Positions 1 to 64,000 of a stretch of DNA of 64,000 nt are shown here, piece by piece. The notes under the pieces were generated by a model, which was not told the origin of the DNA, searched no databases, and saw only the letters and a program-made list of their open reading frames with translations. Positions within the stretch are counted from its first letter, which is position 1. Each line of letters begins with the position of its first letter. Source of the stretch: Ostreococcus lucimarinus (lineage: Eukaryota); NCBI GenBank assembly GCA_000092065.1, contig CP000599.1; one strand, given 5' to 3'. Made by a program: the position numbers and the translations under genes.

Positions 1-33
1 CTTTCGGAAGACATCAACGATGAGTTACAGGCG

Positions 34-2220
34 TTGACGACGACGATGGATCGCGTGGATAACTTGCGGGACGTTCTTGGTAAACTTCTCCGAGTCTTGA
101 CCGAGGAAGACGAAGACGTCGCCGGCGCCGGGACGGCTGAAGACTTGGCTTCGGCGGAGCCGTCGTACGATTTAGCCGCCACGGCTCCGAGTCACGAAGA
201 GGTGATGAAAAAGTGGAACAACGTCGCCAAAGAGTGGGTGAAACCGAACGGGGAGTTGAACACGGGCCGTGACAGCGGCGTGGCGCACGTTAGCGCGAGA
301 AATCGTAGCGGCGACGAAAAGTTTGACGATGCGCTGGACGAATCAGACGACGCGGCGCAAGTCCCAGATTGGGTGAGCAAGACGCGAGCGAACGTTGAGA
401 AAGTTACCACGGGCGCAATCAGCGATGCGGTGAGCGCGAAAGACGCGCCGGGTGGGGACGCGCCGTGGGTGCACTCGCGGGCGCGACTCGGATCGTCCAT
501 GGAATTTTCGGCGCCGGCACACTTGGGCGTAAACGTCCTTCCGAGCGATACCTTGGCAGACGTGCTCACACAAATCGTTGATCTCGTCCTGAACGTCACC
601 GAAGCTTTGGACGGCACGCGCTTTGATTTCAACGGCACGCGCTTGAACATCACCGTCGACGTGAACGAAACCGCCGCCGAAACAGCCCTCGGCCCGGACG
701 CCGCGGCGCTCGGAGAGATGCTCCAATCTGAAGTCGCCGACGCCGTGACGGCGCAACTCCGCGATAAGCGTCTCGCGTACGAGGCTTCGCTCGGGGAAAA
801 ACCAACGACGACGAAGACACCGACGCGATTCGCCGCGCTCGGTTCGAGCTGGGGATCAAACGAATGGACGGGCACCGACGCCGCCGACGCGTCTTGGGAT
901 CCGATTCGTGGCGAAGACGACGGCGTGTACGTCGACGATGCGAGCACGCGGCTCGATTGGACGATTCCTCCGGGAGGAGATTCGCGCCTGTCCTCGTCCC
1001 AACCGAACGGTGACGGGGAAGACGAAGAGCTCGCGCCAACGCCGACGCCCGCGGATGAGCACTTCCAATCCAAGAGCAAGAAGAAGATTGTCGAAGAGTT
1101 TGCCAAGGCGGAGCACAAATCCGCCGAGGCGTGGCGACAAGAAGCACTCAAGGCGCAACAAAAGCTCGAGGAAGTGGCGGCAAAGGGTATGGAAAACGAC
1201 GCGGATTTGCAAAAGAGCGCCGGCGCCGTGGAAAAGCTCAAAGGTTTAGTCAAGGAATTCAAAAAGGCTTTGCTGAAGGAGTCCACGGCGCGCGCTAAGG
1301 CCGAGCGATTACTCGAAGAAGAGACCACACGCGCGGCAGAGGAGCAAGAGGACACGGAAAAACGCGTCGTCGAGCAAGCGAAGTTGCAAATTTTAGCCGC
1401 GCGCACCGAGGCGCGCGACGCCTCCTTGGCTCGCATCAAAGCCGAGGAGGAGGCAGAGAAGGCCATTAAAGAGAAAATCGCTCTCGCCAAAGCCGCGGCC
1501 AAGGTGCAACGAAGCGCCGACGAGGCTTTGCGCAGTGTTTTGGCGGATAAGGAAGACGCTGTGGCGCAGAAAAAGTCAAAGATTGAAGAAACCGCGCCGC
1601 GGCCCGACGGGACCGTCGACGCGGTTTCCGACGACGTCCTCGACGCCGCAACTGAAGCGGCGCACGTCGATACCGACGCGACGATCACGCCGCCTGCGAA
1701 ACGTAAGCCCAAAGTCACGACTTGGGACTCGGCGTTGAAGGACATCGCGCGCGACGCGTCGGACGACGAAGACGAAGACGACGAAGAAGCGTCCGCCGGA
1801 GCGCCGAAATCGAAACCGAGCGCGCGTTCAGCCAAGAACGACGACGACGACGACGACGCGAAATCGTCGTCATCATCATCCGCGACGAAACCCGTCTTTA
1901 CCGCCACCATCGCCGTCAAATCCTACGACGTCTCCAAAAAAGACATGAAACTCCTCCGCGGAGCCTTTCTCAGCCTCTTGCGCGCCAAGGCGCCCGGCGC
2001 GTGCGACGACGCCGAACTCACCCTCACCAAACGCGTCGTCTACGACGGCTCCGTAAAAGTCGACGTTCGGTGCGCCAACGTACCGTCCGTCGACCACCTC
2101 ACCGAGGCCAACGACGCGATGAATTGGGCCTTCGTCGCCAGTCGTAAATTCCCCGACAACTTGGTCAAAATCGGTTTTCGCTCCGCGAGCGCCGACGACG
2201 TCACGTTGGATAGTCACTGA
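34..2220 (+). CDS. hypothetical acidic/lysine-rich coiled-coil protein (5' end may lie outside window)
   Basis: Long stop-free ORF of 728 aa with coding-like composition. Central K/E/A-rich heptad-like region (KAEHKSAEAWRQEALKAQQKLEE...), acidic DDDDDD tracts and a C-terminal globular-looking segment. I recognise no family. Confidence 0.5.
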   Translation: MTTTMDRVDNLRDVLGKLLRVLTEEDEDVAGAGTAEDLASAEPSYDLAATAPSHEEVMKKWNNVAKEWVKPNGELNTGRDSGVAHVSARNRSGDEKFDDALDESDDAAQVPDWVSKTRANVEKVTTGAISDAVSAKDAPGGDAPWVHSRARLGSSMEFSAPAHLGVNVLPSDTLADVLTQIVDLVLNVTEALDGTRFDFNGTRLNITVDVNETAAETALGPDAAALGEMLQSEVADAVTAQLRDKRLAYEASLGEKPTTTKTPTRFAALGSSWGSNEWTGTDAADASWDPIRGEDDGVYVDDASTRLDWTIPPGGDSRLSSSQPNGDGEDEELAPTPTPADEHFQSKSKKKIVEEFAKAEHKSAEAWRQEALKAQQKLEEVAAKGMENDADLQKSAGAVEKLKGLVKEFKKALLKESTARAKAERLLEEETTRAAEEQEDTEKRVVEQAKLQILAARTEARDASLARIKAEEEAEKAIKEKIALAKAAAKVQRSADEALRSVLADKEDAVAQKKSKIEETAPRPDGTVDAVSDDVLDAATEAAHVDTDATITPPAKRKPKVTTWDSALKDIARDASDDEDEDDEEASAGAPKSKPSARSAKNDDDDDDAKSSSSSSATKPVFTATIAVKSYDVSKKDMKLLRGAFLSLLRAKAPGACDDAELTLTKRVVYDGSVKVDVRCANVPSVDHLTEANDAMNWAFVASRKFPDNLVKIGFRSASADDVTLDSH

Positions 2221-3094
2221 AGGATCATCACCGAATGCATGGGATGATCGCCGAGTGTGAAACACGTTAGTCGTTTGTTAGATAGAGACAAACCACATCA
2301 CGCGAAACCGCGTCGCGCGCGACCGACGCGCGAGCCTCGAGTCGAATTCAAATTCCTTCGGTCCCCTCGTCAGCTCGTGACTTGAAACGACCGTTGTCGA
2401 CCGCGAGTCAACGCGCGTGAATGTAAACACGCAAACAGTCTCACATACACATACACAAGGTGCCGACCCGTATCACAGACTAAAAACCCACACAGTATGT
2501 GTATTTATACGTATAATAAAAATTAGATGGCATTTGCCAGCGCATCGCCAGCGCATCACGCCGAATGTCCGAACCTTCCATTTTATCGCGCCACACTGGT
2601 TATCTGGTAACAGGTTATAATTTCTTTGAATACGAGGCGTGTCGACCCGGTCGACGCAGACACGTCGTTTCGCGACACGTCGTTTCGCATGACGTGTCGC
2701 GCGCGCACCCGGAGACGCGCCGCATTCCTCGACGCCGAGCTCGTCGGTTTCGCGCGCGCACGCTCGAACCGCGACCGCGAAACGAAAGAATATATAATCT
2801 CTCATCATGGGTGCGTGCGCGATGCGCGATAGCGACGTCGTCGGTGCCGCGAACGAGGCGACGATCAGAGACGATTCGACGACGCATTCGAATGCGCGCG
2901 AAGCGACGCGGCGCGAAGCGACGCGGCGCGCGGTCGCGCGCGACGATCGGCGACGGCGAGTGATGGTTGGAAAAGTTTTACATCGTTTGTGGCGCGCGCG
3001 GGGGGCGTCGCGTCGTCGCGGGCGCGGAGAGGACGGACGCGGTCGAGGGGGACGACGCGACCCGCAATTCGACGAGCTGGGGCGGGTCGGTTGA

Positions 3095-4471
3095 TTGAGG
3101 GTTGAAGTGGGATTACACTGTTTACGCATACGCGCTCGGGTGACTGACGAAGACGCGAATCGCGCGCGCGCAGCTGTTGGTGATGACGTCGATATCAACT
3201 TTATGCTGACGAACACCTTCTTGGTGTTCTTCATGCAAGCCGGCTTCGCGATGTTGTGCGCCGGATCCGTGCGAAGCAAGAACACGAAGAACATTTTGAT
3301 TAAAAACGTGCTCGACGCGTGCGTCGGCGCCATCGCGTGGTTCTTGTTTGGCTACGGTTTCGCGTTCGGGGCGACGACCGGAAAGAAGGAAAACGCGTTC
3401 ATCGGTTCCGGTAACTTCGCGATGAAGGACGTCACCACTGCGAGCGAATTGGCGATGTACTTGTTCCAGTGGTCGTTCTCCGCTGCGGCGACGACGATCG
3501 TGTCTGGCTCTGTCGCCGAACGCACCAAGTTCGAGGCGTACCTCGGCTACTCTTTCTTCCTCACCGCCTTCGTGTACCCGGTCGTCGTGCACTGGACCTG
3601 GAGTGGTGGCGCGGGCTGGTTGGGCACTGGCTACACTTTGGGCGACAAGGTCGCTGACGTTGGCATGCACGACTTCGCCGGCTCTGGCGTCGTCCACATG
3701 GTTGGTGGTTTCGCTGGTTTGATGGGCGCCATGATCGTCGGTCCGCGCACCGGTCGCTTTGCTTCCGATGGTCGCGTGAACCCGATGCCGGGCCACTCCG
3801 CCCCGCTCGTCGTTCTCGGCACCTTCGTCCTCTGGCTCGGCTGGTACGGCTTCAACCCGGGCTCCGCGGGCGGCGTCGTCGACAACGCTGAAACTGTGGC
3901 CCGCTGTGCCATCACCACGACGCTCTCCGCCGCCGCTGGTGGTGTGACAGCCATGCTCTTGAACTACAAGTTGTACCACGTCTGGGACTTGATCGCCGTG
4001 TGCAACGGTGTTCTCGCGGGTCTCGTCTCCATCACCGCCGGTTGCGCCGTCACGGAACCGTGGGCCGCCCTCGTCTGCGGTTCGCTCGGCGCCCTCGTCA
4101 TTCACTTCTCCTCCAAGCTCTTGCTCAAGTTCCAAATCGACGATCCGCTCGAAGCGGCGCCGATGCACGGCTTCTGCGGCGCCTTCGGCGTTCTCTGGGT
4201 CGGTTTCATGGCCAAGAAGGAATACGCCGAGGCTCAGGGTGCCAGAGCTGGTGCGTTTTACGAAGGTGGCGGCAAGCAACTCGGCGCGCAAATCGTCGGT
4301 ATCCTCGTCATCATCGCGTGGACGTGCGGCACCATTGGTCCCTTCTTCATGTTGATGAAGAAGTTCAACTTGCTCCGCACCACCGTCGAAGAAGAGACGC
4401 TCGGCTTGGACGAATCCAAGCACGGCGGCAAGGCGTACGCGCTGGAACTCGTCGCTCCGGAACCAGCGTAA
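3095..4471 (+). CDS. AMT1: ammonium transporter, AMT1 subfamily (Amt/MEP/Rh)
   Basis: The segment DINFMLTNTFLVFFMQAGFAMLCAGSVRSKNTKNILIKNVLDACVGAIAWFLFGYGFAFG matches the AMT1 signature D.T..L.SA.LVF.MQ.GFAML.AG.VR.KNT.NI...N.LD...G...Y.LFG..FAFG. Eleven hydrophobic segments follow. An in-frame ATG lies at 3203; the true start may be 3095, 3203 or an upstream exon. Confidence 0.85.
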   Translation: MRVEVGLHCLRIRARVTDEDANRARAAVGDDVDINFMLTNTFLVFFMQAGFAMLCAGSVRSKNTKNILIKNVLDACVGAIAWFLFGYGFAFGATTGKKENAFIGSGNFAMKDVTTASELAMYLFQWSFSAAATTIVSGSVAERTKFEAYLGYSFFLTAFVYPVVVHWTWSGGAGWLGTGYTLGDKVADVGMHDFAGSGVVHMVGGFAGLMGAMIVGPRTGRFASDGRVNPMPGHSAPLVVLGTFVLWLGWYGFNPGSAGGVVDNAETVARCAITTTLSAAAGGVTAMLLNYKLYHVWDLIAVCNGVLAGLVSITAGCAVTEPWAALVCGSLGALVIHFSSKLLLKFQIDDPLEAAPMHGFCGAFGVLWVGFMAKKEYAEAQGARAGAFYEGGGKQLGAQIVGILVIIAWTCGTIGPFFMLMKKFNLLRTTVEEETLGLDESKHGGKAYALELVAPEPA

Positions 4472-4670
4472 ACGTGCGCTCCACGGGTTGAACGAACGTA
4501 TCGTCGGTCAGAAATTTTCTGAGCACGTACATCCCGCTCGTTTCTGCGAAGAAGGCGCTCGTACGCACGCGTTCGCGCGTCTCTTTTTCACTCTTAACCA
4601 TCACAAAACAGATTCACCTTCCTCTTTTGTAAAACCGATGATTACTATACCTATTATTATTACACCTCGA

Positions 4671-5798
4671 TCACCACGCGAAACGTTCGATCACGTGCGT
4701 CGGCGTCGCATCGGGATGCTCTCGCAGAACGTCCTCGAGCGCTCGAAGCTTCAACTCCGCGGCGTGAACGCCCACTCCTCGCACGAACACCGTGTCCACG
4801 CCCGCGCGCGCGCCGCCGGCGACGTCGTGCGCCAACGAGTCTCCGACGGCGACGACGCGCGATTTATCCAAATCGCCGCCGGCGGCTTTGATTTCCCACA
4901 GCAACTCTTCGTAAATGATGGACGACGGCTTCCCCATCAAACACACGTACGCCTCGCCGTCCTCGCCCGCGTGCGTGGCGTTGAATTTATCGACGTAATA
5001 TCTCGCGAGCGTCCCCGGCATGGCGACGAGCGTCTCGCCCGAAACCGTCACGAAATCCGGATTCGCGACGCACAGAGGCACCTTGGCCGCCGCCGCCCGT
5101 TCGACGAGCGCCCGCATCGTCTCCTCGTCCACGGTCTCGCACGGCTTCCCATCGCCGCGCCCGATCGCCTCCGTCCCGTGCGCCAACACGAAATCCACGC
5201 GTTCGATCGCGTTCGCGTCGCCAGCGTCGTCGGCCGACGAAACGTCCACGATTTCGATTCGCGCGTTCGTCTCCTCGCCCAGCGTAATCGCGCCGCGAGC
5301 GCTCCACGTCAAATGCGCCGCTCTCGCTCTCCTCCCCTCCGATCTCGCCCCATCGATCGCGCGTCGCAAGCGACGAAAATTATCTCCCATCGCCGTCGTC
5401 TTTTCCGTTCTCCAATCGTCCGCGTCGCGCGTCGCGAACCGCCGCGCGACTTCGCCGCTCGTCATCGCGCCGCGAAACGCCGTCGCCGAGAACCCCATCG
5501 ACGCCAACCGCGCGATCGTGCCCTCTCGACCGCGCGAGGAGTTCGACACGATGTATATCCGCTTCCCCATCGCGGCGAGCGCGTCGACGCACTCGACGGC
5601 GCCGTCGTACGGCGTCGAACCGTCGTGCAGTAGACCAAACTGGTCCAGCAGCCAAACGTCGTAGTCGTCCGCGAATCGCGACACGCGCGTCGCGCGCGTC
5701 GACGTCATCGCCGCGGAATCGCGCGAGCGACGCCGTCGCGAGCGCGCGGACGACGCGCGCGCGGTGGCGACGCGAGAGAGATTCGACGCCGTCGCCAT
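4671..5798 (-). CDS. HAD-superfamily hydrolase (subfamily IIA-like phosphatase)
   Basis: HAD motif II (RIYIVSNSSR) and motif IV (VAVGDSLAHDVAGGARAGVDTVFV) are present. Motif I is noncanonical (LLDQFGLLHDG, i.e. DxFG rather than DxDG). ATG at 5796-5798 on the minus strand. The N-terminus is S/R-rich and looks like a targeting peptide. Confidence 0.6.
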   Translation of the reverse strand: MATASNLSRVATARASSARSRRRRSRDSAAMTSTRATRVSRFADDYDVWLLDQFGLLHDGSTPYDGAVECVDALAAMGKRIYIVSNSSRGREGTIARLASMGFSATAFRGAMTSGEVARRFATRDADDWRTEKTTAMGDNFRRLRRAIDGARSEGRRARAAHLTWSARGAITLGEETNARIEIVDVSSADDAGDANAIERVDFVLAHGTEAIGRGDGKPCETVDEETMRALVERAAAAKVPLCVANPDFVTVSGETLVAMPGTLARYYVDKFNATHAGEDGEAYVCLMGKPSSIIYEELLWEIKAAGGDLDKSRVVAVGDSLAHDVAGGARAGVDTVFVRGVGVHAAELKLRALEDVLREHPDATPTHVIERFAW

Positions 5799-6031
5799 GC
5801 GCGACGAAGAGTGACGCGGCGCGACGCGCGCTCGCGGATCGCGGACGCGCGCATCACGGTATTACAGCGCGCCTAACGTGAGATTTAAACGATTTTCGCG
5901 TCGCGCGGCGCGCGGCGCGCGCGACGACCGATCGACCGATCGACGCCGCGCTCGACGCCTCGGTCGACTCGACGACTCGACGACTCGACGTCCCGACGTC
6001 CCGACCGCCGAACGCCCTTTCGCGCGCGCGC

Positions 6032-6487
6032 CTAATCCCTCAACAACTCGTCGTTTTCAGCGTCCACGATGCACGCCTCGACCTCGTCGACGTCGCCTCG
6101 CATCACCGCCGTCATGCAGTCCTCGAAGACGCGCTCGGCGCTCAGCTCCTTGAGCTTCGCCGTCCAAAACGCGTCGCCCTTCACCTCCGGTCGTCGTCGC
6201 AGCGTCTCGATCGTCGCCGTCGCGCTGACGCCGTGTTCATCGAAACCGTCCTCGCACTCGAGCAGGCACCGCTCGAGCTCGGCTTCGTCGCCGGACGCCA
6301 CCGCGTCGAGGCACGAGCGCAGCACGCGCTCGCTCGCGCGCGCCTCGGTCTCCGTCTCCGCGTCGCGATTCGCGGCGTCCGACGACGCGGCGCGGCGCGA
6401 CGCGCGGTCGCGCGTGTCGCGTTTCGCCCGCGCGGCGCGCGCGCGAATCGACGGCGCGAGCGCGACGCGAGCGCTTCGGGACATCAT
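6032..6487 (-). CDS. hypothetical small acidic protein with an internally duplicated ~27-aa Cys-containing motif
   Basis: 151-aa ORF with an R/S-rich N-terminus followed by two related segments: LRSCLDAVASGDEAELERCLLECED and FEDCMTAVMRGDVDEVEACIVDAEND. The opposite-strand ORFs here are Ser/Arg-rich junk. Weak call. Confidence 0.3.
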   Translation of the reverse strand: MMSRSARVALAPSIRARAARAKRDTRDRASRRAASSDAANRDAETETEARASERVLRSCLDAVASGDEAELERCLLECEDGFDEHGVSATATIETLRRRPEVKGDAFWTAKLKELSAERVFEDCMTAVMRGDVDEVEACIVDAENDELLRD

Positions 6488-6726
6488 CGCGATCGCCGCG
6501 CGGTCGCGCGATCGGCGGGTTTCGCGGCGTCGATTCCGCGCGCGGCGTCGCGATGCGGGACGTCGCGCGCGCGGCGTGCGTCGATGCGTTTAAACCGCGA
6601 GCGGACGCGCGCGAGCGGGGCGAATCGGCGCGAGGCGAAGAGTGCGGCGAAGAGAGACGAAGGGAGACGCGATCGGGGCGCATCGTGCTGAGTCATCCAA
6701 CTGTCGATTAAATTATTCGCGGCGAG

Positions 6727-9700
6727 CTACCGCGCGCGTAATTCGTTAATTTTAAGCGTGAGATAGGCGGTGACGTCGTCGGAGGCCGGTGGCATGGACT
6801 CGGCGATGTAGACCAAGGTGGCGATCTCGCGCGCGGTGGCGCCGGCGCCGTCTAAGACGGCGTCGAAGACGCGCTCGGCGGCGGCCAAGGATACGGCGCC
6901 GGATTTCTTCACCGAGGCGTCCGCGATCGAGAGAGCCTTGTCGTCGTATTTCGCGCCGTCGATGACGCGGTATTGCTTTGAGGCGGATTTTGTGAGACCT
7001 GATTCGATCTCTTCGCGTCTGGCGTCGATTCGCGGTTGTAAATACGTCGCCGCGGCGTCGCTGAGGACGTAGGCGTATCGACCGCCGCCGCCGGCGAGCA
7101 CCAGCGCCAAAGTCTCGAGCTCGATCTTCGTGATTCCGGCGCCGTCGAAGACGCTTTCGTAAATTTTTTCCGCGCCGGCGCGATCGATTTCGCCTCTTTC
7201 CGCCATGAAAGTGTCCGCGAGGCACAGAGCGGCGTTGTCGTACCTGACGCCGCCGACGGTGCGATAGAATCCTTGAGGCGCTTTACGCTTTTGCGCGCGC
7301 TGTTGCTGCGTCAAAGCGTTCTTTTCCGTCAAACGTGCGTCGCGCAGTCGGGAACGGAGCTCCGCAGCGAGACCCGTGGCGTCGAGACCGCGCGCTGCGC
7401 ACTCGGCGATGAGTTCGTCGCGCTTCATTTTGCTCAACGCGGTGAGCGAGGACGGTTCGAAGACGATCGCCGGGCGTTCCTCACTCGCGGCGTCAACACC
7501 CGGCGAGGAGGTTTCAGTGCTGACGATTACGGGCGTCGGCGTCGATGGTGCCGGCACCTGCGCTCCGCTCGCGCGTTCAGCCGCGGTTTCGGCTTTCGCC
7601 GCGCGTTTGGCCAGAGCCTCCGTCTTGGCTTCGGCTTCCTTGATCGCAAGCGTCGCCGATGAAAGCTTGGCTTCGAGCTCTTCCAACTGCGTCGCGAATC
7701 GAGACTCGGCTTCCGCTAAATCGCTCGCCGCACGCTCAGCGATCGTCTGCGCCTCGACCGCAAATTCTTCTTGGGCTCGCTCGCGCGCAACATCGGCGTC
7801 GTCCTCGGCAGCGGCGAGCCGCGCCTCCATGCGTGCCAAATCTGCTCGCAATTCTCGCTCGACGTCGTCATTCAACGCGCTACTCGATGCCTCAACCTTT
7901 GCTCGCGCTTCCGTTAAGTTGCGCGTCAACTCGTCGCGCTCGGCGGCGATTGCCGCGAGCGCCGCCGCAGCCGCTTCCTGTTCGCTTCTGAGCTCGCGCG
8001 CCAGTTCGCTCGCGCGATCGTCTGCTTCGGCTAGCTTTCGCTCCAACTCATCGCTCATCGAACGCAGGCGCGTCGCCTCGGAAGCTTCAGCCCTGGTGCG
8101 CTCGATTTCATCTCTCAACTCCTCCTGCTCGAGTTCAGCGATTCGAAGTTTCTCTCGCCATGCGTTTTCTGCGCGTCGCGCGTCGTCGCGCGCGGCTTCG
8201 AGTTCAGAAGCCTCGACGAGACTCGCCGTCTTCGCTTTGAGGGCTTCAAAGCGCGCGTTGGCTTCGCTCGCACGGCGCTCGGCGTCGGTGAGTTGACCTT
8301 TTAAGCTCTCGAATGCCTCCGCCGCAGACGCGGCGGAGAGTTCGCGCGCTGATCCTTCTTCGACGAGGCGCTCTATGTCGCTCACAAGGCCGTCAGATTT
8401 GCTCGTTTCCTCGACCAATCGCGCGTCGACTCGGGACTTTTCTGCACGTAAGCGCTTGATTTCGACTTCTAGTGCGGTGAAGCGCTCCTCCACTTGCGCG
8501 ACGGCTGTTCTCGCCGCCGCTACGTTTTGTTCGCTCTGCGACATGGCGTCGTCGATGGATTTCTTGGACTCGGCGTACGCACGATCGACCTCGGACTTTT
8601 CGGCAACTAATTCATCGTACTTTGCTCGAATTTCGGCAATTCGCGCTTCAGATGAATCCACCGCCGTCGCAAGCTTTGCTTCGCTCACGCGTAAAGCCTC
8701 CGCAATGCGCTCGCGTTCTTTTTCAGACGCAACGGCGTTTTCTGCCGCCTTTGCTTCCAATTCGGCGAGAGCATTACGCACGTCATTTCGCTCTTCAACC
8801 AGGCGGTCGATCTCACCTTGTCGACGCAATGCTTCGTTTGCCGCGGCGGCGTTGATAGCGTCCTTTTCAGCGCTAGAAGCCGATTTCAAACTCGAGATTT
8901 CACTCGCATACGTGCGTGCACTCTCGGAAGCGGCTTTCTCCGCCTTGTTGAGCTCGTCGGTTTTAGCTTGCAATTGCCCGCGCAAAGTTTCGCACTCGGC
9001 TCGCGATGCATCCAGCGCCGTAGAATCTACCGCATTTGCGAGTTCACGCTCAAACGCACTCTTTTCCTCAGTCAATCTCGCGACGGTTTCTTGTAACTTT
9101 GCCATATCGCTTAACCGCGCGTTTTGCTCGCCGTCGAGTCGCGACTGTGCCGCCGCCTTTTCTTCTTGAACTCGCGCGAGCGCTTGACGCAATTCGAGCG
9201 CTTGCGATTCCGCGCGAGCTTCGGCACTCTTGAGCGTCTCCAGCGCAGATTCCTTCTCTGCGCGAAGTCGCTCAATCTCGCTCTTCATTTGCTCCTTCTC
9301 CGCTCGGCTCGACTCGTTGAGCGAACGCTCCATCTGAGCAACGGAGTCTCGCATCTCTTGCAGTTGTGCTTGCGCTTGTTTAGTTTCCGCGGAAGCGGCG
9401 TCAAGGGCTCGCGACATTTTGAGCGTCGCGTACGATTGCTCGTTCGCGCTTCTCGTTTCGAGTTTCGCCTCCACCTTGGCGAGTGCCGCGCGCGCGGTCG
9501 CGGCGTCTTCCATCGCTACTTCGGCTTCGCGCTTGGCGTCGTAGAGCTCTCGCGCAGTTTTGTCTTCATCGAGCAAAGTCGCAAATTGCTTCTCCAATCT
9601 TGCTGAATTTTCAATAGCCTTCTTCGCGTCAGCTTCGAGATTCTTGATCCGCCGCTCTTCGTTGGCGTATTGATGCTCGAGTTCGCGACGACGTTGATCC

Positions 9701-12276
9701 GCGGCGAGGGTCACTTTCCTCAATTCGAACGCGGCGTCCCGCTCCACGATTTCGGCGGCGCGTTCAGCCTCGCGAAGCATGCGCGTCAAGTCGGAAACTT
9801 GCGTCTTCAATTCGGCGTTTTCCGTCATCAACGCCTTGACACGCCCTTCGAGTGCGCCGGCACGCATATCATCGCGCTCAAGCGCCTTGTTGGCCGTGCG
9901 AAGTTCGCTGACTGCGCGCTCGAGTTCGCTGACCTTCGCTTTGAGTTGCTTTACGCGCGCGATGGCTTCGTCCTTGGCGATTTCTTCCGAGCGAACGCGG
10001 TCTTTGAGTTTTGCCACCTCATCGACAGTCATCCCAGATACACCTTCGAGCTCGGAGACGCGCGCATCCGTCTTGCGTTCGACTTGAGTGCGTTGGTACG
10101 TGTACTCCAACTGCACTTTTTCCAGACGCGAAGTCACCTCGCGGCACTCTTCGCTCAATTCATCGTTCCTCGCGTTGGACGCCTTCAGTTCGTCTTCCAA
10201 ATTACGCACGCGTTCGCCCAAGTTGCGCGCTTTTTCGTCGCTCTGCGAAGCAGACGTCATGGATTTTGCGACAAGCACTTGCAACTCTTCTTCCATTTCC
10301 TTTACCTTGAGCTGCTCCGCTTCGAGTTTTTGCGTGAGAGAGAACTCAACTGCCATTTGCTTCCCGAGCTCTGCTTTGGCGGTTTCCAAGCTCTGAAGCG
10401 CTTCGTCGACATCTGTTTCACTGGTGGTGCGCTTGCTCATGAAAACGTTGATATTTTCGATCCAAGCGGCGACGGGCATGCCGACTGAGGTTTCAATAGA
10501 CGGAATTTCCGGCGATGACTCCGGCTGCGTTGGCTCTTCCTTCGTCTCCGTCGCTTGAGCTTCGATCTTGGCTTGTTCGCGCTCGCGTTCTTCCTGCGCC
10601 GCCTTGGCCTTAGCCTCGCGTTCCTCCTGCGCCGCCTTGGCCTTAGCCGCGCGTTCCTCCTGCGCCGCCTTGGCCTTAGCCGCGCGTTCCTCCTGCGCCG
10701 CCTTGGCCTTAGCCGCGCGTTCCTCCTGCGCCGCCTTGGCCTTAGCCGCGCGTTCCTCCTGCGCCGCCTTAGCCTTGGCCTTGGCCTCGCGTTGTTGGCG
10801 CTCGCGTTCTTCCTGCGCCGCCTTGGCTTTGGCTTCGCGCTCTCTTTGAGACGCTTGGGCTTTCAAATCGCGCTCGCGCTGTTCGCGTTCACGTTTCTCT
10901 ACGAGTGCCTTTGCTTTGGCTTCGCGCTCGCGCTGCTGACGCTCGCGCGTCTCCTCTTGCTCGCGTTTGCGCTTCAAGCGGTCGAGCTCCGCCGCCTTGG
11001 CTTTCGCCTCGCGCGCTTGCACGGCGCGAATCTCCTCCTGCTCGCGCAAGAAGACGGCATTCTTCATCGCTGCCTTTTCAGTGTCTCGGGCTTTATAATA
11101 GACGTCGATCGCCGCGAGCACAGACGCCGGAATCTTGTTGCGAGGCGTCTGTTCTTCCATATCGGCGATAGTCTTGCAAACGGCGGCGTCAAGCTCGTCG
11201 CTCGAAGCCGCGAGCTTAGCCGCGAGCTCTGGCGCGCCCGAGATTTGCGAAAAAGCCTCCGCGAAGTCCAAACGAAGCGCTTGTCGACCTTCGGTCGTGG
11301 TGAGCAAACGCCTGTACACGGTGCCGTAATACGCCGTGACGACGAAACCGACGAGCTGTTCGAGCGCCGCGAGCGGCGGGTTGGATTCTAAACTCGACAA
11401 AACGGCGTCAATGGAAACCGTGGACAACACCGCCGTGACCGCGATCCCGGTCACGGCGCTGTACGCCACGCCCTGACGCAACGCGCGCTCGCGCGTGCGC
11501 TCGTACTCTTCCCAACTCGAATTCGCCTCGGCGTCGAATTCGCCATCCTTGTACTTTTTCAAATCCTCCAACAAGCTCGTCGTCTCTTTCGCCGTCTTCG
11601 CCGTCAGCGCCTTCACCGTCGCCTCCGCCTCGCTCTCATCTTTCGCCGCGAGCAAACTCGCGATCTTAGAGCTTATAAACGCCGCCTTCTTCGCCGCGTC
11701 CGCGAGCTCCGCCGGAATCGCTTCGTCTTCGTTCGCCCGCGCCTCCCGCGTCGATCGATCCAGCACTCGCCTTCCCGCGTCTCGCGCCCTCGACACCACC
11801 GCCGACGACGTCTCCGACTCTTCCTCTTCGTTTCCCGTCTCTCCCGTCGCTTTCACGATCGCGATTCGCTTCGATTCGCGTCGTCGTCGCGCCTTCGCCG
11901 CGCCTCGCGCGCCTCGTCGCGCCCCGCCGTCGATCCTTCCCGCCACCGTCGCCGCGATCGCCATCGCGACGCCCCCGGACGACGCGAGCGGTCGCGTCGC
12001 GTCGACGCGCGCGCGCGCGGTCGCGCTCGGTGCGCGCGCGCGACGAGCGCCGCGCGCGGGATCGGCAGACGGCGCTGCGATTTCAAACTTCGCGCGTCGA
12101 TTTCGTCGCGAAACCGCGTCCGCGGCGCGCGAGATTCGCGCGAGGCGCTCGCGTTCGCGCGCGCTCGCGTTCGGCGCGCGCTCGCGTCGCGCGTCGCGCG
12201 CGCGTGTGCGGTCGGCGAGGCGCGCGTTCGACGACGGTCGACCGCGCGGGTGGGTAAACAGTGCGGTACATTTCAT
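6727..12276 (-). CDS. giant coiled-coil protein with SAP motif and C-terminal tandem duplicated domains (N-terminal boundary uncertain)
   Basis: A heptad-rich coiled coil runs for roughly 1100 aa, interrupted by an 11-aa repeat (AKAKAAQEER/A)n. A SAP-like DNA-binding motif follows (LSKMKRDELIAECAARGLDATGLAAELRSRLRDA). Two tandem copies of an ~85-aa module close the protein (RYDNAALCLADTF...GAGITKIELETLALVL and RVIDGAKYDDKALSIADAS...GAGATAREIATLVYI). Confidence 0.6.
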   Translation of the reverse strand: MKCTALFTHPRGRPSSNARLADRTRARDARRERAPNASARERERLARISRAADAVSRRNRRAKFEIAAPSADPARGARRARAPSATARARVDATRPLASSGGVAMAIAATVAGRIDGGARRGARGAAKARRRRESKRIAIVKATGETGNEEEESETSSAVVSRARDAGRRVLDRSTREARANEDEAIPAELADAAKKAAFISSKIASLLAAKDESEAEATVKALTAKTAKETTSLLEDLKKYKDGEFDAEANSSWEEYERTRERALRQGVAYSAVTGIAVTAVLSTVSIDAVLSSLESNPPLAALEQLVGFVVTAYYGTVYRRLLTTTEGRQALRLDFAEAFSQISGAPELAAKLAASSDELDAAVCKTIADMEEQTPRNKIPASVLAAIDVYYKARDTEKAAMKNAVFLREQEEIRAVQAREAKAKAAELDRLKRKREQEETRERQQREREAKAKALVEKREREQRERDLKAQASQREREAKAKAAQEERERQQREAKAKAKAAQEERAAKAKAAQEERAAKAKAAQEERAAKAKAAQEERAAKAKAAQEEREAKAKAAQEEREREQAKIEAQATETKEEPTQPESSPEIPSIETSVGMPVAAWIENINVFMSKRTTSETDVDEALQSLETAKAELGKQMAVEFSLTQKLEAEQLKVKEMEEELQVLVAKSMTSASQSDEKARNLGERVRNLEDELKASNARNDELSEECREVTSRLEKVQLEYTYQRTQVERKTDARVSELEGVSGMTVDEVAKLKDRVRSEEIAKDEAIARVKQLKAKVSELERAVSELRTANKALERDDMRAGALEGRVKALMTENAELKTQVSDLTRMLREAERAAEIVERDAAFELRKVTLAADQRRRELEHQYANEERRIKNLEADAKKAIENSARLEKQFATLLDEDKTARELYDAKREAEVAMEDAATARAALAKVEAKLETRSANEQSYATLKMSRALDAASAETKQAQAQLQEMRDSVAQMERSLNESSRAEKEQMKSEIERLRAEKESALETLKSAEARAESQALELRQALARVQEEKAAAQSRLDGEQNARLSDMAKLQETVARLTEEKSAFERELANAVDSTALDASRAECETLRGQLQAKTDELNKAEKAASESARTYASEISSLKSASSAEKDAINAAAANEALRRQGEIDRLVEERNDVRNALAELEAKAAENAVASEKERERIAEALRVSEAKLATAVDSSEARIAEIRAKYDELVAEKSEVDRAYAESKKSIDDAMSQSEQNVAAARTAVAQVEERFTALEVEIKRLRAEKSRVDARLVEETSKSDGLVSDIERLVEEGSARELSAASAAEAFESLKGQLTDAERRASEANARFEALKAKTASLVEASELEAARDDARRAENAWREKLRIAELEQEELRDEIERTRAEASEATRLRSMSDELERKLAEADDRASELARELRSEQEAAAAALAAIAAERDELTRNLTEARAKVEASSSALNDDVERELRADLARMEARLAAAEDDADVARERAQEEFAVEAQTIAERAASDLAEAESRFATQLEELEAKLSSATLAIKEAEAKTEALAKRAAKAETAAERASGAQVPAPSTPTPVIVSTETSSPGVDAASEERPAIVFEPSSLTALSKMKRDELIAECAARGLDATGLAAELRSRLRDARLTEKNALTQQQRAQKRKAPQGFYRTVGGVRYDNAALCLADTFMAERGEIDRAGAEKIYESVFDGAGITKIELETLALVLAGGGGRYAYVLSDAAATYLQPRIDARREEIESGLTKSASKQYRVIDGAKYDDKALSIADASVKKSGAVSLAAAERVFDAVLDGAGATAREIATLVYIAESMPPASDDVTAYLTLKINELRAR
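10581..10850. repeat. 33-bp coding tandem repeat x~8 (unit gcgcgttcctcctgcgccgccttggccttagcc), inside the giant coiled-coil gene
   Basis: Near-identical 33-nt units start at about 10585, 10618, 10651, 10684, 10717 and 10750, with two degenerate flanking copies. On the minus strand each unit encodes AKAKAAQEER(A). Confidence 0.85.
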
Positions 12277-12315
12277 CGGTCGGTCGGACGCTCGACGGCA
12301 TCGATCGAGTCGCGC

Positions 12316-12877
12316 TCACGCGGCGGGCGCGCTCGATCGCGTCGGACGCGAGCCTCGTAAGCGCGGCTGTCGGACGCGCTCGAAGAATTCTTGCCAAAAC
12401 GGGAGCTCGTACGCGCGACCGACCTCGCGAGCGATGTCCCACGCCGAGACGAGGCCGACGAAGACGCCGTCTCGGTCGGTGACGGCGACGTGGTGCACGC
12501 GATTGCGCATCAGCACGGCGCTCACCTCATCGCGCGTCATCCACGGACTCGCCTGAATCACCGCCTTGTTCGCCACCGCGCCGCACGCGCAGTCCATGGG
12601 AAGCTTTTCGAGCCACCACTCCAGCGCGTCCGCCTTGGTGACGACGCCGACCGGTTTCCCGGCGTCGAGCACGCACACGCACCCGACGCCGTCGTAGGCC
12701 AGCGCGTGTACGACGCTCTCGATCGTATCGTCCGTCGTCGCCGTGATGCACCTGCGCGAGCGAAACGCGCGCGCGCGGTTCAGTCGAACGTCCTCGCGCG
12801 CGCCGTCGCCTCGTCGTCTCGCGCGTCGCCGCGTCGCGCGTCGTCGCCTCGCGCACGCACGCGCGCGCGGGGGTCAT
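12316..12877 (-). CDS. CBS-domain pair protein; proposed 2-exon model complement(12316..12751), complement(12861..12877)
   Basis: The CBS pair is clear: CITATTDDTIESVVHALAYDGVGCVCVLDAGKPVGVVTKADAL ... VSAVLMRNRVHHVAVTDRDGVFVGLVSAWDIA. The CBS reading frame has no in-frame ATG upstream. An ATG at 12877-12875 in another frame can be joined by a 109-nt intron (GTGCGTG donor at 12860, CAG acceptor at 12754-12752), giving MTPARA|CITATT.... This is inference. Confidence 0.55.
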
Positions 12878-13014
12878 GAAATCTCGGCACGTCGGCACCA
12901 TCGTCGGCGAGTCGCGCGTTCGGTCGGTCGGTCGGTCCGTCGGTCGCGCGTTCGTTCGTTCGGTCGCGCGTCGAGCTTTGCGAACTCCCCCCCCCGTCGG
13001 TTCGAGGCGCTTTG

Positions 13015-13100
13015 ATGCGTCGTCTAAATATCTAATTATATGGCCCTATACCATTCTTAGTACGGTCTCGTACTCGTATTTAAGTATACATACCATCTGT
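13015..13100. promoter_or_regulatory. AT-rich bidirectional promoter island between CBS gene(-) and ARM-repeat gene(+)
   Basis: taaatatctaattatatggccctataccattcttagtacggtctcgtactcgtatttaagtatacataccatctgtatacatagg. Confidence 0.35.
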
Positions 13101-13308
13101 ATACATAGGAGAGCCGTTGCGACGCCCGCGCGGCACACGTCCACGCGCGCCCGCGTCCTCGCGCGGCGCCGGCGCGCGCGCGCGCGGCGCGACCCGATCG
13201 TGTTCGCCCCCGCGCGCGCCCGCATGCGCGCTCGCGCGCTCGAACGCGCCGCGGACGAAGGATTCGACGAATAATCTTTAGAATTTCACATTCGCACTCG
13301 CGCGCGCG

Positions 13309-15375
13309 ATGTCGCGCGACGCGCTCGGAGAACGCTCGACGCGGACGTTGACGGCGTACGGACGTCCGTCGACGTCGCCGCTGGCGGAGAGCGCGAGAGA
13401 ACTGGCGAGGACGACGATGGCGGGACGACTTCGGGACGCGGCGACGACGACGCGACGAGGACGGCGAGACGACGAGGGCGAGGACGAGTACGAGAGCGCG
13501 ACGACGACGAGCGAGACGACGAGCGCGACGGCGAGTTTGATTGGGTCGTCGGTGATCGAATTCGGGCGCGAGCGGGAGGGCGCGAGGAGACTGCGGGGGA
13601 GGGATCGGTTCGGAACGGCGGCGCGGCGCGAACGATTCGAAGAGTCGAAGCGAACGGCGAAGACGCGAGGGACGTTTGACGTGGCGGAGAACGCGAGATT
13701 GGCGCTCGAGGCGAAGGAGGCGCAGTTGCAGAAGATGGCGGCGCGATTGCGAGCGTTGGAGCGCGAGCGGGAGCGGGAGCGCGGGCGTGAGATGGACGAG
13801 GAGCGGGAGACGTTTGCCGACGCGGCGAACGATTTAGAGGGGGAGATGGCGGCGGCGATGGCGAGGTTACGAGGCGACGCTGGCGGCGCGACGACGTCGC
13901 GTCAGCAGACGACGAAGTCGTCGCGCGCGCGCGAGGACGCGGGCACGTTTGCGTTCGCCCCGGATGCTTTCGCGAGTCGCGACGGCGACGACCCCGCGAC
14001 GCCCGAGCTGCCGCGCGGGCGAGGCAAAGCGGAGGAACACGGCGATGACGTCGAGATGACGAAGACGCCGGAGATAAAGCCGATGCACCCACCGCGCGCG
14101 CCACCGTCAGAGCGCTCGGACGCCGAGATTTCGGAGTCGAAGACGCCTGAACCGATCAAACCAGGCGTACGCGTGGACGGCGGATACCTCACGCCGAGCG
14201 GTCGAGTCGTCGGGAGCGCGTTGAAATCGGGTTCGTCGAAGCCGAAGACGCCGAACGAATCCAAGTCCGTCGTATTCACACCCGGAGAGATCGCGCAGTA
14301 CTCGGACGCGGGAACGCCGTTCGACGCGGCCGATGTAGAAGAGTTGCGCGCCGAGCTCCGCGAAGTCAGGGCGGCGCTCAAGAGCGCGTTCAGCGTGAGT
14401 GAAAAACTCGTCGCGCAGTGCGAAAAGAAGAATAGGGAGATCAAGGAAAAGAATACGAGCGTCATGCTCGCGCGCGAGGAGCTGGAGAACGCGCGCGCAG
14501 CGCTCGAGCGAGCGCAAAAAGAAGCGCTAGAGGCGAAGAAGTCCGTCGCCGGCGTCCCGGCGGGCGATCTCGCCGAGGCGTACGAAAAGAGCAAACGTTT
14601 GAATAGCGAACTCTTGCGCGTGATGCGCGCGTCGATCGGGGTGAATGTCGAATTAAGTCCGGACGTTGTGTTCGCAATTCTACCCACGCTCGCGAGCTTA
14701 GCCGTGCGGGGAGACGTCGCCGAGGCCATGGCGCAGGGCGGCGCCTTGGACGCCCTCGCGGGAGCGTTGGATTTGTTCGCGCACGACCCCGCGGTTTGTC
14801 GCAAAGCCATCGCCGCGATCGAATCTATTTGTCGCGCCGGATCTCCCGACGCTAGCGGGGCGACTCAAGACGAAGAGATCATCGCCATTCGCTCGAGATT
14901 GACGAACGAAGCCGTGGACGCGTGCGGCGCCGCCGTGGCGCGATGCGCGTACGATCACGTCGCCGACGCGCGATTGAGCGAAGCCATTTGCGCGCTCGCG
15001 CACGCGTTCGCCGAGATCGGCGATTATGATCGCGTTCAGTTCTTGATTGGACGTGAATGCGCGCTGGTGCAAGCGATTTGCAAGATCTCTAAGACGCACG
15101 AGCACGACGAGCGAACGCAGCGCGCGTCTTCGTTGGCGCTCGCCGCGTTCGCCGCGTGCGACGAGAACACCAAGCGCGTCGTCGAAAGTCTCGGTGGCAT
15201 CGCGCTCATCAAGCGGTGCGTGCAGGAACTCGGAATAGATGACGCGCAGCGCGCGTTTCCGCACGTCAAGCGATGGATTTCCGGGAAGAAGACGCGCGAG
15301 GACAGAGAACGCGGCGCCCGCGGTTTCGACTCGGACGACGGCGAAGCCGACGTCGACGTCACGGGAAATCTATGA
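13309..15375 (+). CDS. hypothetical protein with N-terminal coiled-coil and C-terminal armadillo/HEAT-like repeats
   Basis: ATG at 13309. The N-terminal half is E/R-rich coiled coil. The C-terminal ~250 aa shows repeated helical units (ALDALAGALDLFAHDPAVCRKAIAAIESIC..., ICALAHAFAEIGDYDRVQFLIGRECALVQAIC..., VESLGGIALIKRCVQ) typical of ARM/HEAT folds. Confidence 0.5.
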   Translation: MSRDALGERSTRTLTAYGRPSTSPLAESARELARTTMAGRLRDAATTTRRGRRDDEGEDEYESATTTSETTSATASLIGSSVIEFGREREGARRLRGRDRFGTAARRERFEESKRTAKTRGTFDVAENARLALEAKEAQLQKMAARLRALERERERERGREMDEERETFADAANDLEGEMAAAMARLRGDAGGATTSRQQTTKSSRAREDAGTFAFAPDAFASRDGDDPATPELPRGRGKAEEHGDDVEMTKTPEIKPMHPPRAPPSERSDAEISESKTPEPIKPGVRVDGGYLTPSGRVVGSALKSGSSKPKTPNESKSVVFTPGEIAQYSDAGTPFDAADVEELRAELREVRAALKSAFSVSEKLVAQCEKKNREIKEKNTSVMLAREELENARAALERAQKEALEAKKSVAGVPAGDLAEAYEKSKRLNSELLRVMRASIGVNVELSPDVVFAILPTLASLAVRGDVAEAMAQGGALDALAGALDLFAHDPAVCRKAIAAIESICRAGSPDASGATQDEEIIAIRSRLTNEAVDACGAAVARCAYDHVADARLSEAICALAHAFAEIGDYDRVQFLIGRECALVQAICKISKTHEHDERTQRASSLALAAFAACDENTKRVVESLGGIALIKRCVQELGIDDAQRAFPHVKRWISGKKTREDRERGARGFDSDDGEADVDVTGNL

Positions 15376-15459
15376 TGAATCTTAGTGTTGGCTATTTATA
15401 ATCTAATTTCTACTAGCAGCGATCGAACGAGCGTTTCGCCCGACTCGGCCGCGCCCGCG

Positions 15460-16600
15460 CTAACTCGACGCGTCGTCCGAACGTTTCTCTCGCGCGCCGA
15501 TGAACGCCGACATTTCCACCGCCGCCGTTCGAGTCGGCGACGCGTACGCGTCGTCGTCGTCGTCGTCGTCGTCGTCCATCGTCGCGCGCGTGAGCACGAC
15601 GAACCCATCGCCCGCGGCTCGAGCCCCGCCCTCGTCGTCGCCCTCGTCGTCGTCGCTCGCGAAATCGACGTCGTCCGCGAGATCTCCCAACCCCGTCTGC
15701 GCGTCCTCCGCGCCGACCCCCCGCGCTCGCGCCGAGAGCCGCGCGCACCCGAACGCCGTCGCCAACTCCACCGCCATCTCCCCTCGCGCCGGGTGCGCCA
15801 ACACGAACACGATCGCGTGCACCGCCCCCTGCGACGTCTTACACGCGACGTGCGCGCACGCGAGCCACAGCGCCGGCTTCGCTCGCCCCGCCAGCGTCGA
15901 CGCCCGCAGCGCCGTCCCCGGCACGTTCGTCACCACCTGCGCGATCGGGTACCACGCCAACCGTCGCACGTACGTCCGCAATCGCGCGTGCGCTCGCCGC
16001 GCCGTCGCGTCGTCGCGCCCCAACGTCGCCTCGAGCGCCGCCGCGCTCGCCATCCCGCGACGAATCGCGCGCCAGCAGCGCGCGTTGTAACAAAACGCCG
16101 CCCAAATCGGGACGTAATAAAAAACCAACCGGATTGTCGCCGCGCGCCTCCCCTCCGATTTCACGTGACACCGCCCCAGCCTCGAATCGCCGTACGCGTT
16201 CGCGAGCATCGGCGCGAGCGCCGACGCCGCGCACGCCGTCCACGCGAATCCGTCCTCGCGTCGCGCGTCGCCCCTCGCGCGTCCCGCGCGCAGGCTCTCC
16301 ATCAGCGCCCGCGACACGAGCGCCGCCCACACCGCGCCGGCGACGCCGAACGTCTGTATCAACGCGCCCTGCAAAGCGCAGATCGCGCCGCCGCGCGCGC
16401 CGCGATCGCCGAGCGCGCACGCCGTCGAAAACATCAAATCGCTCAGCGCCAATCGTTTCACGTACGCGTACGTCCTGCCGCGCGTACTGCGCGTCGCGAT
16501 CGCGCCCGCGAGGAGCACGAACGACGCGCCGGCGATCGACGCCGCTGAAGCGACGCGGTTCGTCGCGCGCACGATCGCGCGTTCGTCGGGCGTCCACGAC
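15460..16600 (-). CDS. seven-transmembrane receptor-like protein (GPCR-like) with acidic poly-Asp C-terminal tail
   Basis: I count seven hydrophobic helices from MSWTPDERAIV (ATG at 16600-16598) onward: SIAGASFVLLAGAIA, LALSDLMFSTACALG, ALIQTFGVAGAVWAALV, AWTACAASALAPML, LVFYYVPIWAAFCY, WYPIAQVVTNVPG and LWLACAHVACKTSQGAVHAIVFVL. The track ORF continues upstream (16601-17727) but that part is Arg-rich and overlaps the USP gene, so I exclude it. Confidence 0.5.
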
Positions 16601-16839
16601 ATTGTGGATTGAAAATTCGCGATCCGATGATTCGCGTCGCGATCGCGCGGCGTTCGGTTCGACGCGCGTCTCGATCGTCTCGGAACGTGTTCGCGATCGT
16701 TTACGACGCGTCGACGCGTCGACGCGCGGCGCGCGCGCGGCGCGATCGCGCGATTCGACGCGGGGGCGATCGATCGACGGCGGTGATTCGCGGACGCGAA
16801 CGCGAACCGTCGCGATCGGACACTCGGGTATAGGTATTG

Positions 16840-16910
16840 TGTTTCATATGATAAATATAATGTATAGAACGTGATAGTAATAAAAGGTAGTCGTATATAT
16901 AGGATGCACG
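16840..16910. promoter_or_regulatory. AT-rich bidirectional promoter island between 7TM receptor-like gene(-) and USP(+)
   Basis: gtataggtattgtgtttcatatgataaatataatgtatagaacgtgatagtaataaaaggtagtcgtatatatagg. It shares GTAT(A/G)GGTATTGTGT with the SOD/CCS island. Confidence 0.4.
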
Positions 16911-16956
16911 TCGTGCGCGACGGCCGGCCGCGACGGTTCGCGCGACACGACGACGC

Positions 16957-17767
16957 ATGGCGAACGCGACGGACGCGTCGGCGATCGTCGACGACCGCGC
17001 GACGACGGCCGACGACGACGACGACGTGACGAGCTCGATGCGCGCGCTGCGCGTCGGCGACGACGGCGAGGACGAGGACGCGCCTCGACGCGCGCGAACG
17101 ATACTGTGCCCGGTGACGGAGCGCGACGACGACGCGAACGCGGTGAAGTGGGCGCGCGATAATCTCGTCGACGCGAAGCGCGGCGATTGCGTGCACTTGC
17201 TTCACATTCTGCCGCGGCGAACGGAGGCGGTGGCGGGGTACGCGTACCCGATGATGGGGGCGCCGACGCGGCGAGGTGGGCGCGTCTCGTCTCGCGCGCG
17301 CGCTCTCGTCTCGCGCGCGCGCTCTCGTCCCGGCGGCGGCGGCGAAGGCGCGAGACGACTGACGGTTCGGTTCGCGAACGCGAGCGCGCGCAGCGTGCGA
17401 AGAGCTCGAAGACGCCGAGCGCGAGCGCAAGCGATTGGATCGCGTCAGGGCGAAACACTGGATCAACGCAAAGTTTGGACGAATGTTGCGCGAGAGCGAG
17501 ACGCCGTACCTCGTCGATTTGACGTGCGGATCGCAGGGGAACGTGGCCGTCGGCGAACTCATCACGGCCGTCGCGGAGGCGATCGACGCGGACGTGATCG
17601 TGATGGCGACGCACAATCGAGGCGCGCTCGCTCGATTCTTCGTCGGATCGGTGGCGAATTTTTGTTTGCGAAACGCCACGATGCCCGTCGTGCTGTTACG
17701 TCCGGGCGAGTACGCGCTCGATCGCAAGCGCAGTCATCACCGCGTGTTGATCGACAGACACGATTAG
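16957..17767 (+). CDS. universal stress protein (UspA-family); proposed join(16957..17275, 17394..17767)
   Basis: USP N-terminal motif ILCPVTERDDDANAVKWARDNLVDAKRGDCVHLLHILP lies in frame 1. The USP C-terminal motif PYLVDLTCGSQGNVAVGELITAVAEAIDADVIVMATHNRGALARFFVGSVANFCLRNATMPVVLL lies in another frame. A 118-nt phase-1 intron (GTGGGC donor at 17276, CAG acceptor at 17391-17393) joins them. That join gives 54 aa between the two conserved blocks, the same spacing as in a plant USP I aligned from memory. Confidence 0.6.
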
Positions 17768-17833
17768 ACGAGTCGCGCGCGCGGGCGCGAATCGATGAAA
17801 ACGACGATCGATTTCTTTACAAACACCGTCAAA

Positions 17834-18920
17834 TCACGTGAGATCGTCCTCCTCGGCTTCCACGGCGGCGACGATGCGCTTCTTAGCCTTTAATAGCATC
17901 GTCGTCTTCCAACCGTCGAGCCTGGACATGGAGTCGAATTCCGCCACCGCGCTCGAAAACGCGTCTTGATCGCCCGCCTCGAACGCCTTGGCGCAATTCA
18001 CCAACAAATCGCGCTCGCGCGACGACGCGAACGCCGGGTCGCTCTCCTCGTATCGCTCGCACGCGTTCAGCACCCCGACGGCGTCGTTCCAGCACAATCG
18101 ACAGATCCCCGCCTGTAAAAAGTACCCCTTCACCGAGAACCGCAGTAAATTGTTATTCAACGACGCGCGTCCGACGTCCTCAAAAATCTCCGTCGCCTCT
18201 TCGAATCGATCGAGCTTGCTCGCCAGCAGCGTCGCCGCCTTCAGTTTACAATTATTCCCCGTCGTCCGTCCCGAGTCGCCCTCGCCGTCGTACAGATCCG
18301 CCGCGCTCGAGAACGCCTCCACCGCGCGTTCATCCCCCTCCGCCGTCCCCAGGCTCTCGTACGTCTCGCCGATCTCCTTCAAATGTTTCGCCGCCTGCGC
18401 CAGTCGTCCCAATCGCGCGTACGCGTTCGACGCTTCCCTGTAGTGTCCGATCGCCTCCTCGTTCGCCCCGCACTTCTTCAGCATCTGCGCGCAGTCCACG
18501 TGCGCCGACGCCGCGTCGTGCGTCTCCTTCGTCGTCGCTCTGCACGTCGCCAGCGCCTCGTACGCGTCCGCCGCTCTTCGCCAGCTCTTCGCCAGCTTAA
18601 ACGACGTCGCCGCGCGCTCGTACAGCTCCGCCGCCTCCTCGTGCCTGTTCGCGCCCGTGATCGCGCTGAAGAATCCAACGCTCTGTCGTCGTCGTTCAGT
18701 CGGTCGCGCCGTCGTCAGTCGTCCTTCGTTCCTTCGTTCGTTCGTTCGTTCGTTCGCATTCATTCATTCATTCATTCGCGTCGATCGTTCGCGTCGAGCG
18801 CGCGCGTTCGCGCCGCTCGAGCGCGTCCGATCGCGCGCTCGCGCGCGCGCGTCGCACCCTGAGTTTCTTGGCCGCCGCGGCGCAGAGCGCGTCGCCGCGC
18901 GCGAGATCGTCGTCGCCCAT
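17834..18920 (-). CDS. alpha/gamma-soluble NSF attachment protein (SNAP); join(complement(17834..18682), complement(18858..18920))
   Basis: Exon 2 (SVGFFSAITGANRHEEAAELYERAATSFKLAKSW...DGWKTTMLLKAKKRI) is collinear with alpha-SNAP throughout. Exon 1 (MGDDDLARGDALCAAAAKKLR; ATG at 18920-18918) aligns with the alpha-SNAP N-terminus (...EAMALLAEAERKVK). The intron is 18683-18857 (175 nt) with a GTGCGA donor and CAG acceptor, and it contains a (CGTT/CATT)n microsatellite. TGTAA lies 16 nt after the stop on the minus strand. Confidence 0.75.
18700..18790. repeat. tetranucleotide microsatellite (CGTT)n/(CATT)n inside the SNAP intron
   Basis: Plus strand reads tccttcgttccttcgttcgttcgttcgttcgttcgcattcattcattcattcgcg. 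Confidence 0.8.
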
Positions 18921-18985
18921 CGATCGATCGATGCGTCGCGCAGTGCCGCACACGACGACGCGACGCGCCGACGCGTCGACGTCGA

Positions 18986-19771
18986 ATGCGCGCCGCGACG
19001 CGCGTCGCGACGTCGCGCCCCGTCCCTCGCGCGTCGCGCTCGAGCGCGTCGCGCGTCGCGGCGACGCGAAGATTCGACGCGCGACCGAGCGACGACGTCG
19101 ATTCGGCGCAAAGATTCGACGCGCGTATGGCGCTCGTGGCGCTCGCGACGGTCGCGGCGACGCGATGCGAACTTCTAAAGCCGCCGGCGTGCGAGGCGGC
19201 GTTCATGGAGGCGGTCGAGGGGTCGGCGTCGGTGGTGACGCCGGCGGCGCCGTCGAGGCTGAAGCCGCGCGCGCGCGACGTCGTGCTGGAATCGAAATCC
19301 GAACACGCGGGCGAGGATCTGCGGCGAGAGGACCTGCGAGGGGCGATCTACGCCGAGGCGGATTTGCGACGGAGCGATCTGCGGGAGAGCGACGCGCGAG
19401 GGGCGGTGTTCAGTCGAGCGGTGATGCCGGGGGTGGACGCGCGAGACGCCGATTTTTCAGACGCGATGTTCGATTACGCGCTGCTGCGAGGGAGCGATTT
19501 CACGAATAGCGTGTTCGTGGGGGCGAATTTCGTGCGGGCGGATCTGGGGGAGGTGGTGGCGACGAACGCGGACTTCACGGAGGCGGTGATCGATCGGTAT
19601 CAGACGCTGTCGCTGTGCGAACGGGCGTCGGGGACGAATCCGTACACGGGGGCGAACACGCGGGATTCGTTGCTGTGCGACTTGGTGAAGCCGTACGCGG
19701 GCTCGGGCGAGGGAGGGAAGGTGGTGGCGACGAAGACGTCGGGGACGTGGGGTGGGGGGGGGCGCGAGTGA
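18986..19771 (+). CDS. pentapeptide-repeat protein, probable thylakoid-lumen (Tat-targeted) type
   Basis: Tandem pentapeptide repeats (EDLRREDLRGAIYAEADLRRSDLRESDARGAVFSRAVMPGVDARDADFSDAMFDYALLRGSDFTNSVFVGANFVRADLGEVVATNADFTEAVID). The N-terminus looks bipartite: an S/R-rich transit-like region, then a twin-arginine RRFDAR, then a hydrophobic core MALVALATVAA with A-x-A (CEAAF). An alternative ATG is at 19127. TGTAA lies 12 nt after the stop. Confidence 0.65.
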   Translation: MRAATRVATSRPVPRASRSSASRVAATRRFDARPSDDVDSAQRFDARMALVALATVAATRCELLKPPACEAAFMEAVEGSASVVTPAAPSRLKPRARDVVLESKSEHAGEDLRREDLRGAIYAEADLRRSDLRESDARGAVFSRAVMPGVDARDADFSDAMFDYALLRGSDFTNSVFVGANFVRADLGEVVATNADFTEAVIDRYQTLSLCERASGTNPYTGANTRDSLLCDLVKPYAGSGEGGKVVATKTSGTWGGGGRE

Positions 19772-19851
19772 GCGCGGCGCGTGTAATTACCTACGTAGCT
19801 ATCCACTAAATCGACGCTAAGCGTCCTAATAAGACTACGTCGCGTCGCCGT

Positions 19852-22800
19852 CTACAGCGTCACGTGCGCGACGCGCTGCGGGAAGCGATACACCGTTCCG
19901 TCGCCGCTCAGACAGCTCGCCAAGTACGCCCCCAAAGACGCCGAACTCGACATCATGGTGTCTAAACTCAACGCGTCGTCCATGGCGACGCCGTGCAAGT
20001 AAGGCTCCAAGTTTTCGACGGCGACGGCGGTGACGTGAGACTTCACCTCGACGTTGTACGACGCGCCGAGCGCGCTCAGCGCGTCGCAAATTTGTTCGGC
20101 GCACGTCAAGAAGACGTCGTCGGCGGGCGCGGTGTCGTGGGACCGTCGTTCACCGCGGCGTTTCTTCTCGGCGTGGTACATGGCGAAAAATTTGGCGTCG
20201 TGACTTTGTTCCGTCGCCGCGGCGATGAACCCCAAACCGCCGGGTCGAAGCGACTTGCGGAAATTTCGCAGCGCGGAGTGTAATTTCCCGCGAGGCGTCG
20301 TCGCGAATCCGTGCGCGGTGTACACGATGTCGTAGCCGATCGAAGGGTCAGCGGCACCGCCGCCGTCGCGAGTGTCGTCCTGCGTCAGCGCGTCCGCGTA
20401 ATCCTGCGGAGGCACGAACGTCGTCGTCGATCCGCGATGGAGCGTGCCGACTCTAAACGGCGGCACGAGCGACGTCGCCGCCGTGTGCAACGCCACCGCG
20501 GAGACATCCAGTAGATCGACGCTGACGTATAAGCGTTCCATCGCGGGATCGATCAACGGTGACATCATCGCCTCGCGCGTGGCGTCCGCGATATGGCGGC
20601 ACAACGCCGCAGAAAACGTGCCGACGCCGCACGCCATTTCGAGCGCCGTGAGCGCGTCGGATGGGATCGACTGACGCACCGTCGTGTTGGCGTACACTGA
20701 AGACGTCACGGATGCCACGTCGCTCGCGTCGACGTCACTTTCGCCGCGCGCCCAAGCTTTCTCAATATCGCCGTCCTCCCCGTCGTCGACGTGTTCGCGG
20801 ATGCGTTCGCGCTGAAGCGACGCGAACGTCTTCCACCAGTCGTGCGATTCAGTGATGGATTGCACGTCTGAAAACGTCGCCATGCAATACCCGGGCGTAC
20901 GACGAAGTCGCTCGTGTTTTGCGGTGTCGTGCTCTTGCTCCAACATTTCGGCGATGCGTTCGGGCGCGTTCGACCCGTCGTCCACGGACGTCGCCGTGGT
21001 GGCGGTGACGTCGCCGCCGTAGTCGCTGTAAAATTCGTCGTCGACGATGGATTGAATGTCGGATTCATCGTCGTTTTCGAACCCGTCGTCTTCGGAATCC
21101 GATAATAACGGACGTCGCTCGATTATCGTCTCTTCTTCGTCGTACGCTTTTGCACGAAGGGGTGTCGGTGTCGCGCGCGCGCCGCTCGAAACGTTCGGAG
21201 ACGTAGACGTCTTCGGAGCCGCGCGATCCACCGCACGAGATATCCGAGCGCACTCCCCAGCGCTCACGACGCCCACGTTTTCCATCCAACCGGCGCGCAA
21301 CAACGCGCGATACGTCAATGTTTTCACAAAGTCTTGCAGCGCGAACGAGCACAAGGCGAAGACAAACACAAACGCGATGCGCGCCCACGAAATCGACGCC
21401 AACGCCATGAAGGGCCAATTCGCGCTCAACAAGCAACTCATCGTCAATGACGTGGCGAACGCAGCCAAAACTAGCCCCCCTGGGCGTCGCTCGAGGAACG
21501 ACTTGTGCGCACGAGCGCTGAAAACCGTCATCGCGTCCGTGAGCGTGAGCTTGAGAAACACACAGGTTTGCACCTCGCCGTACGGTAATCGAGCGCTCAG
21601 CGCCACGCGCAGTAACGCCAGAGTCGTGAAACACGCCGTGAAGCCGCTCGCCGCGCTGACGAAGACGTGCGGAAGTAAATTCCAACGCTCTGGTAAACGG
21701 CTCGGTGAGGTGTGGTCGTACGCGGTGCCGATGACGACAACGTCATTGAGCGCGGCGTTGACGCACAACGCGATGACTGGGAGCGTAAACGTATCCGGCG
21801 CGGAGACGTCGAAAGATTTTGGACTCACCACGAGGGCGCCAAATACAAAAAATCCCAAGACGTGCGCCGTGCACGTCGCACGAAATACAATGTATTCACG
21901 CACGCGCGCGAACATCACTCGGGCAGAGAGAACCGCGTGCGCCAAGGCTGCGAGCGACGGCGCGGCTAATATGATGTCGGACGCGCATCGCGCGGCGTCG
22001 CTAGCGTTATTCATCGACACTCCCACATGTGCGAGCTGAAGCGCCGCGCTATCGCTCGCGCCATCACTCACTAAACCGACGATGTCACCCTTAGCGCGAT
22101 GGGCCTTCACCAGCGCGTGCTTGTCCTCGGGTAGCATTTCGGCGTAAGCCTTCATGCGATCGAGCTTGTCGCAGTGCGCCGGGCTCAGCACGCTCGCGCG
22201 AAGAGGCACGTACGGTACATCGCTCGGAGTGTGGATGATTCCGTCAGAATTCTCGCTCAGATCGAAACCAATCTTATCGCACGCCACGCGCGCGACCCGA
22301 GCGACATCACTAGTGACGATTTTTACGTCGACGCCGAGCGATTGCATCGCGTGCAGCATCTCGTGCGCGTCCTTGCGACGCACGTCGTCGTACATAATCA
22401 AACCCAGACCGACGTACGAATCGTCGTGGGTTTTCGAACAAGCCACCAAGAGTGCGCGAGAAATCACTCCCGCCGCCGCGCGAGATTGCAACTGCTCGAG
22501 CGCGTCGTCGACGATGGCTTGCGCGCTCTCGCGGTTGACACACTTTTCTAGCGCGACGTCGATCGGGCCCTTCATCACGCGAAACGTCGATCCGTCGTTC
22601 GCTCGACGGATGATGCTTTCACTGAATTTTCTCTTTGCCGAGACATCGAAAGGTCGATGCTCTACGAGTTCGAACTTCCCTTCCAAGTGTCGCGCGACGT
22701 CAAAGGCGTCTAAAATCATCGCGTCCACGGCGTTTGTCGGCGGCTCCTTCCATCGCGTTCCCATCGCCGCCGCCGTCATGACGTCGTTTTCGCTGACACC

Positions 22801-23943
22801 CTCGAGTAAAGGCACCGTGGGAACGATCGAGCTCAGTTTTGCGGCATCTTTAGTCAACGTTCCGGTTTTATCGACGCACAAGACGTTCATGAGAGCCAAA
22901 TCTTCGATGACGCGCGCGCGCGCGACGATGCACGATTTTTTCGCCAACGCGCGAACGCCCAAAGAGGTCGTCGTGTGCACGATCGTTCGAATCGCCAAAG
23001 GTGTGCTGATGATCAAAAGAATGACCGCAAACGATAGCGAGCGGAAGAAGTCCTTCCCCCCCACGATGAGGTACAAGAATACGCTCAGCGAGGACGCGCA
23101 TCCGACCACCGCGAACGAGCGCGTGACGATGGACACGTTCGCGTCGAACGCGGACATTTCCTTGCGAGATGAATCTCTGGCTCGCATCACGCGCGCCGCG
23201 CGCCCAGCGAATGTGTGTTTTCCGGTGCGCACCACCATCGCTCTCGCGGAGCCGCGCTTGACGACGCCTCGCGTGAACAACGGTTCGCCCTTCGCGACGT
23301 CGACGGTGTGCCTGTCGCCCGTGATCAAAGAATTATCCAAAACCAACGTCTGCGGTCCGCACGACACGCAATCCGCGGGCACCGCACACCCGGGCGTGAG
23401 CGTGACGATGTCTCCCGGCACGAGAAAACGCGCGTCGACGACGCGCGACGTCCCCGATCTCGTCACCGTCGCTCGAGCGTCCACGAGCTCCGCCAACTCC
23501 CGACTCGCCCGCACCGCGTCCTCCCTCTCGACGTGCGACACCCACGCGTTACCGAAAACCAACCCCAACAAAATCATCGCGTTGAACGTCGGATCGTCGT
23601 GCACGCGCGCGTTAAAACTCTGCGCCAATTCCAACGCCGCCCCCGTCGCCAACACCCGCGCCGTCGGATTCCTAATCTCCGCGCGCAGAAACCGCGCGAA
23701 CCGCGCGCGCGCGCGTCCCGCGTCCCCCCCCCCCGCGCTCGCCTTCCGCGCCCGCGCGCCGTCGTCCCCATCCTCGCCCGTCGCCCAATCGTTCGCGCCG
23801 TACTTTTCCAACCGCCGCGCCGCCTCGCGTTCTCGCAAGCCGCCGTCGACGTCCGCGTCCAAATCCTCCTCGTCCACCGCCGTCTCCTGCACCCCGTGGT
23901 CTCGCGCGCGCGACATCTCGTCCATCATTTTCCGCGCGTCCAT
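19852..23943 (-). CDS. divergent P-type ATPase (P3A/plasma-membrane H+-ATPase-like) fused to a C-terminal class-I SAM-dependent methyltransferase domain
   Basis: One uninterrupted ORF. N-terminal P3A-like signature GLREREAARRLEKYGANDW. Phosphorylation motif CVDKTGTLTKD. TGD is found where TGES is expected (SLITGDRHTV). The hinge motif reads SDGASDSAALQLAHVGVSM where GDGxNDxPAL is expected. Ten predicted TM helices. About 470 aa of C-terminal extension follow, containing methyltransferase motif I LEMACGVGTFSAAL, post-I YDIVYTAHGF and motif III LRPGGLGFIAA. The start is set at the ATG at 23943-23941 (MDARKMMDEM); in-frame ATGs also exist at 24120 and 24228. Confidence 0.7.
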   Translation of the reverse strand: MDARKMMDEMSRARDHGVQETAVDEEDLDADVDGGLREREAARRLEKYGANDWATGEDGDDGARARKASAGGGDAGRARARFARFLRAEIRNPTARVLATGAALELAQSFNARVHDDPTFNAMILLGLVFGNAWVSHVEREDAVRASRELAELVDARATVTRSGTSRVVDARFLVPGDIVTLTPGCAVPADCVSCGPQTLVLDNSLITGDRHTVDVAKGEPLFTRGVVKRGSARAMVVRTGKHTFAGRAARVMRARDSSRKEMSAFDANVSIVTRSFAVVGCASSLSVFLYLIVGGKDFFRSLSFAVILLIISTPLAIRTIVHTTTSLGVRALAKKSCIVARARVIEDLALMNVLCVDKTGTLTKDAAKLSSIVPTVPLLEGVSENDVMTAAAMGTRWKEPPTNAVDAMILDAFDVARHLEGKFELVEHRPFDVSAKRKFSESIIRRANDGSTFRVMKGPIDVALEKCVNRESAQAIVDDALEQLQSRAAAGVISRALLVACSKTHDDSYVGLGLIMYDDVRRKDAHEMLHAMQSLGVDVKIVTSDVARVARVACDKIGFDLSENSDGIIHTPSDVPYVPLRASVLSPAHCDKLDRMKAYAEMLPEDKHALVKAHRAKGDIVGLVSDGASDSAALQLAHVGVSMNNASDAARCASDIILAAPSLAALAHAVLSARVMFARVREYIVFRATCTAHVLGFFVFGALVVSPKSFDVSAPDTFTLPVIALCVNAALNDVVVIGTAYDHTSPSRLPERWNLLPHVFVSAASGFTACFTTLALLRVALSARLPYGEVQTCVFLKLTLTDAMTVFSARAHKSFLERRPGGLVLAAFATSLTMSCLLSANWPFMALASISWARIAFVFVFALCSFALQDFVKTLTYRALLRAGWMENVGVVSAGECARISRAVDRAAPKTSTSPNVSSGARATPTPLRAKAYDEEETIIERRPLLSDSEDDGFENDDESDIQSIVDDEFYSDYGGDVTATTATSVDDGSNAPERIAEMLEQEHDTAKHERLRRTPGYCMATFSDVQSITESHDWWKTFASLQRERIREHVDDGEDGDIEKAWARGESDVDASDVASVTSSVYANTTVRQSIPSDALTALEMACGVGTFSAALCRHIADATREAMMSPLIDPAMERLYVSVDLLDVSAVALHTAATSLVPPFRVGTLHRGSTTTFVPPQDYADALTQDDTRDGGGAADPSIGYDIVYTAHGFATTPRGKLHSALRNFRKSLRPGGLGFIAAATEQSHDAKFFAMYHAEKKRRGERRSHDTAPADDVFLTCAEQICDALSALGASYNVEVKSHVTAVAVENLEPYLHGVAMDDALSLDTMMSSSASLGAYLASCLSGDGTVYRFPQRVAHVTL

Positions 23944-24394
23944 CGCCGCCGCCGTCGTCGCGCTCGAGTCGTTCGCGCGCGCGCGTCGTCCGTCGTCGCC
24001 GTCGTCGCCCGCGGCGCCGTCGTCGCCCGCGGCGCCGAGCGCGCGCACCCATCGTTCAATCTTTTTCGTCACCGGCGCCTCGTCGCGCGCCGTCGCGCGT
24101 CCCAGATCATCGCTCAGCATGCGTTCGTAATCGTCGCCGATCGGTGACGTCGGGTCGTCGTCGCGCGCGTCGCGCGTCGTCGAATTCGTCGCCGCGTCGT
24201 CGCAATCATCGCGTTCGCGTCGTCGCATTTCGTCGTCTCGCGTCGTCGCGACGCGGTTCGAGACGCCCGCGCGCGAGTATTTTTCGCGTGCGATCGCGTT
24301 CGACGCGATTCGCGATCGCGATTCGCGATCGCGCAAAGCGCGGCGTCGCGAGCCGTCGCGCTCTGACGCGAATCGCGTCGCGTCGGGCCGTCGT

Positions 24395-24460
24395 GATGTA
24401 TCATAAACCCTATATTTACGTATTGTACACTTTTTAGTACTATGTAGATGTAGATTTTGG
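24395..24460. promoter_or_regulatory. AT-rich bidirectional promoter island between P-type ATPase(-) and uL3(+), with telo-box-like AAACCCTA
   Basis: atcataaaccctatatttacgtattgtacactttttagtactatgtagatgtagattttgggtaaaacg. AAACCCTA at 24407-24414 lies ~115 bp upstream of the uL3 ATG. Confidence 0.4.
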
Positions 24461-24527
24461 GTAAAACGAGCGCCCCGATCGCGCGCGCGCGTCCGCACAC
24501 GACGCCGAGACGCGCGCGCGCGCCGTC

Positions 24528-25610
24528 ATGCTTCGTCGCGCCTGCGCGCGCGCGGCGACGCGCGTCGCCGCGCTCGTCGCGCCGAGCCGCGCGATCGGCG
24601 CGCCGCTCGCGTCGCCGCGCGCGCGATTTCCGTCGCCGCCGCAACTCGTCGCGTCGGCGAATCATCGCCTCGCGAGCGCGCGCGCGGCGGCGCCTCGACC
24701 GTCGAGCGCGGGAATCGCGCGCGATCGACGCTCGGCGCGATCGAACGCGGTCGAGCGCGCGACGTACGCGACGTCGGCGCGCGCGGTGGACGCGGCGCAC
24801 CGAAGGGCGAACGCGACGCGCGCGGCGACGCGAGAGGCGCGCCGAAGGACCGGCGCGGTGGCGATCAAGACCGGGATGACGTGCGATTGGGACGCGCGAG
24901 GGACGAGGATCCCGCTCACGGTGCTGTGGATCGACGATTGCGAGGTGGTGGCGGCGAAGACGTCGAGCGGGGCGGACGGGTACGACGCGGTGCAGGTGGG
25001 ATACGGAAGCCGAAAGCCGAAGCAGGTGACCAAGGCGGAGCTGGGGTACTTTGTGCGAAGGAAAACGAACATTAAGAGAGCGCTGTGCGAGTTTCGGACG
25101 AGCGCGGACGGGGTGCTGGCGCCGGGGACGGCGATCACGGCGGCGCACTTCGCGGCGGGGCAGTACGTGGACGTGCAGGGCGTGACCAAGGGGAAAGGGT
25201 TTCAGGGACCGATGAAGCGGTGGGGGTTCTCGGGACAGCCCGCGAGTCACGGGAACACGAAGAAGCATCGCGCGCACGGGAGCATCGGGCAGTGCCAGGA
25301 CCCGGGGCGAGTTTTTAAGGGGAAGAAGATGGCGGGTCGGATGGGCGGCAGGACGCGCACGGTGCAGAGCGCGTACGTGTACAAGGTGGACACGGAGAAG
25401 AATTTGGTGTACGTCAAGGGACAAGTCCCGGGGAACGCCGGAATGGCGGTGAAGATCAGAGACAGCCTGCGGAAACCGCCGGCGCTGGACGGGAGCGAGG
25501 TGCCGTTTCCGACGGCGGTGGCTGGCGAGCACCCGACGGGGGTCTTCGTCGCGCCGCCGCAGGGCGCGGATCCGTTCGGTAACCCCGAACCGGTGAAGCA
25601 GCGCGCGTGA
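24528..25610 (+). CDS. RPL3: organellar (bacterial-type) 50S ribosomal protein uL3, nuclear-encoded with transit peptide
   Basis: Bacterial-type uL3 blocks are present: GMTCDWDARGTRIPLTVL, GYDAVQVGYG, FQGPMKRWGFSGQPASHGNTKKHRAHGSIGQCQDPGRVFKGKKMAGRMGGRTRTVQ and VKGQVPGNAGMAVKI. An ~110-aa R/A/S-rich N-terminal extension looks like an organellar targeting peptide. ATG at 24528. Confidence 0.85.
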   Translation: MLRRACARAATRVAALVAPSRAIGAPLASPRARFPSPPQLVASANHRLASARAAAPRPSSAGIARDRRSARSNAVERATYATSARAVDAAHRRANATRAATREARRRTGAVAIKTGMTCDWDARGTRIPLTVLWIDDCEVVAAKTSSGADGYDAVQVGYGSRKPKQVTKAELGYFVRRKTNIKRALCEFRTSADGVLAPGTAITAAHFAAGQYVDVQGVTKGKGFQGPMKRWGFSGQPASHGNTKKHRAHGSIGQCQDPGRVFKGKKMAGRMGGRTRTVQSAYVYKVDTEKNLVYVKGQVPGNAGMAVKIRDSLRKPPALDGSEVPFPTAVAGEHPTGVFVAPPQGADPFGNPEPVKQRA

Positions 25611-25890
25611 GCGCGAGCGCGAGACGCGGACTATCTAGCTACTTAGACGACGGCGAGACGTTCGTTCGGTGTGATTGAATAGAAGTCGTAGTAACGACGG
25701 AACCCCGTGCGAATGAATATTAAATGAAACGCGCGCGCGCGCGTTCGCCTATTGATACCGACTAGAATGCATGCATGCACGCGCGAACGAACGAACGATC
25801 GATCGAACGAGCGAGCGAACGAACCCCCGTTCGCCCGCCCGCGAGCGCGCCTCGCGCTCGCGCGACCGCGTCCGCTCGCGCGCGCCCCCC

Positions 25891-26553
25891 TCACCGCTCT
25901 CGCGGCGCCTCCAACAACAACGGCTTGAGTATGTCCCAAGTCTTCGCCAACACCGCCGTCTTATAGCACAAAAACCCACAAAACGTCGCCCCGTACGAGA
26001 AATCAAACGGCAAATCCAACCGATTCCAGCACGCCGTGAACACGACGAGCGCCGTCGGCACCAACAGTCGTCTCTGCAGCAGCGCCCTCGAGTACACGCC
26101 GCCGACTTTGCCGAACGCGCCGCTCAGCATCGCGCCCACGTCCGTCACCGGTTCGTACACCAAATTTCGCGTGTAATCCGCCTCGCTGACGTTCCCATTT
26201 TCTAAGCTCTCGCTGACGCCGTCGACGTAGTCTTGGAGCAATCTGAGGTAGCCGAGCGCGCCCGCCGAGCCGAGCGCCGCGCTCAGCCCCGGCGCGACGC
26301 CGTACCCCAGCAGGCAGTACGCCGACAGCGCCGCGCCGTGCGCGAGCGTCGTCGAGCTCAGCTCCCGCTTCAACGCGACGTACTCCTCGTCGCTCATTCG
26401 CTTCTCATCGAGCGCGTCCGCGGGCGTCGCGCGACGCGGCGTCGCGATGTTTCCGCGCCGAGGGTTTCGTCGATTCGCATTCGGCGCCCGCGCGGCGCGT
26501 CCGAGCGCGCGCGCGTCCGTGCGCGTCGATCGCGACGTCGACGACGATCGCAT
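25891..26553 (-). CDS. hypothetical membrane protein, possibly chloroplast-targeted (AtpI/CGL160-like is a low-confidence guess)
   Basis: S/T/R-rich N-terminal region, then several hydrophobic helices (LAHGAALSAYCLLGYGVAPGLSAALGSAGALGYL; VGAMLSGAFGKVGGV; LLVPTALVVFTACW; FSYGATFCGFLCY). The start is set at the in-frame M of MRSSSTSRS. The track ORF extends to 26844 but would then overlap the PIS gene on the other strand. Confidence 0.4.
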   Translation of the reverse strand: MRSSSTSRSTRTDARALGRAARAPNANRRNPRRGNIATPRRATPADALDEKRMSDEEYVALKRELSSTTLAHGAALSAYCLLGYGVAPGLSAALGSAGALGYLRLLQDYVDGVSESLENGNVSEADYTRNLVYEPVTDVGAMLSGAFGKVGGVYSRALLQRRLLVPTALVVFTACWNRLDLPFDFSYGATFCGFLCYKTAVLAKTWDILKPLLLEAPRER

Positions 26554-26695
26554 CTCCGCCGCGACCGCGCTCGGGCGCGTCCAGACGGCGTCCAGCGCGC
26601 GCGACAGTGCGGATTGCGAAATTGCACTTTTTGGGGACGCGCCGAACGCGCGCGCGTTCGCACTCCTCGACGCGCCCCGGACGCGCCGCGCGTCA

Positions 26696-27474
26696 TGCCT
26701 CCGCGCAAAAAAGCATCTTCGACCGACGCGCGCGGCTCGCGCGCGCGCGCGCCGGCGAAATCGGCGTCCAAGGGCGACGACGCGACGCGAACGCGACCGC
26801 GCGGTCGAATCGACGCGCCGCGCGCATCCTTCTTCTCGCGCCACGCCAACGTGTACGCGTACGCGCCGAATCTCGTCGGGTACGCCCGCATCGCGCTCGC
26901 GATCTGCGCCCTGAGGACCGCGTTCGCGGACGTGCGGACGTGTCTGCTGTGTTACTTCGCGTCGTTCGCGTGCGACGAGCTCGACGGCCGCCTCGCGCGG
27001 CGATACGATCAGTGCTCCGAGTTCGGTCGAGCGCTGGACATGATCACCGATAGGCTGGCGACGTCGGGATTATTGGTCGTGCTCGCGATGGAGCATCGAG
27101 AGTGGTACGCGACGTGCGTGGGATTGCTGGCGCTGGACGTGGCGTCGCACTGGACGCACGCGTACGTCCAGCTCATGATCGGCGCCGACGGTCACAAATC
27201 CATCGGCGACGAGTCCTTCTTTCTGTTGCGGTGGTACTACGGGAATCGGATATTTATGGGCGCGTGCTGCGTCAGCGTGGAGGTGCTGTATCTGTGTTTG
27301 CACGCGATGCGCGCGGATCCCGCGTTCGTCGGTTTTCGCGCGCTCGGGCCGCTGACGTTTTCGGCGCTCGCGCGTCTCGCGATTCCCGGGTTCGTCGTCA
27401 AGCAGATGGCCAACTGCGCGCAGTTGTTCGAGGCGTGCGAAACGTTGGTGAGGATCGATCGCATGGCGATTTAG
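26696..27474 (+). CDS. PIS1: CDP-diacylglycerol--inositol 3-phosphatidyltransferase (phosphatidylinositol synthase)
   Basis: CDP-alcohol phosphatidyltransferase motif DELDGRLARRYDQCSEFGRALDMITDRLAT (D-G-x2-A-R...G-x3-D-x3-D). The PIS-like N-terminus NVYAYAPNLVGYARIALAI and multiple TM helices are present. ATG at 26696; the start is uncertain. Confidence 0.75.
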
Positions 27475-27648
27475 CGCGGCCGCGACGCGTCCGGATGTAA
27501 AACGAATGAAATCCGTCTTCGACGCGCGTCGCTTCGCGTCGTCCCGCGGCGCGCTGGGTGTTACCCCGCACACCGTCGCGCGGACGCGCGCGTCGCGCGA
27601 TATTTCGACGCCGAGTCGACGAACGCGTCGTCGACAAAGCTCGGCGTC

Positions 27649-29019
27649 ATGCAGAGCGCCGAAAAACGCCCGCGGTACGCCCTGATCGACTGCGAAGACG
27701 ACGCGAGGTGGCACGGCTTGGCCCAGTGCATCGTCAAACTTTTCGGCCGCGACGACGAAATCTGGCACCACTACCGCGCGTGCGACGGCGAGTTGCCGTC
27801 GAAAGAGATGTTCGCGACGTACGACGGCGTGGTGGTGTCGGGGAGCTCGCACAAGGCGGAGTGGGACACGAACGGGACGCCGCGGTGGACGCGAGCGCTG
27901 GGCGAGTGGCTGCGACGCGCGACGGACGATCGACATCCCGAGTACACGCGCGACGCCGACGGAGGAAAGAAAAAGGTGAAAATATTAGCGATGACGTTCG
28001 CGGGGTACCTGTGCGCGATGGCGAACGGGGGGGCGGTGGGGATGATTCCGAACGGCGGACACGTCGTCGGGGCGACGGCGATGAAGACGACGGAGGCGTG
28101 GCGACGATCGAAAGCGTTCGTCAAGGCGCGGGAGACGTACGGTGAACCGATGGATGGTAAGGGAGAGACGCTGGTGGTGCATCAAAATCGCGCGCAGAGG
28201 ATTGAGCGATTGCCCGAGGGCGCGACGGCGACGACGACGAGCGGAGACGGGGAGATTGAAATGTGGACGACGCGCGATGGACGCTGTTTAGCGTGGCAGC
28301 ACTCGTTCAGCGATGGCGTCGCGAGCGTGTTGTCGCACAAAGTCGAGAGCGGGCTCGAGGCGAGGCGGTCCGAGAAGAGCGCGGCGGCGGCGGGGGACGT
28401 AAAGCCGGATGATTTGCCAAACAACGACGCCGGGTTTCTCATCGGCGTCGCGCGCGCGTTTTTGCGCGACGGCGCGCTCGCGAGCGACGAAGACGAAGAA
28501 TATTTACGCACTCGCCGCCGCGAGGCGCGCGAGACTTTGTCGTGGGCGGCGCGACGGAGAGAGGAAATCATGGCGGCGCGCGCGGCGCGCGGCGCGCGGC
28601 CCGGCGCGGCCAACGCCAAACGCGACGCCGCGAACGATGGTTCGACCGCGCCAGCGATCGTCGAGCGAGAAGAATCCGCGCGCACGCAAGCCATGGCCGC
28701 GCGCGCGTTCACCAAAATCGCCGACACCGTCAACGCCGAGCTCTCGCTCGCCGCGAGCGAGGTTCGATTTCTCCAAAACGCCAACGAAACCGCCGCTCGC
28801 GAGTACGACGCCGTCGGCGAATCCATCGCCGACTTGCACGTCTTCATCGGCGCATTAAAAGCCAAGGACGAGGCGATGAAACCAAAGTTAGACGCGATCT
28901 TAGCCATCGAAGGCGAGGTGGACGCGTTGGAGACGCTCGCGCGCGCCGTCGACAAGCGCGTCTCCGCGCTCGAGCTTCGTCTCAAATCCATCAAGTCCAA
29001 GCGCGCGAGCGCGACGTGA
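27649..29019 (+). CDS. class-I glutamine amidotransferase-like (GATase1/DJ-1-like fold) protein lacking the canonical catalytic Cys, with C-terminal coiled coil
   Basis: The segment YDGVVVSGSSHKAEW...KKKVKILAMTFAGYLCAMANGGAVGMIPNGGHVVGATAM resembles the GATase1 nucleophile-elbow region (..GIC.GhQ..a.alGG.V). Here the nucleophile position reads A-M-T-F-A-G. The C-terminus (~180 aa) is A/R/E-rich helical. ATG at 27649; TGTAA lies 25 nt after the stop. Confidence 0.45.
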   Translation: MQSAEKRPRYALIDCEDDARWHGLAQCIVKLFGRDDEIWHHYRACDGELPSKEMFATYDGVVVSGSSHKAEWDTNGTPRWTRALGEWLRRATDDRHPEYTRDADGGKKKVKILAMTFAGYLCAMANGGAVGMIPNGGHVVGATAMKTTEAWRRSKAFVKARETYGEPMDGKGETLVVHQNRAQRIERLPEGATATTTSGDGEIEMWTTRDGRCLAWQHSFSDGVASVLSHKVESGLEARRSEKSAAAAGDVKPDDLPNNDAGFLIGVARAFLRDGALASDEDEEYLRTRRREARETLSWAARRREEIMAARAARGARPGAANAKRDAANDGSTAPAIVEREESARTQAMAARAFTKIADTVNAELSLAASEVRFLQNANETAAREYDAVGESIADLHVFIGALKAKDEAMKPKLDAILAIEGEVDALETLARAVDKRVSALELRLKSIKSKRASAT

Positions 29020-29160
29020 GCGCCGCGCCCGCGCGCGTGCCATTGTAAATTATTATTTTAAACCAGCGCTCGCTCGCGCGTTAGACGCGTTCCAATCGCC
29101 GCTCGCCTCGTCGAACGCTCGCCTCGCGTCCGCACACCGCGACGCCGCCCATCCCTCGCG

Positions 29161-29526
29161 ATGTCCGATCGCGTCCCCGACGCCCTCGACGCCGTCACGA
29201 ACGAAGATCGTTTCACCGTCGAGCTCGAGTTCGTGCAATCGCTCGCCAATCCGCGCTACGTCCACTTCTTAGCCTCAAAGGGCGTCCTCAGGGATGACAG
29301 ATTCATCGCGTATCTCCGCTATCTGCGCTACTGGGAGCGCCCGGAGTACGCGAAATTCATCCTCTACCCCCACTGCCTGCGGTTTCGAAGGCTCCTGCTC
29401 GACGACGCCTTCCGCGTCGCGATGGAGAACCCGCGAAACGCCGAGCGCGCGTTCAAGGCGCAGTTTGAACGCTGGAGCGCGCGCGGCGCGGCGCCGAGCC
29501 GCGCCGACGCGGACGCGAACGCGTGA
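29161..29526 (+). CDS. MED31: Mediator of RNA polymerase II transcription subunit 31 (MED31/SOH1)
   Basis: RFTVELEFVQSLANPRYVHFLASKGVLRDDRFIAYLRYLRYWERPEYAKFILYPHCLRF is collinear with the conserved MED31/SOH1 core (RF.VELEFVQ.LANP.Y...LA..G......F..YL.YL.YW..PEYAK...YP.CL). Confidence 0.8.
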   Translation: MSDRVPDALDAVTNEDRFTVELEFVQSLANPRYVHFLASKGVLRDDRFIAYLRYLRYWERPEYAKFILYPHCLRFRRLLLDDAFRVAMENPRNAERAFKAQFERWSARGAAPSRADADANA

Positions 29527-29650
29527 CGGTTCGCGCGATGCGAGCGCGAAAAAGAGGGATTCGCGTCGCCGCGCGTCGACGACGACCCTCGCGCGTCGGC
29601 GCCGCTCGGCGCCGCGTCGCGCGTTGAAATTACACCGCGCGCGGCGCTGA

Positions 29651-29673
29651 TTTAGGGTTTAGGGTTTAGGGTT
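29651..29673. repeat. interstitial plant-type telomeric repeat (TTTAGGG)x3 (telo-box-like)
   Basis: tttagggtttagggtttagggtt lies between MED31 (ends 29526) and the next plus-strand gene (ATG at 29711). The second and third copies also contain AAACCCTAA in reverse complement. Confidence 0.9.
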
Positions 29674-29710
29674 CGCCGCGCGTCGACGCCGCACACGCCG
29701 ACGCGGCGCC

Positions 29711-30430
29711 ATGGCGTCCGCGGACGACCCCTCGCGCGCGCGCTTCGGCGCCGCCATGCTCGACGGCTTCGCCGTCGACGTCTCGCACCAGGAGATCGAG
29801 CGCGTCGTCGTCGAGCTCGAGGAACTGTACCGAAGCCAACCGGGCGAGTGGCTGCCGATCGCCGGCATCGGCGACTACCTCGCGCGCGAGCTCGGATACG
29901 AGGACCTGGACGAGTTCGAGGACGCGCTGAAGAGCGATTTCGCCGCCTTCGTCGGGAAACTGCCGCACGTGGTGATCTCGCGCGTGGAGAGCGAACTGAC
30001 GCCGGGGACGTTTCGGGACGTCTTCAAGGTGACGACGCCGGCGGCGACGGGAAAAGCGGCGAAACCGCGCGTCATGCGATTGCGGGTGCGAAACAGAGAG
30101 GATCTGTGGCGAGTGTTCATGAAATCGCCGAACACGGCGCTGGAGATTCCGGAGATTGATTTTTACGTCGGCGGCGACGCGAAGCGCGCGGTGGACTCGG
30201 TGTACAACCACGTCGCGGCGTGCGTGTTCAATCTCGAGACGCACGTCGCGCACATGGCGACGAGCGCGGAAACCGAGGATGAGCGTCGAGGGATCTTGGA
30301 GACGTGCGAGGCGCTGCGAGGGATGTTGGATTTAGAGCGGGAGTTTACGCTCGTCGCGCGAGACGCCGACGGCGCGTGCGCGTTCAAACCGGACGACGGC
30401 GTCGAGATCGAGTACGTCGACGACGCGTGA
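29711..30430 (+). CDS. hypothetical protein
   Basis: 239-aa ORF with coding-like composition and an ATG 38 bp downstream of the (TTTAGGG)3 element. TGTAA lies ~40 nt after the stop. I recognise no family. Confidence 0.4.
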   Translation: MASADDPSRARFGAAMLDGFAVDVSHQEIERVVVELEELYRSQPGEWLPIAGIGDYLARELGYEDLDEFEDALKSDFAAFVGKLPHVVISRVESELTPGTFRDVFKVTTPAATGKAAKPRVMRLRVRNREDLWRVFMKSPNTALEIPEIDFYVGGDAKRAVDSVYNHVAACVFNLETHVAHMATSAETEDERRGILETCEALRGMLDLEREFTLVARDADGACAFKPDDGVEIEYVDDA

Positions 30431-30672
30431 TCGAGCGCCGTCCATCGTAAAAAATGTATTAGCGCGCTTGTAACGCCGGCGCACGCTAGCTCGAACCGCG
30501 CGCTTCGATCGCGCGTCCCGTCCCGCGTCCCGAGCGCGTCCCGAGCGCGTCCCCGTCCCGCACACCTCGACGTCTCGCGACGCCGCCGCGACGCGTCGCG
30601 CCGCGACGACGCCGACGTCGACGACGCGCGCGCCGAGCGTCGCGAGACGCGCGAACCGCGCGATCGCGCGCG

Positions 30673-31646
30673 ATGCGTCCGAGCGGTCGACTTTTGCGCG
30701 CCTTCAAGGGGTGGTTGGACACGCGCGCCGTCGTGCGCGTCGCCGGCGCGGACGCCGCGGCGTTTCTGCAGGTGCGCTCGATGTTTACGTATCGCCATCG
30801 TTTCAAAACTGACGCGACGACCAGGGCGCGGTGACGAACGACGTGCGCGCGCTGCGCGAGGGCGGCGACGCGGCGTACTGCGCGACGCTCACGCCGAAGG
30901 GAAAAATCTTCGCCGACGCGTTCGTTCGACTCGCCGGGAGCGAATCGGATGAATTTTTATTGGACGTCGATCGAGAAAAGTCGAGCGAATTTTTGCGCGC
31001 GCTCAGGATGCTGAGCCTGAGGAAACGGGTGACGATCGAGGACGCGAACGAGCATCGCGTCGTCGTCGCGAGCGCGGACGCGGACGTCGGGGATTCGAGC
31101 GCGCGCGCGGTGCGGAGGGACGAGCGATTGGAACAATTAGGGTTTAGGGGTATAGTGCCCGCGTCCGACGCGGCGTGGCGCGACGCGGTGGCGGACGCGC
31201 ACGCGCGAACGCGAATCGCGCTCGGCGTCGCCGAGGGCGCGAGCGAGCTCGCGAACGCGTTACCGCTCGAGTGCAATTTCGACGCTTTGAACGGCGTGAG
31301 TTTCACCAAAGGGTGCTACGTCGGGCAAGAGAACACGGCGAGGCAGCGGTTTCGAGGGGTCGTGCGCAAGCGCATCGCGCCTTTCGTTGCGATCGAACCC
31401 GGCGCGCGCGCGCCGAGCGTCGGGGGAAAAATCGTAAACGAACGCGGCGACGTCGTGGGTGATGTCATCGCGGCGATCGAAGACGAGGACGCGGTCTTGG
31501 GTTTGGTGCGCGCGCGCATGAGTTTCATTCGCGCGCACGTTGCGGGCGAACCAGGGTCGGCGTTTCGAATCGCCGACGGCGCGCGCGTCGGCGTCGAGCC
31601 CCCGAGTTGGTGGCCGACCGAGTGGCTCGACGCCGCCGAGGAGTGA
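30673..31646 (+). CDS. IBA57: YgfZ/IBA57 (CAF17) family folate-binding Fe-S cluster assembly factor; join(30673..30771, 30825..31646)
   Basis: Family signature KGCYVGQE (SFTKGCYVGQENTARQRFRGVVRKR). Exon 1 encodes MRPSGRLLRAFKGWLDTRAVVRVAGADAAAFLQ. Exon 2 begins GAVTNDV, reproducing the conserved GpdA..FLQGl.TNDV N-terminal motif of this family. The 53-nt intron 30772-30824 has a GTGCGC donor and CAG acceptor. Confidence 0.75.
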
Positions 31647-31728
31647 AGCGCCGAGGAGGAAAGAGTAGCTGCGTTTATAGAATCGTGCGTGCGCACGAGC
31701 TTTAGGTTTTATCACAAATCATTCGTTC

Positions 31729-32835
31729 TCATTCGTCCTCCTCGTCGTCCACGACCAACGCGCGTTTCTTTCGCTCCTTGGGCGCGCCGACGGCTTCGTC
31801 TTCGTCTTCGTCCAACGAGCCCGCGGCGACGTCCTGTTCCATCGCGCCCGCACCATCGCTACCGGCCGCACCATCGTTCTCCTCGGCCTCTAAGAAATCG
31901 GCGTCCATCCGCGCCGCGCCCCCTTCCGCGTCGACGTCGCCGCCGGCGTCGTCGCGTCGTTCGTAATACGACTCCGTGTACCCGCGATCGTTTCTCCCCC
32001 CCGCCGACCACATCCCCGTCCGCTCGCGGTCTTCCCGCATCATCTTCGCCTGTTTCCTCTCCAACGCCGCGCTCTCCCTCGCCGCGCGCTCTAGCTCCGC
32101 GTCCAACGCCTCCTTCTCTCGCTCCGGATCGACGCGCGACACGTACGCCATCGTCCGCGTCGCCCTCGATCCGTGCTTCTTATCGATCGCCGCCGTCAAC
32201 CTCTTGTGCGTCCGCGAGTCCAACGTCGCGGGATTAAACGTCATCTTTGTCGTCAACCGTCGCTGCGCCTTCATCAACCCTTGTTTCCGCACGTACAAGA
32301 ACGAATCCGCGTCCGCCACCGCCCGTTCGTCGCATCGCAGGTACTCGTCGCCGACGACCAAATGCGTCGTTCCATCGTCCCATCGCACGTAATACGCGTT
32401 ACTCTCCGCCTCACCCGTGCTTTCATTCATCCTCCATCGCACCGTGTTCTCGTTCGAGGTCCTGATGCGCGTGACGCCGTCGACGTCGACGAATTCCTCG
32501 CGTTCGCCGTCGTCTCGATGCGTCGCCGCGTCGAAGGGTTTGGGCTCGGCGCCGAAGATGTTGCTCAATTTCGCAATCTTCGTCTCGTCCTCGATCGTCT
32601 CGCGCCCCGCTTCGGCGCTCGGCAGCTCTAATCGCAACGGTTCGCCCTTCGCTCGCGTCGCCGGGTCGTCCTCGTCGTTTTCCGCGTCGTCCGGGAGCTC
32701 TAAAGACGATTTAAACGTGGATTCGCGCCCGCGATCGTCGCGGTTTTCGAGCGATTCCGTCGCGACGCGGTCTCCGTCGTCGTCGTCTTCGCTGTCGGAA
32801 CCAAAAATGTTCTTCACCAAATCCACGTCCGCCAT
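31729..32835 (-). CDS. LEO1: RNA polymerase-associated protein LEO1 (Paf1 complex subunit)
   Basis: The Leo1 core VRWDDGTTHLVVGDEYLRCDERAVADADSFLYVRKQGLMKAQRRLTTKMTFNPATLDSRTHKRLTAAIDKKHGSRATRTMAYVSRVDPEREKE aligns with human LEO1 (ArlVkWSDGSmsLhlGNEvfdv...FirqgtGLqgqavfktKLTFrPhStdSatHrkmT...). Acidic N- and C-terminal tails. The start is set at the ATG of MADVDLV (32835-32833); the ORF upstream of that is low-complexity. Confidence 0.75.
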   Translation of the reverse strand: MADVDLVKNIFGSDSEDDDDGDRVATESLENRDDRGRESTFKSSLELPDDAENDEDDPATRAKGEPLRLELPSAEAGRETIEDETKIAKLSNIFGAEPKPFDAATHRDDGEREEFVDVDGVTRIRTSNENTVRWRMNESTGEAESNAYYVRWDDGTTHLVVGDEYLRCDERAVADADSFLYVRKQGLMKAQRRLTTKMTFNPATLDSRTHKRLTAAIDKKHGSRATRTMAYVSRVDPEREKEALDAELERAARESAALERKQAKMMREDRERTGMWSAGGRNDRGYTESYYERRDDAGGDVDAEGGAARMDADFLEAEENDGAAGSDGAGAMEQDVAAGSLDEDEDEAVGAPKERKKRALVVDDEEDE

Positions 32836-33005
32836 GACGACGAGCGAAACCGCGCGAGCGACGCTCCGAGGCGCGATCTGGGGCGATTCCGGGGACGCCG
32901 CGCGGCGACGCGGCGACGCCGCCGCGCGGCGCGCGGCGCGAGCGACGATCTCGCGTCGCAAAACGCGGTTTCGACGTCCGAATAAATGAATAAATTTAAA
33001 TGACG

Positions 33006-33581
33006 CTATTTTACACCGCGCGGCGGCGCTTCGTCTTCGTCGCGATGCCGCGCGCACTCGAACCACGCGTCGCGGCCGTGCGTCACGCTTGACTCGCCCA
33101 AACACCGAAACCCACCGCGACGCTCGTAAAACTCGATCAGCGCGCGCTTGCACAGCAACCTGATCGTCAGCACTTGATCGCGCGCGTCGCCGAAGACGCG
33201 CGCGTCGCGTCGGTCGTCGGCGAAGCCGATCCAGTCGTCGACGTAGCGCCGCAGCGCGGCGCCGCCGAAGCCGCGGCGTCTCGCGCTCGGCGACGCGCAC
33301 ACGCTGTGCACGCACAGCGTCCGCCCGAGCGGGTCGTGATTGGTCATCGTCGCGGCGTCCAGGGCGTCGCGCGCGGTGAGCGTGCCGCAGACGTACGCGA
33401 CGACGGCGCCGTCGAGCGCGGCGACCATGAAGAATTCGCGCGCGTCGGTCGCGCGGGCGCGAAGCGTCGCGGCGGACGCGGCCTCGTCCGCGGGGTAGCT
33501 CGCGGCCTCCATCGCGGCGATGGCGTCGAGATCGGCGTCGTCGACGGCGCGGAACGTCAGGCGGTCGACGTCGGCCGACAT
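33006..33581 (-). CDS. GNAT-family N-acetyltransferase
   Basis: GNAT motif A LCVHSVCASPSARRRGFGGAALRRYV (acetyl-CoA pyrophosphate-binding R/Q-x-x-G-x-G/A). Size ~190 aa with an overall alpha/beta pattern. ATG at 33581-33579. Confidence 0.65.
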   Translation of the reverse strand: MSADVDRLTFRAVDDADLDAIAAMEAASYPADEAASAATLRARATDAREFFMVAALDGAVVAYVCGTLTARDALDAATMTNHDPLGRTLCVHSVCASPSARRRGFGGAALRRYVDDWIGFADDRRDARVFGDARDQVLTIRLLCKRALIEFYERRGGFRCLGESSVTHGRDAWFECARHRDEDEAPPRGVK

Positions 33582-33869
33582 CGCGCGTCGGCGCGTGCGG
33601 CGACTCTTAAGGGTGGGTGTTGTGTCGAGAGGAAAATATCTCGCGCGGCGGCGTCGCGACGGCGCGCGCGGCGACGCGCGCGCGGCGCGGACGGCGTTTT
33701 CGCGTCGCCGCGCGGCCTCGTCCGCGGTTCGGCGTCGTCCGCGTCGCGGAAGGCGCGCTCGGGACGCGCGTCGTCAACATTCGACAAAATTCGACGCGAC
33801 AAACGTCGTTTGGTGTCCCGAGGACGCGCGACGCGCCGACGCGGACGCGAAAGCGCGCCGCGGATCGAC

Positions 33870-34589
33870 ATGCGCGTGTCGACGCGATTTCGAAACTTTG
33901 GCGTCGGCGTGCGCGTGCGCGCGGGACGCGGGCGGGCGTCGGTGCGACGCGCGCGGACGGTGCTGCCGGAGCCGGTTCGCGAGGACGAGGACGAGGACGC
34001 GACGCCGCGAGCGACGAGGACGTCGGCGCGTTCCGAACGCGCGATCGCGTCGATCGAGGACGAGGATTTGGAGCGCGTTGAGTTGGCGTACGAGGTGACG
34101 GTGCCCGCGCGGCGGGTCGACGCGCGGCGCGCGTTTGAAGTCGTGCTGCCGCTGATTTGTCCGCGAGACGCGCGTCAAGCCGAGGAGTGCGTGCGAAGGA
34201 TGTCGTCGATAATCGATTGCGCCGTCGTCGACGACGGCGACGAAGAAACGATCGTGCGACAGACGAGTAAGTGGCGACACTCGGCGCTGATCGCGGGGAA
34301 GTCGGTGACGACGACTAGAATTCGTCGCGACGACGAGACGCTGTCGGTGACGTTCGACGTCGATACGCGCGGATGCGATAATAATTCGTCGACACTGCGG
34401 AAATACGTCGGTTTCACGGACGTGCGCGAGGTATCCGACGACGCGTTGGCGATTCGCATGCACGGCGTGGCGCAAATCGATCGCGCGACGAGCTTCGCGT
34501 CGCGCATGATTCGAGAAGTCATGCTCGGCGCGATGCACAGCCAGATGCGCGCCAGTCTCGTGGATTTGGGACGCGCGCTCAAGGAATGA
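33870..34589 (+). CDS. hypothetical protein
   Basis: In-frame ATG at 33870 (MRVSTRF...). The C-terminal ~180 aa has non-repetitive globular-like composition. The ORF upstream of the ATG is Arg-rich and overlaps the GNAT gene on the other strand. No family recognised. Confidence 0.4.
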   Translation: MRVSTRFRNFGVGVRVRAGRGRASVRRARTVLPEPVREDEDEDATPRATRTSARSERAIASIEDEDLERVELAYEVTVPARRVDARRAFEVVLPLICPRDARQAEECVRRMSSIIDCAVVDDGDEETIVRQTSKWRHSALIAGKSVTTTRIRRDDETLSVTFDVDTRGCDNNSSTLRKYVGFTDVREVSDDALAIRMHGVAQIDRATSFASRMIREVMLGAMHSQMRASLVDLGRALKE

Positions 34590-34637
34590 GTGCGCTTTCG
34601 CCCGTCTATTACGTTTACAATGTTGCCGGCTAATCTT

Positions 34638-35765
34638 CTATTTTTGTGACTTTTTCGAGAGGAAGTCGGCGTAGAGCGCGTTCTTCTCCTTCTCCATCGC
34701 CGCGAGCGCGGCGACCGCTCGCGTCTCGCGCGCCTCGGCGAGTTCCAGCTCCGCGCGCGCGTGCTCTGACGCCGCTTTGAACTCAAACTTAGCCTTGGAC
34801 TCTGAAATCAGCGCGCTCTGACTCTTTTGCAAATCATCCAACGCGCGCTCGACGCGAGACTTCAACGCGCGCTCCGCCTTGAAGCCGTCGTCGCGCGCGT
34901 CCTCCGCGCGCCGCTCCAAATCGACGACGCGCTGCGACAGCTCGCCGTTCCGACGCAACTCCTCGCGATGACTCGCGCGCGCCCGCTCCGCCATCGATTT
35001 CATCTGCGCGTTCGCGTCGTACAACGCGCGCACTTTTCCCCGCAGCTCGCCGTTCTCGCGCTCCAACCGCGTCGTCCGCTCCCGCTCCACCTTCAACGCG
35101 TCGTCGAGTCGAGCGTTCGCTCGCGACGTCTCCGCCTCATCATTCGCCTCCTCGGACCTCTTCTCGCGCGTCCTCATTCGCTCGCGTTCCATCGCCAGCT
35201 CCGTCGTCTCCAACGCCTCGATCAACTCCGACACCCGCGCCTCGCATCGCGCCTCGACCGCCTTCTTTTCCTTCGCCCGCGCCGACGCCGTCGCGCGTTC
35301 GAATTCCATTCGCATTCGTCGTTCCTCGCGATATTTCAGCGCCCACGTCTCGCTCTTCGCGCGCCACGCGTCCTCGCCCGCGGCGACGCTCCGCAGCGCC
35401 TCGCACGCGTCCGCCGCGGCGTCCCGCTCGGCGTTCGCGCGCGTCTCCGCTTCGTCGCGCCGTCGCGTCGCGTCGTCCCGCTCGAGCGCGGCGTCGCGTG
35501 ACTCGGACAGCGCCGCATCGCGCTCGTCTTCGGCGCGTCGGAGCGCCTCGCGCAGCGCCGCGACCTCGCGCTCGCGGCGCGCGAGCGAGAGGGACAAGGT
35601 GTTGGCGTCGTTTTCGCGCGCGCTCGCGTCGACGAACGCGCGGAGGGGGGCGTCGAGGTCGACGACCGGTTTCTGGGCGCGCGTGGGCGCGACGTCGCGG
35701 TCGACGGCGTCGAGGACGTCGAGGAGACCTCGCGCGCGAAGGGCGAGGTCGCGCGCGCGAGACAT
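34638..35765 (-). CDS. hypothetical coiled-coil protein
   Basis: 375-aa ORF dominated by E/R/A heptad-like repeats. ATG at 35765-35763. TGTAA on the minus strand ~20 nt after the stop. Confidence 0.45.
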   Translation of the reverse strand: MSRARDLALRARGLLDVLDAVDRDVAPTRAQKPVVDLDAPLRAFVDASARENDANTLSLSLARREREVAALREALRRAEDERDAALSESRDAALERDDATRRRDEAETRANAERDAAADACEALRSVAAGEDAWRAKSETWALKYREERRMRMEFERATASARAKEKKAVEARCEARVSELIEALETTELAMERERMRTREKRSEEANDEAETSRANARLDDALKVERERTTRLERENGELRGKVRALYDANAQMKSMAERARASHREELRRNGELSQRVVDLERRAEDARDDGFKAERALKSRVERALDDLQKSQSALISESKAKFEFKAASEHARAELELAEARETRAVAALAAMEKEKNALYADFLSKKSQK

Positions 35766-35890
35766 GGCGACCGCGCGCGAGGCGCGATGTGACGTCGACG
35801 AATCGATGGATTGATACGATGTTGATGTGAAAAAGAGCTATGCCGTCGAGGCGGCGGATTGATTTTAATGTACTCGAGGGCGGCGTCGGA

Positions 35891-38800
35891 CTAGTACGGG
35901 ACGCATCCCGGCGACGCGCAGTAGCCCCAGCTGAGGACGTCCATGGTTTGGTGCACCTCGGCGGCTTGGTAGCCAACCTTTGCGAAGCCCTTGCTGCCCG
36001 TGGACGCGGTGAGACCGATGTAGGCGTTGCCGTCCGTGTCCAAAATCTTCGCCATGTCTCTGTCTTCCACGGCGACTTGGAAGACGTAGCGGTCCATGTC
36101 GTCGATGAAGACTTGAATCTCCCCGGGGAACTCCTTGATGATGTTGTAATTGATGTTCGAATCTTGCTTGGGATCGAACGCCGGTTGTTGAATGTCGAAG
36201 AAGCTTTGTCTGTCGGGAGACGTCGCCGTGCCCGTGTTTTCGAGTTGCGCTTCGGTGTCAGAGGTGATGCTGATGACGCGCGTCGCTTCGCCGTCGTCGG
36301 CGAAACCCGCCGTGCCGCTGACGACGGCTTGTCGCGAGCTGTCGAGAGTTTTGTCCCGGTTAATCTTCACCTTGACGTTCGCCTTGACGCGGCCGCCATA
36401 ACCGAATTCAAAACCGGTTCGCAGCTCGGTTTTGAACTTGGTGCTCGAGCCAACCAATTTACGTCTGTCGGTCGAGCCGTCGGTGTGCGTCGTCGTGATT
36501 TGCCCAGTGCCCGCCTTCTCCGTGGTGAACCCGCGAGTGTATCTAATCTTCACCGTGTGCGCTAAACCATCCGCCATCGTCGGCACGCTCGGCGTGCTTC
36601 CGAAGTGCATGCCTTCGCTGTCATCGCTGTGATCGGCTTTCAAGTCGGTCACCGAGCTCCCCCACGGTTGGTTGTCGTAAAACGGCGCCGTCGTCATGAA
36701 GACGCCCAGGTGATTGTCGTTATAGGACACGTACTCGGTGGCGTTAATCCACCAGTGTTGCTTTCCTTGCTTCGGATCACGACGCTCGACGTTGTAGAAG
36801 GTGTCGAATTCCACCGCGAGCGACTTCTTCAAGCCGTTGGTGCACATGTCGGGCGTGCCGTCGTAATCCGCCGAGTCCACTTGCGTGGATTCTCCGTATC
36901 CCAAACCGTCGCCCGGGCACCCGACGAAACCGCCACCGTCGGTCAAGGACCCGCTCGCACCGCACAACTTGTACCTTGTGCCGGAAATCGGTTGCGGATT
37001 GGACGCGTCGTCGAACGTGCACGCCCAGCCTGTGTTGCCGTGCACGCTGTCCACCGTTTCTTGACGATCGTCGTTAGAGATGACGAACGCAAAGCCGTCG
37101 GCGCCGTCGCAAATTTGATCCGCGCCGCCGCATTGCGTGGGGTTGGTGATTTGGAACTCAAAGTTGGTCTCGAAACCATCCCAGATGTGTACTTTGCGGT
37201 GCCACCACACGGCGCCGACGCGCTGCGAGGTGCGGAAATCGGCGCTCGACTTCCACGGAGATCCGAGGGCGGAGTTACCGTTCGTTCTCGCGAACGCTTC
37301 GGTCAGTCGCACGACGTACTTGGGCGACGCATCGTTATTTTTCACCACCGACGCATCGCCCGCAAAACGCAGGTTGTGCTGAATGCAGTTGTTGATCCAC
37401 GTCTTGTTCCCACCCCACGCCGAGCCCTCACGCGTTCCGGTAGGGTTGGAGTCGTCGACGAAGGAATCGTCGCACGCGAAGTTTGGAAAGTCAAACTCCA
37501 TGTAAAATCTCGCGCTGTATTCGCTCGCACCGACGGTTTGCGGGTAGCGGTTATCGCCCATGATACCGATCGTGAGTTGATCGCAATTCGGCGACGCGTC
37601 GTTGTGGATGTAGTGTCCGAGCGCTCGCGCGTACGCAAACGCTGACTTCGAGCTGTCGGTGGTGTACCCGCCGAGAACGGCTTGCTTCAATTCCCCGCTG
37701 CTCGCTTCACCCTCGTCCGGGCCGGCGCAGAGCACCAAGGATTCGCCGACTGAAAGCGCCCAGGGCACGGATTCGCGCACCGACGTGTGACCGTAAGACC
37801 CAGTCGTGGGTCGCGTCGTACCGACGGTGGTGTACAAATCGAGGTTGTCGTTCACGGTGTGCACGGCGATGCGGAAGTCGTAGTCGCCCATGTCCGGCTT
37901 CAAATAGTAGTACGCGTACTGTTGAGGATCGACGACGGAGGAGACACGGAAACCGCAGCACCCCGGATCGATTTCGCAATACTTGTGCGACCAAGTTTGG
38001 TAAAAGGTTTGCAGAGGGTGGCGCAAGTACGCCCCGGCGTTGTCGTCCGCGACGATGGTAGTAGTGTCGTCGTGGACCCCCGAGCCCCCGCCCCCGCCAT
38101 CGCCGAATCGCCCGCCCGCACACTTGAGCACCTTGACGTCAGTGCCGGAGTAAGCGTTGGCAAAAGTGTCGATCGAAACCACCGTCGCAGTGGTATCATC
38201 AGTGATGGCGGTCACGCGAGCGTCGACCGGCCCGTTGGCGTTGGCGTCGCGCACGATGTCTCCGAGTTGAAGCTCGGTCAAAAACTTGCTGCCGACCCCA
38301 GCGAGTGTGCCGGCGGAGTGGGTGAGGGTAAAGCCACCCGTTTGCGTGAGCGCCTTTGCGGGCCGATGGGAGTCACCCACGTTCGCCGGAACGCACTTGC
38401 CGTGGTTGTAGCAAATCGGCGGGTTCGCGTTGTCGTCCGTCATGTACCGCTCGCCTTCGGTGGAGATGTAATACCGACAGTTTTCAATGTCGGCGACGTG
38501 GAGTCGCCACTCGGAACCGACGTCGACGGTCTTATCATCCCACTTGACGTAGACGCCGATACCGGAACTCACGCCTGAATCTTGCAGTTCAACCCACGCG
38601 GTGTGGTAGGCGCCCGCGGCGCCGCCAGAGTTGGCGAAGTTTTTCCAGTACGTGGTGTACGAGTAGGTGTGGGGGGAAGCCGTGTTCGCGCCCGACGTGT
38701 GCACGAGTTGCACCGTCACGCCTCGAGGCCAGAGCGGAAGAAGTCGCGTCAAACCGCGGACGTGCAGCGTCGTGATCGTTGCCGTGCCGCTCCCATTCTC

Positions 38801-40228
38801 CTTCTTGACGAACTCGCGGTTCCCGAGCGTGAAGGGACGATCGATGGTGAGCTCGACGTCGGACTGAATCGAGTTGACCATTCTCGTCTGCCCGCACGCG
38901 GTGATGGTGTATCCCGTGCGCAACTGCGTCAAAAAACGCGTGTCGCCGTACGTGCCTTGGGAAGAGAGCGAACCGGGCGCGCTTGGTGCGGTACCGTCGA
39001 TGTCTTCGAAGAGTTCCTTGTTGTCCCAAGAGTTGGAGACGACGCGCTTGCCGTACGAACGAACGGTGCCGTAGCCCTTGGTGAGCATGGGGAACCATTC
39101 CCAGTGCGTCGCCTTGAGAAGAGGCTCGGAGAACGAGTTGTGTAACACCATGATGTACTCGGCGAACGTCGTCGTCGTGCCGATTTCTTTCACTCGAACC
39201 GTTTCCCAGTCGCCGTTGATTTGAACGCTCATCCAAGGCCCGGATGTGTGATACTTGGCGGCCCACGTGCTCGAGGCGCCCATCTGCGACTCGAAACGCG
39301 TACCGCGACCGTGAATGCGATGAGAACTCATCGTCGCACTTCCACTGGCGTCCGACAAGTGACCCGCGTCCTCGTACGGCGTTTCCGACGCGAGTTTGGT
39401 GTTTTCGGCGATGACGGCGGTACCGTGCACCGCGTTCAAGGTGTCTTGACTGTGGTACGTTTCAATCGTCCCCAGACCGACGTTTCGCTTACCGATGCGC
39501 GGCGGGCACGAGACGTAGCCCCAAGAACCCAAACCGGTGAGGAATCCGGTGATATTGTAATCGACGGTGAGCGACGTTTCGCTGGCGATGGCTGTGATGA
39601 CGCGGTAATCGACGACGTCGTTCGCCTTGTATACGACGATCCAGTAGCCAACCTTCAGCTCTTGCAAAAACTCCGTGTTGGTACCATCGATTGTCAACGC
39701 TTCTGTCGTCGCACTGTTCGGTCGCGCCGTCGTCGTGGAGCTCGCGGCGAGCGTGCCCGTGCCCGTTCGCGCGGCGACGCCGAACGCCACCTCCGAGCCC
39801 GCCGACACCGCCGCCGGCGACGGCGACGGCGCCAGCGTCATCGACGTATCGCTGTGCACCGCCAACACCTCATGCACAGCCGTGTTCGCGATGTCGTAAA
39901 ACTTCGCCCCCGATTTCGTCCCGCCGTGAAACTGCTGCGTGAATCGCGTGTTCACCCCCGTCACCGCCGCGCCCGAGGTCGAGTACCGCCCCTCCCCTCC
40001 CACGAGCGTCGGCACCCCGCTCACGAGCCCGCTCACGTGATCGCCCGCGTTCACGTCTCCGTACCCTCCCTGCGAGTGCGGATCGTGTCCGCACCATCCG
40101 CACGACGTGTCCGCGACGCACGCGCCGCAATTCGTGTAGTACTCGCACCCCGCGATCGCGCCCCGCGTCGCCGCCGCGATCGCCGCGATCGCCAGCGCGC
40201 CCGCGAGCGCTCGCGACGCGCGAACCAT
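35891..40228 (-). CDS. large secreted protein with N-terminal PSI (plexin/semaphorin/integrin) domain and C-terminal L-type (legume-like) lectin domain
   Basis: Signal peptide MVRASRALAGALAIAAIAAATRGAIAG. PSI Cys pattern CEYYTNCGACVADTSCGWCG. The last ~230 aa carry legume-lectin hallmarks: WDGFETNFEFQI, GADGFAFVI, LAVEFDTFYN and a terminal GLTASTG. There is no C-terminal TM segment. 1445 aa in a single ORF. Confidence 0.7.
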   Translation of the reverse strand: MVRASRALAGALAIAAIAAATRGAIAGCEYYTNCGACVADTSCGWCGHDPHSQGGYGDVNAGDHVSGLVSGVPTLVGGEGRYSTSGAAVTGVNTRFTQQFHGGTKSGAKFYDIANTAVHEVLAVHSDTSMTLAPSPSPAAVSAGSEVAFGVAARTGTGTLAASSTTTARPNSATTEALTIDGTNTEFLQELKVGYWIVVYKANDVVDYRVITAIASETSLTVDYNITGFLTGLGSWGYVSCPPRIGKRNVGLGTIETYHSQDTLNAVHGTAVIAENTKLASETPYEDAGHLSDASGSATMSSHRIHGRGTRFESQMGASSTWAAKYHTSGPWMSVQINGDWETVRVKEIGTTTTFAEYIMVLHNSFSEPLLKATHWEWFPMLTKGYGTVRSYGKRVVSNSWDNKELFEDIDGTAPSAPGSLSSQGTYGDTRFLTQLRTGYTITACGQTRMVNSIQSDVELTIDRPFTLGNREFVKKENGSGTATITTLHVRGLTRLLPLWPRGVTVQLVHTSGANTASPHTYSYTTYWKNFANSGGAAGAYHTAWVELQDSGVSSGIGVYVKWDDKTVDVGSEWRLHVADIENCRYYISTEGERYMTDDNANPPICYNHGKCVPANVGDSHRPAKALTQTGGFTLTHSAGTLAGVGSKFLTELQLGDIVRDANANGPVDARVTAITDDTTATVVSIDTFANAYSGTDVKVLKCAGGRFGDGGGGGSGVHDDTTTIVADDNAGAYLRHPLQTFYQTWSHKYCEIDPGCCGFRVSSVVDPQQYAYYYLKPDMGDYDFRIAVHTVNDNLDLYTTVGTTRPTTGSYGHTSVRESVPWALSVGESLVLCAGPDEGEASSGELKQAVLGGYTTDSSKSAFAYARALGHYIHNDASPNCDQLTIGIMGDNRYPQTVGASEYSARFYMEFDFPNFACDDSFVDDSNPTGTREGSAWGGNKTWINNCIQHNLRFAGDASVVKNNDASPKYVVRLTEAFARTNGNSALGSPWKSSADFRTSQRVGAVWWHRKVHIWDGFETNFEFQITNPTQCGGADQICDGADGFAFVISNDDRQETVDSVHGNTGWACTFDDASNPQPISGTRYKLCGASGSLTDGGGFVGCPGDGLGYGESTQVDSADYDGTPDMCTNGLKKSLAVEFDTFYNVERRDPKQGKQHWWINATEYVSYNDNHLGVFMTTAPFYDNQPWGSSVTDLKADHSDDSEGMHFGSTPSVPTMADGLAHTVKIRYTRGFTTEKAGTGQITTTHTDGSTDRRKLVGSSTKFKTELRTGFEFGYGGRVKANVKVKINRDKTLDSSRQAVVSGTAGFADDGEATRVISITSDTEAQLENTGTATSPDRQSFFDIQQPAFDPKQDSNINYNIIKEFPGEIQVFIDDMDRYVFQVAVEDRDMAKILDTDGNAYIGLTASTGSKGFAKVGYQAAEVHQTMDVLSWGYCASPGCVPY

Positions 40229-40671
40229 CTTTAATCGACGTCCGCGCGCGCGTTCGATCGCCGCCCGCGCGCGCGCCGACGCCGCGAGCGCGGTCGAGAG
40301 ATTTGAAATTCAAAACGATGCGATGATCGGAATTCGGCGCCGAAGGATCGCGTGTCTTCGTCGTTTCTTCGCGTCGTTCGCGCGCGCGAGCGGCGTCGGG
40401 CGTCGAGTGAGGGCGCGCGCGTCGGTCGCGCTCGGTCGCGGGTCGCGAGAGGGCGGCGCGCGCGCGCGTGTGCGGCGAACGCGTCGACGGGCCGCGGGCG
40501 CGGTTCGAACGGCGCGAAAACGTGTTGGTGATTTTGGGTGTGATTGTATGGTGCTTGAGTACGCATTGTAGTGGTGTTTGAAGCTATGAGAGTGGTTGTT
40601 GTGTTACAAAGACGCGCGTCCGGAGCCGCGGCGACGCGAATCGCGGACGGCGGGTCGAGACGACGCGCGCG

Positions 40672-41739
<1,068 letters not shown>

Positions 41740-41810
41740 TCACGAGGCGTGATTTATCGATATTTGCGCGCGCGCGATGGACGCGCGCGAGGCGAAGGCG
41801 CTCGCGGCGC

Positions 41811-42460
41811 TCACGCGGAGGGCGCCAACGCGAGGACGCCGCACGCCAAGCGCTGCGCTCGCGTAAACCGAAGCGATCGATCGTCCGTCAGTCGAAAGCC
41901 GCGTGCGCGAAAAACGAAACCCTAAACGCGCGTCGAAATCGCGTCGCGTCGAGTCGCGATCGTGGAAATCGCGTCGAAATCGCGTCGTCGACGCACCGCT
42001 CCGGCGTTGCCCGTCGTCTTCGACGTCTTGCCCTGGGTGCCGATCTCAGAGCTATCGCCCTTGCCGAGATCGTCCTCGAGCTCGTGAATCACGAACGCGC
42101 GTCCGATGATCGAGTTCGCCCCGCTCAGCGGAATCTGCGAGTCCTCGATGACGAAGTCGCACCCGCCCGCGGTGGCCTCGACGTTGCCGAGGTCGCCCGC
42201 GTGTCGCGTCGCGTCCGTCGGCGCGCCGTGATCCATCTTGTTCGGGTTAAAGTGCGGTCCCGTGGACATGCACCCGTTCGTCGTATCGCCGAACTCGTGA
42301 ATGTGCAGGCCGTGCTTGCCCGGCGCGAGTCCGGTGATGGAGCCGACGACCTTCGTCGGCGCGTCGCCGCTCTGGCTCAGCTTGAGCACGCCCGACACCC
42401 CCGCGGTGCCCGTGAGCACGCACACCGCCTGCTTTTGCTCCGCCGTCACCGCGACCGCGC
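41811..42460 (-). CDS. Cu/Zn superoxide dismutase; 3' exons complement(41811..41852) and complement(41997..~42455); 5' exon(s) not resolved
   Basis: [19 protein letters not shown]...[23 protein letters not shown]...RHAGDLGNV...[18 protein letters not shown]...TGNAGA is followed by a GTGCGT donor at 41996. The CAG acceptor at 41855-41853 gives the terminal exon [13 protein letters not shown], which completes the canonical GNAG.RLACGVIG end. The track ORF 41922..43901 (659 aa) is a composite artefact. Confidence 0.7.
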
Positions 42461-42759
42461 GAGGGCGATGCGCGGACGTCTTCGTCGACCTGCGATCGCG
42501 CGCGCCGGCGTTCGCGCGCGCGTCAGTCGTCGCGTTCGTCGCGGGTTTAGGTTCGTCGCGTCGTCGCGCGTCGTCGCGCAGCGCGTCGCTCGAGCGCACC
42601 GCGCGCACGCGCACTTGGCGCCGCAGAGGTGGGTCTTGGAGGCGAGCGTCGCCGATCGGGAGAGCGTCTGCATGGCGCGGCGTCGGGCGTCGTGTGTCGG
42701 CGATGACGTGGCGAGGGCGCGAACGCGCCCTCGTCGCCATCATTCGAGGGCCTTTATAT

Positions 42760-42900
42760 ACGTATATTTCGTAGAAATATACTTTATATTCGGAAACATG
42801 TCGTATGGGTATTGTGTCTGTGGTTATAATTGGTAGTATCCGAATATTCGGACACACGGCGTATGCGTATTGTGTATATACACATAATTGGTAAAAGTCC
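42760..42900. promoter_or_regulatory. AT-rich bidirectional promoter island between divergent Cu/Zn-SOD and CCS genes; contains a ~60-bp tandem duplication
   Basis: The units tattcggaaacatgtcgtatgggtattgtgtctgtggttataattggtagtatccga and tattcggacacacggcgtatgcgtattgtgtatatacacataattggtaaaagtccga form a local AT-rich island in ~70% GC surroundings. Confidence 0.45.
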
Positions 42901-43070
42901 GAGCGCGCCGACCGTCGGCCGCGCGCCGCACGTCGCGACGCGCGATCGCGCGACGCCCGATCGCGTCCCGCGCGACGCCCGCGGACCTTCTCGACGCCTC
43001 GACCCGATCTTAACCGCCCGCGACCCGCGCGCGCGACACCCGAGGCGTCACGTCGACGACGACGCGCGTC

Positions 43071-44033
43071 ATGATTCCGTCGACGCCGCGCCTTCGCGCC
43101 GCCGCGCCGCGTCGCGTCGTCGACCGCGCGTCGCGATCGCGAACGCGGTCGCGATGCCGACGCGCGCTCGAACGCGCCGACGCGCGGACGAAAGACCTCG
43201 AGCGGGCGTTGGAATTCATGGTGGAGATGCGGTGCGGAGGGTGCGCGGCTAAGGTGACGACGGCGTGCGAGGCGCTCGCGGGCACGACGCGCGTCGACGC
43301 GTCGCTCGGGACGAACACGGTGACGGTGATCACGCGCGATGCGGAGCGAACGGTCAGGGAGGCGATCGAGAGCGCCGGGTATAAGGCGCGATTGATCGGG
43401 CAGGGGCGCGCGGAGCGAAGCGCCGAAGACGACGACGATTTCGGCGAGGCGCTGGCGGAGGCGCTGGGCACGGACGTGCGGACGCTGCGACAGAGCCTGG
43501 CGGCGGTGGCGGAGTTTAAGGGGAAGGCGTACGGGCACGGTGAGGCGCGAGGGACGGTGCGGCTGGTGCAGGTGAGCGAGGAGACGATATTGGCGGAGGC
43601 GGCGCTGGACGGGTTGAGTCCGGGGGCGCACGCGATTCGCGTGCACGAATACGGGGATTTGACGCGCGGGATGGATTCGATCGGGGACGTGTACGGGGGG
43701 GAGGGAGGGGCGGGGATGATCGGGATCGTCGTCGCGGACGAGAATGGGTCGGCGACGATGCCGTCGACGATGTTGAGCTCGGAGCTCAAGGCGTGGGACG
43801 TCATCGGTCGAAGCGTCGCCGTGTACGCCGCCGCGGACGGCGATACGACCGGCGCGGTGTGCGCCGTGCTCGCTCGAAGCGCGGGCGTGGGGGCGAATCA
43901 TAAAAAGTTGTGCCAGTGCGATGGGACGATCATCTGGGAGGCGGGCGAAGATTTCTTGCCCCGCGCGGTGGACGAATGCGACGCCGCGAGACCGCTGCTC
44001 GGCAAAGGAATCACCACCGCTCGGCGCGGGTGA
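43071..44033 (+). CDS. CCS: copper chaperone for superoxide dismutase (CCS)
   Basis: Three-domain CCS layout: an Atx1-like HMA domain with the [10 protein letters not shown] metal-binding MxCxxC; a SOD1-like domain ([25 protein letters not shown]); and a C-terminal CxC motif (KKLCQCDG). ATG at 43071. Confidence 0.75.
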
Positions 44034-44121
44034 GAATAGCGCGCGTGTAATGATGATTGCGATGATTGATTGATTGATGAATTGATGCTTAAAAAGGACG
44101 TTATCGTTGAGATTGTTATAT

Positions 44122-46803
44122 TCACTTGATCTTGATGAGCGAAGGGAGCTTGACGCCGTCGATGGCGCGTTTCGCCTCGGCCCACGTCTTCGTCGTTCGC
44201 GGCGGCGGAGTCGGCGGCGGCGGCGGCGCGAAAGGTCTCGGCCGCGGTATCACCATCGTCGACTTCTTCGGCGGCGCCGCGGGCACGCTGGACGATGGCT
44301 GGTTTTCTTCGTGCGTCTTGCTCGACGGCGGCGCCGCGAGCGCCGGCGAATCGTTCGTCTTCAACGCCGGGAATTCCTTCAATCGCGACTCTCGATCGAC
44401 GGCGCTTTCGGCGTCGCTCGAGGGGGTCGCGGACTCGGACGTCGATTGCGATGCGACTTTCGGCTTGGGTGGAAAATCCGGTAGCGCGGACAGCCCCGTC
44501 GGCGGCGGAGGCGGAGGCGGAGGCGGAGGCGGCGCGGCGGCGGCGACGGCGGTCGATCTCGGCGCCGGGATGCGCGCCGGCGGCTTTCCACTCGGCAACG
44601 GCGGCGGATTCGGTGGCAGCGGCGGTGGATTCGGCATCGTCGCGACGGTTGGTCTTCGAGGCGCATCCATTTCCTTCGCGAACGTCGGTCGCGGCGGCGT
44701 GTTGGGCTTCCTTCGCGATCGCGCCGCCGTCCACTCGCCGCCCGAATCCGAATTCGCCGCGTCTTCGAGCGTCGGTTCGGGGGTCTTCGATCGCGGCGTC
44801 GTCGGCGCTTCGGGTTCGTCCTCGGCGTCGTCAGCGACGGTGATTTCATCGCGCTCGACGTCGCGCGCGACTTTCGTCAGCGCTCGCTTCGCCTTGGACG
44901 ACGAAGATTTCCGTTTCTTCTTCGAAGACGCGCCGCCGGCGGATCTCTTAGAGTTGGCGTCGCCGCCGCGGAGAACATCGTCGTCATCTTCGAACGCCTT
45001 GAGCGCAGCTTCCAAACGCGCGTCGTCCAGTGCTTTAACGTGCTCTTTGACCGCACCGCTCACGACTTTCACGAACGTCGCGCACTTTGCGAGTTCGATG
45101 CCGTACGCCAAGTGCGCGCCCTCAAGATTGAGCGCTCGAACGACGCGGTCGACGACGCCGTCGAGGGCGGTGGATTTGTACCTGTCCATCACGGGTTGGA
45201 TTCTTCGATGCAAACCTTCGACATCGTAATTTGTCGACGTCGCGCCGGCGTTCGTGGAGGAAGCGCCGCCGCTCGCGGCGGAAGTGATGGCTCGAAACGA
45301 GCGCTTTAAATCCCGCATGACGTCTCGCAGGATGACTTTGACGTCGAGCGCACGATCGGCGTACGCCTTGTCGACAACGCGCGACGAATCACCGTCACAC
45401 GAGTTCAACGCTCGCGTCGCCAGCACGCATTCTTTGGCGTGGCGCTCGATCTCTTTCGCGCTCGGTGCCGCGACGGCGAAAGAATTCCTCGCGTGATCCA
45501 AATGCTTATTCAGCACGATTTCCAGCGCCTTGGAATCCCCGGGCGGCGTCACGTGCTTGTAACACATTTCGTTCTCGCGAAGATAAAACCGCGTGCGCTT
45601 CTCGGCCAGACGGAATTCTTCCACACCCAGCTCGAGCGCCGCGGTGACGTCGCGAAATTCGCACCAGGCGCCGAGCGCGCGCGTCAAGAGCTCACGTCGC
45701 TGAATCGCGAGCAAATCCGCGTTGTCGTCGCGCACGAGCTCGGCTAGCTCAAGCATCGCTCGTTCGGCGTCGCGCTGCTCGGCGAGCCAAGACTTGACGA
45801 GGTTATGAACGCTTTCAGAAGTTTCGTCGTCCATGCGCCTGACGACGTCGAGATCGTGCGCTTGTTTAGCTTCATCCAATCCGCCCGAGGCGTCGACGAG
45901 CGGCGGCGCGGGCGCGTCGACGCTCGTGTCGAACTCGCGATCACCGAGCGTCGCCCGCGAATCGCGACGTTTGCTTCGAATCGTCGCGAATCGATGTAAA
46001 CACTCGAATCCTCGGCGCACCCAACGCTCGACGTCGACGTCGTCGCGTAAACCGATGGAATCCTCGCCGCGACGCGCGTAATCGCGCGCGTCTTCGTCTT
46101 TGACCAAATCCTCGTTCGCGCGACGCGGACGTCGCGCGTCGTCGTCGTCGTCGTCGCCACCGCCGACCGCGTCGACGACCGCACCGCCGCTTTCATCGAC
46201 CGCGAGCGCGCGCAACGTCTCCATCGCCGCCGCGAGCGCGTCCGAAGCGTCCGTCCCGCGTCGCCCCGTCGCCGTCGTCTGCGCGCCTCGACGCCCCCCC
46301 GACCCCGACCCCGACCGTCCCATCGTCCCCATCGACGCCTCCGCGCCCACCGCGCGTTCGATCGCGCGTTCGATCGCGCGCACCGACGCCGCCGCGCGTC
46401 TCCCGCGCGCGCCCACCCGTCTCGCCACCGCGCGCGCGTCCTCCTCCGCGTCTCCCTCCCCGTCCACCAGCATCGCCGCGAACGCCCCCCGCGCCGCGTC
46501 ATCGTCCCGCAGCATCGCTCGCAGCGTTCGATCGAGCGCGCGTCGCGCCCTCGATCGCGCGTCGTCGTCGTCGCGCGCCGTCGCGCGCGCCATCGCGGAA
46601 GACGAACCGTCCCTTCGATCGCCGTCCCTTCGCGCGCGTTCGTTCGACGCGCGTCGTCCGTCCTCGCGCGGTCGACGCGCGCCGCGCGCGCGTCCGTCGT
46701 CGTCGTCGCGCGCCGCGTCCGTCGCGCGCCCTCGATCGCGCGTCGCGCGTCGCGATGTCGCGCGTCGTCGTCGCGCGTTGACCCGCGCGTTGACCGTCGC
46801 CAT
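44122..46803 (-). CDS. hypothetical large protein with C-terminal proline-rich (poly-Pro, FH1-like) region
   Basis: 893-aa ORF. The middle region is helical and non-repetitive. The C-terminal 250 aa carry [34 protein letters not shown] and [12 protein letters not shown] tracts. No family assigned. Confidence 0.45.
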
Positions 46804-46804
46804 C

Positions 46805-46985
46805 GTCGACGTCGCCCTATATATAATACGACGCGAAACCTCATATAATCCTCATCACGACACCCAACAGTCACACACACGTATGTCTCTCATCATTACT
46901 AAGTACCTTACGACTATATATACATATACCGTATGTCCGATATATGTTTATAGGTATCCGTGTACGTATATTAGTAAAATAACGT
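46805..46985. promoter_or_regulatory. AT-rich bidirectional promoter island between the divergent 44122-46803(-) gene and AGPase(+)
   Basis: ~180 bp at roughly 35-40% GC containing tatatata and gtatgt motifs and the 13-mer ccgtatgtccgat, which is also found in the 61360-61460 island. Confidence 0.4.
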
Positions 46986-47415
46986 CGAGCATTCGACCGA
47001 CGTTCCTGAGCCAGTCGTTACGCGCGCCATTTTCCGCCGCGTCGCGAATCGCCGATGCGCGCCGCGTCCCTCGCGCAGCGCGCCGCGCTCGCGCCTCGCC
47101 GCGTCGACGCCGAGCAAAGGTGCGCGCGCGACGCCCGCGCGACCGCGACGCCCGATCGACCGCGAACGCGAACGCGCGAGACGATCGCGTCGCGACGGAC
47201 GGATCTCGACGAGACGCGCGACGGATCGACGCGAACAGCGCGCGACGACGCGCGCGAGCCGCGAGAGACGCCGGATTCAAACGCGTCTCGCGCGTCGTCG
47301 GCGTCGCGCGACGGATCGACGCGCGCGCGGCGCGAGGGCGGCTCGGGACGCGCGACGCGGGACGGAGGATAAGACGAGACGCGAGAGAGACGACGAGCGG
47401 ACGCGAGACTGACGG

Positions 47416-48852
47416 ATGCGCGCGATGGGACGAAACGATAGGCGAACGGGAAGTGGGAAACGATGCGCGAAGCGCGCGACGCGATGCGATGTGGCGCAAT
47501 CGCCGGAACGGTCGACGACGGCGATCGCGAACTCGAAGACGGTGGCGGCGGTGATCCTCGGAGGCGGGGCGGGGACGCGATTGTACCCGCTCACGAAGAG
47601 CCGAGCGAAACCGGCGGTGCCGATCGGTGGGGCGTATCGATTGATCGACGTCCCGATGTCGAACTGCCTGAACAGCGGGATCTCGAAGGTTTACATTTTG
47701 ACGCAATTCAACAGCGCGTCGTTGAACCGACACTTGGCGCGCACGTACAACTTTGGTAACGGGATCATGTACGGTGGGAATGGTTTCGTGGAGGTGCTGG
47801 CGGCGACGCAAACGCCGGGTCAAGGCGGGAAGGAGTGGTTCCAAGGCACCGCCGACGCCGTGCGACAGTACTCTTGGTTGTTCAACGACGTCAAGAACAA
47901 GGACGTCGAGGACATCGTCATCTTGGCGGGCGATCACTTGTACCGCATGGACTACATGAAGTTCGTCGAGGCGCACAGAGAAAGCAACGCCGACATTACC
48001 GTCGGTACGTTGCCGATCGACGAAGAGCGCGCGAGCGATTTTGGTTTGATGAAGATTGACTCGTCGGGACGCATCGTCGAATTCACCGAAAAGCCCAAGG
48101 GCGACGCCCTGCAAGCGATGAAGGTGGACACCACCATTCTCGGTTTGACCGCGGCCGAGGCCGAGGCGAAGCCTTTCATCGCTTCCATGGGGATTTACGT
48201 CTTCAAGAAGTCGATGTTGGTCAAGTTTTTGGACGACGACTACCCCGAAGACAACGACTTTGGCGGCGAAATCATCCCGAAGGCGAGCGCCGACGGCGCC
48301 AGAGTGCAAGCGTACTTGTTCAACGATTACTGGGAGGACATTGGAACCATGAAGAGCTTCTTCGAGGCTAACTTGGCCTTGGCCAAGGACCCGCCGAACT
48401 TTGAGTTTTACAACGCCGAAGCGCCGATTTACACTTCGCCGCGCTTCTTGCCGCCGGCCAAGATTGAACGGTGCCACGTCAAGGACTCCATCATCTCTCA
48501 CGGTGCCGCTCTCGCGGATTGCTCCGTCGAAGAATCCATCGTCGGTTTGCGCTCGCGCGTCGAAGCGGGGACGAAGATCAAGCGCACCATGATCATCGGC
48601 GCCGACTTTTACGAGAGCGAGGAGAAGCGTAAAGCCATCTTAGCCGCCGGCGGCGTCCCGGTCGGGATCGGCGAGAACACCATCATCGAGAACGCCATCA
48701 TCGACAAGAACGCGCGCGTCGGGAAGAACTGCGTCATCACCAACAAGGACAACATCGAAGACTTGGCCGACGAAGAGCGCGGCGTCTTCATCCGCAACGG
48801 CATCGTCACCATTCTCAGAAACTGCACCATCCCCGACGGGACGGTCATCTGA
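47416..48852 (+). CDS. glucose-1-phosphate adenylyltransferase (ADP-glucose pyrophosphorylase)
   Basis: [65 protein letters not shown] matches the AGPase N-terminus. The protein is collinear through the left-handed beta-helix C-terminus. ATG at 47416; a transit-peptide exon may lie upstream. TGTAA ~75 nt after the stop. Confidence 0.85.
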
Positions 48853-49052
48853 TCGATCGATCCCTTCCGGACGCCGCGCCGAGCAAATCACGCAAGCGAT
48901 AATCACAAAAGACCTAGTTCAGCATGTAAATCGACCTATCTCTTGATTGAGCGTCTCGCGCGCCGCTCCGCTCGCCGTCTCGCGCGCGTCCCGCGTCCGC
49001 ACTTTGCCGCGTCGCTCGCGCTCCGTCGCGCGCGCGCGCGTCGTCGGGTCCG

Positions 49053-50867
49053 ATGCACGCGAATGGCTACGCGCGCAACGCCTCGGTCGAGCTGTACTGC
49101 TTCTGCGTCGTCGCTCTGGGTCTGATCCTGTACGGCTACCCGGTGGGTGTTACGAACGTCATGCTCACCTCGCCCGCGCAATTCCAGCGCGACGCCGGAT
49201 TCGAGGGCGACGTCGAGACGCTGGGAATGCTGGTCAGCGCCAACAGCGCCGGCGCGCTGATCGGGTGCGCGCTGACGCTGGTGCCGACGCGCGGCGTCGC
49301 GGCGGCGGACGCGCTGGGACGAGTGGCGCTCGTCAAACTCGGCGCGGGATGTTACGCCGCGGCGTCGCTCGCCATGGCGCTCACGCCGATGAAATTGAAC
49401 GAAATATTCGGCAGTCGCGCGGTGATACGTTGGTTCGCGGCGTGCCGGTTGTTGTACGGGATCGGGATGACGCTGACGTACGGCGGCGCGGCGGTGTACG
49501 TGGCGGAGTTGATGTCGCAGCAAACGCGCGGGTATTACTTGCCGATGATGAGCGTGATGACGATGACGGGGGATTTGCTCGGGAATTTCGTGGGGATGCC
49601 GTTGGAGCGCGCGGCGGGAGGATGGCGCGTGCTCGCGGCGTTGCCGGTGCCGGTGGCGTTGGGGTTTTACGCGTACGCGCGCAAGCTGCCGGATTCGCCG
49701 CGGTGGGAAGTGTTGAACGCGACGAACGCGGCGCAGCGCGAGGGAGAGGCGAGAAGGAGGGCGGCGGCGGAGAAGAAACGCGGAAAGCGTGGGTTGTTTG
49801 GACGCGGCCGCGATTCGAACGCGCCGTCGGATTCGGAGAGCGAGAACGAACCGTCGTGGACCGCGCGAGACGTCGACTTGACGGCGGCGCGGCGGTCGCT
49901 GGGGATTTTACGAAATGAATCCGCCAAGGCGTCTTTTTCCGTCACCGACGCGTGCGTACGTCGATCGAGATCCGGCGGCGCGGGAGGTTTGCTCGCGCCG
50001 CCCAACCCCGACGCGCAGAGTAAACAAATGAAGAAGGAGATTGAACAGGAGCTCGCGGAAATCATCGACGTCGTAAAAACTGGTTCGAAGAACGGGCGCG
50101 ATTGCGCTTCGGCGGTGAACACCGACGCGAGTAAGCGCGCGATGACCGTGGCGTTTGGTTTATCCATCATGTCGATGTTGAGCGGCGTTCCGGCGATGAG
50201 TTACTTCACCAAACACATCTTCGAGATGACGGGGCACACGCCCACGGCGGCGAGCGGGATGACGACGGCGCTTGCCTTGTGCAAGCTCATCGTCACAATC
50301 TTCGTCGCGATGTCCCTTGAAACTTTTGGACGACGACGAATGCTACTCATCGGTATATCCATTCAGGGCGTCGCGATGACGCTCTTGGCGTTTCTCTTCG
50401 ACGGCGTCACGTGGATCGAGGACCCGCGACACGCCGTGTCGTTTCAGCTCTTGAACGGATCCATCGCACAAGTCGCCGACGTCGCGATTTTCGTCAACGC
50501 CGTCGGGTTTCATCTCAGTTTTTGGGCACTCGCGTGGACGGTGGCGAACGAATTGAGCCCGCTGCGCACGCGAGCCACCATCATGGCCATCAACTCGATG
50601 TTTTCCTGGACGCTCAGCACGGTGACGGTTCGCTTCCTCCCGGTGATGATGAAATCTCCGGGAATTTCCGCCACCTTTGGCTTTTGCGCCGTCAACCTCT
50701 ATGCGACGATCATTTTCGTCTACTTGTACGTCCCGGAAACCAAAGGACGGACGCTCGAAGAGCTGGAAATCGTCATGACCAAGTCTTCGAGCCTTCGCGA
50801 CGTCGTGCGTCGCTTGAATCGACCCGACGAAGACGACGATTTGAAACCGCTCGCCGGCGCGCTTTGA
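49053..50867 (+). CDS. major facilitator superfamily sugar-porter-like transporter with long central cytosolic loop
   Basis: Twelve hydrophobic helices in 6+6 arrangement. Sugar-porter motifs PDSPRW (for PESPRW) and PETKGRTLEELE at the C-terminus. GRR-type loop motif LETFGRRRMLL. Confidence 0.75.
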   Translation: MHANGYARNASVELYCFCVVALGLILYGYPVGVTNVMLTSPAQFQRDAGFEGDVETLGMLVSANSAGALIGCALTLVPTRGVAAADALGRVALVKLGAGCYAAASLAMALTPMKLNEIFGSRAVIRWFAACRLLYGIGMTLTYGGAAVYVAELMSQQTRGYYLPMMSVMTMTGDLLGNFVGMPLERAAGGWRVLAALPVPVALGFYAYARKLPDSPRWEVLNATNAAQREGEARRRAAAEKKRGKRGLFGRGRDSNAPSDSESENEPSWTARDVDLTAARRSLGILRNESAKASFSVTDACVRRSRSGGAGGLLAPPNPDAQSKQMKKEIEQELAEIIDVVKTGSKNGRDCASAVNTDASKRAMTVAFGLSIMSMLSGVPAMSYFTKHIFEMTGHTPTAASGMTTALALCKLIVTIFVAMSLETFGRRRMLLIGISIQGVAMTLLAFLFDGVTWIEDPRHAVSFQLLNGSIAQVADVAIFVNAVGFHLSFWALAWTVANELSPLRTRATIMAINSMFSWTLSTVTVRFLPVMMKSPGISATFGFCAVNLYATIIFVYLYVPETKGRTLEELEIVMTKSSSLRDVVRRLNRPDEDDDLKPLAGAL

Positions 50868-51283
50868 GCCGCCATAGCACTAGCATAATATTAGATTTGT
50901 ATTGACCAGCGCGCTTAGCACGACTTCGGCGCCGTGCGTCCCCGCGCGCTTTCGCTCGCCGCCGCGCCGGCGCTCGACCGTCCCGCTCGACCGTCCCTCA
51001 CATCCAAGCGCGCGGTCGAATGCCCATCGGCGCGCGCGCGTTCGCCGTCTCGGCATCGCGTGCGCCCGTGCGATCGCAACTCCGCGCTCGCGCGCGCCGC
51101 GAGCGCGCCGACGGCGTCGCGAGACGACGATTTATCTCGCACAAAGGGGACACCCTCAAGCCTTGTGAATCAGTTCTACCGCGCGCACGCGCGCGCGCGA
51201 GCGATCTCGCGCCTCGCGACGGCGTAAACTTGCAGACCATCATTTTGAGCAAGCTCCCGAGCGCTCGCGCGGACGTGGCGACG

Positions 51284-52630
51284 ATGACGTCGGGAGATGC
51301 GACGAAGATTTTTTTCACCGCGCTCGCGGCGCTCGCGCTCGTCGCGGCGCGCGCGGCGGCGCGCGCGCTGACGACGCGCGAGGCGAAGAAACGCGTGGTG
51401 ATCATCGGTGGTGGATTCGCTGGGATGCAAGCGGCGCTGGATCTGCGGAAAACGTGCGAGGTGACGCTGATTGATAAGAAGCGGTATTTCGAATACGTCC
51501 CGGGGACGCCGGCGGCGCTCGCGGGCGCGGCGCCGTTGAGTCCGGCGTCGCGCGGAGACTCGGCGAAGAAACGCGAAAAGACGCTGACGGTGCCGTATAG
51601 CAAGGCGCTCGGAAAGAGCGTGGCGTTCGAATGCGCGGCGGGACGAGACGTGCGGGTGATGAGCGCGTACGTGGACGTCGGCGGCGACCGCTTTGAATAC
51701 GACGAATTGATACTCGCCACCGGGAGTCATTATCCGGGCGTGTTGAAAGCGGAGTGCGACGGTGAGGCAGGAGAAGACAGAGATGCGAGAATGCGAGAGA
51801 TCGCCGAGGCGCGAGAGGACGTGACGAAGGGGAAATCGGTCGTCGTCATCGGAGGCGGCGTCGTCGGCGTCGAGGTCGCGGGCGAACTCGCGGCGAGAAA
51901 CGCCAAGATGAAATCGGGTGCGCGCGTGATTCTCGTGCACAGCGGCCCAAGGTTGCTCGATACGTTGCCCAAGTTTGTCAGTGAGTATGTGTCGAAAACG
52001 CTCGTGAGATTTGGGGTGGAGGTGTACGTCGGGCAAACGTACGACCGCGTCGGCGACTCGTTCGTCGGGCGAATGAACGAAAACGTCATCGAGGGCGATA
52101 GGGTCATGATGTGCGTCGGCGCCAAGCCCGCGACTGAGTTCTTGGATCGGGAGAGCGTGAACTTCAGCGAAGATGACGATGACTCGCCGCTAAATTTTCC
52201 GCTCGACATGATTGGGCGCGTTCGAGTGGACGAGGCGACGCGTCAAGTCATCGGCTACGACAACGTCTACGCCGTCGGCGACTGCGCGTGTAAATTACCG
52301 GACCAGATGCTCGCTTCGTACGCGCACTGGGAGGCCGAATACGTGTCAAAGCGAATCATGTGCGACGGCGACGCTCGCGCGCTCGGGAAACTCGGCAGAT
52401 ATCGTCTTCCGCCGCGGTTGATGGCGATTTCTCTGGGCCCGTTCGCGGGCGTCGTCGTCTGGGGCGACAGAATTTTATGCCGCGGATGGTGCGCCGCCGT
52501 GTTCAAGGCGTTGATCCAGTTTTGGTTCATTCGCTTCCTTCCCGCGCCGTATTCCATCATGAAGAGATTCCCTCGCATGCGCGTGAAACCGCCCGCGAGT
52601 GTGATTTTGCGCAAACCGCTCGCGAATTAA
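51284..52630 (+). CDS. FAD-dependent pyridine nucleotide-disulfide oxidoreductase, AIF/FSP1 (AIFM2)/NDH-2-like, N-terminally membrane-anchored
   Basis: N-terminal hydrophobic anchor IFFTALAALALVAARAAA. First Rossmann VVIIGGGFAGMQAA; second Rossmann VVVIGGGVVGVEVAGELA. C-terminal YAVGDCA motif. ATG at 51284. Confidence 0.7.
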   Translation: MTSGDATKIFFTALAALALVAARAAARALTTREAKKRVVIIGGGFAGMQAALDLRKTCEVTLIDKKRYFEYVPGTPAALAGAAPLSPASRGDSAKKREKTLTVPYSKALGKSVAFECAAGRDVRVMSAYVDVGGDRFEYDELILATGSHYPGVLKAECDGEAGEDRDARMREIAEAREDVTKGKSVVVIGGGVVGVEVAGELAARNAKMKSGARVILVHSGPRLLDTLPKFVSEYVSKTLVRFGVEVYVGQTYDRVGDSFVGRMNENVIEGDRVMMCVGAKPATEFLDRESVNFSEDDDDSPLNFPLDMIGRVRVDEATRQVIGYDNVYAVGDCACKLPDQMLASYAHWEAEYVSKRIMCDGDARALGKLGRYRLPPRLMAISLGPFAGVVVWGDRILCRGWCAAVFKALIQFWFIRFLPAPYSIMKRFPRMRVKPPASVILRKPLAN

Positions 52631-52766
52631 AGGGAGACCAAGAGACACGGGGACACCAAAAAAAAACGCACGTTGGTTCTCGACGACCGCCGCACACGCG
52701 GTCACCGCGCCGTGTCGGCGCGTGAAAAACGCGCTCGCGGCGCGCGCGCGCGCTCGCGGCGCGCTC

Positions 52767-53582
52767 ATGGTCAAGTTGTGCGTCGACAGCCCCGCGCTCG
52801 ACGTGGACGCGGCGACGCTCTGGCGAGCGCGCACGACGTCGCTCTTCATGACGTGCGAACGCGCGGTATTTGGTGATTTAGAGAGATCCGTCGTGTTATA
52901 CGAACGGTGTAGACACGATGAAAACCGCGCGCGGTGCGTGATACGAACGAAACTCGACGCGAAGCTGCCGTACATGGCGAGACGGGCGCTCGGGGTGAAG
53001 TCGTCGCGAGACGCCGTGGTGATGTACGACGACGTCACCCTCGAAGAGACGCAGAGCACGGGGCCGTATCTGTTCGAAGCGTCGTCGCGGACGTACGGGA
53101 CGTTTTTAAATCCCGAAAATAGCGTGTTGAAAGGGACGGTGCTGTGTAAATCAGTCGACGACGGTTCTATGTTGAGCGTGCGGTTGGAGTGCGCGGTGAA
53201 AATGACGGGCATCGGGAGCGCGATCGAGCGAACGATCGTCAGCGGCATGAAGACGAAGTTTGCGCTGTATCCGAAAGTCATCGAGCTTTACAAGGCTAAA
53301 CTGCGAGAGAATGAGGCCAAACGGCGAGAGAGAGACGAAGAGAGAGCGGCGAAGGCGAGCATCGACGCGTGCGCCGACGCGTGCGAATTTCACTCCGCGC
53401 GCGATTCGGATAGCGAACGGGACGACGTCGCGCCATCACTCGCTGACGATAGAGTCGCCGACGCGAAAAAAGGCGACGCGACGAGTCCAATCGCGACGGG
53501 ATGTTGCGTCCCCGCGTCGCGTCGCCGCTCGCGCTCGTCAAATTCAAACTCAAACGCCGCTCCCGTCAAAAGAATCCCATAG
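52767..53582 (+). CDS. hypothetical protein (weak resemblance to PRELI/MSF1-like fold)
   Basis: ORF with coding-like composition and an ATG at 52767. The first ~180 aa have mixed beta/alpha character; the C-terminus is a K/E/R-rich helix. The family assignment is speculative. Confidence 0.35.
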   Translation: MVKLCVDSPALDVDAATLWRARTTSLFMTCERAVFGDLERSVVLYERCRHDENRARCVIRTKLDAKLPYMARRALGVKSSRDAVVMYDDVTLEETQSTGPYLFEASSRTYGTFLNPENSVLKGTVLCKSVDDGSMLSVRLECAVKMTGIGSAIERTIVSGMKTKFALYPKVIELYKAKLRENEAKRRERDEERAAKASIDACADACEFHSARDSDSERDDVAPSLADDRVADAKKGDATSPIATGCCVPASRRRSRSSNSNSNAAPVKRIP

Positions 53583-54318
53583 CCGCCACTTTTGATTTCA
53601 CCCTGCCAAACTTTTTAAGCTTGAACGGCTCTTTATCGACGACTTTCGCGATTTTCGCGTCGTTCGACGACGCCGGCCGCGCTTCATCGCGACTCGTCGC
53701 CGCGCTCGCTCGCGCCGCGGCGCGTTCGGCCACTTTTGCCCGGACCCAATCCTGCGAGTAATCCCCTCGAATCAACGCCGCGATCGACTGCGATCGCGGC
53801 GCGTAGCCTTCAGCGTAACGTATTTCCTCGGCGTAACGCGTTTCGGACGGTCGCCCGTACGTCGCGTTCGCGTCCACGCGCGGAGGTTCCGCGCGCACCT
53901 CGCCCGACTTGAGCAAAATAGGTTCGGCGAGCGTCCTGAACCGCCGCACCTCCGCCGAGTTCACGCACTTGTTCTGCGTCGCTTTCTTATTCATCGCCAT
54001 TAAATCCAATCCGCCCTTGTAAGAGACTTTGTTCGTCGACGACGACGCGCTGAATTCGCGCCACGCGAGCGCGTCTCGCGCGCTCAAAGTCTCGCGCGCC
54101 GGTCCGCCGCCGAACGTCGCATCGCGCGCGCGCGCCGGCGCGAATATCAGGTGCTCGCGCGCGCGCCCGACTTCTTTATTGGTGTTTATCAACGCGTTCG
54201 TCGCGATCGACGCGCGGTCGAAGCCGATGCGAGCGTCCATCGCGCGCTGCGCGATGTGAAGACTCGCCAAAAATAGTCTCTCGCCGCGCGTCGTCGATCG
54301 ATCCATCGATCCATCCAT
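53566..54318 (-). CDS. hypothetical protein
   Basis: 250-aa ORF with a non-repetitive sequence and a basic C-terminus (FKLKKFGRVKSKV). No family recognised. Confidence 0.35.
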   Translation of the reverse strand: MDGSMDRSTTRGERLFLASLHIAQRAMDARIGFDRASIATNALINTNKEVGRAREHLIFAPARARDATFGGGPARETLSARDALAWREFSASSSTNKVSYKGGLDLMAMNKKATQNKCVNSAEVRRFRTLAEPILLKSGEVRAEPPRVDANATYGRPSETRYAEEIRYAEGYAPRSQSIAALIRGDYSQDWVRAKVAERAAARASAATSRDEARPASSNDAKIAKVVDKEPFKLKKFGRVKSKVAAMGFF

Positions 54319-54415
54319 CGAATCGCGCGACGACGCGCGAGCGGCGCGAAAGTAACACCACGCGTCGCGACGCGAATTCTGAATTCCACGCGCGAACGCG
54401 ATCGCGTTTCACCGA

Positions 54416-54793
54416 TCACCGCGACGCGTCGCCGTCGCCGTCCGTCTTCGCCGCGCGTTCCGCCGCGCGTCCTCGCGCGCGAGCGAGCCACGCCGAATCC
54501 TTCCTCTCGTCCCCCCGCGCGCCCCTCGCGTCGCGCGCGCGCGCCGTCGGCGCCGTCGCCGTCGCCGTCGTCGCGCCCGCGCCCGCGCTCGCCGCCAATC
54601 TCTCCCCGCTTCCGCGCGTCGTCGTCGACGCGTCGATGAAAACGCCTCGCCCCGCCGTCGCCGCGTCAATCTCCCCCCCCCGCGAGCGCTGCGCCGCCCG
54701 CGCCCCCTCGAACCGCACCCGCATCGCCGCCAGCGCCTCCCGCGTCGCCGCGTCCGCGATCATCGTCGTCCCGCCGTCGTCGTCGTCGTCGTC

Positions 54794-54829
<36 letters not shown>

Positions 54830-55380
54830 GCGTTCAAACCTCGCCACGTCCGCCGCGCTCGCGACCGCGCGACACGTCGGACACGTCGGACGCGTCACCG
54901 CGCTCCCCCCCTCCCCCCCCCCTTTCGCCCACTTCAAAAAGCACGCGCCGTGAAACGCGTGCCAACACGCGTCCAACCGCGCGCGCGTCTCGCGCGTCGC
55001 CGCCTCGCGACAAATCGCGCACCGCCTCGCCGCGCGTCCCATCGCCCGCGCGCGCGCTCGAGCCGCGCCCAGCACCGCCACGAGATATCCCTCCGTCCGT
55101 TCGAACGCCTCGGCGTCGCGCGCGATCGCCGCCGCGAGCGCGCTCGCCGCGTCGTCGTCGTCCGCGCCTCTGGTGTGTGTAATCATAATCGTCGTCTCAC
55201 TGTTTGGCCATAGGTGTGGATTCGCAATCGTCACGACGACGTCGCACGACGCGTCGGCGTCGTCCCGGTCGTCGGCGCTCGTCGCGCGGTGCGCGACGAC
55301 GACGCGGTCGGTCGTTCGCGACACCGACGGCGCGACGCCGAGGTAGACGCGCGCGGCGTCGAGCTCGGCGTCGAGCGCCA
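54416..55380 (-). CDS. RING-H2 zinc-finger protein (putative E3 ubiquitin ligase)
   Basis: RING-H2 pattern CAICREAATRETRARLDACWHAFHGACFLKW...CPTCR. ATG at 55380-55378. Poly-Asp and poly-Ala tracts encoded by (GTC)n/(GCC)n. Confidence 0.6.
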
Positions 55381-55580
55381 TGGTGTGCGGCGTCGGCGGC
55401 GCGCGCGGGTGACATAGAGTGTTAGGGGTGCGCACTACGACGTTTGGTATCGTATATTGATCGATATTCGTCCTTCGACGCGCGTTCGCGCGCGCGTATC
55501 TGCGCTCGACTCGGCGTCGCGCAACACCTTCCCCCCGCGCGCGCGCGCGCGCGACGGCGCGACGCGACCGACGACGCGCG

Positions 55581-55612
<32 letters not shown>

Positions 55613-55656
55613 CGACGGGGCGCGACGGTCGCGGGACGCGCGCGATCGAGCGCGCG

Positions 55657-56940
55657 ATGGCGACGCGCGAAGGCGGCGCGAAGAAGAATCGCGGCGCGAG
55701 AATCGCGAAACCCTCGATCGACGCGACGATCGTCGGTGGCGCGTGCGTCGTCGCGCTCGCGGGACGCGCGCGCGCGGTGCTCGCGGGAGACGTCCCGTCG
55801 GGGGGCGGCTCGGCCGTGGACGGGTACTTCAACTCCGAGAGCACGCTGAAGAGCGCGGTGGACGCGTGCTGGAGCTCGTCGACGACGGTGAACGCGGCGT
55901 GCGCGGACGGCGCGGTCGGCATCGCGGATTGGAACGTCGGCGACGTGACGAGCATGCGTGACATGTTCTCCGAAAAGGAGGGCTTTAACGCCGACTTGAG
56001 TCGTTGGAACACGAAGTCGGTGACGACCATGAGTGCCATGTTCAACGGCGCGACGAGCTTCAACGGCGACATGCCGAACTGGAACGTCGAGAAGGTGACG
56101 CACATGACTCACATGTTCCGAGACGCGACGAGCTTCAACGGCGACATGCCGAACTGGAACGTCGAGGCGGTGACGAACATGGCTCAAGTGTTCTCCGGCG
56201 CGACGAGCTTCAACGGCGACATCTCGAACTGGAACCCGAAGGCGGTGACGGGCATGTATCGCACGTTCTACGGCGCGACGAGCTTCAACGGCGACATCTC
56301 GAACTGGAACGTCGAGGCGGTGAAGGACATGAGTCAAGTGTTCAACGGCGCGACGAGCTTCAACGGCGACATCTCGAACTGGAACGTCGAGGCGGTGACG
56401 AGCATGCGTGACATGTTCTACGGCGCGACGAACTTCAACGGCGACATCTCAAACTGGAACCCGAAGGCGGTGAAGGACATGAATCAAATGTTCCGAGACG
56501 CGACGAGCTTCAACGGCGACATCTCCGCGTGGAACATCCAAGCCGTTACGGACATGTCTAACATGTTCAACAACGCGCGGGCTTTCGCGCGAGACATCAC
56601 GGGCTGGAACGCGGCGGCGATCGCCGCCGCGCGCGACGCCACCAAAGTTTCCGGCATGTTCAAGAACGCCACGGCGTGGCGCGCGATCTACACCAACACG
56701 CAGACGTCTTACTTTTCGGCGAACGACGGCCCGCCGCATTTGTGGACCGCCGGCGCCGCCGCTCCCGGCGCCGGCGCCGCCGCTCCCGGCGCCTCCGTCG
56801 CAGACTTCCCCGAGTGGGGCGTCGCCCTCGTCGCCCTCTCGCTCGCGCTCTCCACGATCACGTCCATCGTCGTCATCGCGCGCGCGCTGTGCGCGCCCAA
56901 GATTCTCGTTCCCGCCGCGCGGTGGTCCGCGCGCGTCTGA
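55657..56940 (+). CDS. DUF285/BspA-like repeat surface protein with C-terminal transmembrane anchor
   Basis: Nine tandem 25-aa repeats with consensus F.GATSFNGDISNWNVEAVT.M..MF, nearly identical at DNA level (75-nt period, e.g. ggcgcgacgagcttcaacggcgacatctcgaactggaac). This is the repeat type of the 'Mycoplasma protein of unknown function' (DUF285) / BspA-like families. A C-terminal hydrophobic helix follows (VALVALSLALSTITSIVVIARAL). ATG at 55657. Confidence 0.7.
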   Translation: MATREGGAKKNRGARIAKPSIDATIVGGACVVALAGRARAVLAGDVPSGGGSAVDGYFNSESTLKSAVDACWSSSTTVNAACADGAVGIADWNVGDVTSMRDMFSEKEGFNADLSRWNTKSVTTMSAMFNGATSFNGDMPNWNVEKVTHMTHMFRDATSFNGDMPNWNVEAVTNMAQVFSGATSFNGDISNWNPKAVTGMYRTFYGATSFNGDISNWNVEAVKDMSQVFNGATSFNGDISNWNVEAVTSMRDMFYGATNFNGDISNWNPKAVKDMNQMFRDATSFNGDISAWNIQAVTDMSNMFNNARAFARDITGWNAAAIAAARDATKVSGMFKNATAWRAIYTNTQTSYFSANDGPPHLWTAGAAAPGAGAAAPGASVADFPEWGVALVALSLALSTITSIVVIARALCAPKILVPAARWSARV

Positions 56941-57131
56941 GCGCGCCGTCGGCGCGACTTCGACGTCGACGCAACTTTTTATCCACGCAATCAACATCCA
57001 TGCACCGCATTAAACCGTCTTCGAACGCCGCGCGCTCGACGAACCGCGATCGCGGCGCCGACCCTCGACGCGGCGTTCGATACCGACGCCGCGTTCACGG
57101 AGCGCGCCAACGCGCACCTCTGGAACCTATG

Positions 57132-57369
57132 AATGACGCGAATCGCGCATCAGATACCGCATTCACGCGCTCTAACGCGTACATCTCAACCCTGATCCGC
57201 GCGATAAATGACGCGAATCGCGCATCAGATACCGCATTCACGCGCTCTAACGCGTACATCTCAACCCTGATCCGCGCGATAAATGACGCGAATCGCGCAT
57301 CAGATACCGCATTCACGCGCTCTAACGCGTACATCTCAACCCTGATCCGCGCGATAAATGACGCGAATC
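57132..57369. repeat. 75-bp tandem repeat x3.2 in the 5' region of the MiaB-like gene
   Basis: The unit aatgacgcgaatcgcgcatcagataccgcattcacgcgctctaacgcgtacatctcaaccctgatccgcgcgata starts at 57132, 57207, 57282 and, truncated, 57357. The copies are essentially identical. Confidence 0.9.
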
Positions 57370-57498
57370 CCTCGCGCCGCGCGCGGCCGCGGCGTCGGCG
57401 CGACGTCGCACTCGCGCGCGCGCTCGACGCCCGACCGCCGCTCTCGCGCGCGCGCGCCGAATCCGCGCCCTCGCCGAATCCGCGCGCGCTCGCGAGCG

Positions 57499-59328
57499 AT
57501 GGCGACGCCGCGCGCGGCGGCGGCGGCGGTGGCGGCGCGACCGTCGACGCCGCGCCGACGCGCGCGCGCGCGCGCGGGCGACGGGCGACACCTCGACGCG
57601 ACGGCGGACGCGGTGCGCGCGGCGGGCGTCGCGGCGCGGCGCGCGGCGCCGCGAACGGGACGCGCGGAGGACGGGGAGGAGGACGCGCGGGGGCGACGCG
57701 CGGTGTACGTGGAGACGTACGGGTGCCAGATGAACGTGAACGACTCGGAGGTGATGATGGCGGTGCTCGAGGGCGCGGGGTACGACGAGACGAAGGAGGT
57801 GAACGACGCGGACGTGATTCTGATCAACACGTGCGCGATTCGGGATAAGGCGGAGGCGAAAATTTGGCAGCGGTTGGCGTACTTTCGATCGCTGGGGAAC
57901 GGGAAGAAACGGAGCGAAAAGCCGGTGGTGGGCGTGCTGGGATGCATGGCGGAGAGGATCAAGGAGAAGTTGTTGGAGGCGGATAGGCTGGCGGACATCG
58001 TGGCGGGACCGGACGCGTATAGGGATTTGCCGAATCTCATCGACGCCGTCGTCGGGAATCCGGGAGGGAAGGCGATGAACGTGCAGTTGAGCGTGGAGGA
58101 GACGTACGCGGACATCATTCCCGTGCGCGAGGCGGGGTCGCACTCGGCTTTTGTCACCATCATGCGCGGGTGCGACAACGCGTGCGCGTTTTGCATCGTG
58201 CCGTACACGCGCGGACGCGAGCGCTCGCGCGATTTGGCGAGCATCATGTACGAGATTCGTCTTTTGAGCGAACAAGGGGTGAAAGAGGTCACTTTGCTCG
58301 GGCAAAACGTGAACTCGTACGCGGGAGAGCCCGCGAGCGCGACGACGACGGATTTCTTGAGCTCACTGCGAGGCGAATCCAAAGACCCGATCGCCGAGCT
58401 CGCGAACGCGTCGACGGAACGTTTGGCGAGCGCGAGCGGTAGCGCGTTCGTCGGCTACGCCGATGGCTTCGCGAGTCGGTACGATCCCGAGCGCAAGCGA
58501 GCGGGGACGATTCAATTCGCCGAGTTGCTCGATAAAGTCGCGAGCGTGGATCCCGAGATGCGCATTCGTTTCACGTCGCCGCACCCGAAGGATTTCCCCG
58601 ACGACGTCTTGCGAGTGATTCGCGATCGACCCAACGTGTCGAAGTGCTTGCACATGCCCGCGCAGAGCGGGTCGTCGGCTACCTTGGAGCGCATGGCGCG
58701 TGGGTACACGCGCGAGTCTTACTTTGCCCTCATCGATCGCGTCAAGGCGATGATTCCGGGGTGCGCCATCACCACGGATATCATCAGCGGCTTTTGCGGC
58801 GAGACCGAGGACGATCACGAGGACACCGTGAGTTTGATGAGCGCGATCGGATACGAACAAGCGTTCATGTTCGCTTACAGCGAACGCGAGGGCACGGCGG
58901 GGCAAAGACACCAAATCGACGACGTCCCCGAAGACGTGAAGCAGCGGCGTCTGCAGGAAGTCATCGACGCCTTTCGAGCGCGCGCGGCGGAGAAGCAACA
59001 GATGGAGATCGGTTCCACGCATTGCGTGTTGGTGGAGGGTCCGAGTAAGAAAAACTCCGACGAGTGGACGGGGAAGACGGACACATCGAAGTGGGTGGTG
59101 TTCGAAAAGAATGATGCCATCGGCAAGTACGCCGGCGACGAAGACGCGCCGACGAGCGGGTCGTACGGCGTCAAGCCTGGAGATTACGTCGCCGTTCGCG
59201 TCACTGGGTGCAGTACGGGGACGTTATTTGGTCAAGTTCTCGGTAAGACGAGTTTGGTAGAGTTTCAAAACTTGCACGGCGCGCAGTGGACGACGCCAAA
59301 GTCGAGCAACGGCGCGAGCGCGCGTTGA
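57499..59328 (+). CDS. radical-SAM tRNA methylthiotransferase, MiaB/CDK5RAP1 family, organelle-targeted
   Basis: Collinear with MiaB: MTTase N-terminal domain (VYVETYGCQMNVNDSEVM...LINTCAIRDKAE), radical-SAM CxxxCxxC (MRGCDNACAFCIVP), TRAM domain at the C-terminus. A/R-rich presequence. ATG at 57499. TGTAA 9 nt after the stop. Confidence 0.85.
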   Translation: MATPRAAAAAVAARPSTPRRRARARAGDGRHLDATADAVRAAGVAARRAAPRTGRAEDGEEDARGRRAVYVETYGCQMNVNDSEVMMAVLEGAGYDETKEVNDADVILINTCAIRDKAEAKIWQRLAYFRSLGNGKKRSEKPVVGVLGCMAERIKEKLLEADRLADIVAGPDAYRDLPNLIDAVVGNPGGKAMNVQLSVEETYADIIPVREAGSHSAFVTIMRGCDNACAFCIVPYTRGRERSRDLASIMYEIRLLSEQGVKEVTLLGQNVNSYAGEPASATTTDFLSSLRGESKDPIAELANASTERLASASGSAFVGYADGFASRYDPERKRAGTIQFAELLDKVASVDPEMRIRFTSPHPKDFPDDVLRVIRDRPNVSKCLHMPAQSGSSATLERMARGYTRESYFALIDRVKAMIPGCAITTDIISGFCGETEDDHEDTVSLMSAIGYEQAFMFAYSEREGTAGQRHQIDDVPEDVKQRRLQEVIDAFRARAAEKQQMEIGSTHCVLVEGPSKKNSDEWTGKTDTSKWVVFEKNDAIGKYAGDEDAPTSGSYGVKPGDYVAVRVTGCSTGTLFGQVLGKTSLVEFQNLHGAQWTTPKSSNGASAR

Positions 59329-59366
59329 CGCGAGCGATGTAAAATTACACACAATCTAATCATTAT

Positions 59367-61283
59367 TCATCTTTCGTCGACGACCGATTCTTCTTCCGCT
59401 TCATCCTTCGCCCGCACGTATCGTCTCTTCAAGCCGAGCGCCAACGCGACGTCTTCCGCGACGTCTTCTGCTCGAGTGTCCACGACGCACGTGACGTAAA
59501 ACGGTCCCTCCTGCCCCGTGCGCGCCGTGCGTCCGCATCGGTGCACGTGCATCTCCATGGACGGCGCCGCGCCGTACTGCACGACGTGATGTAATTGCGG
59601 AAAATCGATTCCACGCGCCGCGAGATCGGTGCACACGCACGTGGTGAGCTCACCGGAGATGAAATCGTCGAGGACGACGCCGCGCTCCTTCGCCTTGCCG
59701 TGAAACGCGAGCGCGACGACGTCGCGCTCGTCGAGTTTTTGCACGACTTCATCCGCCTCTTCGGGAGAGTTGACGAAGATGAGCGTTTTGTACTGTTTGT
59801 GCCGTTCGAGCGCGTCGGCCAAGGCGGCGAATTTCGCCTCGGCACCGTCGACGTCGTCCACGCGCGTCTTGAGCTGCGGATGCACGCGACCGAATTGCGC
59901 CGTCGAGATCCACTCGAATTCGTCCGCCGCTTCCGCCGGAAATGCGTCGAGCAGAGGCTGCGCCTCGCGCATCGTAGCCGCGGCGAAAACGTACTGCACG
60001 CGCGCGTCGAATCGATTGACCCCACCCTCGCCGTACGTCGCGGCGATGATACCGCCGACGTCGCGAGCGAAACCGCTCGACAACATTTCATCCGCCTCGT
60101 CCACGACGACGTGACGCAAACGACCGAGCAACACCCACTCGTCTTTGATGAGTTTCAGCAAGCGCGCGGGCGTGCACACGAGGATATCGGCGTTGCGAAA
60201 TTCCGGAATCGCCTCCTCGTCTCCCGCGAGCTTCGACTTGTCCGCCGACGTGGATTTCGTCTTTTTCGCTTTGCCCGTCTTGGCGCCGCCCTTGGATTTC
60301 GGTCTCACCAACTTCTTCTCCTTCCCGAGCAGCGCGAACACGCTCGGCGTCGGCACGTCCGCGCTCGCGCTGCTCCAATACGCCGCGAGTTCGGCGGCGT
60401 GCGCGACCTGTCTCCCCAGCTCCACGCTCGGCGTCAACGCGACGCACGCGGGACAACATCGTCCGCTTCGCTTCGTCCCTTTCCTCCCCGGCGTCGTCAT
60501 CGACGCCAATATCGGCAGCAGGTACGCGAACGTCTTCCCCGACCCCGTCTCCGCGAGCAACACCGCGGACTTCCCCCGAACGAGCTCCGGAATCGCCAAT
60601 CGCTGAATCTCCGTCGTCCGCCGCAACCCGGCGTCTCGCGCGTTCGCCGCCAATCCCGCCGGCAATCCCGCCCTCTCGAGCGCGTTCGCCCCCCCCGAAT
60701 CCCCATTCGCGCCCTCTCGCGCCTCTCTCTCCGCGCGCCGCGCGTCCCTCGCCCTTCTCGCCGCCTCCCACGGCCGTTCCGTCCCTCGCTTATACGCCGT
60801 CGCCGCCTTTCCCGAATCCGCCCTCGTCGTCTCCGACCCCCCGTCTCGCCGTCGAATCCTCCCATCCACCGCCCGCGCGTCGACGTCCTCCCCCATCATT
60901 CGCGCCCATCCGCTCAGGCCCTCGTCCTCGCCCCAGTACGCGTCTCGCGCGCGCGTCGCGTCGCCTCTTCTCGTCGCGTCGCGTCGTCGCGTCGCCCTCG
61001 CGAGCGCCGCCGCGCTCGCCGCGCGAAATCCCGCCTCGTCGTCGTCGTCGTCGCTTCGGCGCGCGTTTGAGTCGCGCGTCAATCGCGCGTATTTCGCGTC
61101 GTTCGTCGACGCCCACGAGCGCGCGCGCGGCCGTCGCGCGTCGAGGGCGTCGTCGCCGTCGCGCGTCGAGCCGGCGGCGGCGACGACTCGTCGCGTCGTG
61201 TTCGCGTCCGCGCGCCGCGACGCGACGGGAAAACGACGCGACGACGCGACGGGCGTCGCGCGCGGCGCGAATCGCGCGGGCAT
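59367..61283 (-). CDS. DEAD-box ATP-dependent RNA helicase
   Basis: Motif I AETGSGKT, Ia, II VVDEADEM, III, V ARGID and VI HRCGRTAR are all present. Q-motif region upstream. ~230-aa low-complexity N-terminal extension. Confidence 0.8.
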   Translation of the reverse strand: MPARFAPRATPVASSRRFPVASRRADANTTRRVVAAAGSTRDGDDALDARRPRARSWASTNDAKYARLTRDSNARRSDDDDDEAGFRAASAAALARATRRRDATRRGDATRARDAYWGEDEGLSGWARMMGEDVDARAVDGRIRRRDGGSETTRADSGKAATAYKRGTERPWEAARRARDARRAEREAREGANGDSGGANALERAGLPAGLAANARDAGLRRTTEIQRLAIPELVRGKSAVLLAETGSGKTFAYLLPILASMTTPGRKGTKRSGRCCPACVALTPSVELGRQVAHAAELAAYWSSASADVPTPSVFALLGKEKKLVRPKSKGGAKTGKAKKTKSTSADKSKLAGDEEAIPEFRNADILVCTPARLLKLIKDEWVLLGRLRHVVVDEADEMLSSGFARDVGGIIAATYGEGGVNRFDARVQYVFAAATMREAQPLLDAFPAEAADEFEWISTAQFGRVHPQLKTRVDDVDGAEAKFAALADALERHKQYKTLIFVNSPEEADEVVQKLDERDVVALAFHGKAKERGVVLDDFISGELTTCVCTDLAARGIDFPQLHHVVQYGAAPSMEMHVHRCGRTARTGQEGPFYVTCVVDTRAEDVAEDVALALGLKRRYVRAKDEAEEESVVDER

Positions 61284-61359
61284 CGCGCGCTCGACGCGCG
61301 CGCGGGAGCGCGGTCGCGAGGTCGGCGCGGCGCGCGACCGATTCGATGCGATACTCCAT

Positions 61360-61460
61360 CATGGGGTTAAAATATATTTATATATGTACTGGTTCGTCTA
61401 TGGGTTTGTGTGTATTTATATATGTACCGTATGTCCGATGTGTATATTTATGTATAGACG
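61360..61460. promoter_or_regulatory. AT-rich bidirectional promoter island between DEAD-box helicase(-) and bL19(+)
   Basis: ggggttaaaatatatttatatatgtactggttcgtctatgggtttgtgtgtatttatatatgtaccgtatgtccgatgtgtatatttatgtatagacg contains ccgtatgtccgat. Confidence 0.4.
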
Positions 61461-61630
61461 CACACACGACGCCATTCGAGGGTTTCGCGCTGTGCGACGC
61501 GCGACCGCACCTCGCGACGCGACGCGCGACGACGAACGACGCGTCGCGAAACGCGCGCGCACGTTTATTTACCGCCGCTCGACGCGACCGCCGAAGCTCG
61601 CTCGACGCGACCGCGACGCACACGCGGACG

Positions 61631-62542
61631 ATGATGACGACGACGACGACGACGCCGGCGCGCGCGACGGCGACGCGGGCGACGCTCGCCGCGCGACGCG
61701 CGACGTCGATTCGCGGCGCGCGATGCGCGCGACCGACGCACACTGCGACGCTTCAACGCTCAACGCGTCGAGCGCGCGTCGAGATCGCGTGCAGCGCGAC
61801 GAAGACGGCGCACTCGTACAGCCACACGAACAAGAAGGGTTTGTCGGCGTACGTCGAGCGCGCGAGCGCGCGACAGACGAAGCGCGATCTGATCCCGTTC
61901 CGAGTCGGGATGACGCTGAGGGTGGGCGTGACGGTGAAAGAAGGGAATAAGACGCGGGTGCAACCCTTCGAGGGGGTGGTGATCGGGATTCACCGCGCGG
62001 GCGTGGCGACGACGGTGACGGTGCGGAAAACCTTGCAGGGGTTCGGCGTGGAGCGAGTGTTTCCGGTGCACTCGCCGTTGTGCACGTTCGAGGAGGTTCG
62101 CGGCGCGGGTAAACCGGTGGTACGTATTTTATTGAGCGTCGACGCGGGCGCGACGGCGCGACGGCGCGACGCGGGACGCGCGAGGACGCGAGACGCGACG
62201 CGCGCGGATAACCCTCGAGCCGCGCGACGCGGACGACTGACCTCGAGCGATCTCTTCTTCATTTTCTCCGCGCAGGTTCGTCGCGCGAAATTATTCTACC
62301 TCCGCCGATTGGTGGGCAAACAAGCGCGCCTGAAGACGCGCTTCGTGTCCAAGCGCGAGGGCAAGACGAGACACGAGATCAAGATGGAAGCCATGCGCGC
62401 CGAGGACGCGCGTCTGCAAGCCGTCGCCGACGCCGAAGCCGCCGCCGCCGCCGCCGCCGCCGAGGCCGCCGCCGCCGCCGAGGCCGCCGCCGCCGAGGCC
62501 GCCGCCGCCGAGGCCGCGTCTTCGGAGGAACCCGCGGAGTAG
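61631..62542 (+). CDS. organellar (bacterial-type) ribosomal protein bL19; proposed join(61631..62119, 62276..62542)
   Basis: bL19 core RVGMTLRVGVTVKEGNKTRVQPFEGVVIGIHRAGVATTVTVRKTLQGFGVERVFPVHSPLCTFEEVRGAGKPV | VRRAKLFYLRRLVGKQARLK. The removed 156 nt (GTACGT donor at 62120, CAG acceptor at 62273-62275) are in frame and stop-free, but encode non-homologous R/A-rich sequence. T-rich transit peptide (MMTTTTTTPARATA). C-terminal poly-Ala/Glu tail. Confidence 0.7.
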   Translation: MMTTTTTTPARATATRATLAARRATSIRGARCARPTHTATLQRSTRRARVEIACSATKTAHSYSHTNKKGLSAYVERASARQTKRDLIPFRVGMTLRVGVTVKEGNKTRVQPFEGVVIGIHRAGVATTVTVRKTLQGFGVERVFPVHSPLCTFEEVRGAGKPVVRILLSVDAGATARRRDAGRARTRDATRADNPRAARRGRLTSSDLFFIFSAQVRRAKLFYLRRLVGKQARLKTRFVSKREGKTRHEIKMEAMRAEDARLQAVADAEAAAAAAAAEAAAAAEAAAAEAAAAEAASSEEPAE

Positions 62543-62753
62543 AGCTTTTAACGCATCGATTCATCACCACGAACGCGTCTTCGCCTCGACGCCCGGCGCC
62601 CGGCGCCGCGCCCCCCCCGGTCACCCTCGCGTCGTCGCGATATCCCTCTTTCACCACCCCGAATACGTACTCAAACCTCATATTTTACCCAACTGTAAAC
62701 CTAACGAATCCCACTCGCCGCGCCATCGCGCCGCACTCCGCGACGCGCGCGCC

Positions 62754-63355
62754 ATGGCCGCCACGATCACGCTCCGCTCGTCCGACGACGAGACCTTCGA
62801 GGTCGACGAGGACGTCGCTTTGTGCGTGCCCGCGCGTGTCGCGACGCGCGAATCGCGACGCGCGAATCGCGACGAAGGAATCGCGTCGAACGATTCGAAA
62901 CCTCGACGACCGACGACCGACGACCGAGGACTGACGAGACGCGACGACGACGCGCGCGCGACGACAGCCTGTCGGAGACGATTAAATCCATCATCGAGGA
63001 CACGGAGAACGACGCGCCGGTGCCGCTGCCGAACGTGAACTCGAAGATTTTGACCAAGGTGATCGAGTACTGCAAGTATCACGTCAAGGCGAAGAAGGAG
63101 AACGAATCCGAGGCGAACGTGAAGGCGTTCAACAACGATTTCGTCAAGGTGGACCAGGCGACGCTGTTTGAAATCATTCTGGCGGCGAATTACTTGAACA
63201 TGAAGGGGCTGCTGGACTTGACGTGCATGACGGTGGCGAACATGATGAAGGGGAAGACGCCGGAGGAGATTCGTAAGACGTTTAACATCAAGAATGATTT
63301 CACGCCCGAGGAGGAAGAGGAGGTTAGGAAGGAAAATCAATGGGCGTTCGATTAA
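62754..63355 (+). CDS. SKP1: SKP1 (SCF ubiquitin-ligase adaptor); join(62754..62821, 62968..63355)
   Basis: Exon 1 [22 protein letters not shown](F) and exon 2 [38 protein letters not shown]...[32 protein letters not shown] are collinear with plant/human SKP1. Phase-2 intron 62822-62967 (146 nt) with GTGCGT donor and CAG acceptor. Confidence 0.85.
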
Positions 63356-63512
63356 TCGACGGTGACGACGAGACGAGACGAGACGACGAACGACGAACGA
63401 CGAGACGAGACGACGAGACTCGAAAAATTTACTGTATCATGAACAACACGATTAGCTAGCGATGACGATGAGAATACGACGACGAAAGAAAACGCATCTT
63501 CAAAACGCCGCG

Positions 63513-63986
63513 TCACAAGTACTCGTTCGCCTTCATCTCCGCGAGCTCGGGTAAGGACACTTCGATCTCGATTTCTTCCTCCTCGCCCTTGGCCGCGAAC
63601 GACGACGTCTTGATCGTCCACGGTCCGCGGGGCTTGCGAACCTCGGTCAAGTCACCGTTTTCGCCCGCGGGCGCGCATTCGAATCCTTCGTCGCGTCGCG
63701 CCAATTGCGCGACGGCTTTCATCGCGAGTTCGAACGCCTGAAGCTCGATGATCGCCGGTCGGGAAATCTCGAGATTGTCGCCGGATTCCTCGTCTAGGGC
63801 GATTTTAAAGAATAGCGGCCACAACACGCCGCCGACTTCACCCTCCGCCGCGACTAACGGCCAATCGTGCGCGTCGCGCGCGTCTAAATCCTCGAAAGGC
63901 GTCTCCACAGCGCTCGAAAACATGCACGTCTGCCCCTCCAAGCTCGGCTCGACGTCCTCGTTCCCGTGCTCGACCTCAAACGCCAC
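63513..63986 (-). CDS. hypothetical protein (N-terminus may extend beyond window)
   Basis: 157-aa ORF with coding-like composition adjacent to the window end. No family recognised. Confidence 0.3.
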   Translation of the reverse strand: MAFEVEHGNEDVEPSLEGQTCMFSSAVETPFEDLDARDAHDWPLVAAEGEVGGVLWPLFFKIALDEESGDNLEISRPAIIELQAFELAMKAVAQLARRDEGFECAPAGENGDLTEVRKPRGPWTIKTSSFAAKGEEEEIEIEVSLPELAEMKANEYL

Positions 63987-64000
63987 CTGCGCATCCTTCA

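Follow-up and report, generated by a model that had tools for sequence, protein, structure and literature searches.

The window analysed here, a 64-kb stretch of the Ostreococcus lucimarinus CCE9901 genome with a GC content of 64%, holds about 36 genes and about 10 introns. The O. lucimarinus genome has been annotated since 2007. An earlier note, made from the DNA letters, had placed seven introns in it, and we confirmed all seven with the coordinates, strands and lengths (53, 146, 175, 144, 109, 118, and 156 nt) that it gave. Its list was incomplete, since the range it covered and its surroundings hold at least 2 more such introns (in the Amt gene and in the 5′ part of the SOD gene, both located by an ACTGAC scan and verified here), and a candidate in the AGPase gene would be a third. 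The introns are listed below in window coordinates, with motifs read on the coding strand and a slash marking a splice junction here and throughout.

2811..3173, + strand: ammonium transporter (Amt) intron, 363 nt, directly past the start codon (ATGG/GTGCGTG), branch point GACTGACG 26 nt before CAG
12752..12860, − strand: phase-2 intron of 109 nt in the gene for a CBS-domain protein, with a GTGCGT donor and, 28 nt before CAG, the variant branch point GACTGAAC
17276..17393, + strand: phase-1 intron of 118 nt in the universal stress protein (USP) gene, with a GTGGGC donor and, 31 nt before CAG, the branch point GACTGACG
18683..18857, − strand: phase-0 intron of 175 nt in the alpha-SNAP gene, with a GTGCGA donor and, 32 nt before CAG, the branch point GACTGACG
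30772..30824, + strand: phase-0 intron of 53 nt in the IBA57/CAF17 (YgfZ-like) gene, with a GTGCGC donor and, 12 nt before CAG, the branch point AACTGACG
41853..41996, − strand: 3′ intron of the Cu/Zn-SOD gene, in phase 0 and 144 nt long, with a GTGCGT donor and, 35 nt before CAG, the branch point GACTGACG
42490..42614, − strand: 5′ intron of the SOD gene, within the part for the transit peptide, with its CAG acceptor at 42490 and, 33 nt upstream of that, the branch point GACTGACG
47120..47441, + strand: candidate 5′ intron of the AGPase (ADP-glucose pyrophosphorylase) gene, in phase 2 and 322 nt long, with a GTGCGC donor and, 29 nt before its TAG acceptor, the branch point GACTGACG
62120..62275, + strand: phase-0 intron of 156 nt in the gene for the organellar ribosomal protein bL19, with a GTACGT donor and, 35 nt before CAG, the branch point GACTGACC
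62822..62967, + strand: phase-2 intron of 146 nt in the SKP1 gene, with a GTGCGT donor and, 33 nt before CAG, the branch point GACTGACG

All seven of the originally proposed introns begin with GT and end with CAG, and their donor hexamers and uniform CAG acceptors are exactly as the note had them; the three additions run GT..CAG or GT..TAG. A GTGCG donor, with T, C, or A at position +6, is present in 5 of the 7 (8 of 10 with the additions), and the probability of at least 5 such donors among 7, given GT, is about 8e-7, a figure that holds only if the boundaries had not been chosen by the GTGCG motif in the first place. The branch-point test is independent of that choice, as the ACTGAC word was not used in making the original calls. 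ACTGAC lies 12–35 nt upstream of the acceptor in 6 of the 7 introns (P for at least 6 of 7 in the branch zone about 3e-13) and in 9 of the full 10, the exception being CBS, which has ACTGAA 28 nt before its 3′ end. The word occurs only 14 times on both strands of the window, and 9 of these occurrences fall inside the ten introns. Its distance from the acceptor is mostly 26–35 nt, shrinking to 12 nt in the 53-nt IBA57 intron; the last exon base before the donor is G in 8 of 10 cases, and the introns are GC rich and T poor (12% T).

Each intron breaks a conserved protein, and its removal restores that protein. A single continuous Pfam match spans the junction in all seven genes (GCV_T/CAF17_C for IBA57, with GCV_T itself crossing the junction, and Skp1_POZ, SNAP, Sod_Cu, CBS, Usp, and Ribosomal_L19), and the junction peptides FLQ/GAVTNDV in IBA57, GNAGA/RLACGV in SOD, and AKKLR/SVGFFS in SNAP reappear on splicing as the note had described them. 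Five of the spliced products are residue-identical to NCBI proteins: IBA57/CAF17 (306 aa, XP_001422379.1), SKP1 (151 aa, XP_001422389.1), SNAP (303 aa, XP_001422423.1), CBS (158 aa, XP_001422421.1), and Cu/Zn-SOD (197 aa, XP_001422430.1), the last of these reaching an exact match only once the second, 5′ intron had been found and its donor set at 42614. For IBA57 and CBS, the claimed GT..AG pair is the only one within ±24 nt that preserves the frame. The spliced Amt product (433 aa) is likewise identical to XP_001422370.1.

Further evidence comes from environmental and sequencing-project contigs, eight of which (L001–L008) we call transcript-like, or RNA-derived, by inference from their structure. 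Logan contig L001, 99.8% identical to the window, lacks exactly the 175 nt of the SNAP intron and holds the 30-nt exon–exon junction; L002 and L003 carry the junction of the SOD 3′ intron, JGI contig L008 that of bL19, and four contigs (L004–L007) read ...CATGG/CTGT... across the Amt junction. No intron-less transcript-like contig for IBA57, SKP1, CBS, or USP was found among the contigs searched. Length variation in related sequences is also informative. The metagenome ORF P0026 (195 aa) reads through the SKP1 intron with 44 extra residues, and its intron measures 132 nt instead of the 146 nt of the window, which shows a length polymorphism of non-coding DNA; a second such ORF, P0017 (177 aa), reads through the same intron from a start codon that is the donor’s own GTG. 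Indels that are not a multiple of three and that are confined to introns, as in P0026 and in the USP interval of L001, support non-coding status.

The SOD 3′ and bL19 introns call for separate consideration because both are a multiple of three in length, and the two intervals could in principle be translated insertions retained in the proteins. The bL19 interval is stop-free in the exon frame, its read-through would add 52 residues, and metagenome gene callers do emit the read-through form (P0082); the O. tauri protein P0118 has a 20-aa read-through at the same site. The SOD 3′ interval, however, contains one in-frame stop, and the orthologues of bL19 from transcriptomes (MMETSP P0089, P0096, and P0117), from O. 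tauri (P0090), and from bacteria all lack an insert and read uninterrupted through the junction GKPV/VRRAK. The contigs without the 156 nt and the 144 nt, and the presence in both intervals of a GT[G/A]CGT donor, an ACTGAC branch site, and a CAG acceptor, leave translated insertions very improbable. We assign next to no credence to the idea that assembly errors or pseudogene lesions account for the frame breaks, for which nothing specific speaks beyond the general proneness of GC-rich, repeat-rich sequence to error; the same interrupting sequences recur in independent environmental contigs (P0017, P0026, P0048, P0057, and P0082), a full set of splice signals sits in each interruption, and intron-less RNA-like contigs exist. 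For bL19, exact look-ups returned no matching reference protein, including for models with other start methionines. A bL19 donor 3 nt upstream (GTGGTA, giving GKP/VRRAK) was set aside, its model being absent from the protein collection and the transcript orthologues reading GKPVVRRAK.

The USP intron is the least certain of the seven. Its GTGGGC donor departs from the consensus, four frame-preserving alternatives lie within ±24 nt (among them acceptors at −9 GAG, +9 AAG, and +18 AAG), and the residues flanking the junction show no conservation. Exact look-ups found no matching NCBI protein, whichever start methionine was used for the model, the junction 30-mer had no match in metagenome contigs, and L001, the only RNA-like contig to cover it, retains the intron. 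If these observations are taken together, the intron might have boundaries other than 17276–17393, most obviously another acceptor, or the gene might be an unspliced, non-functional relic. We nevertheless regard this as unlikely. Only the claimed pair yields the spacing of 22 residues from MGAPT to RKRL that is seen in the uninterrupted homologues P0062, P0064, and P0065; the acceptor is CAG, as in the other introns, and follows a perfect GACTGACG by 31 nt, within the normal range; and both exons show coding potential. SNAP and USP are convergent (stops at 17834 and 17767, respectively), and retention of the USP intron in L001 is what one would expect if that contig tracks the SNAP transcript, which is antisense to USP. 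L001 in fact keeps the intron minus one 19-nt repeat unit (17285–17303), and a frame-breaking indel of this kind would be tolerated in non-coding DNA alone.

We therefore conclude, with high confidence, that all seven are spliceosomal introns of the canonical U2 type (GT-AG) in nuclear genes of O. lucimarinus, of the class that populates the main, intron-poor and GC-rich part of Mamiellales genomes, with a signal set consisting of a 5′ splice site G/GTGCGY and a branch site (G)ACTGAC(G), usually 26–35 nt upstream of a CAG acceptor. The claim that the window holds short spliceosomal introns with a GTGCG[T/C] donor is thus upheld by the five identities with reference proteins, the intron-less transcript-like contigs for SNAP, SOD, and bL19, the homologue alignments for bL19 and USP, and the ACTGAC word in 6 of the 7. 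The AGPase intron is a candidate. Splicing there would link the exon MRAASLAQRAALAPRRVDAEQR with the main ORF, with an in-frame upstream ATG and a full signal set; the spliced 491-aa model is absent from the protein collection, the unspliced alternative would be 478 aa from an in-frame ATG at 47416, and a homologue search returned only short proteins of other species with unrelated transit peptides. Beyond these ten, the coding-potential profile gave no support for further introns in the CGL160/CDP-alcohol phosphatidyltransferase region (25.8–27.5 kb). A relaxed branch scan of the window (CTGA[CAT] or CTAAC with GT[GA][CAG]G donors and coding flanks) produced mostly in-frame false positives within long uninterrupted ORFs, and the strict ACTGAC signature was the sole useful form of the scan. 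Searched against Rfam for snRNAs and other RNAs, the window gave no match at gathering thresholds.

Two of the loci may record variation at introns in nature. At the SOD 5′ intron, three GTGCGC donors stand in tandem and in frame (42614, 42608, and 42599), of which the annotation uses the first and the transcripts the last: the junction made with 42599 is present in L002 and L003 and that made with 42614 is absent from both, and a 202-aa model with donor 42599 is identical to the Logan protein P0202, whose cluster mate P0204 (202 aa) is UniRef A0A7R9XRS4. The reference SOD model thus appears to use a 5′ donor different from that of the transcripts. At the CBS locus, environmental contig L009 has a 94-nt deletion inside the 109-nt intron, flanked by CGCGCGCG microhomology. 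The donor and the branch site are lost with it, and the 15 nt that remain are in frame. We suggest only tentatively that L009 represents imprecise intron loss by genomic deletion in wild Ostreococcus and that the SOD tandem donors reflect alternative 5′ splice-site use. The deletion could equally be an artefact of reverse-transcriptase template switching or of assembly collapse at the repeat, and the SOD difference could equally be a mis-annotated donor.

With a GC content of 64%, stop codons are rare, and six-frame ORFs consequently cross introns, UTRs, and antisense strands. The earlier note had pointed to this merging of exons, introns, and UTRs, naming ORFs of 659 and 755 aa as examples:

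41922..43901, − strand: 659-aa mechanical ORF covering the central exon, 5′ intron, 5′UTR, and AT-rich promoter of SOD as well as the antisense strand of CCS, the gene next to it
15460..17727, − strand: 755-aa mechanical ORF covering a weak 7TM-like gene, upstream sequence, and the antisense strand of USP

The 659-aa ORF fits the description well. The 755-aa ORF fits it only loosely, as it runs antisense to USP instead of merging USP exons and has coding potential only in about 15460–16520, the weak 7TM-like gene. Masking by read-through holds also for the SKP1 and bL19 metagenome ORFs described above (P0017, P0026, and P0082). The same rarity of stops means that prokaryote-style gene callers yield truncated or intron-containing proteins, and Ostreococcus proteins in marine metagenomes called in this way are routinely of this kind, the miscalled forms here being a 271-aa “YgfZ,” the 177-aa and 195-aa SKP1 proteins, and a 287-aa bL19.

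If established knowledge of the spliceosome applies, the donor would be read by U1 and later by U6, and GUGCGU would pair imperfectly with a standard U1, with a G.U at +3 and a mismatch at +4. ACUGAC would be paired by U2 with its second A bulged as the branch nucleophile, and the acceptor would be the first YAG past the branch site. Mamiellales are reported to combine GYGCGY donors with a standard U1 snRNA (bioRxiv 10.1101/2022.06.08.495308), and how such a U1 handles a C at +4 is a question already posed in the literature, to which the window adds nothing. What the window does illustrate is that GTGCGY, (G)ACTGAC, and YAG together form a signal of sufficient specificity for introns to be located from sequence alone.

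Several other intron classes can be compared with this one. Introns of the atypical chromosome 2/BOC1 region, known from the same algal order, have a weak GTRNGT donor, no ACTGAC word, low GC, and high intron density. We rejected an assignment to these small AT-rich introns, as the window is 64% GC, has about 10 introns in roughly 36 genes, and its donors are GTGCGY, not the GTRNGT published for chromosome 2 (PMC2483917). Even the 53-nt IBA57 intron, unlike that class, has GTGCGC and AACTGACG. U12-type introns have the donor /[AG]TATCCTT and the branch site TCCTTAAC, and no donor or 3′ region of the present introns resembles these words. The Micromonas IE-C introner elements of RCC299 have the GACTGACG branch motif in common with the window introns (PMC3879977); membership in an introner-element family, whose copies resemble many other introns of one genome, was rejected after an all-against-all blastn of the ten introns, restricted to the window, gave only short low-complexity CGACG-type or signal-motif matches.

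Strong-consensus introns of other intron-poor eukaryotes, for instance Saccharomyces with its GTATGT and TACTAAC words, are alike in organisation, with few introns per gene, many of them towards its 5′ end, donor and branch words that hardly vary, and a constrained distance from branch to acceptor. The words themselves differ, the window donors having G at +3 and C at +4 and the branch site having G, not A, before the branch adenosine, and whereas Saccharomyces-type introns are AT rich, those of the window are GC rich and T poor. The canonical introns of Micromonas RCC299 and CCMP1545 combine AG/GTGCGT with NCTGAC (Verhelst et al. 2013, PMC3879977), and this donor and branch motif are common to the order, although the distance from branch to acceptor reported in Micromonas is 43–52 nt (PMC3879977) as against mostly 26–35 nt here. 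The GC-rich donor that the earlier note had flagged as unusual is real, but it is not new: the GTGCGT donor and ACTGAC branch signals are already known, having been published in 2008 for O. lucimarinus itself as GTGCGTG and GACTGACG (Irimia & Roy 2008, PLoS Genet, PMC2483917). In that study, ACTGAC was present in 87% of 319 EST-confirmed introns outside chromosome 2, and the donor carried 4.8 bits of information (PMC2483917). The present introns share with the published set (PMC2483917) the organism, the donor, the branch point, and the intron-poor, GC-rich context, with frequencies that agree; the USP GTGGGC and bL19 GTACGT donors and the CBS ACTGAA branch site are minority variants that the published percentages allow, and we see no difference of substance between that set and this 64-kb sample of it.

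Each of the seven short introns that the earlier note had placed, by aligning conserved protein blocks across frame changes, begins with GT and ends with CAG on the coding strand (7/7), four in plus-strand and three in minus-strand genes, and all seven donor hexamers agree exactly with those it listed. No intron has more than one splice phase that connects long open frames on both sides, and Pfam finds one unbroken match over the junction of each spliced protein, covering positions 2-281 of 282 of the SNAP profile and 1-132 of 133 of Sod_Cu. The junction peptides read as had been quoted (FLQ|GAVTNDV in IBA57, GNAGA|RLACGV in SOD, AKKLR|SVGFFS in SNAP), and further ones agree (EVDEDVA-F-LSETIK, MTPAR-A-CITATT, and GKPV|VRRAK in bL19). 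Four spliced proteins are residue-for-residue identical, by exact NCBI look-up, to proteins of Ostreococcus lucimarinus CCE9901, all encoded on a single 154,676-bp record that, given its size, is probably among the smallest chromosomes.

Introns, with the Pfam families that cross each junction and the identical NCBI protein
30772-30824, plus: IBA57/CAF17; GCV_T and CAF17_C; XP_001422379.1
62822-62967, plus: SKP1; Skp1_POZ and Skp1; XP_001422389.1
18683-18857, minus: SNAP; SNAP; XP_001422423.1
41853-41996, minus: Cu/Zn-SOD (gene 41811-42673); Sod_Cu
12752-12860, minus: CBS; CBS; XP_001422421.1
17276-17393, plus: USP (gene 16957-17767); Usp
62120-62275, plus: bL19 (gene ~61631-62542); Ribosomal_L19

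The seven-intron observation is confirmed, and its interpretation as spliceosomal is supported. We took public contigs to be transcript assemblies by their structure, being mRNA-sized or spanning overlapping UTRs and precisely intron-less. The Logan contig L001, 99.8% identical to the window, lacks exactly 18683-18857 and contains the 30-nt SNAP exon-exon junction, and both SOD junctions are present in two Logan contigs of ~1 kb (L002 and L003). A 24-nt bL19 junction probe retrieved one JGI contig, L008 (Ga0182093_1060791), where the two exons are directly joined. Only ~570 nt of its 2.5 kb match the window, as spliced bL19, and positions 1-1834 and 2400-2497 are unrelated; a contig of equal length, apparently L008 itself, is the source of a called KH-domain and L19 fusion protein (P0107). 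L008 is probably a chimeric assembly.

The contention that stop-poor sequence masks introns and UTRs in ORF tracks is true in substance. The 659-aa minus-strand ORF (41922-43901) spans the SOD coding sequence, its 5' intron, 5'UTR and promoter, and the antisense strand of CCS, and metagenome gene callers have produced SKP1 forms of 177 aa (beginning at the donor's own GTG) and 195 aa, a 287-aa bL19 and a truncated 271-aa "YgfZ". The 755-aa ORF was a poor example, since it lies on the minus strand mostly antisense to USP, with coding potential in its 3' third only, as a weak 7TM-like gene.

A one-intron SOD model has no exact NCBI match because of a second intron in the transit-peptide region, one of three introns or candidates that had been missed.

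Additional introns and one candidate, and the neighbor of SOD
42490 (acceptor), minus: SOD 5' intron, from the ACTGAC scan
2811-3173: Amt intron, directly after the start codon (ATGG|GTGCGTG)
47120-47441: AGPase intron candidate, GTGCGC...GACTGACG...TAG
43071-44033, plus: CCS gene (copper chaperone for SOD), HMA and Sod_Cu domains, 320-aa ORF

With the second intron removed, the 197-aa SOD model is identical to XP_001422430.1, which includes the 41853-41996 intron. The 5' intron has three tandem in-frame GTGCGC donors on the minus strand (42614, 42608 and 42599). The NCBI model uses 42614, whereas L002 and L003 use 42599 (202 aa), to which the Logan protein P0202 and the 202-aa cluster member P0204 (UniRef A0A7R9XRS4, a transcriptome protein) also point; either the annotated donor is wrong or the transit-peptide region is subject to alternative 5' splice-site choice. 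SOD lies head-to-head with CCS across an AT-rich promoter region of ~400 bp, making a divergent gene pair of chaperone and client. The spliced Amt product (433 aa) is identical to XP_001422370.1, and its CATGG|CTGT junction occurs in four transcript-like contigs. The AGPase intron is only a candidate, since translation could start without splicing at an in-frame ATG within it, and no protein matching the spliced model was found.

Neither spliced USP nor spliced bL19 matched an NCBI protein exactly, and homologue searches with both returned no O. lucimarinus NCBI protein, so these genes may be absent from the reference annotation or differently modelled there. Among bL19 homologues, transcriptome proteins (O. 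mediterraneus, Micromonas), annotated O. tauri and M. commoda proteins and bacterial L19 all read GAGK(P)(V)-VRRAKL uninterrupted. P0082 is the read-through form, with 52 extra residues, and the O. tauri protein P0118 reads through 20 residues at that position, so the site of the intron is shared within the genus. The stretch between MGAPT and RKRL is 22 residues long in spliced USP and likewise in the uninterrupted homologues P0062, P0064 and P0065. USP is the weakest of the seven calls, given its GTGGGC donor and three other frame-preserving acceptors nearby; a 30-nt junction probe found no match. L001 keeps the intron minus one 19-nt tandem repeat unit (17285-17303), an indel that breaks the frame and would be intolerable in coding sequence. 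Retention is expected here, because L001 follows the SNAP transcript, extending from SNAP directly through antisense USP: the convergent coding ends (SNAP stop 17834, USP stop 17767) are only 67 nt apart, so the 3' UTRs must overlap.

In the ENA contig L009 (k141_1409517), which over 13075-8250 is otherwise ~97-99.6% identical to the window, the 109-nt CBS intron is missing 94 nt (L009 ~214-330). The break falls within CGCGCGCG repeats, donor and branch site are lost, and the 15-nt remnant is in frame, so that the encoded protein P0050 reads ...TPARAFRSRRCITA...; the gap marks either an allele that lost its intron imprecisely or an artefact of template switching or assembly. BLAST of the same contig gives several overlapping pieces over a 33-nt unit repeated six times in near-perfect copies (10584-10780; TRF score 366), in frame within a minus-strand ORF of 1849 aa that encodes a protein weakly matching the SAP domain.

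By codon-usage scan the window (64.2% G+C) holds ~36 genes, tightly packed on both strands; ~10 introns, including the AGPase candidate, fit an intron-poor genome. Several brief AT-rich stretches containing words similar to GTATGTGTATATAC (~2440-2640, 42800-42900, 46850-46990, 61350-61480) contrast with the 64% GC background; they are intergenic and look like promoter regions.

The branch point, a motif that the earlier note had not used, offers an independent test. ACTGAC lies 12-35 nt before the acceptor in six of the seven (by chance, six or more would have a probability of ~3e-13, and five or more GTGCG donors of ~8e-7); four have the full GACTGACG and the CBS intron has GACTGAAC. Only 14 ACTGAC words occur on both strands of the window, and besides these six, three have an upstream GTGCG donor and a YAG acceptor ~30 nt downstream, namely those of the Amt, SOD 5' and AGPase introns given above. 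Introns contain 12% T versus 18% in exons. Short tandem repeats abound in their interiors and differ from strain to strain (17280-17329; 62822-62967), the SKP1 intron measuring 146 nt here versus 132 nt in the strain behind protein P0026. An origin as introner elements is rejected, the introns of this window being unrelated to one another beyond low complexity.

The introns belong to the ordinary U2 type, and their signals have the strength and uniformity that intron-poor genomes typically show. The GUGCGU donor would be read by U1 and then U6, and ACUGAC would pair with U2, leaving the branch adenosine bulged. Since Mamiellales U1 snRNAs retain the standard pairing sequence (bioRxiv 10.1101/2022.06.08.495308), the donor +4C is uncompensated; Rfam detected no snRNA in the window, which therefore adds nothing to this question. 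What remains of value is a check on the annotation: how USP and bL19 are modelled, which donor SOD uses, and whether AGPase has a further exon. The donor and intron finding itself restates published knowledge on O. lucimarinus: Irimia & Roy 2008 (PMC2483917) described "the atypical consensus GTGCGTG" and, among 319 EST-confirmed introns outside chromosome 2, found ACTGAC in 87% and GACTGACG in 66.5%, and Micromonas has AG|GTGCGT and NCTGAC (Verhelst et al. 2013, PMC3879977).

What the first reader, a model, noticed from the sequence alone, without database searches (positions are those of the whole stretch)
13015..61460. Recurrent AT-rich islands with shared motifs mark head-to-head gene pairs
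In DNA that is otherwise ~70% GC, discrete 60-180-bp AT-rich islands occur at 13015-13100, 16840-16910, 24395-24460, 42760-42900, 46805-46985, 55415-55475 and 61360-61460. Each sits exactly between two divergently transcribed genes. Gene starts lie only 65-600 bp apart; SNAP and the pentapeptide gene are 65 bp apart. The islands share sequence blocks. GTAT(G/A)GGTATTGTGT occurs at 16846 and 42800, with GTATGCGTATTGTGT at 42862. The 13-mer CCGTATGTCCGAT occurs at both 46929 and 61428, each followed by (AT/GT)(AT/GT)T.T.TAT. The motifs recur at unrelated loci. They could therefore be a conserved core-promoter or insulator element of this genome, or remnants of a small dispersed element that seeds promoters.
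Basis: seen in the sequence. Interest (0 to 1): 0.7.

Follow-up and report, generated by a model that had tools for sequence, protein, structure and literature searches.

The report
Shared promoter motif in Ostreococcus gene gaps

Summary
The window is Ostreococcus lucimarinus-type nuclear DNA, 64% GC rather than 70%. The seven AT-rich islands exist and each lies in a divergent gene gap. AT-rich dips are not specific to such gaps, however. Convergent gaps have them just as strongly, where they carry TGTAA poly(A) signals, and some tandem gaps have them too. Three of the ten divergent gaps have none.

The two "shared motifs" are real. They are two halves, in opposite orientations, of one composite element: (C)ATAC-N0-4-CCG-N-R-TGTCCGA-W, usually followed within 3-6 nt by a TATA-like TATWTTTAT. 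TGTCCGA is the top enriched 7-mer among the 23 islands (z = 11).

The element sits at orthologous gaps in sister Ostreococcus species and at other gaps in O. tauri and two further species. It is often locally duplicated in tandem. It is absent from the syntenic Micromonas loci. No extended homology, TIRs or Rfam match were found.

Best reading: a genus-specific, promoter-proximal transcription-factor site inside shared AT-rich promoter regions. The bias towards divergent gaps is only suggestive. The finding is moderately interesting; the bound factor and the transcription start sites are unknown.

The parts
46915..46958 (+). Composite element instance in the unk27(-)|AGPase(+) gap: ATATACCGTATGTCCGAT followed by ATATGTTTATAGG (TATA-like). 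An opposing TATATATAC lies on its left. Core TCGGACATACGG is at 46929-46940 on the minus strand.
   Evidence: (27.5 bits, E=2.6e-7). The orthologous copy in L001/L002 aligns through to the AGPase ATG.
61414..61455 (+). Composite element instance in the DEAD(-)|plastid RPL19(+) gap: TGTACCGTATGTCCGAT followed by GTGTATATTTATGTATAG. Core is at 61427-61438 on the minus strand. The real RPL19 ATG is at 61631.
   Evidence: (27.9 bits, E=1.9e-7). The ortholog is kept in L142. O. tauri has two copies in the same gap in the opposite orientation.
42836..42875 (-). Composite element instance (copy B) in the Cu/Zn-SOD(-)|CCS(+) gap. The plus strand reads TTCGGACACACGGCGTATGCGTATTGTGT. It is preceded by the 14-nt palindrome TCCGAATATTCGGA.
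   Evidence: (20.8 bits). It is conserved in strains and in L001/L002/L079.
42786..42843 (-). Decayed tandem copy A of the same 58-bp unit (ATATTCGGAAACATGTCGTATGGGTATTGTGT...ATAATTGGTA). Copy A is intact (TTCGGACACACGG) in strains L048/L128, where a 135-bp indel separates the two copies.
   Evidence: copy A vs copy B score 51, above all 500 shuffles; 8.5 bits.
16802..16842 (-). Composite element instance in the unk9(-)|Usp(+) gap. The plus strand reads ATCGGACACTCGGGTATAGGTATTGTGT, at the boundary between the GC-rich leader and the AT-rich island.
   Evidence: (19.5 bits). Present in strains L070/L071.
2553..2585 (+). It points towards that gene.
   Evidence: (17.2 bits).
13015..13100 (.). 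AT-rich island in the CBS(-)|unk8(+) divergent gap. No TGTCCGA element. It carries TATAGGG.
24395..24460 (.). AT-rich island in the P-ATPase(-)|RPL3(+) divergent gap. No TGTCCGA element. It carries a telo-box AAACCCTA and TATAGGG.
55415..55475 (.). Marginal AT dip (GC 0.44) in the RING(-)|DUF285(+) gap. No element.

Best explanation
The AT-rich islands are the non-coding spacers of a very compact, GC-rich Ostreococcus genome. Those in divergent and tandem gaps are promoter regions with TATA-like boxes. Those in convergent and tandem gaps hold 3' ends with TGTAA poly(A) signals.

A subset of the promoter islands holds one composite cis-regulatory element, (C)ATAC-N0-4-CCG-N-R-TGTCCGA-W. It is about 22-25 bp long, and the TGTCCGAW unit is sometimes repeated 1.5-2.5 times with an 8-bp period. 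In most cases a TATA-like sequence follows 3-6 nt downstream.

The most likely mechanism, which is inferred and not shown, is this. A sequence-specific DNA-binding factor, or a pair of factors, recognises the element inside the nucleosome-poor AT-rich promoter core. From there it activates or positions transcription of the adjacent gene. The preferred target is the gene towards which TGTCCGA->TATA points, and in divergent gaps possibly both genes.

Shown here: the motif is statistically real, confined to non-coding gaps, conserved across Ostreococcus species, absent from syntenic Micromonas loci, and turns over by local tandem duplication and decay.

Inferred: factor binding, the effect on transcription, and directionality.
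For: 1. Organism and compactness. Several window proteins match O. lucimarinus CCE9901 proteins exactly. There are 40 genes in 64 kb and 12% of the window is intergenic. The literature reports intergenic regions of about 200 bp or less (PMC2850359, PMC10662239).
2. Statistical reality. TCGGACAYNCGG occurs 5 times against 0.22 expected, reached by 0 of 100 shuffles, and all five copies are in gaps. TGTCCGA is the most enriched 7-mer across the 23 islands, in 5 islands against 0.2 expected, z=11.
4. A sequence-only model searched over 228 kb gave 18 hits. All are non-coding and none is in the Micromonas loci.
5. Orthologous conservation. Both the SOD|CCS and the unk27|AGPase sites are kept in the L001/L002 species, where coding DNA is about 78% identical. 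The DEAD|RPL19 site is kept in L142 and the same gap in O. tauri carries copies.
6. The same module occurs at other loci and in other species. L144 RING|MiaB has CCGTATGTCCGAACTGTATTTTTATG, against CCGTATGTCCGATGTGTATATTTATG in the window. O. tauri u430|PseudoU has two copies. The metagenome loci X1, X2 and L065 also carry it.
7. A TATA-like box follows within 3-6 nt in about 7 of 10 instances, and at 46927 and 61425 the element lies between opposing TATA-like boxes.
8. In all three tandem-gap instances the element points at the downstream gene's start.
9. Within the population, one copy of a duplicated pair decays while the other stays intact.
Against: - No transcription start sites, expression data or binding data were available, so function is inferred from position and conservation only.
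- The L001/L002 species is close enough that its whole promoter aligns. Conservation there is therefore weak evidence of constraint.
- In O. tauri the unk27|AGPase gap has neither an island nor a motif. In the DEAD|RPL19 gap the orientation is flipped. That shows turnover rather than strict conservation.
- The distance from element to ATG varies from 39 to about 240 nt, and a downstream TATA is missing in some copies (16817, X1).
- The flanking genes share no obvious function.
- A conserved block of 22-25 bp is long for a single transcription-factor site.
- The divergent-gap preference is not robust once orthologous gaps are counted once.
Confidence: 0.6

Rival explanations
1. The shared blocks are remnants of a small dispersed or self-duplicating DNA module, either a MITE-like element or a 'promoter cassette'. 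It spread among intergenic regions and seeded AT-rich promoters. On this view the conservation reflects common descent rather than factor binding.
For: - The islands at 46927 and 61425 share about 45 bp, including an exact 15-mer.
- Near-identical modules occur at different loci in different species.
- Promoter modules duplicate locally: 58 bp at SOD|CCS, 143 bp in L001/L002, 97 bp in O. tauri, and a 135-bp indel between strains.
- The motif-bearing islands share an unusual alternating purine-pyrimidine composition.
- The island and motif are absent from the orthologous O. tauri unk27|AGPase gap and from Micromonas.
Against: - No terminal inverted repeats, target-site duplications or homology beyond 25-45 bp were found.
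- Copies differ by indels outside the core, whereas the core is invariant. That is the pattern of selection on a short site, not of decaying repeats.
- The element persists across species whose silent sites are heavily diverged (O. tauri against O. lucimarinus).
- The duplications seen are local and tandem, not transpositions.
Confidence: 0.15
2. The element acts at the transcription start site or in the RNA. It could be an initiator-like or 5'-leader element, since its ATG (CCGTATGTCCGAT reads M-S-D) could open a short upstream ORF. Alternatively it could be the promoter of an unannotated small RNA.
For: - In locus X1 and at 16817 the element sits exactly at the boundary between the AT-rich region and the GC-rich leader, about 10 nt after a TATA-like box.
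- At 46927 and 61425 the ATG opens 6- and 8-codon ORFs that end in TAG (read directly from the sequence).
Against: - Many copies have GTG instead of ATG (16817, 42849, X2, O. tauri 13335), so an upstream ORF is not conserved.
- In most copies the TATA-like box lies downstream of the element, not upstream.
- There is no Rfam family at gathering score and no tRNA in these islands.
- No compensatory structure is evident.
Confidence: 0.1
3. The element is structural or chromosomal rather than transcriptional. It could be a sequence-defined replication-origin or ORC-type site, or a Z-DNA or nucleosome-excluding tract that absorbs the negative supercoiling between divergent genes.
For: - Alternating purine-pyrimidine runs cover 17-39% of the motif-bearing islands against about 3% in shuffles.
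- The spacing of one site per roughly 13-20 kb resembles origin spacing in compact yeast genomes (my inference).
Against: - No evidence bears on replication.
- The invariant non-alternating core TGTCCGA argues for protein recognition of a specific sequence.
- The close association with TATA-like boxes and gene starts fits transcription better.
Confidence: 0.05
4. The similarity is a chance or compositional artefact of low-complexity AT-rich DNA.
For: - Exact 13-mers shared somewhere in 64 kb are expected by chance.
- At up to 3 mismatches the 15-mer is not enriched over whole-window shuffles.
Against: all reject chance. In addition, independent species carry the same element.
Confidence: 0.02

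Closest known systems
Short AT-rich intergenic promoter and terminator regions of Mamiellophyceae (Ostreococcus) genomes, with TATA-like boxes and the green-algal TGTAA poly(A) signal
   Same: The islands are 60-200 bp AT-rich spacers between GC3-rich genes. The 3' islands are enriched in TGTAAA placed 10-200 nt after stop codons. Published intergenic sizes are about 200 bp or less (PMC2850359, PMC10662239). TGTAA as the algal poly(A) signal is from my own knowledge.
   Different: Nothing differs. This part of the finding is ordinary.
Described Ostreococcus cis-elements: evening element/CCA1 site GATATTT, MYB sites GGATAG and CGATTC, E2F GTTCCCC, bHLH CCACGTGG (PMC10662239), and the phylogenetic footprints of Piganeau et al. 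2009 (cited in PMC2850359; paper not readable here)
   Same: These are short promoter motifs in roughly 200-bp upstream regions, studied by over-representation and cross-species conservation.
   Different: The sequence ...CCG-N-RTGTCCGAW matches none of the listed motifs, and it is longer (about 22-25 bp, composite). I could not check whether the 2009 footprint set already contains it.
Sites for yeast general regulatory factors (Reb1 TTACCCG, Abf1, Rap1) in nucleosome-depleted regions of compact, often bidirectional promoters
   Same: Both are specific motifs present in a minority (about 10%) of promoters, embedded in AT-rich nucleosome-poor cores and often between divergent genes. The upstream half, ATACCCG, resembles the Reb1 site TTACCCG. 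This resemblance is recalled from memory and was not tested.
   Different: The lineage is different, and no binding protein, nucleosome data or barrier function is known here. This is an analogy only.
TFIIB recognition element (BREu), which abuts the upstream edge of the TATA box
   Same: The position is similar: TGTCCGAW ends 3-6 nt upstream of a TATA-like sequence in most copies.
   Different: The sequence is unrelated to the SSRCGCC consensus. The element is present in only a subset of promoters, and some copies lack a downstream TATA.
MITEs and other small dispersed repeats that donate promoters
   Same: Both are short, dispersed, intergenic, lineage-restricted and associated with local duplications.
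   Different: There are no TIRs or target-site duplications, no extended homology, and an invariant short core.

Membership tests
Sequence-specific promoter-proximal cis-regulatory element (transcription-factor binding site) | Over-represented relative to composition-matched background | tested here: met
   (5 copies against 0.22 expected). (z=11, the top 7-mer)..
Sequence-specific promoter-proximal cis-regulatory element (transcription-factor binding site) | Restricted to non-coding regions upstream of genes | tested here: met
   All 18 model hits in 228 kb are non-coding and lie in divergent or tandem (promoter-containing) gaps, never in a purely convergent gap.
Sequence-specific promoter-proximal cis-regulatory element (transcription-factor binding site) | Conserved at orthologous promoters across species | tested here: inconclusive
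   Kept in the L001/L002/L142 species at three gaps. Partly kept in L004. Present in the O. tauri DEAD|RPL19 gap but flipped in orientation. Absent from the O. tauri unk27|AGPase gap.
Sequence-specific promoter-proximal cis-regulatory element (transcription-factor binding site) | Bound by a protein and needed for normal transcription | not testable with these tools
   Needs DAP-seq, EMSA or reporter mutagenesis.
Element specific to bidirectional (head-to-head) promoters | Enriched in divergent gaps relative to tandem-gap promoters | tested here: inconclusive
   8 of 9 motif-bearing gaps are divergent. Fisher p=0.0015 against tandem gaps, but orthologous gaps are counted repeatedly. By promoter share p is about 0.05. 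Three tandem-gap instances exist.
General core-promoter element (TATA, Inr or BRE class) | Present in a large share of promoters at a fixed distance from the transcription start site | tested here: not met
   Only 5 of about 28 promoter-containing gaps in the window carry it. The distance to the ATG ranges from 39 to about 240 nt. Transcription start sites are unknown.
MITE / small dispersed transposable element | Terminal inverted repeats, target-site duplication, and copies homologous over the whole element (about 100-600 bp) | tested here: not met
   Alignments of the copies with 70 bp of flank on each side share only the core and adjacent TA/GT-rich bases. The longest pairwise similarity is about 45 bp.
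Insulator / boundary element | Blocks cross-talk between neighbouring transcription units | not testable with these tools
   A functional assay is required.
Known structured RNA or tRNA gene located in the islands | Match to an Rfam covariance model or a tRNA model | tested here: not met
   No Rfam hits at gathering threshold in the window. The two ARAGORN predictions lie outside the islands.

The most novel reading that the evidence does not exclude
The composite element could be the recognition site of an Ostreococcus-specific 'architectural' factor, analogous to the yeast general regulatory factors. It would set up the nucleosome-free AT-rich core of shared or bidirectional promoters. New promoters would arise when the small module (motif plus TATA) is duplicated locally and possibly moved between loci. 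In that case it would be a self-propagating promoter cassette in one of the most compact eukaryotic genomes.
Probability: 0.12. Interest if true: 0.6.

Novelty: new member of a known kind. Interest (0 to 1): 0.38.

Why it matters
Ostreococcus is a minimal, genetically tractable model phototroph with very few transcription factors and promoters of about 200 bp. A long, genus-conserved motif that sits beside the TATA box in roughly one promoter gap in eight is a concrete handle on how such compact promoters are organised. Many of these promoters are shared between divergent genes. The motif can be tested directly by reporter mutagenesis in O. tauri and by DAP-seq. The AT-rich islands themselves are ordinary and need no special explanation.

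Tried and rejected
- Treating the two motifs as separate elements. Rejected: the reverse complement of CCGTATGTCCGAT is ATCGGACATACGG, which aligns with the ATCGGACACTCGG that precedes motif 1.
- AT islands as markers of divergent pairs. Rejected by classifying all 39 gaps and by the TGTAA-type 3' islands.
- Pilot scan of viral contigs. It gave 16 hits, all chance matches in phage families.
- Metagenome scan. About 30 hits were Ostreococcus-like and the rest were bacterial chance hits.
- Functional theme among the flanking genes (plastid-targeted, metal-related). Rejected: the neighbours include a forkhead-like protein, an FF-domain protein, a CREG/DUF2470 protein, a DEAD helicase and Usp.
- Copper-response GTAC sites in the SOD|CCS island. 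None are present.
- Equating the element with DRE, ARF, HSE or the Pol III B-box. The sequences do not fit (comparison from memory).
- Upstream-ORF idea. Rejected because of the GTG variants.
- A rough coding mask on unannotated loci was too poor to use.
- A fuzzy-regex anchor search timed out.
- Literature searches for the motif string and for Ostreococcus promoter motifs found no description of it. The key 2009 footprinting paper is not held.
Full report
**What the window is.** Six of eight long ORFs are exact matches to proteins in the public collection. One of them is O. lucimarinus CCE9901 XP_001422371, and the SNAP cluster contains XP_001422423. The window is therefore nuclear DNA of Ostreococcus lucimarinus or a near-identical strain. 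Overall GC is 64.2%. A codon-score ORF map plus Pfam gives about 40 genes, with 12% of the sequence intergenic. The genes include:
- an ammonium transporter, SNAP and a pentapeptide protein;
- a P-type ATPase, RPL3, Cu/Zn-SOD and its copper chaperone CCS;
- ADP-glucose pyrophosphorylase (AGPase), MiaB, a DEAD helicase, plastid RPL19 and Skp1.

Published work describes Ostreococcus intergenic regions as below or around 200 bp (PMC2850359, PMC10662239).

**Check of the islands.** All seven intervals are AT-rich (GC 0.28-0.44) and each lies between a minus-strand gene and a plus-strand gene. The list is selective, though. A 60-bp scan finds 47 dips below 45% GC, of which I placed 23 in intergenic gaps.

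| Gap class | Median minimum 60-bp GC |
|---|---|
| Divergent | 0.31 |
| Convergent | 0.37 |
| Tandem | 0.45 |

- Strong islands also sit at convergent gaps: 4569-4701, 15342-15445, 44026-44160 and 59314-59412.
- Three of the ten divergent gaps have no island, including SNAP|pentapeptide.
- The start codons of SNAP and the pentapeptide gene are 223 bp apart, not 65.
- The 3'-type islands are enriched in TGTAAA and TTTGTGA, placed 10-200 nt after stop codons on the sense strand. This is the green-algal TGTAA poly(A) signal, by my own knowledge.

AT-rich islands are thus generic spacers, holding promoters or terminators. They are not marks of head-to-head pairs.

**Check of the motifs.** The motifs are present with small coordinate offsets.
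- Motif 1 has 4 matches at up to 3 mismatches against 0.14 expected.
- The motif 2 match is an exact 15-mer, which arises in 1.3% of island shuffles.
- Pairwise local alignments exceed all 500 shuffles for 46927 against 61425 (about 45 bp), 16817 against 42849 (28 bp) and the two copies within 42786-42901 (58-bp unit).

**The two motifs are one element.**
- The reverse complement of CCGTATGTCCGAT is ATCGGACATACGG. The same block, ATCGGACACTCGG or TTCGGACACACGG, directly precedes motif 1 at 16816 and 42848.
- The joint core TCGGACAYNCGG occurs five times in the window against 0.22 expected. No shuffle out of 100 reached five.
- All five copies are in non-coding gaps.
- In an unbiased k-mer test over the 23 islands, TGTCCGA/TCGGACA ranks first: 5 islands against 0.2 expected, z=11.
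- Sixteen instances aligned give the consensus (C)ATAC-N0-4-CCG-N-R-TGTCCGA-W.
- In about 7 of 10 copies a TATA-like TATWTTTAT follows within 3-6 nt. At 46927 and 61425 the element lies between two opposing TATA-like boxes.
- The TGTCCGAW unit can repeat with an 8-bp period, as in locus X1 (CCGAATGTCCGAATGTCCGAAC) and L099-1357.

**Related sequences.**
- *CCS homologues.* These led to syntenic loci.
  - In the L001/L002 species (CCS 85% identical, unk27 5' coding DNA about 78%), the SOD|CCS gap keeps TTCGGACATGCGGTATATGTGTATTGTGT.
  - In the same species the unk27|AGPase gap keeps ACATATACCACATGTCCGACC...TTTATAG inside a 143-bp tandem duplication.
  - A more distant species, L004, keeps only GTATGGGTATTG at SOD|CCS. 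It has another copy upstream of a neighbouring transporter gene.
- *RPL19 homologues.* These gave 20-kb annotated loci.
  - L142 keeps the DEAD|RPL19 copy.
  - O. tauri has two copies in that gap in the opposite orientation, and two more in a 97-bp tandem duplication in the u430|PseudoU gap.
  - L144 has CCGTATGTCCGAACTGTATTTTTATG in its RING|MiaB gap, nearly identical to the window's 61425 module.
  - Two syntenic Micromonas loci have no copy in a promoter gap and much weaker AT dips.
It still returned the window's sites in many strains and at least four other Ostreococcus-like loci: X1, X2, L065 and a second site in L099. The viral pilot scan gave only chance hits.
- *Sequence model.* Model R1 searched over 228 kb found 18 hits, all non-coding.
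- *Strain alignments.* Copy A at SOD|CCS is intact in some strains and decayed in the window's lineage, and a 135-bp indel separates the copies.

**Position and orientation.**
- Of nine motif-bearing gaps in annotated sequence, eight are divergent. Fisher p is 9e-5 against all other gaps and 0.0015 against tandem gaps.
- Orthologous gaps are counted more than once in that test. Against the share of promoters that lie in divergent gaps, p is only about 0.05.
- All three instances in tandem gaps point, in the TGTCCGA->TATA direction, at the start of the downstream gene.
- Distances to the ATG range from 39 to about 240 nt.

**Interpretation.** The best-supported reading is a genus-specific, promoter-proximal cis-regulatory element bound by an unknown factor. 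It sits in the AT-rich core of promoters that are often shared by divergent genes, and it turns over by local duplication and decay.
- A mobile-element origin is not supported structurally but cannot be excluded.
- Start-site, upstream-ORF or small-RNA readings are weakened by the GTG variants, by the downstream position of the TATA-like box, and by the lack of Rfam or tRNA hits.
- Chance is excluded.
- The neighbouring genes share no clear function.
- None of the Ostreococcus motifs I could find in the literature matches it: GATATTT, GGATAG, CGATTC, GTTCCCC, CCACGTGG.
- The 2009 footprinting study could not be read, so prior description cannot be ruled out.

**Verdict.** The islands are ordinary. 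The motif is a real and apparently undescribed member of a known kind of feature, a promoter cis-element. Interest is moderate.

Noticed in passing
window 57132-57369: A perfect (100% match) 75-bp tandem repeat with 3.2 copies lies in the DUF285|MiaB gap and runs into the MiaB start codon at 57358. Each unit carries GACGCGAATCGCG. This looks like a very recent duplication of a promoter segment.
   Followed up: partly
window 29659-29680; 24406; L144 9605-9640; L003 ~3665: Telomere-type repeats (telo-boxes) occur in promoters. (TTTAGGG)3 lies upstream of the ZPR1-like gene. AAACCCTA is in the RPL3 promoter island. Two AAACCCTAA copies lie upstream of RPL19 in L144. GGGTTTAGGGTTT lies upstream of CCS in O. 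tauri. This resembles the plant telo-box of ribosomal-protein genes.
   Followed up: partly
window 4628, 27496, 29044, 48925, 59338, 62694 (+); 34619, 17821 (-): TGTAAA sits 10-200 nt downstream of stop codons on the sense strand, and TTTGTGA(T) recurs in the 3' islands. These are the likely poly(A) signals and explain the AT-rich dips at convergent gaps.
   Followed up: partly
window 2445-2643, 12996-13125, 16799-16923, 42722-42905, 46812-47020, 61328-61480: The motif-bearing promoter islands, plus 12996, are rich in alternating purine-pyrimidine runs (TA/TG/CA). These cover 15-39% of their length against about 3% in shuffles. Most 3' islands are not enriched.
   Followed up: no
window 3152, 24365, 40633, 57135/57210/57285: The 13-mer GACGCGAATCGCG recurs in GC-rich parts of four regions, three of them intergenic. 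It contains CGATTC, reported as a MYB-type blue-light motif in Ostreococcus RCC809 (PMC10662239).
   Followed up: no
window 41593-41921 vs L001 1253-2119, L002 1207-2370, L004 1569-2720: Related strains and species carry a Gly_transporter (PF03458) gene between the 2Fe-2S and SOD genes. The window has only a 329-bp gap there, so this is a gene presence/absence difference.
   Followed up: no
window 30489-30570 (-); 16575-16672 (+): ARAGORN predicts tRNA-Pro(CGG) in the ZPR1-like|CAF17 tandem gap. It also predicts a long tRNA-Phe(GAA) that overlaps the likely start of gene unk9. Neither was verified, and Rfam at gathering threshold reports no tRNA.
   Followed up: no
L003 7375-7535 (O. tauri): The divergent unk27|AGPase gap of O. 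tauri is GC-rich throughout, with no AT island and no motif. The neighbouring convergent gap keeps its AT island. A strong AT island is therefore not required for a divergent promoter in this genus.
   Followed up: partly
window 53566-54318 (-): This ORF matches Pfam CFAP77, a cilia- and flagella-associated protein (E=1.6e-15), although Ostreococcus is regarded as non-flagellate. It is conserved in syntenic Ostreococcus loci.
   Followed up: no
window 10584-10780; 56005-56584: There are coding tandem repeats. A 33-bp unit repeats 6 times (97% matches) inside the 1849-aa SAP-domain gene. The DUF285 gene has 75/225-bp repeats that encode its DUF285 repeats.
   Followed up: no

Follow-up and report, generated by a model that had tools for sequence, protein, structure and literature searches.

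A single gene on the minus strand of the analysed window (a 64-kb stretch of DNA from the green marine picoalga Ostreococcus lucimarinus) encoded a divergent P3A-type P-type ATPase joined in frame to a class I SAM-dependent methyltransferase. The ORF, domain searches and a frame conserved among relatives all upheld this reading, which an earlier note had proposed from the DNA letters. The product is likely a bifunctional membrane protein of ~1458 residues, a P3A-type pump with a methyltransferase, whose pump still cycles, as judged from its sequence. More than 30 clusters, drawn from five or more picoeukaryote lineages, shared the same uninterrupted architecture; the fusion is real and old. 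Related algae retain the methyltransferase while the catalytic residues of the pump have decayed to varying degrees, and the family thus documents how a pump loses its catalytic apparatus. No description of a P-type ATPase-methyltransferase architecture was found in the published literature searched, in agreement with the earlier note, which knew of none.

Gene and domain architecture

The window contained one uninterrupted ORF at 19852..24498 (minus strand; 1548 codons, 4647 nt). Translation probably starts at the ATG at 24228 (MRRRERDD...), a choice based on the metagenomic protein P0001 (1458 aa), which matched over all 1458 aa at 99% identity; the in-frame extension up to 24498 is probably noncoding. 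The interval first proposed, 19852-23943, would place the start at Met96 of the protein considered most likely. An rpL3-like gene with a Pfam match (24528-25610, plus strand) neighbours the fusion gene divergently. The RefSeq model of O. lucimarinus CCE9901, XP_001422424.1 (P0135), is an exact substring that spans only residues 218-940 of the fusion protein and holds a partial pump only. From its N-terminus the protein comprised an extension (dN/dS 0.46), the ATPase, a linker and the methyltransferase (Table 1). The ~470 residues that had been assigned to the methyltransferase part do contain the domain, which occupies ~364 residues after a linker of ~109.

Table 1. Positions of the fusion gene and its features in the window
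Feature	Position	Strand	Remarks
Complete CDS of the fusion protein	19852..24228	-	1458 aa; stop 19852-19854; from the ORF and a P0001-like start
Intergenic/promoter region shared by the divergent fusion and rpL3-like genes	24229..24527	.	AT-rich patch ~24400-24470
N-terminal extension, residues 1-128	23845..24228	-	Poorly conserved; SP(I/D)GD(D/A)YERML motif kept; alignment A1
P3A-type P-type ATPase module, residues 129-985	21274..23844	-	GLREREAARRLEKYG through M10
A-domain dephosphorylation motif TGDR (ITGDRH)	23311..23322	-	Canonical TGES; Glu to Asp
Phosphorylation motif DKTGT (DKTGTLT)	22858..22872	-	Intact; motif alignment
P-domain motif TSD	22306..22314	-	Canonical TGD; strain-specific; P0002 has TGD
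Hinge/Mg2+ motif SDGASD (SDGASDSAAL)	22051..22068	-	Canonical GDGxND; both Asp kept; Gly to Ser, Asn to Ser
M6 LND	21742..21750	-	Asp equivalent to AHA2 Asp684, proton acceptor/donor; alignments
Linker, cytosolic, residues 986-1094	20947..21273	-	Variable, acidic, always in frame
Class I SAM-dependent methyltransferase, residues 1095-1458 (364)	19855..20946	-	N-terminal helical cap and seven-stranded Rossmann core
Acidic low-complexity loop, residues 1151-1190	20659..20778	-	Inserted between cap and core
SAM-binding motif I (ALEMACGVGTFSA; quoted motif LEMACGVGTFSAAL)	20608..20646	-	Alignments A3, A4

Pump motifs, their erosion across lineages and selection

The pump module matched the E1-E2_ATPase domain (E 6e-42) and TIGR01494 for P-type ATPases (153 bits vs a cutoff of 62); its best subfamily was P3A (TIGR01647), with 429 bits, under the 615-bit equivalog cutoff. 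The AHA2 structure 5ksd was the best solved relative (E 1e-74, chain residues 47-825), and the PMA1 structure 7vh5 also matched the module (E 9e-71). The alignment with AHA2 spanned M1-M10, and the proposed 10 transmembrane helices stand by this homology; hydropathy alone gave 8 clear segments, with M1 and M8 weak.

The motifs quoted in the earlier note (GLREREAARRLEKYG, DKTGTLT, TGD for TGES, SDGASDSAAL, motif I and LRPGGLGFIAA) were all present; TSD had been missed. Four core P-type motifs were non-canonical in the window copy (TGDR, TSD, SDGASD and KGPID). The last replaced KGAPE, DPPR was changed to DDVRR, and His occupied the M5 position of AHA2 Arg655. The copy kept the HAD-core residues visible in the alignments (Asp of DKTGT, Thr of TSD, Lys of EDK and the two Asp of SDGASD). 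It also kept the M6 Asp; all Ostreococcus-type members share this residue, and P0243 alone has lost it. Alignment confirmed the deviations in the TGD/SDGASD region as real. The A-domain Asp occurred only in the window protein and P0002, and the other 10 of the 12 aligned Ostreococcus-type sequences had TGER, retaining TGE. The TGD-for-TGE and TSD-for-TGD changes are peculiar to the O. lucimarinus clade or strain.

Full-length relatives fell into 22 clusters (1413-1581 aa, 54-99% identity, query coverage 92-100%), with O. lucimarinus and O. tauri (CEG00832.1, 1494 aa) as named members. Many uncultured lineages resembling Ostreococcus also carried the fusion, as did four or more further picoeukaryote lineages, so the domain order that the earlier note had suggested seeking in related algae is not unique to O. 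lucimarinus. Further ATPase fusions (P0253/P0331, P0243 and P0240/P0333) came from an exhaustive methyltransferase-profile search over 1.84 billion representatives, and P0640 was an additional one; pump identity among the fusion lineages fell to ~23-37%. The gene order rpL3, fusion, pentapeptide, SNAP was kept in L001, and rpL3 next to the fusion in L013.

Comparison of these relatives showed that the catalytic motifs of the pump erode by lineage while the methyltransferase remains intact. All nine clusters of the P0331 subfamily, whose pump motifs are fully canonical, combined TGES, DKTGTLT, TGD and GDGAND(A/P)A(L/I) with the methyltransferase. Ostreococcus lineages had lineage-specific motif losses, and two lineages were without nearly all pump motifs. 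DKTGT was replaced by DTTGT in P0003 and P0005, by ETTGT in P0018 and four independent cluster members, by DSEIL in P0243 and by STSCC in P0333. The HAD Lys was also lost (EDK to EDT) in the ETTGT/DTTGT orthologs, which by their motifs are clearly non-catalytic as pumps, yet retained. P0243, P0333 and P0640 retained the methyltransferase beside a wrecked pump.

Selection differed between the clades, in a contrast based on two sequence pairs. In the window clade dN/dS was 0.107 [0.06-0.17] for the pump, 0.04 for M5-M10 and 0.26 for the methyltransferase core; the corresponding values in the E/DTTGT clade were 0.309 [0.25-0.39], 0.40 and 0.16. The difference was significant for the pump (p = 2.4e-5) and for M5-M10 (p = 2e-5) and not for the methyltransferase (p = 0.32). 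Pump constraint in the window clade was three-fold stronger than in the dead-site clade, and ten-fold stronger in M5-M10; within the window clade the pump was the most constrained part of the protein, above its own methyltransferase.

The earlier note had raised the possibility of a pump-derived sensor rather than a pump. On such a reading the window ATPase would transport nothing; it would either anchor the protein in the membrane or sense ligand, pH or voltage to control the methyltransferase, as in some P4-ATPase-guanylate cyclase chimeras. The changes to TGDR, TSD, SDGASD, KGPID and DDVRR are consistent with this view, as are the retained non-catalytic ETTGT/DTTGT, EDT orthologs and the wrecked pumps of P0243, P0333 and P0640. 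It fits the ETTGT/DTTGT or motif-less sister lineages. However, the window copy leans the other way, in the catalytic residues it keeps and in a pump (dN/dS 0.11) more constrained than that of the dead-site clade and than its own methyltransferase, and for this copy we regard the sensor as unlikely. A cycling pump is preferred: the module is strongly constrained relative to the clade whose phosphorylation site is dead, so that turnover probably continues in the window copy. In the ancestor, a functional proton pump was probably coupled to a methyltransferase tethered to the membrane. The O. lucimarinus pump would still form the aspartyl-phosphate and cycle, probably slowly, because the Glu to Asp change in TGES should impair E2P hydrolysis. 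In the sister lineages ATPase chemistry would be dispensable, with the pump body left as a membrane anchor or scaffold.

The methyltransferase and its bacterial relatives

The window methyltransferase fell below Pfam gathering thresholds (Methyltransf_12, E 3.7e-4, 21.6 bits vs 30), whereas 8 of 8 family members tested matched Methyltransf_25/12/23 (best E 8.8e-9). A confident AF2 model of the domain gave a class I fold (pLDDT 84.4). The acidic loop evolved neutrally (dN/dS 1.08), had pLDDT <50 at model residues 80-89 and was absent from bacterial relatives (alignment A3).

The domain belongs to an otherwise bacterial, uncharacterised family of standalone enzymes of ~270-303 aa. Homology to members such as Congregibacter P0420, Williamsia P0467 and Binatia P0388 extended over the whole domain, including the cap and a C-terminal hairpin, with 25-36% identity (tblastn E 2e-18). 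Fourteen residues were invariant in 58 algal and bacterial sequences, among them the CGxG motif (C106, G107, G109 and F111 in domain numbering being invariant), the beta2 Asp, D27, W37, H249 and E314. The A-C-G-x-G form of motif I was the norm throughout the family, bacteria included. Unlike the algal protein, the bacterial ones are soluble, have no acidic insertions and are encoded beside operon partners: a second methyltransferase, a PhyH-type dioxygenase, usually an MFS transporter, and EgtD, in three phyla. The operon EgtD (histidine N-alpha-methyltransferase) scored above its equivalog cutoff, and P0274 was a fusion of an EgtD-like protein with a methyltransferase of the family to which the algal domain belongs. 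No PhyH, EgtD or second methyltransferase operon partner was found within the 64-kb window.

The model resembled methyltransferases of small molecules, histamine N-methyltransferase and TmtA among them, and its structural neighbours spanned N-, S- and O-methyltransferases at similar scores. Identity to the cap-bearing class I enzymes (1jqd histamine N-methyltransferase, 5egp TmtA, 7ec0 JHAMT, 5w7k OxaG) was 11-16%, and no significant sequence-profile match was obtained except over 84 residues to NTMT1 (E 5.8e-7). The substrate cannot be transferred from the cap-bearing enzymes to the algal domain. From the model we infer that the methyltransferase acts on small molecules.

The domain sits exactly at the R-domain position of P3A pumps and coexists with a fully intact pump in the canonical-pump subfamily. 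It could on these grounds be a non-enzymatic SAM/SAH-binding regulator in the place of the R-domain, tuning the pump to methylation or sulfur status. This we consider improbable: all 14 residues invariant in bacteria are kept, the SAM-binding ones and others besides, with D27, W37, H249 and E314 in the set, and the domain is maintained (dN/dS 0.16) where a catalytically dead pump can no longer be regulated. As an active enzyme, the methyltransferase would act at the membrane and methylate a small metabolite of the cytosol, for which an N-heterocycle or an amine, e.g., a histidine derivative, is plausible. We infer that the E1/E2 conformations of the pump would gate its activity or access, and the methyltransferase may act back on the pump in the stead of the R-domain.

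Integrity of the reading frame and comparison with known systems

It is very improbable that adjacent same-strand pump and methyltransferase genes lie in frame by chance and are expressed separately, as an annotation or assembly artefact. In O. tauri the gene is split in one annotation (OUS44909.1 + OUS44908.1), the MMETSP ORF P0180 of an orthologous lineage, labelled 'complete', begins just before the methyltransferase cap, and RefSeq annotates only part of the pump, but more than 30 clusters keep the frame down to the lowest pump identities, the linkers carry conserved motifs ((D/E)FYSDYG, here DEFYSDYG), evolve nearly neutrally (dN/dS 0.34) with indels in multiples of three, and the window linker has no AT-rich patch of the kind seen in the real intergenic region. 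The stop-free length to which the earlier note had appealed is weak support by itself (the chance of 110 stop-free codons at GC-rich composition is ~0.03, and the window holds a 658-aa spurious antisense ORF); the frame conserved across diverged lineages is strong.

With P3A H+-ATPases (AHA2, yeast/Neurospora PMA1) the fusion protein shared homology over M1-M10, DKTGTLT, the M6 Asp, an M2 Asn and the N-terminal GLxxxEAxxRLxxYG segment. It differed in its extra 128-residue N-terminal extension, the Arg655 to His change, the altered TGES, TGD and GDGxNDxPAL motifs and the lack of an R-domain or 14-3-3 site, in whose place stood the 364-residue enzyme domain; in plant and fungal P3A pumps the R-domain, a short autoinhibitory tail, follows M10 on the cytosolic side (Pedersen et al. 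2012, PMC3355532). The O. tauri ortholog CEG00832.1 is very probably OtAHA1 (Q00RY3, Ot20g00330), described as the "most divergent P3A ATPase ... a possible chimera" (Pedersen, Axelsen, Harper & Palmgren 2012, PMC3355532). OtAHA1 lies on chromosome 20 and CEG00832.1 on a 165-kb contig. In that study the model was truncated at 1043 aa, the methyltransferase went unrecognised and the tail was seen as a possible artefact (PMC3355532).

The P4-ATPase-guanylate cyclase chimeras of alveolates (TgGC, PfGC-alpha/beta; PMC6592433, PMC7858053, PMC13466520) likewise link a P-type ATPase body covalently to a soluble enzyme domain, and in PfGC-alpha the conserved phosphorylation-site Asp of the ATPase domain is reportedly required for enzyme output (PMC7858053). 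However, they pair a P4 flippase rather than a P3A pump with a cyclase rather than a methyltransferase, in another taxon, and their ATPase precedes a second, multi-TM cyclase module; the algal partner is instead a soluble domain at the C-terminus. Arabidopsis At5g53010, a degenerate P2B relative without the DKTGT exon and with core-motif substitutions (PMC3355532 footnote 12), is also a P-type ATPase homolog with several altered core motifs that has been retained in its genome. It stands alone, whereas the orthologs of the algal family form a graded series in which every member is attached to a conserved enzyme domain.

Gene model and conservation of the fusion

The fusion gene was read from one uninterrupted ORF, and its first ATG gave a protein with the same length and start as the metagenomic protein P0001 (99% identical). 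The span noted earlier, 19852-23943, lay within this one ORF, but a start there would be the internal Met96, not the first ATG; the motifs quoted in the earlier note were all found in the ORF by translation and alignment. The RefSeq protein XP_001422424.1 of O. lucimarinus CCE9901 (723 aa, 'P-ATPase family transporter: proton, partial') was an exact substring of the window protein, covering residues 218-940 without the N-terminus, M10, the linker or the entire methyltransferase. The O. lucimarinus reference annotation of the fusion gene is truncated and covers only half. The neighbouring SNAP, pentapeptide-repeat, rpL3 and CGL160_C genes had no obvious relation to methylation or transport.

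Coordinates of the fusion gene, neighbouring features and bacterial operons
Feature	Contig	Coordinates	Strand	Remarks
ORF, 1849 aa	window	6727-12276	-	SAP domain (E 3.4e-7) the sole recognisable domain
ORF, 688 aa	window	13309-15375	+	no Pfam match
ORF, 755 aa	window	15460-17727	-	no Pfam match
alpha-SNAP homolog	window	17834-18763	-	neighbour
Pentapeptide-repeat protein	window	18986-19771	+	neighbour
Congregibacter protein match	window	19828-20808		tblastn E 2e-18
Fusion ORF	window	19852-24498	-	1548 codons; first ATG at 24228, 1458 aa
Match to transcript ORF P0180	window	~19855-20946		367 aa
Match to XP_001422424.1	window	21409-23577	-	partial pump
Stop-free ORF, 658 aa	window	22154-24130	+	antisense to/overlapping real genes
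DKTGT	window	22858-22872		catalytic Asp kept
Stop-free ORF, 472 aa	window	24114-25532	-	antisense to/overlapping real genes
SP(I/D)GD(D/A)YERML	window	~24115-24147	-	residues 28-38
Intergenic region, ~300 bp	window	fusion ATG 24228 to rpL3-like gene 24528		divergent genes; AT-rich patch, typical intergenic
rpL3, organellar-type	window	24528-25610	+	neighbour
CGL160_C protein	window	25891-26844	-	neighbour
Congregibacter operon	L002	4854-9015		bacterial methyltransferase relative
Williamsia operon	L004	5066-7790		bacterial methyltransferase relative
Binatia operon	L005	4951-10500		bacterial methyltransferase relative

A total of 22 protein clusters (1413-1581 aa, 54-99% identity) covered 92-100% of the window protein, including O. 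tauri CEG00832.1 / XP_022840610.1 (1494 aa, 'Cation-transporting P-type ATPase'). The linkers of this group carried indels in multiples of three, and dN/dS in the window's clade was 0.34 for the linker and 1.08 for the acidic loop within the methyltransferase; both regions appear to drift yet stay in frame. The gene order rpL3, fusion, pentapeptide-repeat, SNAP was identical in a Tara Oceans contig with a 58%-identical ortholog, and rpL3 adjoined the fusion gene again in another contig. When the methyltransferase profile was run with HMMER exhaustively over 1.84 billion representative proteins, ATPase fusions outside the Ostreococcus-type group were P0253/P0331 (1211/1346 aa), P0243 (1561 aa) and P0240/P0333. 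A further fusion, P0640 (1165 aa), was encoded on contigs of ~1-2 Mb. The P0331 type formed its own subfamily of nine clusters (55-97% identity), and the genes beside the non-Ostreococcus fusions were eukaryotic (ANAPC3, ankyrin (Ank), UBX, Med31 and WD40). The same domain order was found in related algae, namely in O. tauri, in Ostreococcus-type clusters and in further fusion lineages. The earlier claim of a single-ORF ATPase-methyltransferase fusion was upheld by the uninterrupted ORF and by a frame conserved across lineages. Judged from these comparisons, the P3A-ATPase-methyltransferase fusion is real and conserved, and we accept it because comparative conservation is strong, whereas ORF length alone is weak.

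ORF length had been offered as support for the fusion, and this argument is weak in GC-rich DNA: the chance of 110 stop-free linker codons was ~0.03 at this composition, and a spurious ORF of 658 aa lay on the opposite strand. The translations of this ORF and of a second one of 472 aa were Arg/Ala/Ser-rich and of low complexity. Both are artefacts that the GC-rich composition of the genome produces, and they advise caution on ORF length as evidence.

Counter-evidence was limited to three annotation facts: the partial RefSeq pump, a 'complete' MMETSP ORF and a split O. tauri annotation. In the last, the gene was divided into P0206/P0209 (OUS44909.1, OUS44908.1), a 1107-aa pump and a 215-aa methyltransferase. 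When compared with CEG00832.1 (P0208), these two proteins lost similarity suddenly at two points, one in the acidic loop and one close to the C-terminus. The split apparently reflects frameshifts, from assembly errors or strain differences.

Pump class, motif decay and selection

The pump half, which has CVDKTGTLT at residues 451-459, had been described as a P-type ATPase with a P3A-like N-terminus, and profile searches agreed. The window protein scored 143.6 bits with PF00122 (E1-E2_ATPase; cutoff 28.1, E 6e-42) and 153 bits with TIGR01494 (P-type ATPase; cutoff 62.3), and PF00702 (Hydrolase) was just under its cutoff (24.3 vs 26.4). TIGR01647 (plasma-membrane proton-efflux P3A) was the best subfamily model by far with 429.4 bits, followed by P3B with 180 bits. 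The closest solved structures were AHA2 (5ksd, E 1e-74, chain residues 47-825, M1 to M10) and fungal PMA1 (E 9e-71 and 9e-70). However, the window pump differed from P3A equivalogs in that it fell below the curated TIGR01647 cutoff (615.5), failed in three core motifs and had no R-domain. Linker and methyltransferase stood in place of the C-terminal R-domain (Regions I/II, 14-3-3 site); Regions I/II are also absent from OtAHA1, a P3A-like protein of O. tauri (Pedersen et al. 2012, PMC3355532). Hydropathy revealed eight clear membrane segments in the window protein. The ten helices counted in the earlier note therefore rest on homology to AHA2 (M1-M10), because M1 and M8 were weak in hydropathy.

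The atypical TGD and SDGASDSAAL motifs reported earlier were both present when the protein was aligned with P3A ATPases, and TSD was found additionally. The A-domain TGES was TGDR only in the window protein and P0002, a close relative, with the catalytic Glu replaced by Asp; the other ten Ostreococcus-type sequences aligned had TGER, and the P0331 subfamily had TGES. TGD had become TSD in the window protein only, and GDGVNDAPAL had become SDGASDSAAL, with the Thr and both Asp kept and the Gly and Asn replaced. DPPR was changed to DDVRR. Lys was present both in KGxxx and in EDK (the HAD Lys), and the M6 LND aligned with the LND of AHA2 (proton acceptor/donor Asp684). The M2 Asn (AHA2 Asn106) was invariant in MAFFT alignments and placed one residue off by HMMER. 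All Ostreococcus-type members had His at the position of M5 Arg655, and P0023 and P0331 had Gln there; an equivalent of this Arg is missing from chlorophyte P3A pumps except CrAHA3 (Pedersen et al., PMC3355532). Profiles and alignments argue that the pump half descends from, and works like, P3A H+-ATPases.

The P0331 subfamily was canonical throughout in the alignment (TGES, DKTGTLT, TGD, GDGAND(A/P)A(L/I) and HAD Lys). DKTG(V/A) occurred in three Ostreococcus-type groups, DTTGT combined with EDK-to-EDT in P0003 and P0005, and ETTGT in P0018, where GDGxND also lacked its first Asp. Sequencing error was rejected as the source of ETTGT because four further cluster members, from different contigs, shared it. 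Almost every catalytic motif was lost in P0243, P0333 and P0640, and the M6 Asp was also lost in P0243. The methyltransferase in all fusion lineages kept motif I (CGxG), the beta2 Asp, the PGG motif and the C-terminal hairpin, and 14 positions were invariant in 58 algal and bacterial methyltransferase sequences. The simplest reading would be a fusion that had a working pump at its origin, with ATPase chemistry becoming dispensable later in several lineages.

The selection estimates are pairwise Nei-Gojobori dN/dS values from just two sequence pairs: window vs P0002 (92% identical, both DKTGT) and P0018 vs P0003 (ETTGT vs DTTGT). The values in the pump core were 0.107 (bootstrap 95% 0.06-0.17) and 0.309 (0.25-0.39), respectively; those in M5-M10 were 0.04 and 0.40, and those in the methyltransferase core were 0.26 and 0.16. 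The between-clade Fisher test gave p = 2.4e-5 for the pump and p = 2e-5 for M5-M10, and no difference for the methyltransferase core (p = 0.32). By this measure, loss of the phosphorylation site appears to accompany a three- to ten-fold relaxation of the pump, short of neutrality.

The earlier note had also raised a sensor rather than a pump. This idea suits some orthologs, which have lost motifs, but probably not the window's copy, given its dN/dS and retained residues. Constraint there was strongest exactly in the ion-pathway helices, and this copy retained the Asp of DKTGT, the TSD Thr, the EDK Lys, the two Asp of SDGASD and the Asp in M6. Because the ion-pathway helices were the most constrained and the catalytic and M6 residues were kept, the window's copy is probably a pump that still cycles, not a dead pump. 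The dN/dS of M5-M10 in this copy lends indirect support to ATP-driven H+ transport. In the SERCA-type mechanism, hydrolysis of E2P relies on a water activated by the Glu of TGES. With Asp at this position, dephosphorylation should be slowed, whereas phosphorylation should not be blocked.

Methyltransferase domain and its bacterial relatives

In the METHYLTRANSFERASE half, a variable acidic linker of ~109 residues followed M10, and then came 364 residues (1095-1458) of the longer C-terminal stretch in which the earlier note had recognized a class I methyltransferase fold. The window's own domain reached 21.6 bits with Methyltransf_12, below the gathering score of 30, because acidic insertions split the match. 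Methyltransf_25/12/23 were matched by all eight family members tested (best E 8.8e-9). P0253, a fusion of another lineage, scored above the cutoffs. An AlphaFold (AF2) model from a 58-sequence alignment including bacterial relatives had a pLDDT of 84.4 and a pTM of 0.83; the pLDDT was only 43 with a shallow alignment of 8 Ostreococcus sequences. In the model, seven strands (99-104, 141-147, 164-171, 205-211, 233-244, 298-309 and 352-363) formed a Rossmann core, preceded by a helical cap. The fold claim was thus confirmed by the confident model and the family Pfam matches, with the window's own sequence sub-threshold.

Foldseek against the PDB returned 624 matches at E <= 0.001, and the best 50 listed were all methyltransferases, mostly for small molecules. 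Human histamine N-methyltransferase was the top match (E 2.4e-11, ~285 columns), followed by OxaG, RoqN, GtmA, JHAMT and phosphoethanolamine methyltransferase; these are small-molecule enzymes with a substrate cap, and none stands out. A shallow methyltransferase profile matched nothing significant among PDB sequences, and a deep profile gave a partial NTMT1 match only. N-terminal protein methylation, to which this match would point, was rejected because both fold searches favour small-molecule enzymes. The CGxG of motif I and the Asp of LLD at the end of beta2 were invariant in the algal/bacterial alignment. Assignment to the class I SAM methyltransferases is well supported by the model, and a specific substrate is not. 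The conserved motifs, together with a dN/dS of 0.16-0.26, suggest that the domain binds SAM and transfers methyl groups. A 'type:complete' ORF from an orthologous lineage, P0180 (MMETSP Transcript_6389), started at the Met of IAEML, immediately ahead of the methyltransferase cap. The methyltransferase part is thus transcribed in that lineage, and the ORF could represent an internal start or a shorter transcript, or may be a mere fragment.

The nearest non-fusion relatives of the domain were standalone bacterial proteins of 270-303 aa, annotated solely as 'class I SAM-dependent methyltransferase', in Gammaproteobacteria, Alphaproteobacteria, Actinobacteria, Binatia, Planctomycetota and Myxococcota. 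NCBIfam had no specific name for them, with weak matches to PRK06202 and UbiE only. Bacterial and algal domains were homologous over the full length in two alignments (A3/A4), cap and C-terminal hairpin included, and profile matches ranged from E 1e-76 to 1e-100. A bacterial origin of the algal domain by gene transfer would be plausible.

The same operon was present in three phyla, with a second, divergently transcribed class I methyltransferase, the algal-domain homolog, and a PhyH-family Fe/2OG dioxygenase abutting or overlapping the homolog. An MFS transporter and a Methyltransf_33 protein were nearby in two of the three operons (Congregibacter and Binatia). By the NCBI equivalog model, these Methyltransf_33 proteins qualify as EgtD (L-histidine N-alpha-methyltransferase), with 347 and 398 bits against a cutoff of 291. 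In addition, P0274 (620 aa) combined an EgtD-like Methyltransf_33 domain (E 1.8e-63) with a C-terminal domain of this methyltransferase family, a fusion that gives independent support, by domain association, for a functional link between the two. A glycine/sarcosine methyltransferase identity for the paired bacterial methyltransferases was discarded, being absent from the PDB sequence-profile and structural matches listed. Homologs of the PhyH, EgtD, second methyltransferase and MFS partners were not detected within the 64-kb window by tblastn, and no characterisation of the EgtD-PhyH operon was found in the literature searched. The operon product may be a histidine-betaine-derived metabolite not yet known. 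The most plausible substrate class for the domain, by association, would be a small nitrogenous metabolite, perhaps a histidine derivative, because of the EgtD/PhyH operon association and the fold class.

Prior records, analogues and wider readings

Few membrane enzymes have been studied as closely as the P-type ATPases, whose known C-terminal tails are short peptides with a regulatory role. An enzyme domain conserved at the tail position would make a second kind of enzyme-fused P-type ATPase, beside the alveolate P4-ATPase-guanylate cyclases. The earlier note knew of no described P-type ATPase-methyltransferase architecture; likewise, none was found in the literature searched by architecture and gene identifiers, where Pedersen et al. 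2012 was the sole match and concerned the pump part, and the sequences were already present in public databases. A 2023 review on unresolved questions about P-type ATPases brings up methyltransferases solely in connection with the archaeal Mtr complex. The closest conceptual analogue was the alveolate P4-ATPase-guanylate cyclase chimera (PMC6592433, PMC13466520, PMC7858053); in PfGC-alpha, cGMP synthesis is reported to depend on the conserved Asp at the phosphorylation site of the attached ATPase domain (PMC7858053).

The O. tauri fusion protein CEG00832.1 was located on a 165-kb contig. This size is compatible with chromosome 20 (of locus tag Ot20g00330), which we take to be small, and OtAHA1 is therefore very probably this gene, represented by an earlier, truncated model. 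In the survey by Pedersen, Axelsen, Harper and Palmgren (2012, PMC3355532), no P3A ATPase diverges more than OtAHA1 (Q00RY3, Ot20g00330, 1043 aa). The fusion would explain this 'possible chimera'. The P3A-like Cre07.g316950 of Chlamydomonas (1628 aa) is listed as 'possibly a pseudogene or chimera' (PMC3355532, Table 2 footnote 9). It is probably a different oddity, as no protein of this kind came up in the search with the methyltransferase profile.

The lineages offer a graded series from a canonical pump through an atypical but constrained pump and a dead phosphorylation site to a fully degenerate body, in which conversion of a pump to a scaffold or sensor, and the parts kept under selection, can be tested. 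Abundant ocean picoalgae would also be linked to a widespread, uncharacterised bacterial methyltransferase family of EgtD/PhyH operons, pointing to a methylated metabolite not yet known, of possible ecological relevance. A joint reading, which we consider rather unlikely, would be an unrecognised class of bifunctional membrane enzymes in which a P3A pump carries a tethered small-molecule methyltransferase that is coupled mechanically to the pump's E1/E2 cycle. The methyltransferase would have been acquired by a Mamiellales-like picoalgal ancestor from a bacterial EgtD-linked pathway, and living lineages would then represent every stage from primary active transporter to non-catalytic scaffold. 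For example, the making of a methylated metabolite derived from histidine or an amine, or its vectorial release, could be linked to proton pumping. The methyltransferase substrate and the coupling of the two halves are treated here as hypotheses. O. tauri is genetically tractable, and the predictions should be directly testable there.

A short motif, SP(I/D)GD(D/A)YERML, was kept in all Ostreococcus-type members within an N-terminal extension that otherwise evolved fast.

Follow-up and report, generated by a model that had tools for sequence, protein, structure and literature searches.

A head-to-head pair of genes encoding a chloroplast-type Cu/Zn superoxide dismutase and its putative copper chaperone is conserved in Ostreococcus and related genera

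Investigation of a 64,000-nucleotide stretch of Ostreococcus lucimarinus DNA (assembly GCA_000092065.1, contig CP000599.1; hereafter the window) revealed a gene encoding a Cu/Zn superoxide dismutase (SOD) of the chloroplast (CSD2) type on the minus strand (41811-42673) and, on the plus strand (43071-44033), a gene identified by its domain layout as encoding the copper chaperone for superoxide dismutase (CCS). The two are true head-to-head neighbors and ordinary nuclear genes; the Pfam matches and the coordinates of both genes agree in this with an earlier note made from the DNA sequence. The stop codons of SOD (41811-41813, minus strand) and CCS (44031-44033, plus strand) match the two ends of the interval that the note had singled out. 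Such a genome is assumed to hold ~8,000 genes, and with this number the probability of two named genes being immediate head-to-head neighbors by chance is <1e-4.

Regarding the gene model of the SOD, three exons (42673-42600, 42489-41997, and 41852-41811) encode a product of 202 aa, which can be aligned over its whole length with P0189, one of the transcript-derived orthologues of 205-211 aa. The start was assigned to the ATG at 42673, followed by a GT..AG intron of 110 nt, because the N-terminus of the transcript-derived orthologues is encoded in another reading frame. This first intron (42490-42599, GTGCGC...CAG) lies between the presequence exon and the SOD domain, which are in different frames, and its removal yields the N-terminus that P0189, P0197, P0241, and P0210 have in common, while the second (41853-41996, 144 nt, GTGCGT...CAG) precedes the last 13 codons, and splicing it out restores the canonical TGNAGARLACGV C-terminus. 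Local CGCGTCGAAAT repeats are present inside intron 2; sought as a dispersed introner-like family, they gave six matches in the window against about four expected, which is not significant. A SOD start at the ATG at 42743, giving a 273-aa in-frame read-through ORF, was rejected since the N-terminus of the orthologues is found in the other frame from the ATG at 42673, and a minus-strand ORF of 659 aa (41922-43901), which extends through the spacer and overlaps CCS in antisense, was rejected as a high-GC artefact. Prokaryote-style gene calls give the read-through form of SOD (P0174) and also fragments of 155-175 aa in loci L001-L003. Exon 1 (42600-42673) lies on the spacer side of the gene and no SOD exon was found beyond CCS, where, according to the earlier note, its presence would have spoken against a head-to-head pair.

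The minus-strand ORF has a Pfam Sod_Cu match of 2.3e-40, the nearest named homologs are plant chloroplastic SODs, and the closest single-domain solved structures are the chloroplast SODs of spinach and tomato (1SRD and 3HOG). VIHE and the other metal-ligand motifs can be read in the spliced product, as can the disulfide cysteines in GCMSTGPH and RLACGV (alignment to human SOD1), and all copper and zinc ligands and disulfide cysteines of the SOD fold are present. As read from the sequence, an extension of 44 residues rich in Ser, Thr, Ala, and Arg, a candidate transit peptide, precedes the mature-type AVCVLTG, and a conserved HxCxxxCx(C/H) motif was detected in the presequence.

CCS is encoded by a single exon specifying 320 aa, with an Arg/Ser-rich presequence (residues 1-45), an HMA domain (residues 49-105; Pfam HMA 3.7e-11) whose MRCGGC motif lies at 43227-43244, a SOD-like domain (residues 160-258; Pfam Sod_Cu 7.8e-12), and the CxC motif of domain III (CQC, residues 281-283, 43911-43919). 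This is the three-domain architecture that the earlier note had described, and by it the gene is identified as CCS, with a predicted role in copper delivery; CCS is the chaperone that inserts copper into Cu/Zn SOD and forms its disulfide. Residues M53, C55, C58, C281, Q282, and C283 are invariant in 12 relatives, and the two cysteines of the CxC motif are so too across 13 more widely sampled CCS sequences. The top solved structures are human CCS (6FP6, 6FON) and yeast CCS (5U9M, 1JK9). The product is 99% identical to metagenome proteins named copper chaperone for superoxide dismutase by JGI and matches an O. lucimarinus partial model (P0003); exact database look-up of the 320-aa sequence and of P0003 returned no record. 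In alignment to human CCS, the SOD-like domain lacks the loop bearing the zinc and bridging ligands and has Tyr in place of the last copper-ligand His (AVYAAAD vs. VIHELED of human CCS), and it does not form a complete SOD active site by itself.

That domain II of CCS belongs to the Sod_Cu family would be in keeping with its origin from a local inverted duplication of the adjacent SOD gene, an explanation that we find hardly credible given that the Mamiellales CCS is orthologous to the ancient eukaryotic CCS with its full three-domain layout and shares the tail ARSAGVG.N.K..C.CDGT..WE with human, yeast, and diverse eukaryotic CCS. Domain II is, moreover, the part without the metal-site loop and with the lower-scoring Sod_Cu match (7.8e-12 vs. 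2.3e-40 for SOD), and the two genes are unlinked elsewhere, no SOD-CCS linkage within 10 kb having been detected in the moss Physcomitrium (chloroplastic SOD locus) or in one further compact eukaryote.

Because SOD starts at the ATG at 42673, the two start codons are separated by 397 bp (42674-43070), or by 544 bp if CCS begins at Met50, in line with the 400-600 bp estimated earlier. Bidirectional promoter pairs in the usual sense have divergent starts separated by <1 kb and by no other gene, which is also the situation here as judged by the start codons, and the spacer is therefore a candidate shared (bidirectional) regulatory region. No protein or RNA-family support was seen for anything in the spacer, and an Rfam scan of 41500-44300 gave no matches.

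The spacer contains an AT-rich island (approximately 42744-42901) with TATA-like runs and a lowest GC content of 35% over 120 bp, which includes two tandem units of 58 bp (42786-42843 and 42844-42901) with the palindrome TCCGAATATTCGGA (42839-42852) at their junction. The duplication itself was aligned over 42786-42835 and 42844-42893, with a period of 58 bp and 80% identity between the copies. Both the island and the duplication of about 60 bp had been proposed before and both exist, but they are restricted to this species and do not form a conserved part of the locus. The island is conserved among strains of O. lucimarinus, one of which (L014) has an insertion of 124 bp separating the two units, while the island and its repeat unit, sought as a dispersed or conserved element, were absent from all other lineages compared. 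AT islands are a general trait of intergenic DNA in the window, which has 15 of them, including the tail-to-tail spacer at 44018-44175. The island with the 58-bp duplication is species-specific spacer rather than the conserved regulatory part, and it is probably the source of TATA-like core promoter sequences.

Of the 88 related loci compared, 62 have a SOD upstream of CCS and on the other strand, at a core-to-core distance of 700-1070 bp. Among the 26 loci without a SOD match, 25 have too little upstream DNA, and in the remaining one (L007) a gene call at 6430-6687 matches Pfam Sod_Cu. Head-to-head SOD-CCS pairs are also present in two loci beyond these 62 of 88, L091 and L093, the former with start codons 268 bp apart and with a CCS that shares 89% identity with Micromonas commoda XP_002508667. 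Bathycoccus-type loci have a GC content of 47-49% and a SOD exon 1 that is a near match to P0197 (Bathycoccus prasinos according to NCBI). The orthologous spacers from ATG to ATG measure ~85-400 bp in six other lineages. The pair is kept in every related locus with enough upstream DNA, comprising several Ostreococcus-like lineages, Bathycoccus, and Micromonas, with O. tauri as a looser exception. The profile search using non-Mamiellales CCS gave mostly Mamiellales matches and one usable outgroup locus (L089), L090 being too short. It is this conservation of the head-to-head pair across related genera that is new here; in the literature searched, no earlier report of a divergent SOD-CCS pair was found, as the earlier note had supposed.

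Regarding the genes surrounding the pair, Micromonas has PUB-Med31 on one side and WD40 on the other, while in Ostreococcus and Bathycoccus NDUFV2(-GlyT) precedes the pair and a gene for a large unknown protein follows it; the adjacency of SOD and CCS is retained although the flanking genes differ. In O. tauri, the two genes are still divergent but ~3.6 kb apart, with an interval of lineage-specific DNA that includes two small annotated genes and gave no tblastx matches to any of the other loci, and TGACGTCA is kept on the SOD side only. The distance in O. tauri implies that a shared spacer is dispensable in at least one species. These data bear on whether the linkage is merely passive, i.e., the genes were joined by one event in the Mamiellales ancestor, present a small target for rearrangement, and have independent promoters with no meaningful co-regulation. 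The inserted DNA tolerated in O. tauri is compatible with this, as are the species-specific AT island and the otherwise unalignable spacer, and since compact genomes are rich in head-to-head neighbors, orientation alone is unremarkable. Against it stand the persistence of the adjacency through the exchange of both flanks between Micromonas and Ostreococcus/Bathycoccus, the fact that the sole known job of CCS is to activate the very SOD encoded next to it, and the retention of a TGACGT core in every spacer. We regard a purely passive linkage as possible but rather unlikely; conservation may nevertheless be partly passive, as so short a spacer is rarely broken by rearrangement.

The TGACGT core is the sole spacer element conserved across lineages, the spacer outside it being unalignable between them. 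In O. lucimarinus it is contained in ATGACGTGG (42703-42711, plus strand), 31 bp upstream of the SOD start codon, and it was found in the spacers of all 16 loci examined, in the context TGACGTCA in most Ostreococcus-like lineages and GTGACGTG in Micromonas. ACGTCAC/TGACGT were the k-mers common to the spacers from ATG to ATG, while those shared over the entire core-to-core interval were discarded, all being low-complexity, GC-rich words derived from presequence coding DNA. TGACGT is present in seven of seven defined spacers, compared to no more than four of seven in any of 2000 dinucleotide-preserving shuffle sets; multiplying its locus-density probabilities gives 1.5e-5, which becomes ~0.03 once 2080 hexamers are corrected for, a modest significance for a short motif picked post hoc. 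Sites with an ACGT core are of the kind bound by bZIP factors.

Copper was the other candidate signal, through a bidirectional promoter of the SPL7/CRR1 type acting via GTAC cores, several of which the earlier note had placed in the island. CSD1, CSD2, and CCS are lowered together in copper-deficient land plants via SPL7 and miR398, and GTAC is over-represented across the window (203 sites vs. 117 expected), yet there is no GTAC in 41414-43528, a segment taking in all of the SOD gene, the spacer, and 450 bp from the start of CCS, and only zero to one GTAC per spacer in six orthologous spacers. The GTAC-based copper mechanism is refuted in this window, and we consider a copper-responsive promoter of this type very improbable as the explanation of the pair.

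The conserved head-to-head arrangement and its short spacer are, in our judgment, best explained as one shared regulatory region, a reading we hold to be probable, with the sharing itself inferred. The spacer would act as a bidirectional promoter from which SOD and CCS would be produced jointly and at matching levels, to be imported into the plastid. The conserved TGACGT core would be the most likely shared control element, as a candidate bZIP site, and would make regulation by light, the diel cycle, or redox state more likely than copper control of the SPL7/CRR1 type. That a shared promoter region co-regulates the two genes is plausible, the more so as three genera retain the pair. In O. tauri, a gene annotated as CSD2 is strongly rhythmic over the diel cycle and belongs to the clusters around midday for photoprotection, oxidative-stress defence, and DNA repair (PMC2850359). 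The SOD listed for chromosome 1 in an O. tauri expression table is a different, two-domain gene (ostta01g04820).

A more far-reaching form of the shared-promoter reading can be proposed, in which the pair would be a selected unit of the Mamiellales, a bZIP-type factor acting on TGACGT(C/G) would activate both genes in response to light, diel, or redox cues, the linkage would replace the miR398-based coordination of land plants, and the HxCxxxCx(C/H) motif of the presequence would be a site for copper handling or docking of CCS; as a whole this is speculative and we think it doubtful.

In land plants, the CSD2/CCS module comprises the same two proteins, the SOD of O. lucimarinus being nearest to plant chloroplastic Cu/Zn SODs and plant CCS likewise combining HMA, a SOD-like domain, and CxC with a presequence. 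Arabidopsis CSD2 (At2g28190) and CCS (At1g12520) are located on different chromosomes and are co-regulated through SPL7 and miR398. The plant genes are thus unlinked (in Arabidopsis, and within 10 kb in Physcomitrium) whereas here they are adjacent, and the coordination that is post-transcriptional in plants, by one microRNA, would here be physical linkage across a spacer without GTAC cores. The arrangement resembles that of histone H2A-H2B and yeast GAL1-GAL10 in its divergent orientation, a spacer far below 1 kb, functionally dependent partners, and retention across genera, but differs from these classical bidirectional promoters in that the bidirectional activity of the SOD-CCS spacer is what we infer. 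Linkage of a metalloenzyme gene to that of a maturation factor, with co-expression as the outcome, is also seen in bacterial sodN-sodX (Ni-SOD) and urease with UreDEFG; those operons, however, are co-directional and polycistronic, while SOD and CCS are divergent eukaryotic genes with separate transcription, and one of the two contains two introns.

No enzyme forming a bidirectional pair with its dedicated metallochaperone was described in the literature searched, and we know of no described case of an enzyme paired with its own metallochaperone by a bidirectional promoter; to our knowledge, such gene coupling is a usual feature of bacterial operons but is seldom seen in eukaryotes. The pairing leaves the understanding of SOD or CCS function unchanged, and provides a clear and conserved case, in eukaryotes, of physical coupling between the genes of an enzyme and of its dedicated metallochaperone. 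Since Ostreococcus is transformable, the spacer of <400 bp can be used as a small test system, with O. tauri, where the two genes have become separated, as a natural control, and it could serve to probe matched bidirectional expression and the maturation of a copper enzyme in abundant marine picoplankton.

Regarding the arrangement of the two genes, the chloroplast-type Cu/Zn superoxide dismutase gene (SOD, minus strand, 41811-42673) and the gene encoding its copper chaperone (CCS, plus strand, 43071-44033) lie head-to-head, as the earlier note had claimed, the spliced SOD model and the CCS open reading frame placing their start codons 397 bp apart. The refutation named in the earlier note, a first SOD exon far upstream past the chaperone gene, does not apply: no SOD exon lies beyond CCS. 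The minus-strand SOD gene encodes a Cu/Zn SOD domain (Pfam Sod_Cu, 2.3e-40). A start at ATG 42743, which opens a long in-frame ORF, is misleading, as orthologues from transcripts or curated genomes (P0189, P0197, P0241, and P0210) have 205-211 aa; these open with a conserved N-terminal peptide containing HxCxxxCxC, and the window encodes this peptide starting at ATG 42673, in another frame. The orthologue-guided gene model comprises exon 1 (42673-42600), exon 2 (42489-41997), and exon 3 (41852-41811), separated by two GT..AG introns of 110 nt (42599-42490) and 144 nt (41996-41853). The spliced product of 202 aa can be aligned with P0189 over the full length and has complete metal-ligand and disulfide motifs. 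Among solved single-domain structures, spinach and tomato chloroplast SODs are nearest, and among named homologs, plant chloroplastic isoforms.

The electrostatic loop of SOD contains a seven-residue insertion relative to human SOD1 (EIGTQGK, residues about 172-178, window about 42020-42040), common to all Mamiellales SOD orthologues retrieved. Within intron 2, CGCGTCGAAAT is repeated about five times, in tandem or nearly so (41929-41987), a local feature with six matches in the window vs. about four expected by chance. The HxCxxxCxC motif (residues 15-23, HLCGAKCAC, exon 1) was detected in Ostreococcus-like (L016, L024/P0189), Bathycoccus (L008, L064, P0197), and Mantoniella (P0241) sequences and in P0210; Micromonas-type loci have HVC(T/S)SKC(T/A)H in its place, strain L014 has Arg codons (CGC) in place of all three Cys codons (TGC), and no exon encoding the motif was found in O. 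tauri. It is unusual for a Cys-rich motif to be retained within what is presumed to be a transit peptide, and the motif might bind metal. The Arg/Ser/Ala-rich N-terminal extensions of both SOD and CCS are consistent with plastid import.

The 320-aa CCS product has the expected architecture of an HMA domain (Pfam, 3.7e-11) followed by a SOD-like domain (Sod_Cu, 7.8e-12), with the motifs MRCGGC and CQC, both invariant in 12 Mamiellales relatives; both C-terminal Cys residues are invariant in a wider set of 13 CCS sequences. The protein shares 99% identity with marine-metagenome proteins and, over aligned stretches, with a partial O. lucimarinus CCE9901 model at NCBI. Translation probably begins at Met1 (43071): the first HMA beta-strand (LEFMVEM) is upstream of Met50, strains show no variation in the alignments from this codon on but have indels just before it, and 320-aa JGI models exist. 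Of the solved relatives, human and yeast CCS are nearest; aligned to human CCS, the SOD-like domain lacks the metal-site loop, which marks the protein as a chaperone rather than another SOD. An origin of CCS by local duplication of the adjacent SOD is very unlikely, given that the CCS architecture is ancient and its domain II degenerate. A second Cu/Zn SOD gene with two Sod_Cu domains is known from O. tauri chromosome 1 (ostta01g04820; PMC4855317); no gene of this type is present in the window.

Look-ups and one metagenome scan yielded 93 related loci, 88 of which were scored together. In 62 of the 88, an opposite-strand SOD was present upstream of CCS at a core-to-core distance of 700-1070 bp; among the 26 without a SOD match, 25 have insufficient upstream DNA, and in the other, L007, a gene called at 6430-6687 matches Pfam Sod_Cu. 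The pair is also present in L091 and L093, both additional to the 88. It thus occurs in the window's species, four further Ostreococcus-like metagenome sequence groups, and O. tauri (identities for these four groups and O. tauri, CCS 59-68%, SOD 85-94%), in Bathycoccus-type loci (47-49% GC, SOD exon 1 nearly matching a protein named Bathycoccus prasinos by NCBI), and in high-GC Micromonas-type loci (the L091 CCS shares 89% identity with XP_002508667 of M. commoda RCC299). For loci in which both ATGs could be assigned, spacer lengths are about 85-400 bp.

In the window, which derives from an Ostreococcus nearest to O. lucimarinus and has a GC content of 64%, the pair is flanked by two minus-strand genes encoding a mitochondrial-type 2Fe-2S thioredoxin-like protein of the NDUFV2 family (40672-41592) and an 893-aa protein without a Pfam match (44122-46803). 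Seven perfect repeats of the hexanucleotide CGAAGC form a microsatellite at 41653-41694, between the start of the NDUFV2-family gene and the 3' end of SOD. A strongly AT-rich island (46802-47034, 42% GC) with two GTAC sites (46903, 46962) is located where the 893-aa gene begins (ATG 46803) and is a possible second divergent promoter. The gene order is NDUFV2(-GlyT) / SOD-CCS / large uncharacterized protein in Ostreococcus and Bathycoccus and PUB-Med31 / SOD-CCS / WD40 in Micromonas; since the flanking genes differ, SOD-CCS is the sole adjacency common to these families. Linkage within 10 kb was absent from the Physcomitrium chloroplastic SOD locus and from a compact eukaryote locus (L089), and the two genes are not known to be linked in Arabidopsis, yeast, or human. 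Public genomes carry annotations of both genes, so the adjacency was visible yet apparently unremarked, a literature search finding no publication that mentions the pairing.

The exception is O. tauri, in which the divergent orientation is kept with about 3.6 kb between gene cores, SOD being split from CCS by about 2.8 kb of lineage-specific DNA (L004 1987-4775, from CAID01000020.2). Two small genes are annotated in this DNA, one a 67-aa Gly-rich ORF and the other encoding a 150-aa protein that matches RING domains weakly; tblastx found nothing similar in any other locus. The main rival to shared regulation is passive retention of a tight neighbor pair with independent promoters, and the O. 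tauri arrangement, which shows that tight sharing is dispensable, speaks for it.

Regarding the spacer (42674-43070), the AT-rich island with an internal duplication described previously is present at about 42744-42901 as two 58-bp tandem units, 80% identical, meeting at the palindrome TCCGAATATTCGGA. Island and units are kept among strains of the species; nothing similar was found in the loci of other lineages or elsewhere in the window. AT-richness marks intergenic DNA generally, since the window has 15 such islands, including the tail-to-tail spacer 3' of CCS (44018-44175). The slightly divergent conspecific strain L014 has a 124-bp insertion (L014 5628-5753) exactly between the units (window 42838 and 42839); the unit nearer to CCS is the best conserved part of this strain's sequence (98% vs. 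89-92% elsewhere), and its unit 1 is closer to unit 2 than the window's unit 1 is. The GTAC copper-response cores reported for the island could not be found: the 2.1 kb from 41414 to 43528 contain none, while GTAC is strongly over-represented window-wide (203 sites vs. 117 expected from shuffles).

The spacers do have another motif in common. The heptamer ACGTCAC/GTGACGT occurs in the ATG-to-ATG spacers of six of seven lineages and the hexamer TGACGT in all seven, the core being seen in 16/16 loci inspected. Mononucleotide shuffles gave any heptamer common to five spacers only once in 200, and in 2000 dinucleotide-preserving shuffle sets TGACGT never occurred in more than four of seven; from locus-wide motif density its joint probability is 1.5e-5, or about 0.03 corrected for all hexamers. 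In the window the core lies within ATGACGTGG (42703-42711), which precedes the SOD ATG by 31 bp. Five Ostreococcus-like lineages have TGACGTCA; O. tauri is one of them and retains the element on the SOD side. The Micromonas and Bathycoccus forms are GTGACGTG and GTGACGTTT or ACGTCAC, respectively. By site-list inspection only about 3-4 of the 15 AT islands have TGACGT within 150 bp, near background expectation, so it is no general feature of such islands. In Micromonas-type spacers a TTATCCA box lies 0-9 bp upstream of GTGACGTG (L063 about 3695-3725, L091 about 7875-7900, L093 about 1885-1915), and in L033 (about 5769-5790) the reverse form GGATAAG immediately follows TGACGTCAC; box and core may form a composite element.

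ACGT-core sites such as TGACGT are classic bZIP targets. An O. tauri gene annotated CSD2 has a strong diel rhythm and falls in photoprotection, oxidative-stress-defense, and DNA-repair clusters around midday (PMC2850359), which fits light or clock control and does not itself identify the element. Head-to-head pairs of functionally coupled genes are a well-known class, to which SOD-CCS belongs. We infer that the spacer would act as a shared regulatory region co-expressing enzyme and chaperone, with control probably exerted via the TGACGT element and not GTAC copper-response cores, and the main use of the pair is as a compact experimental system.
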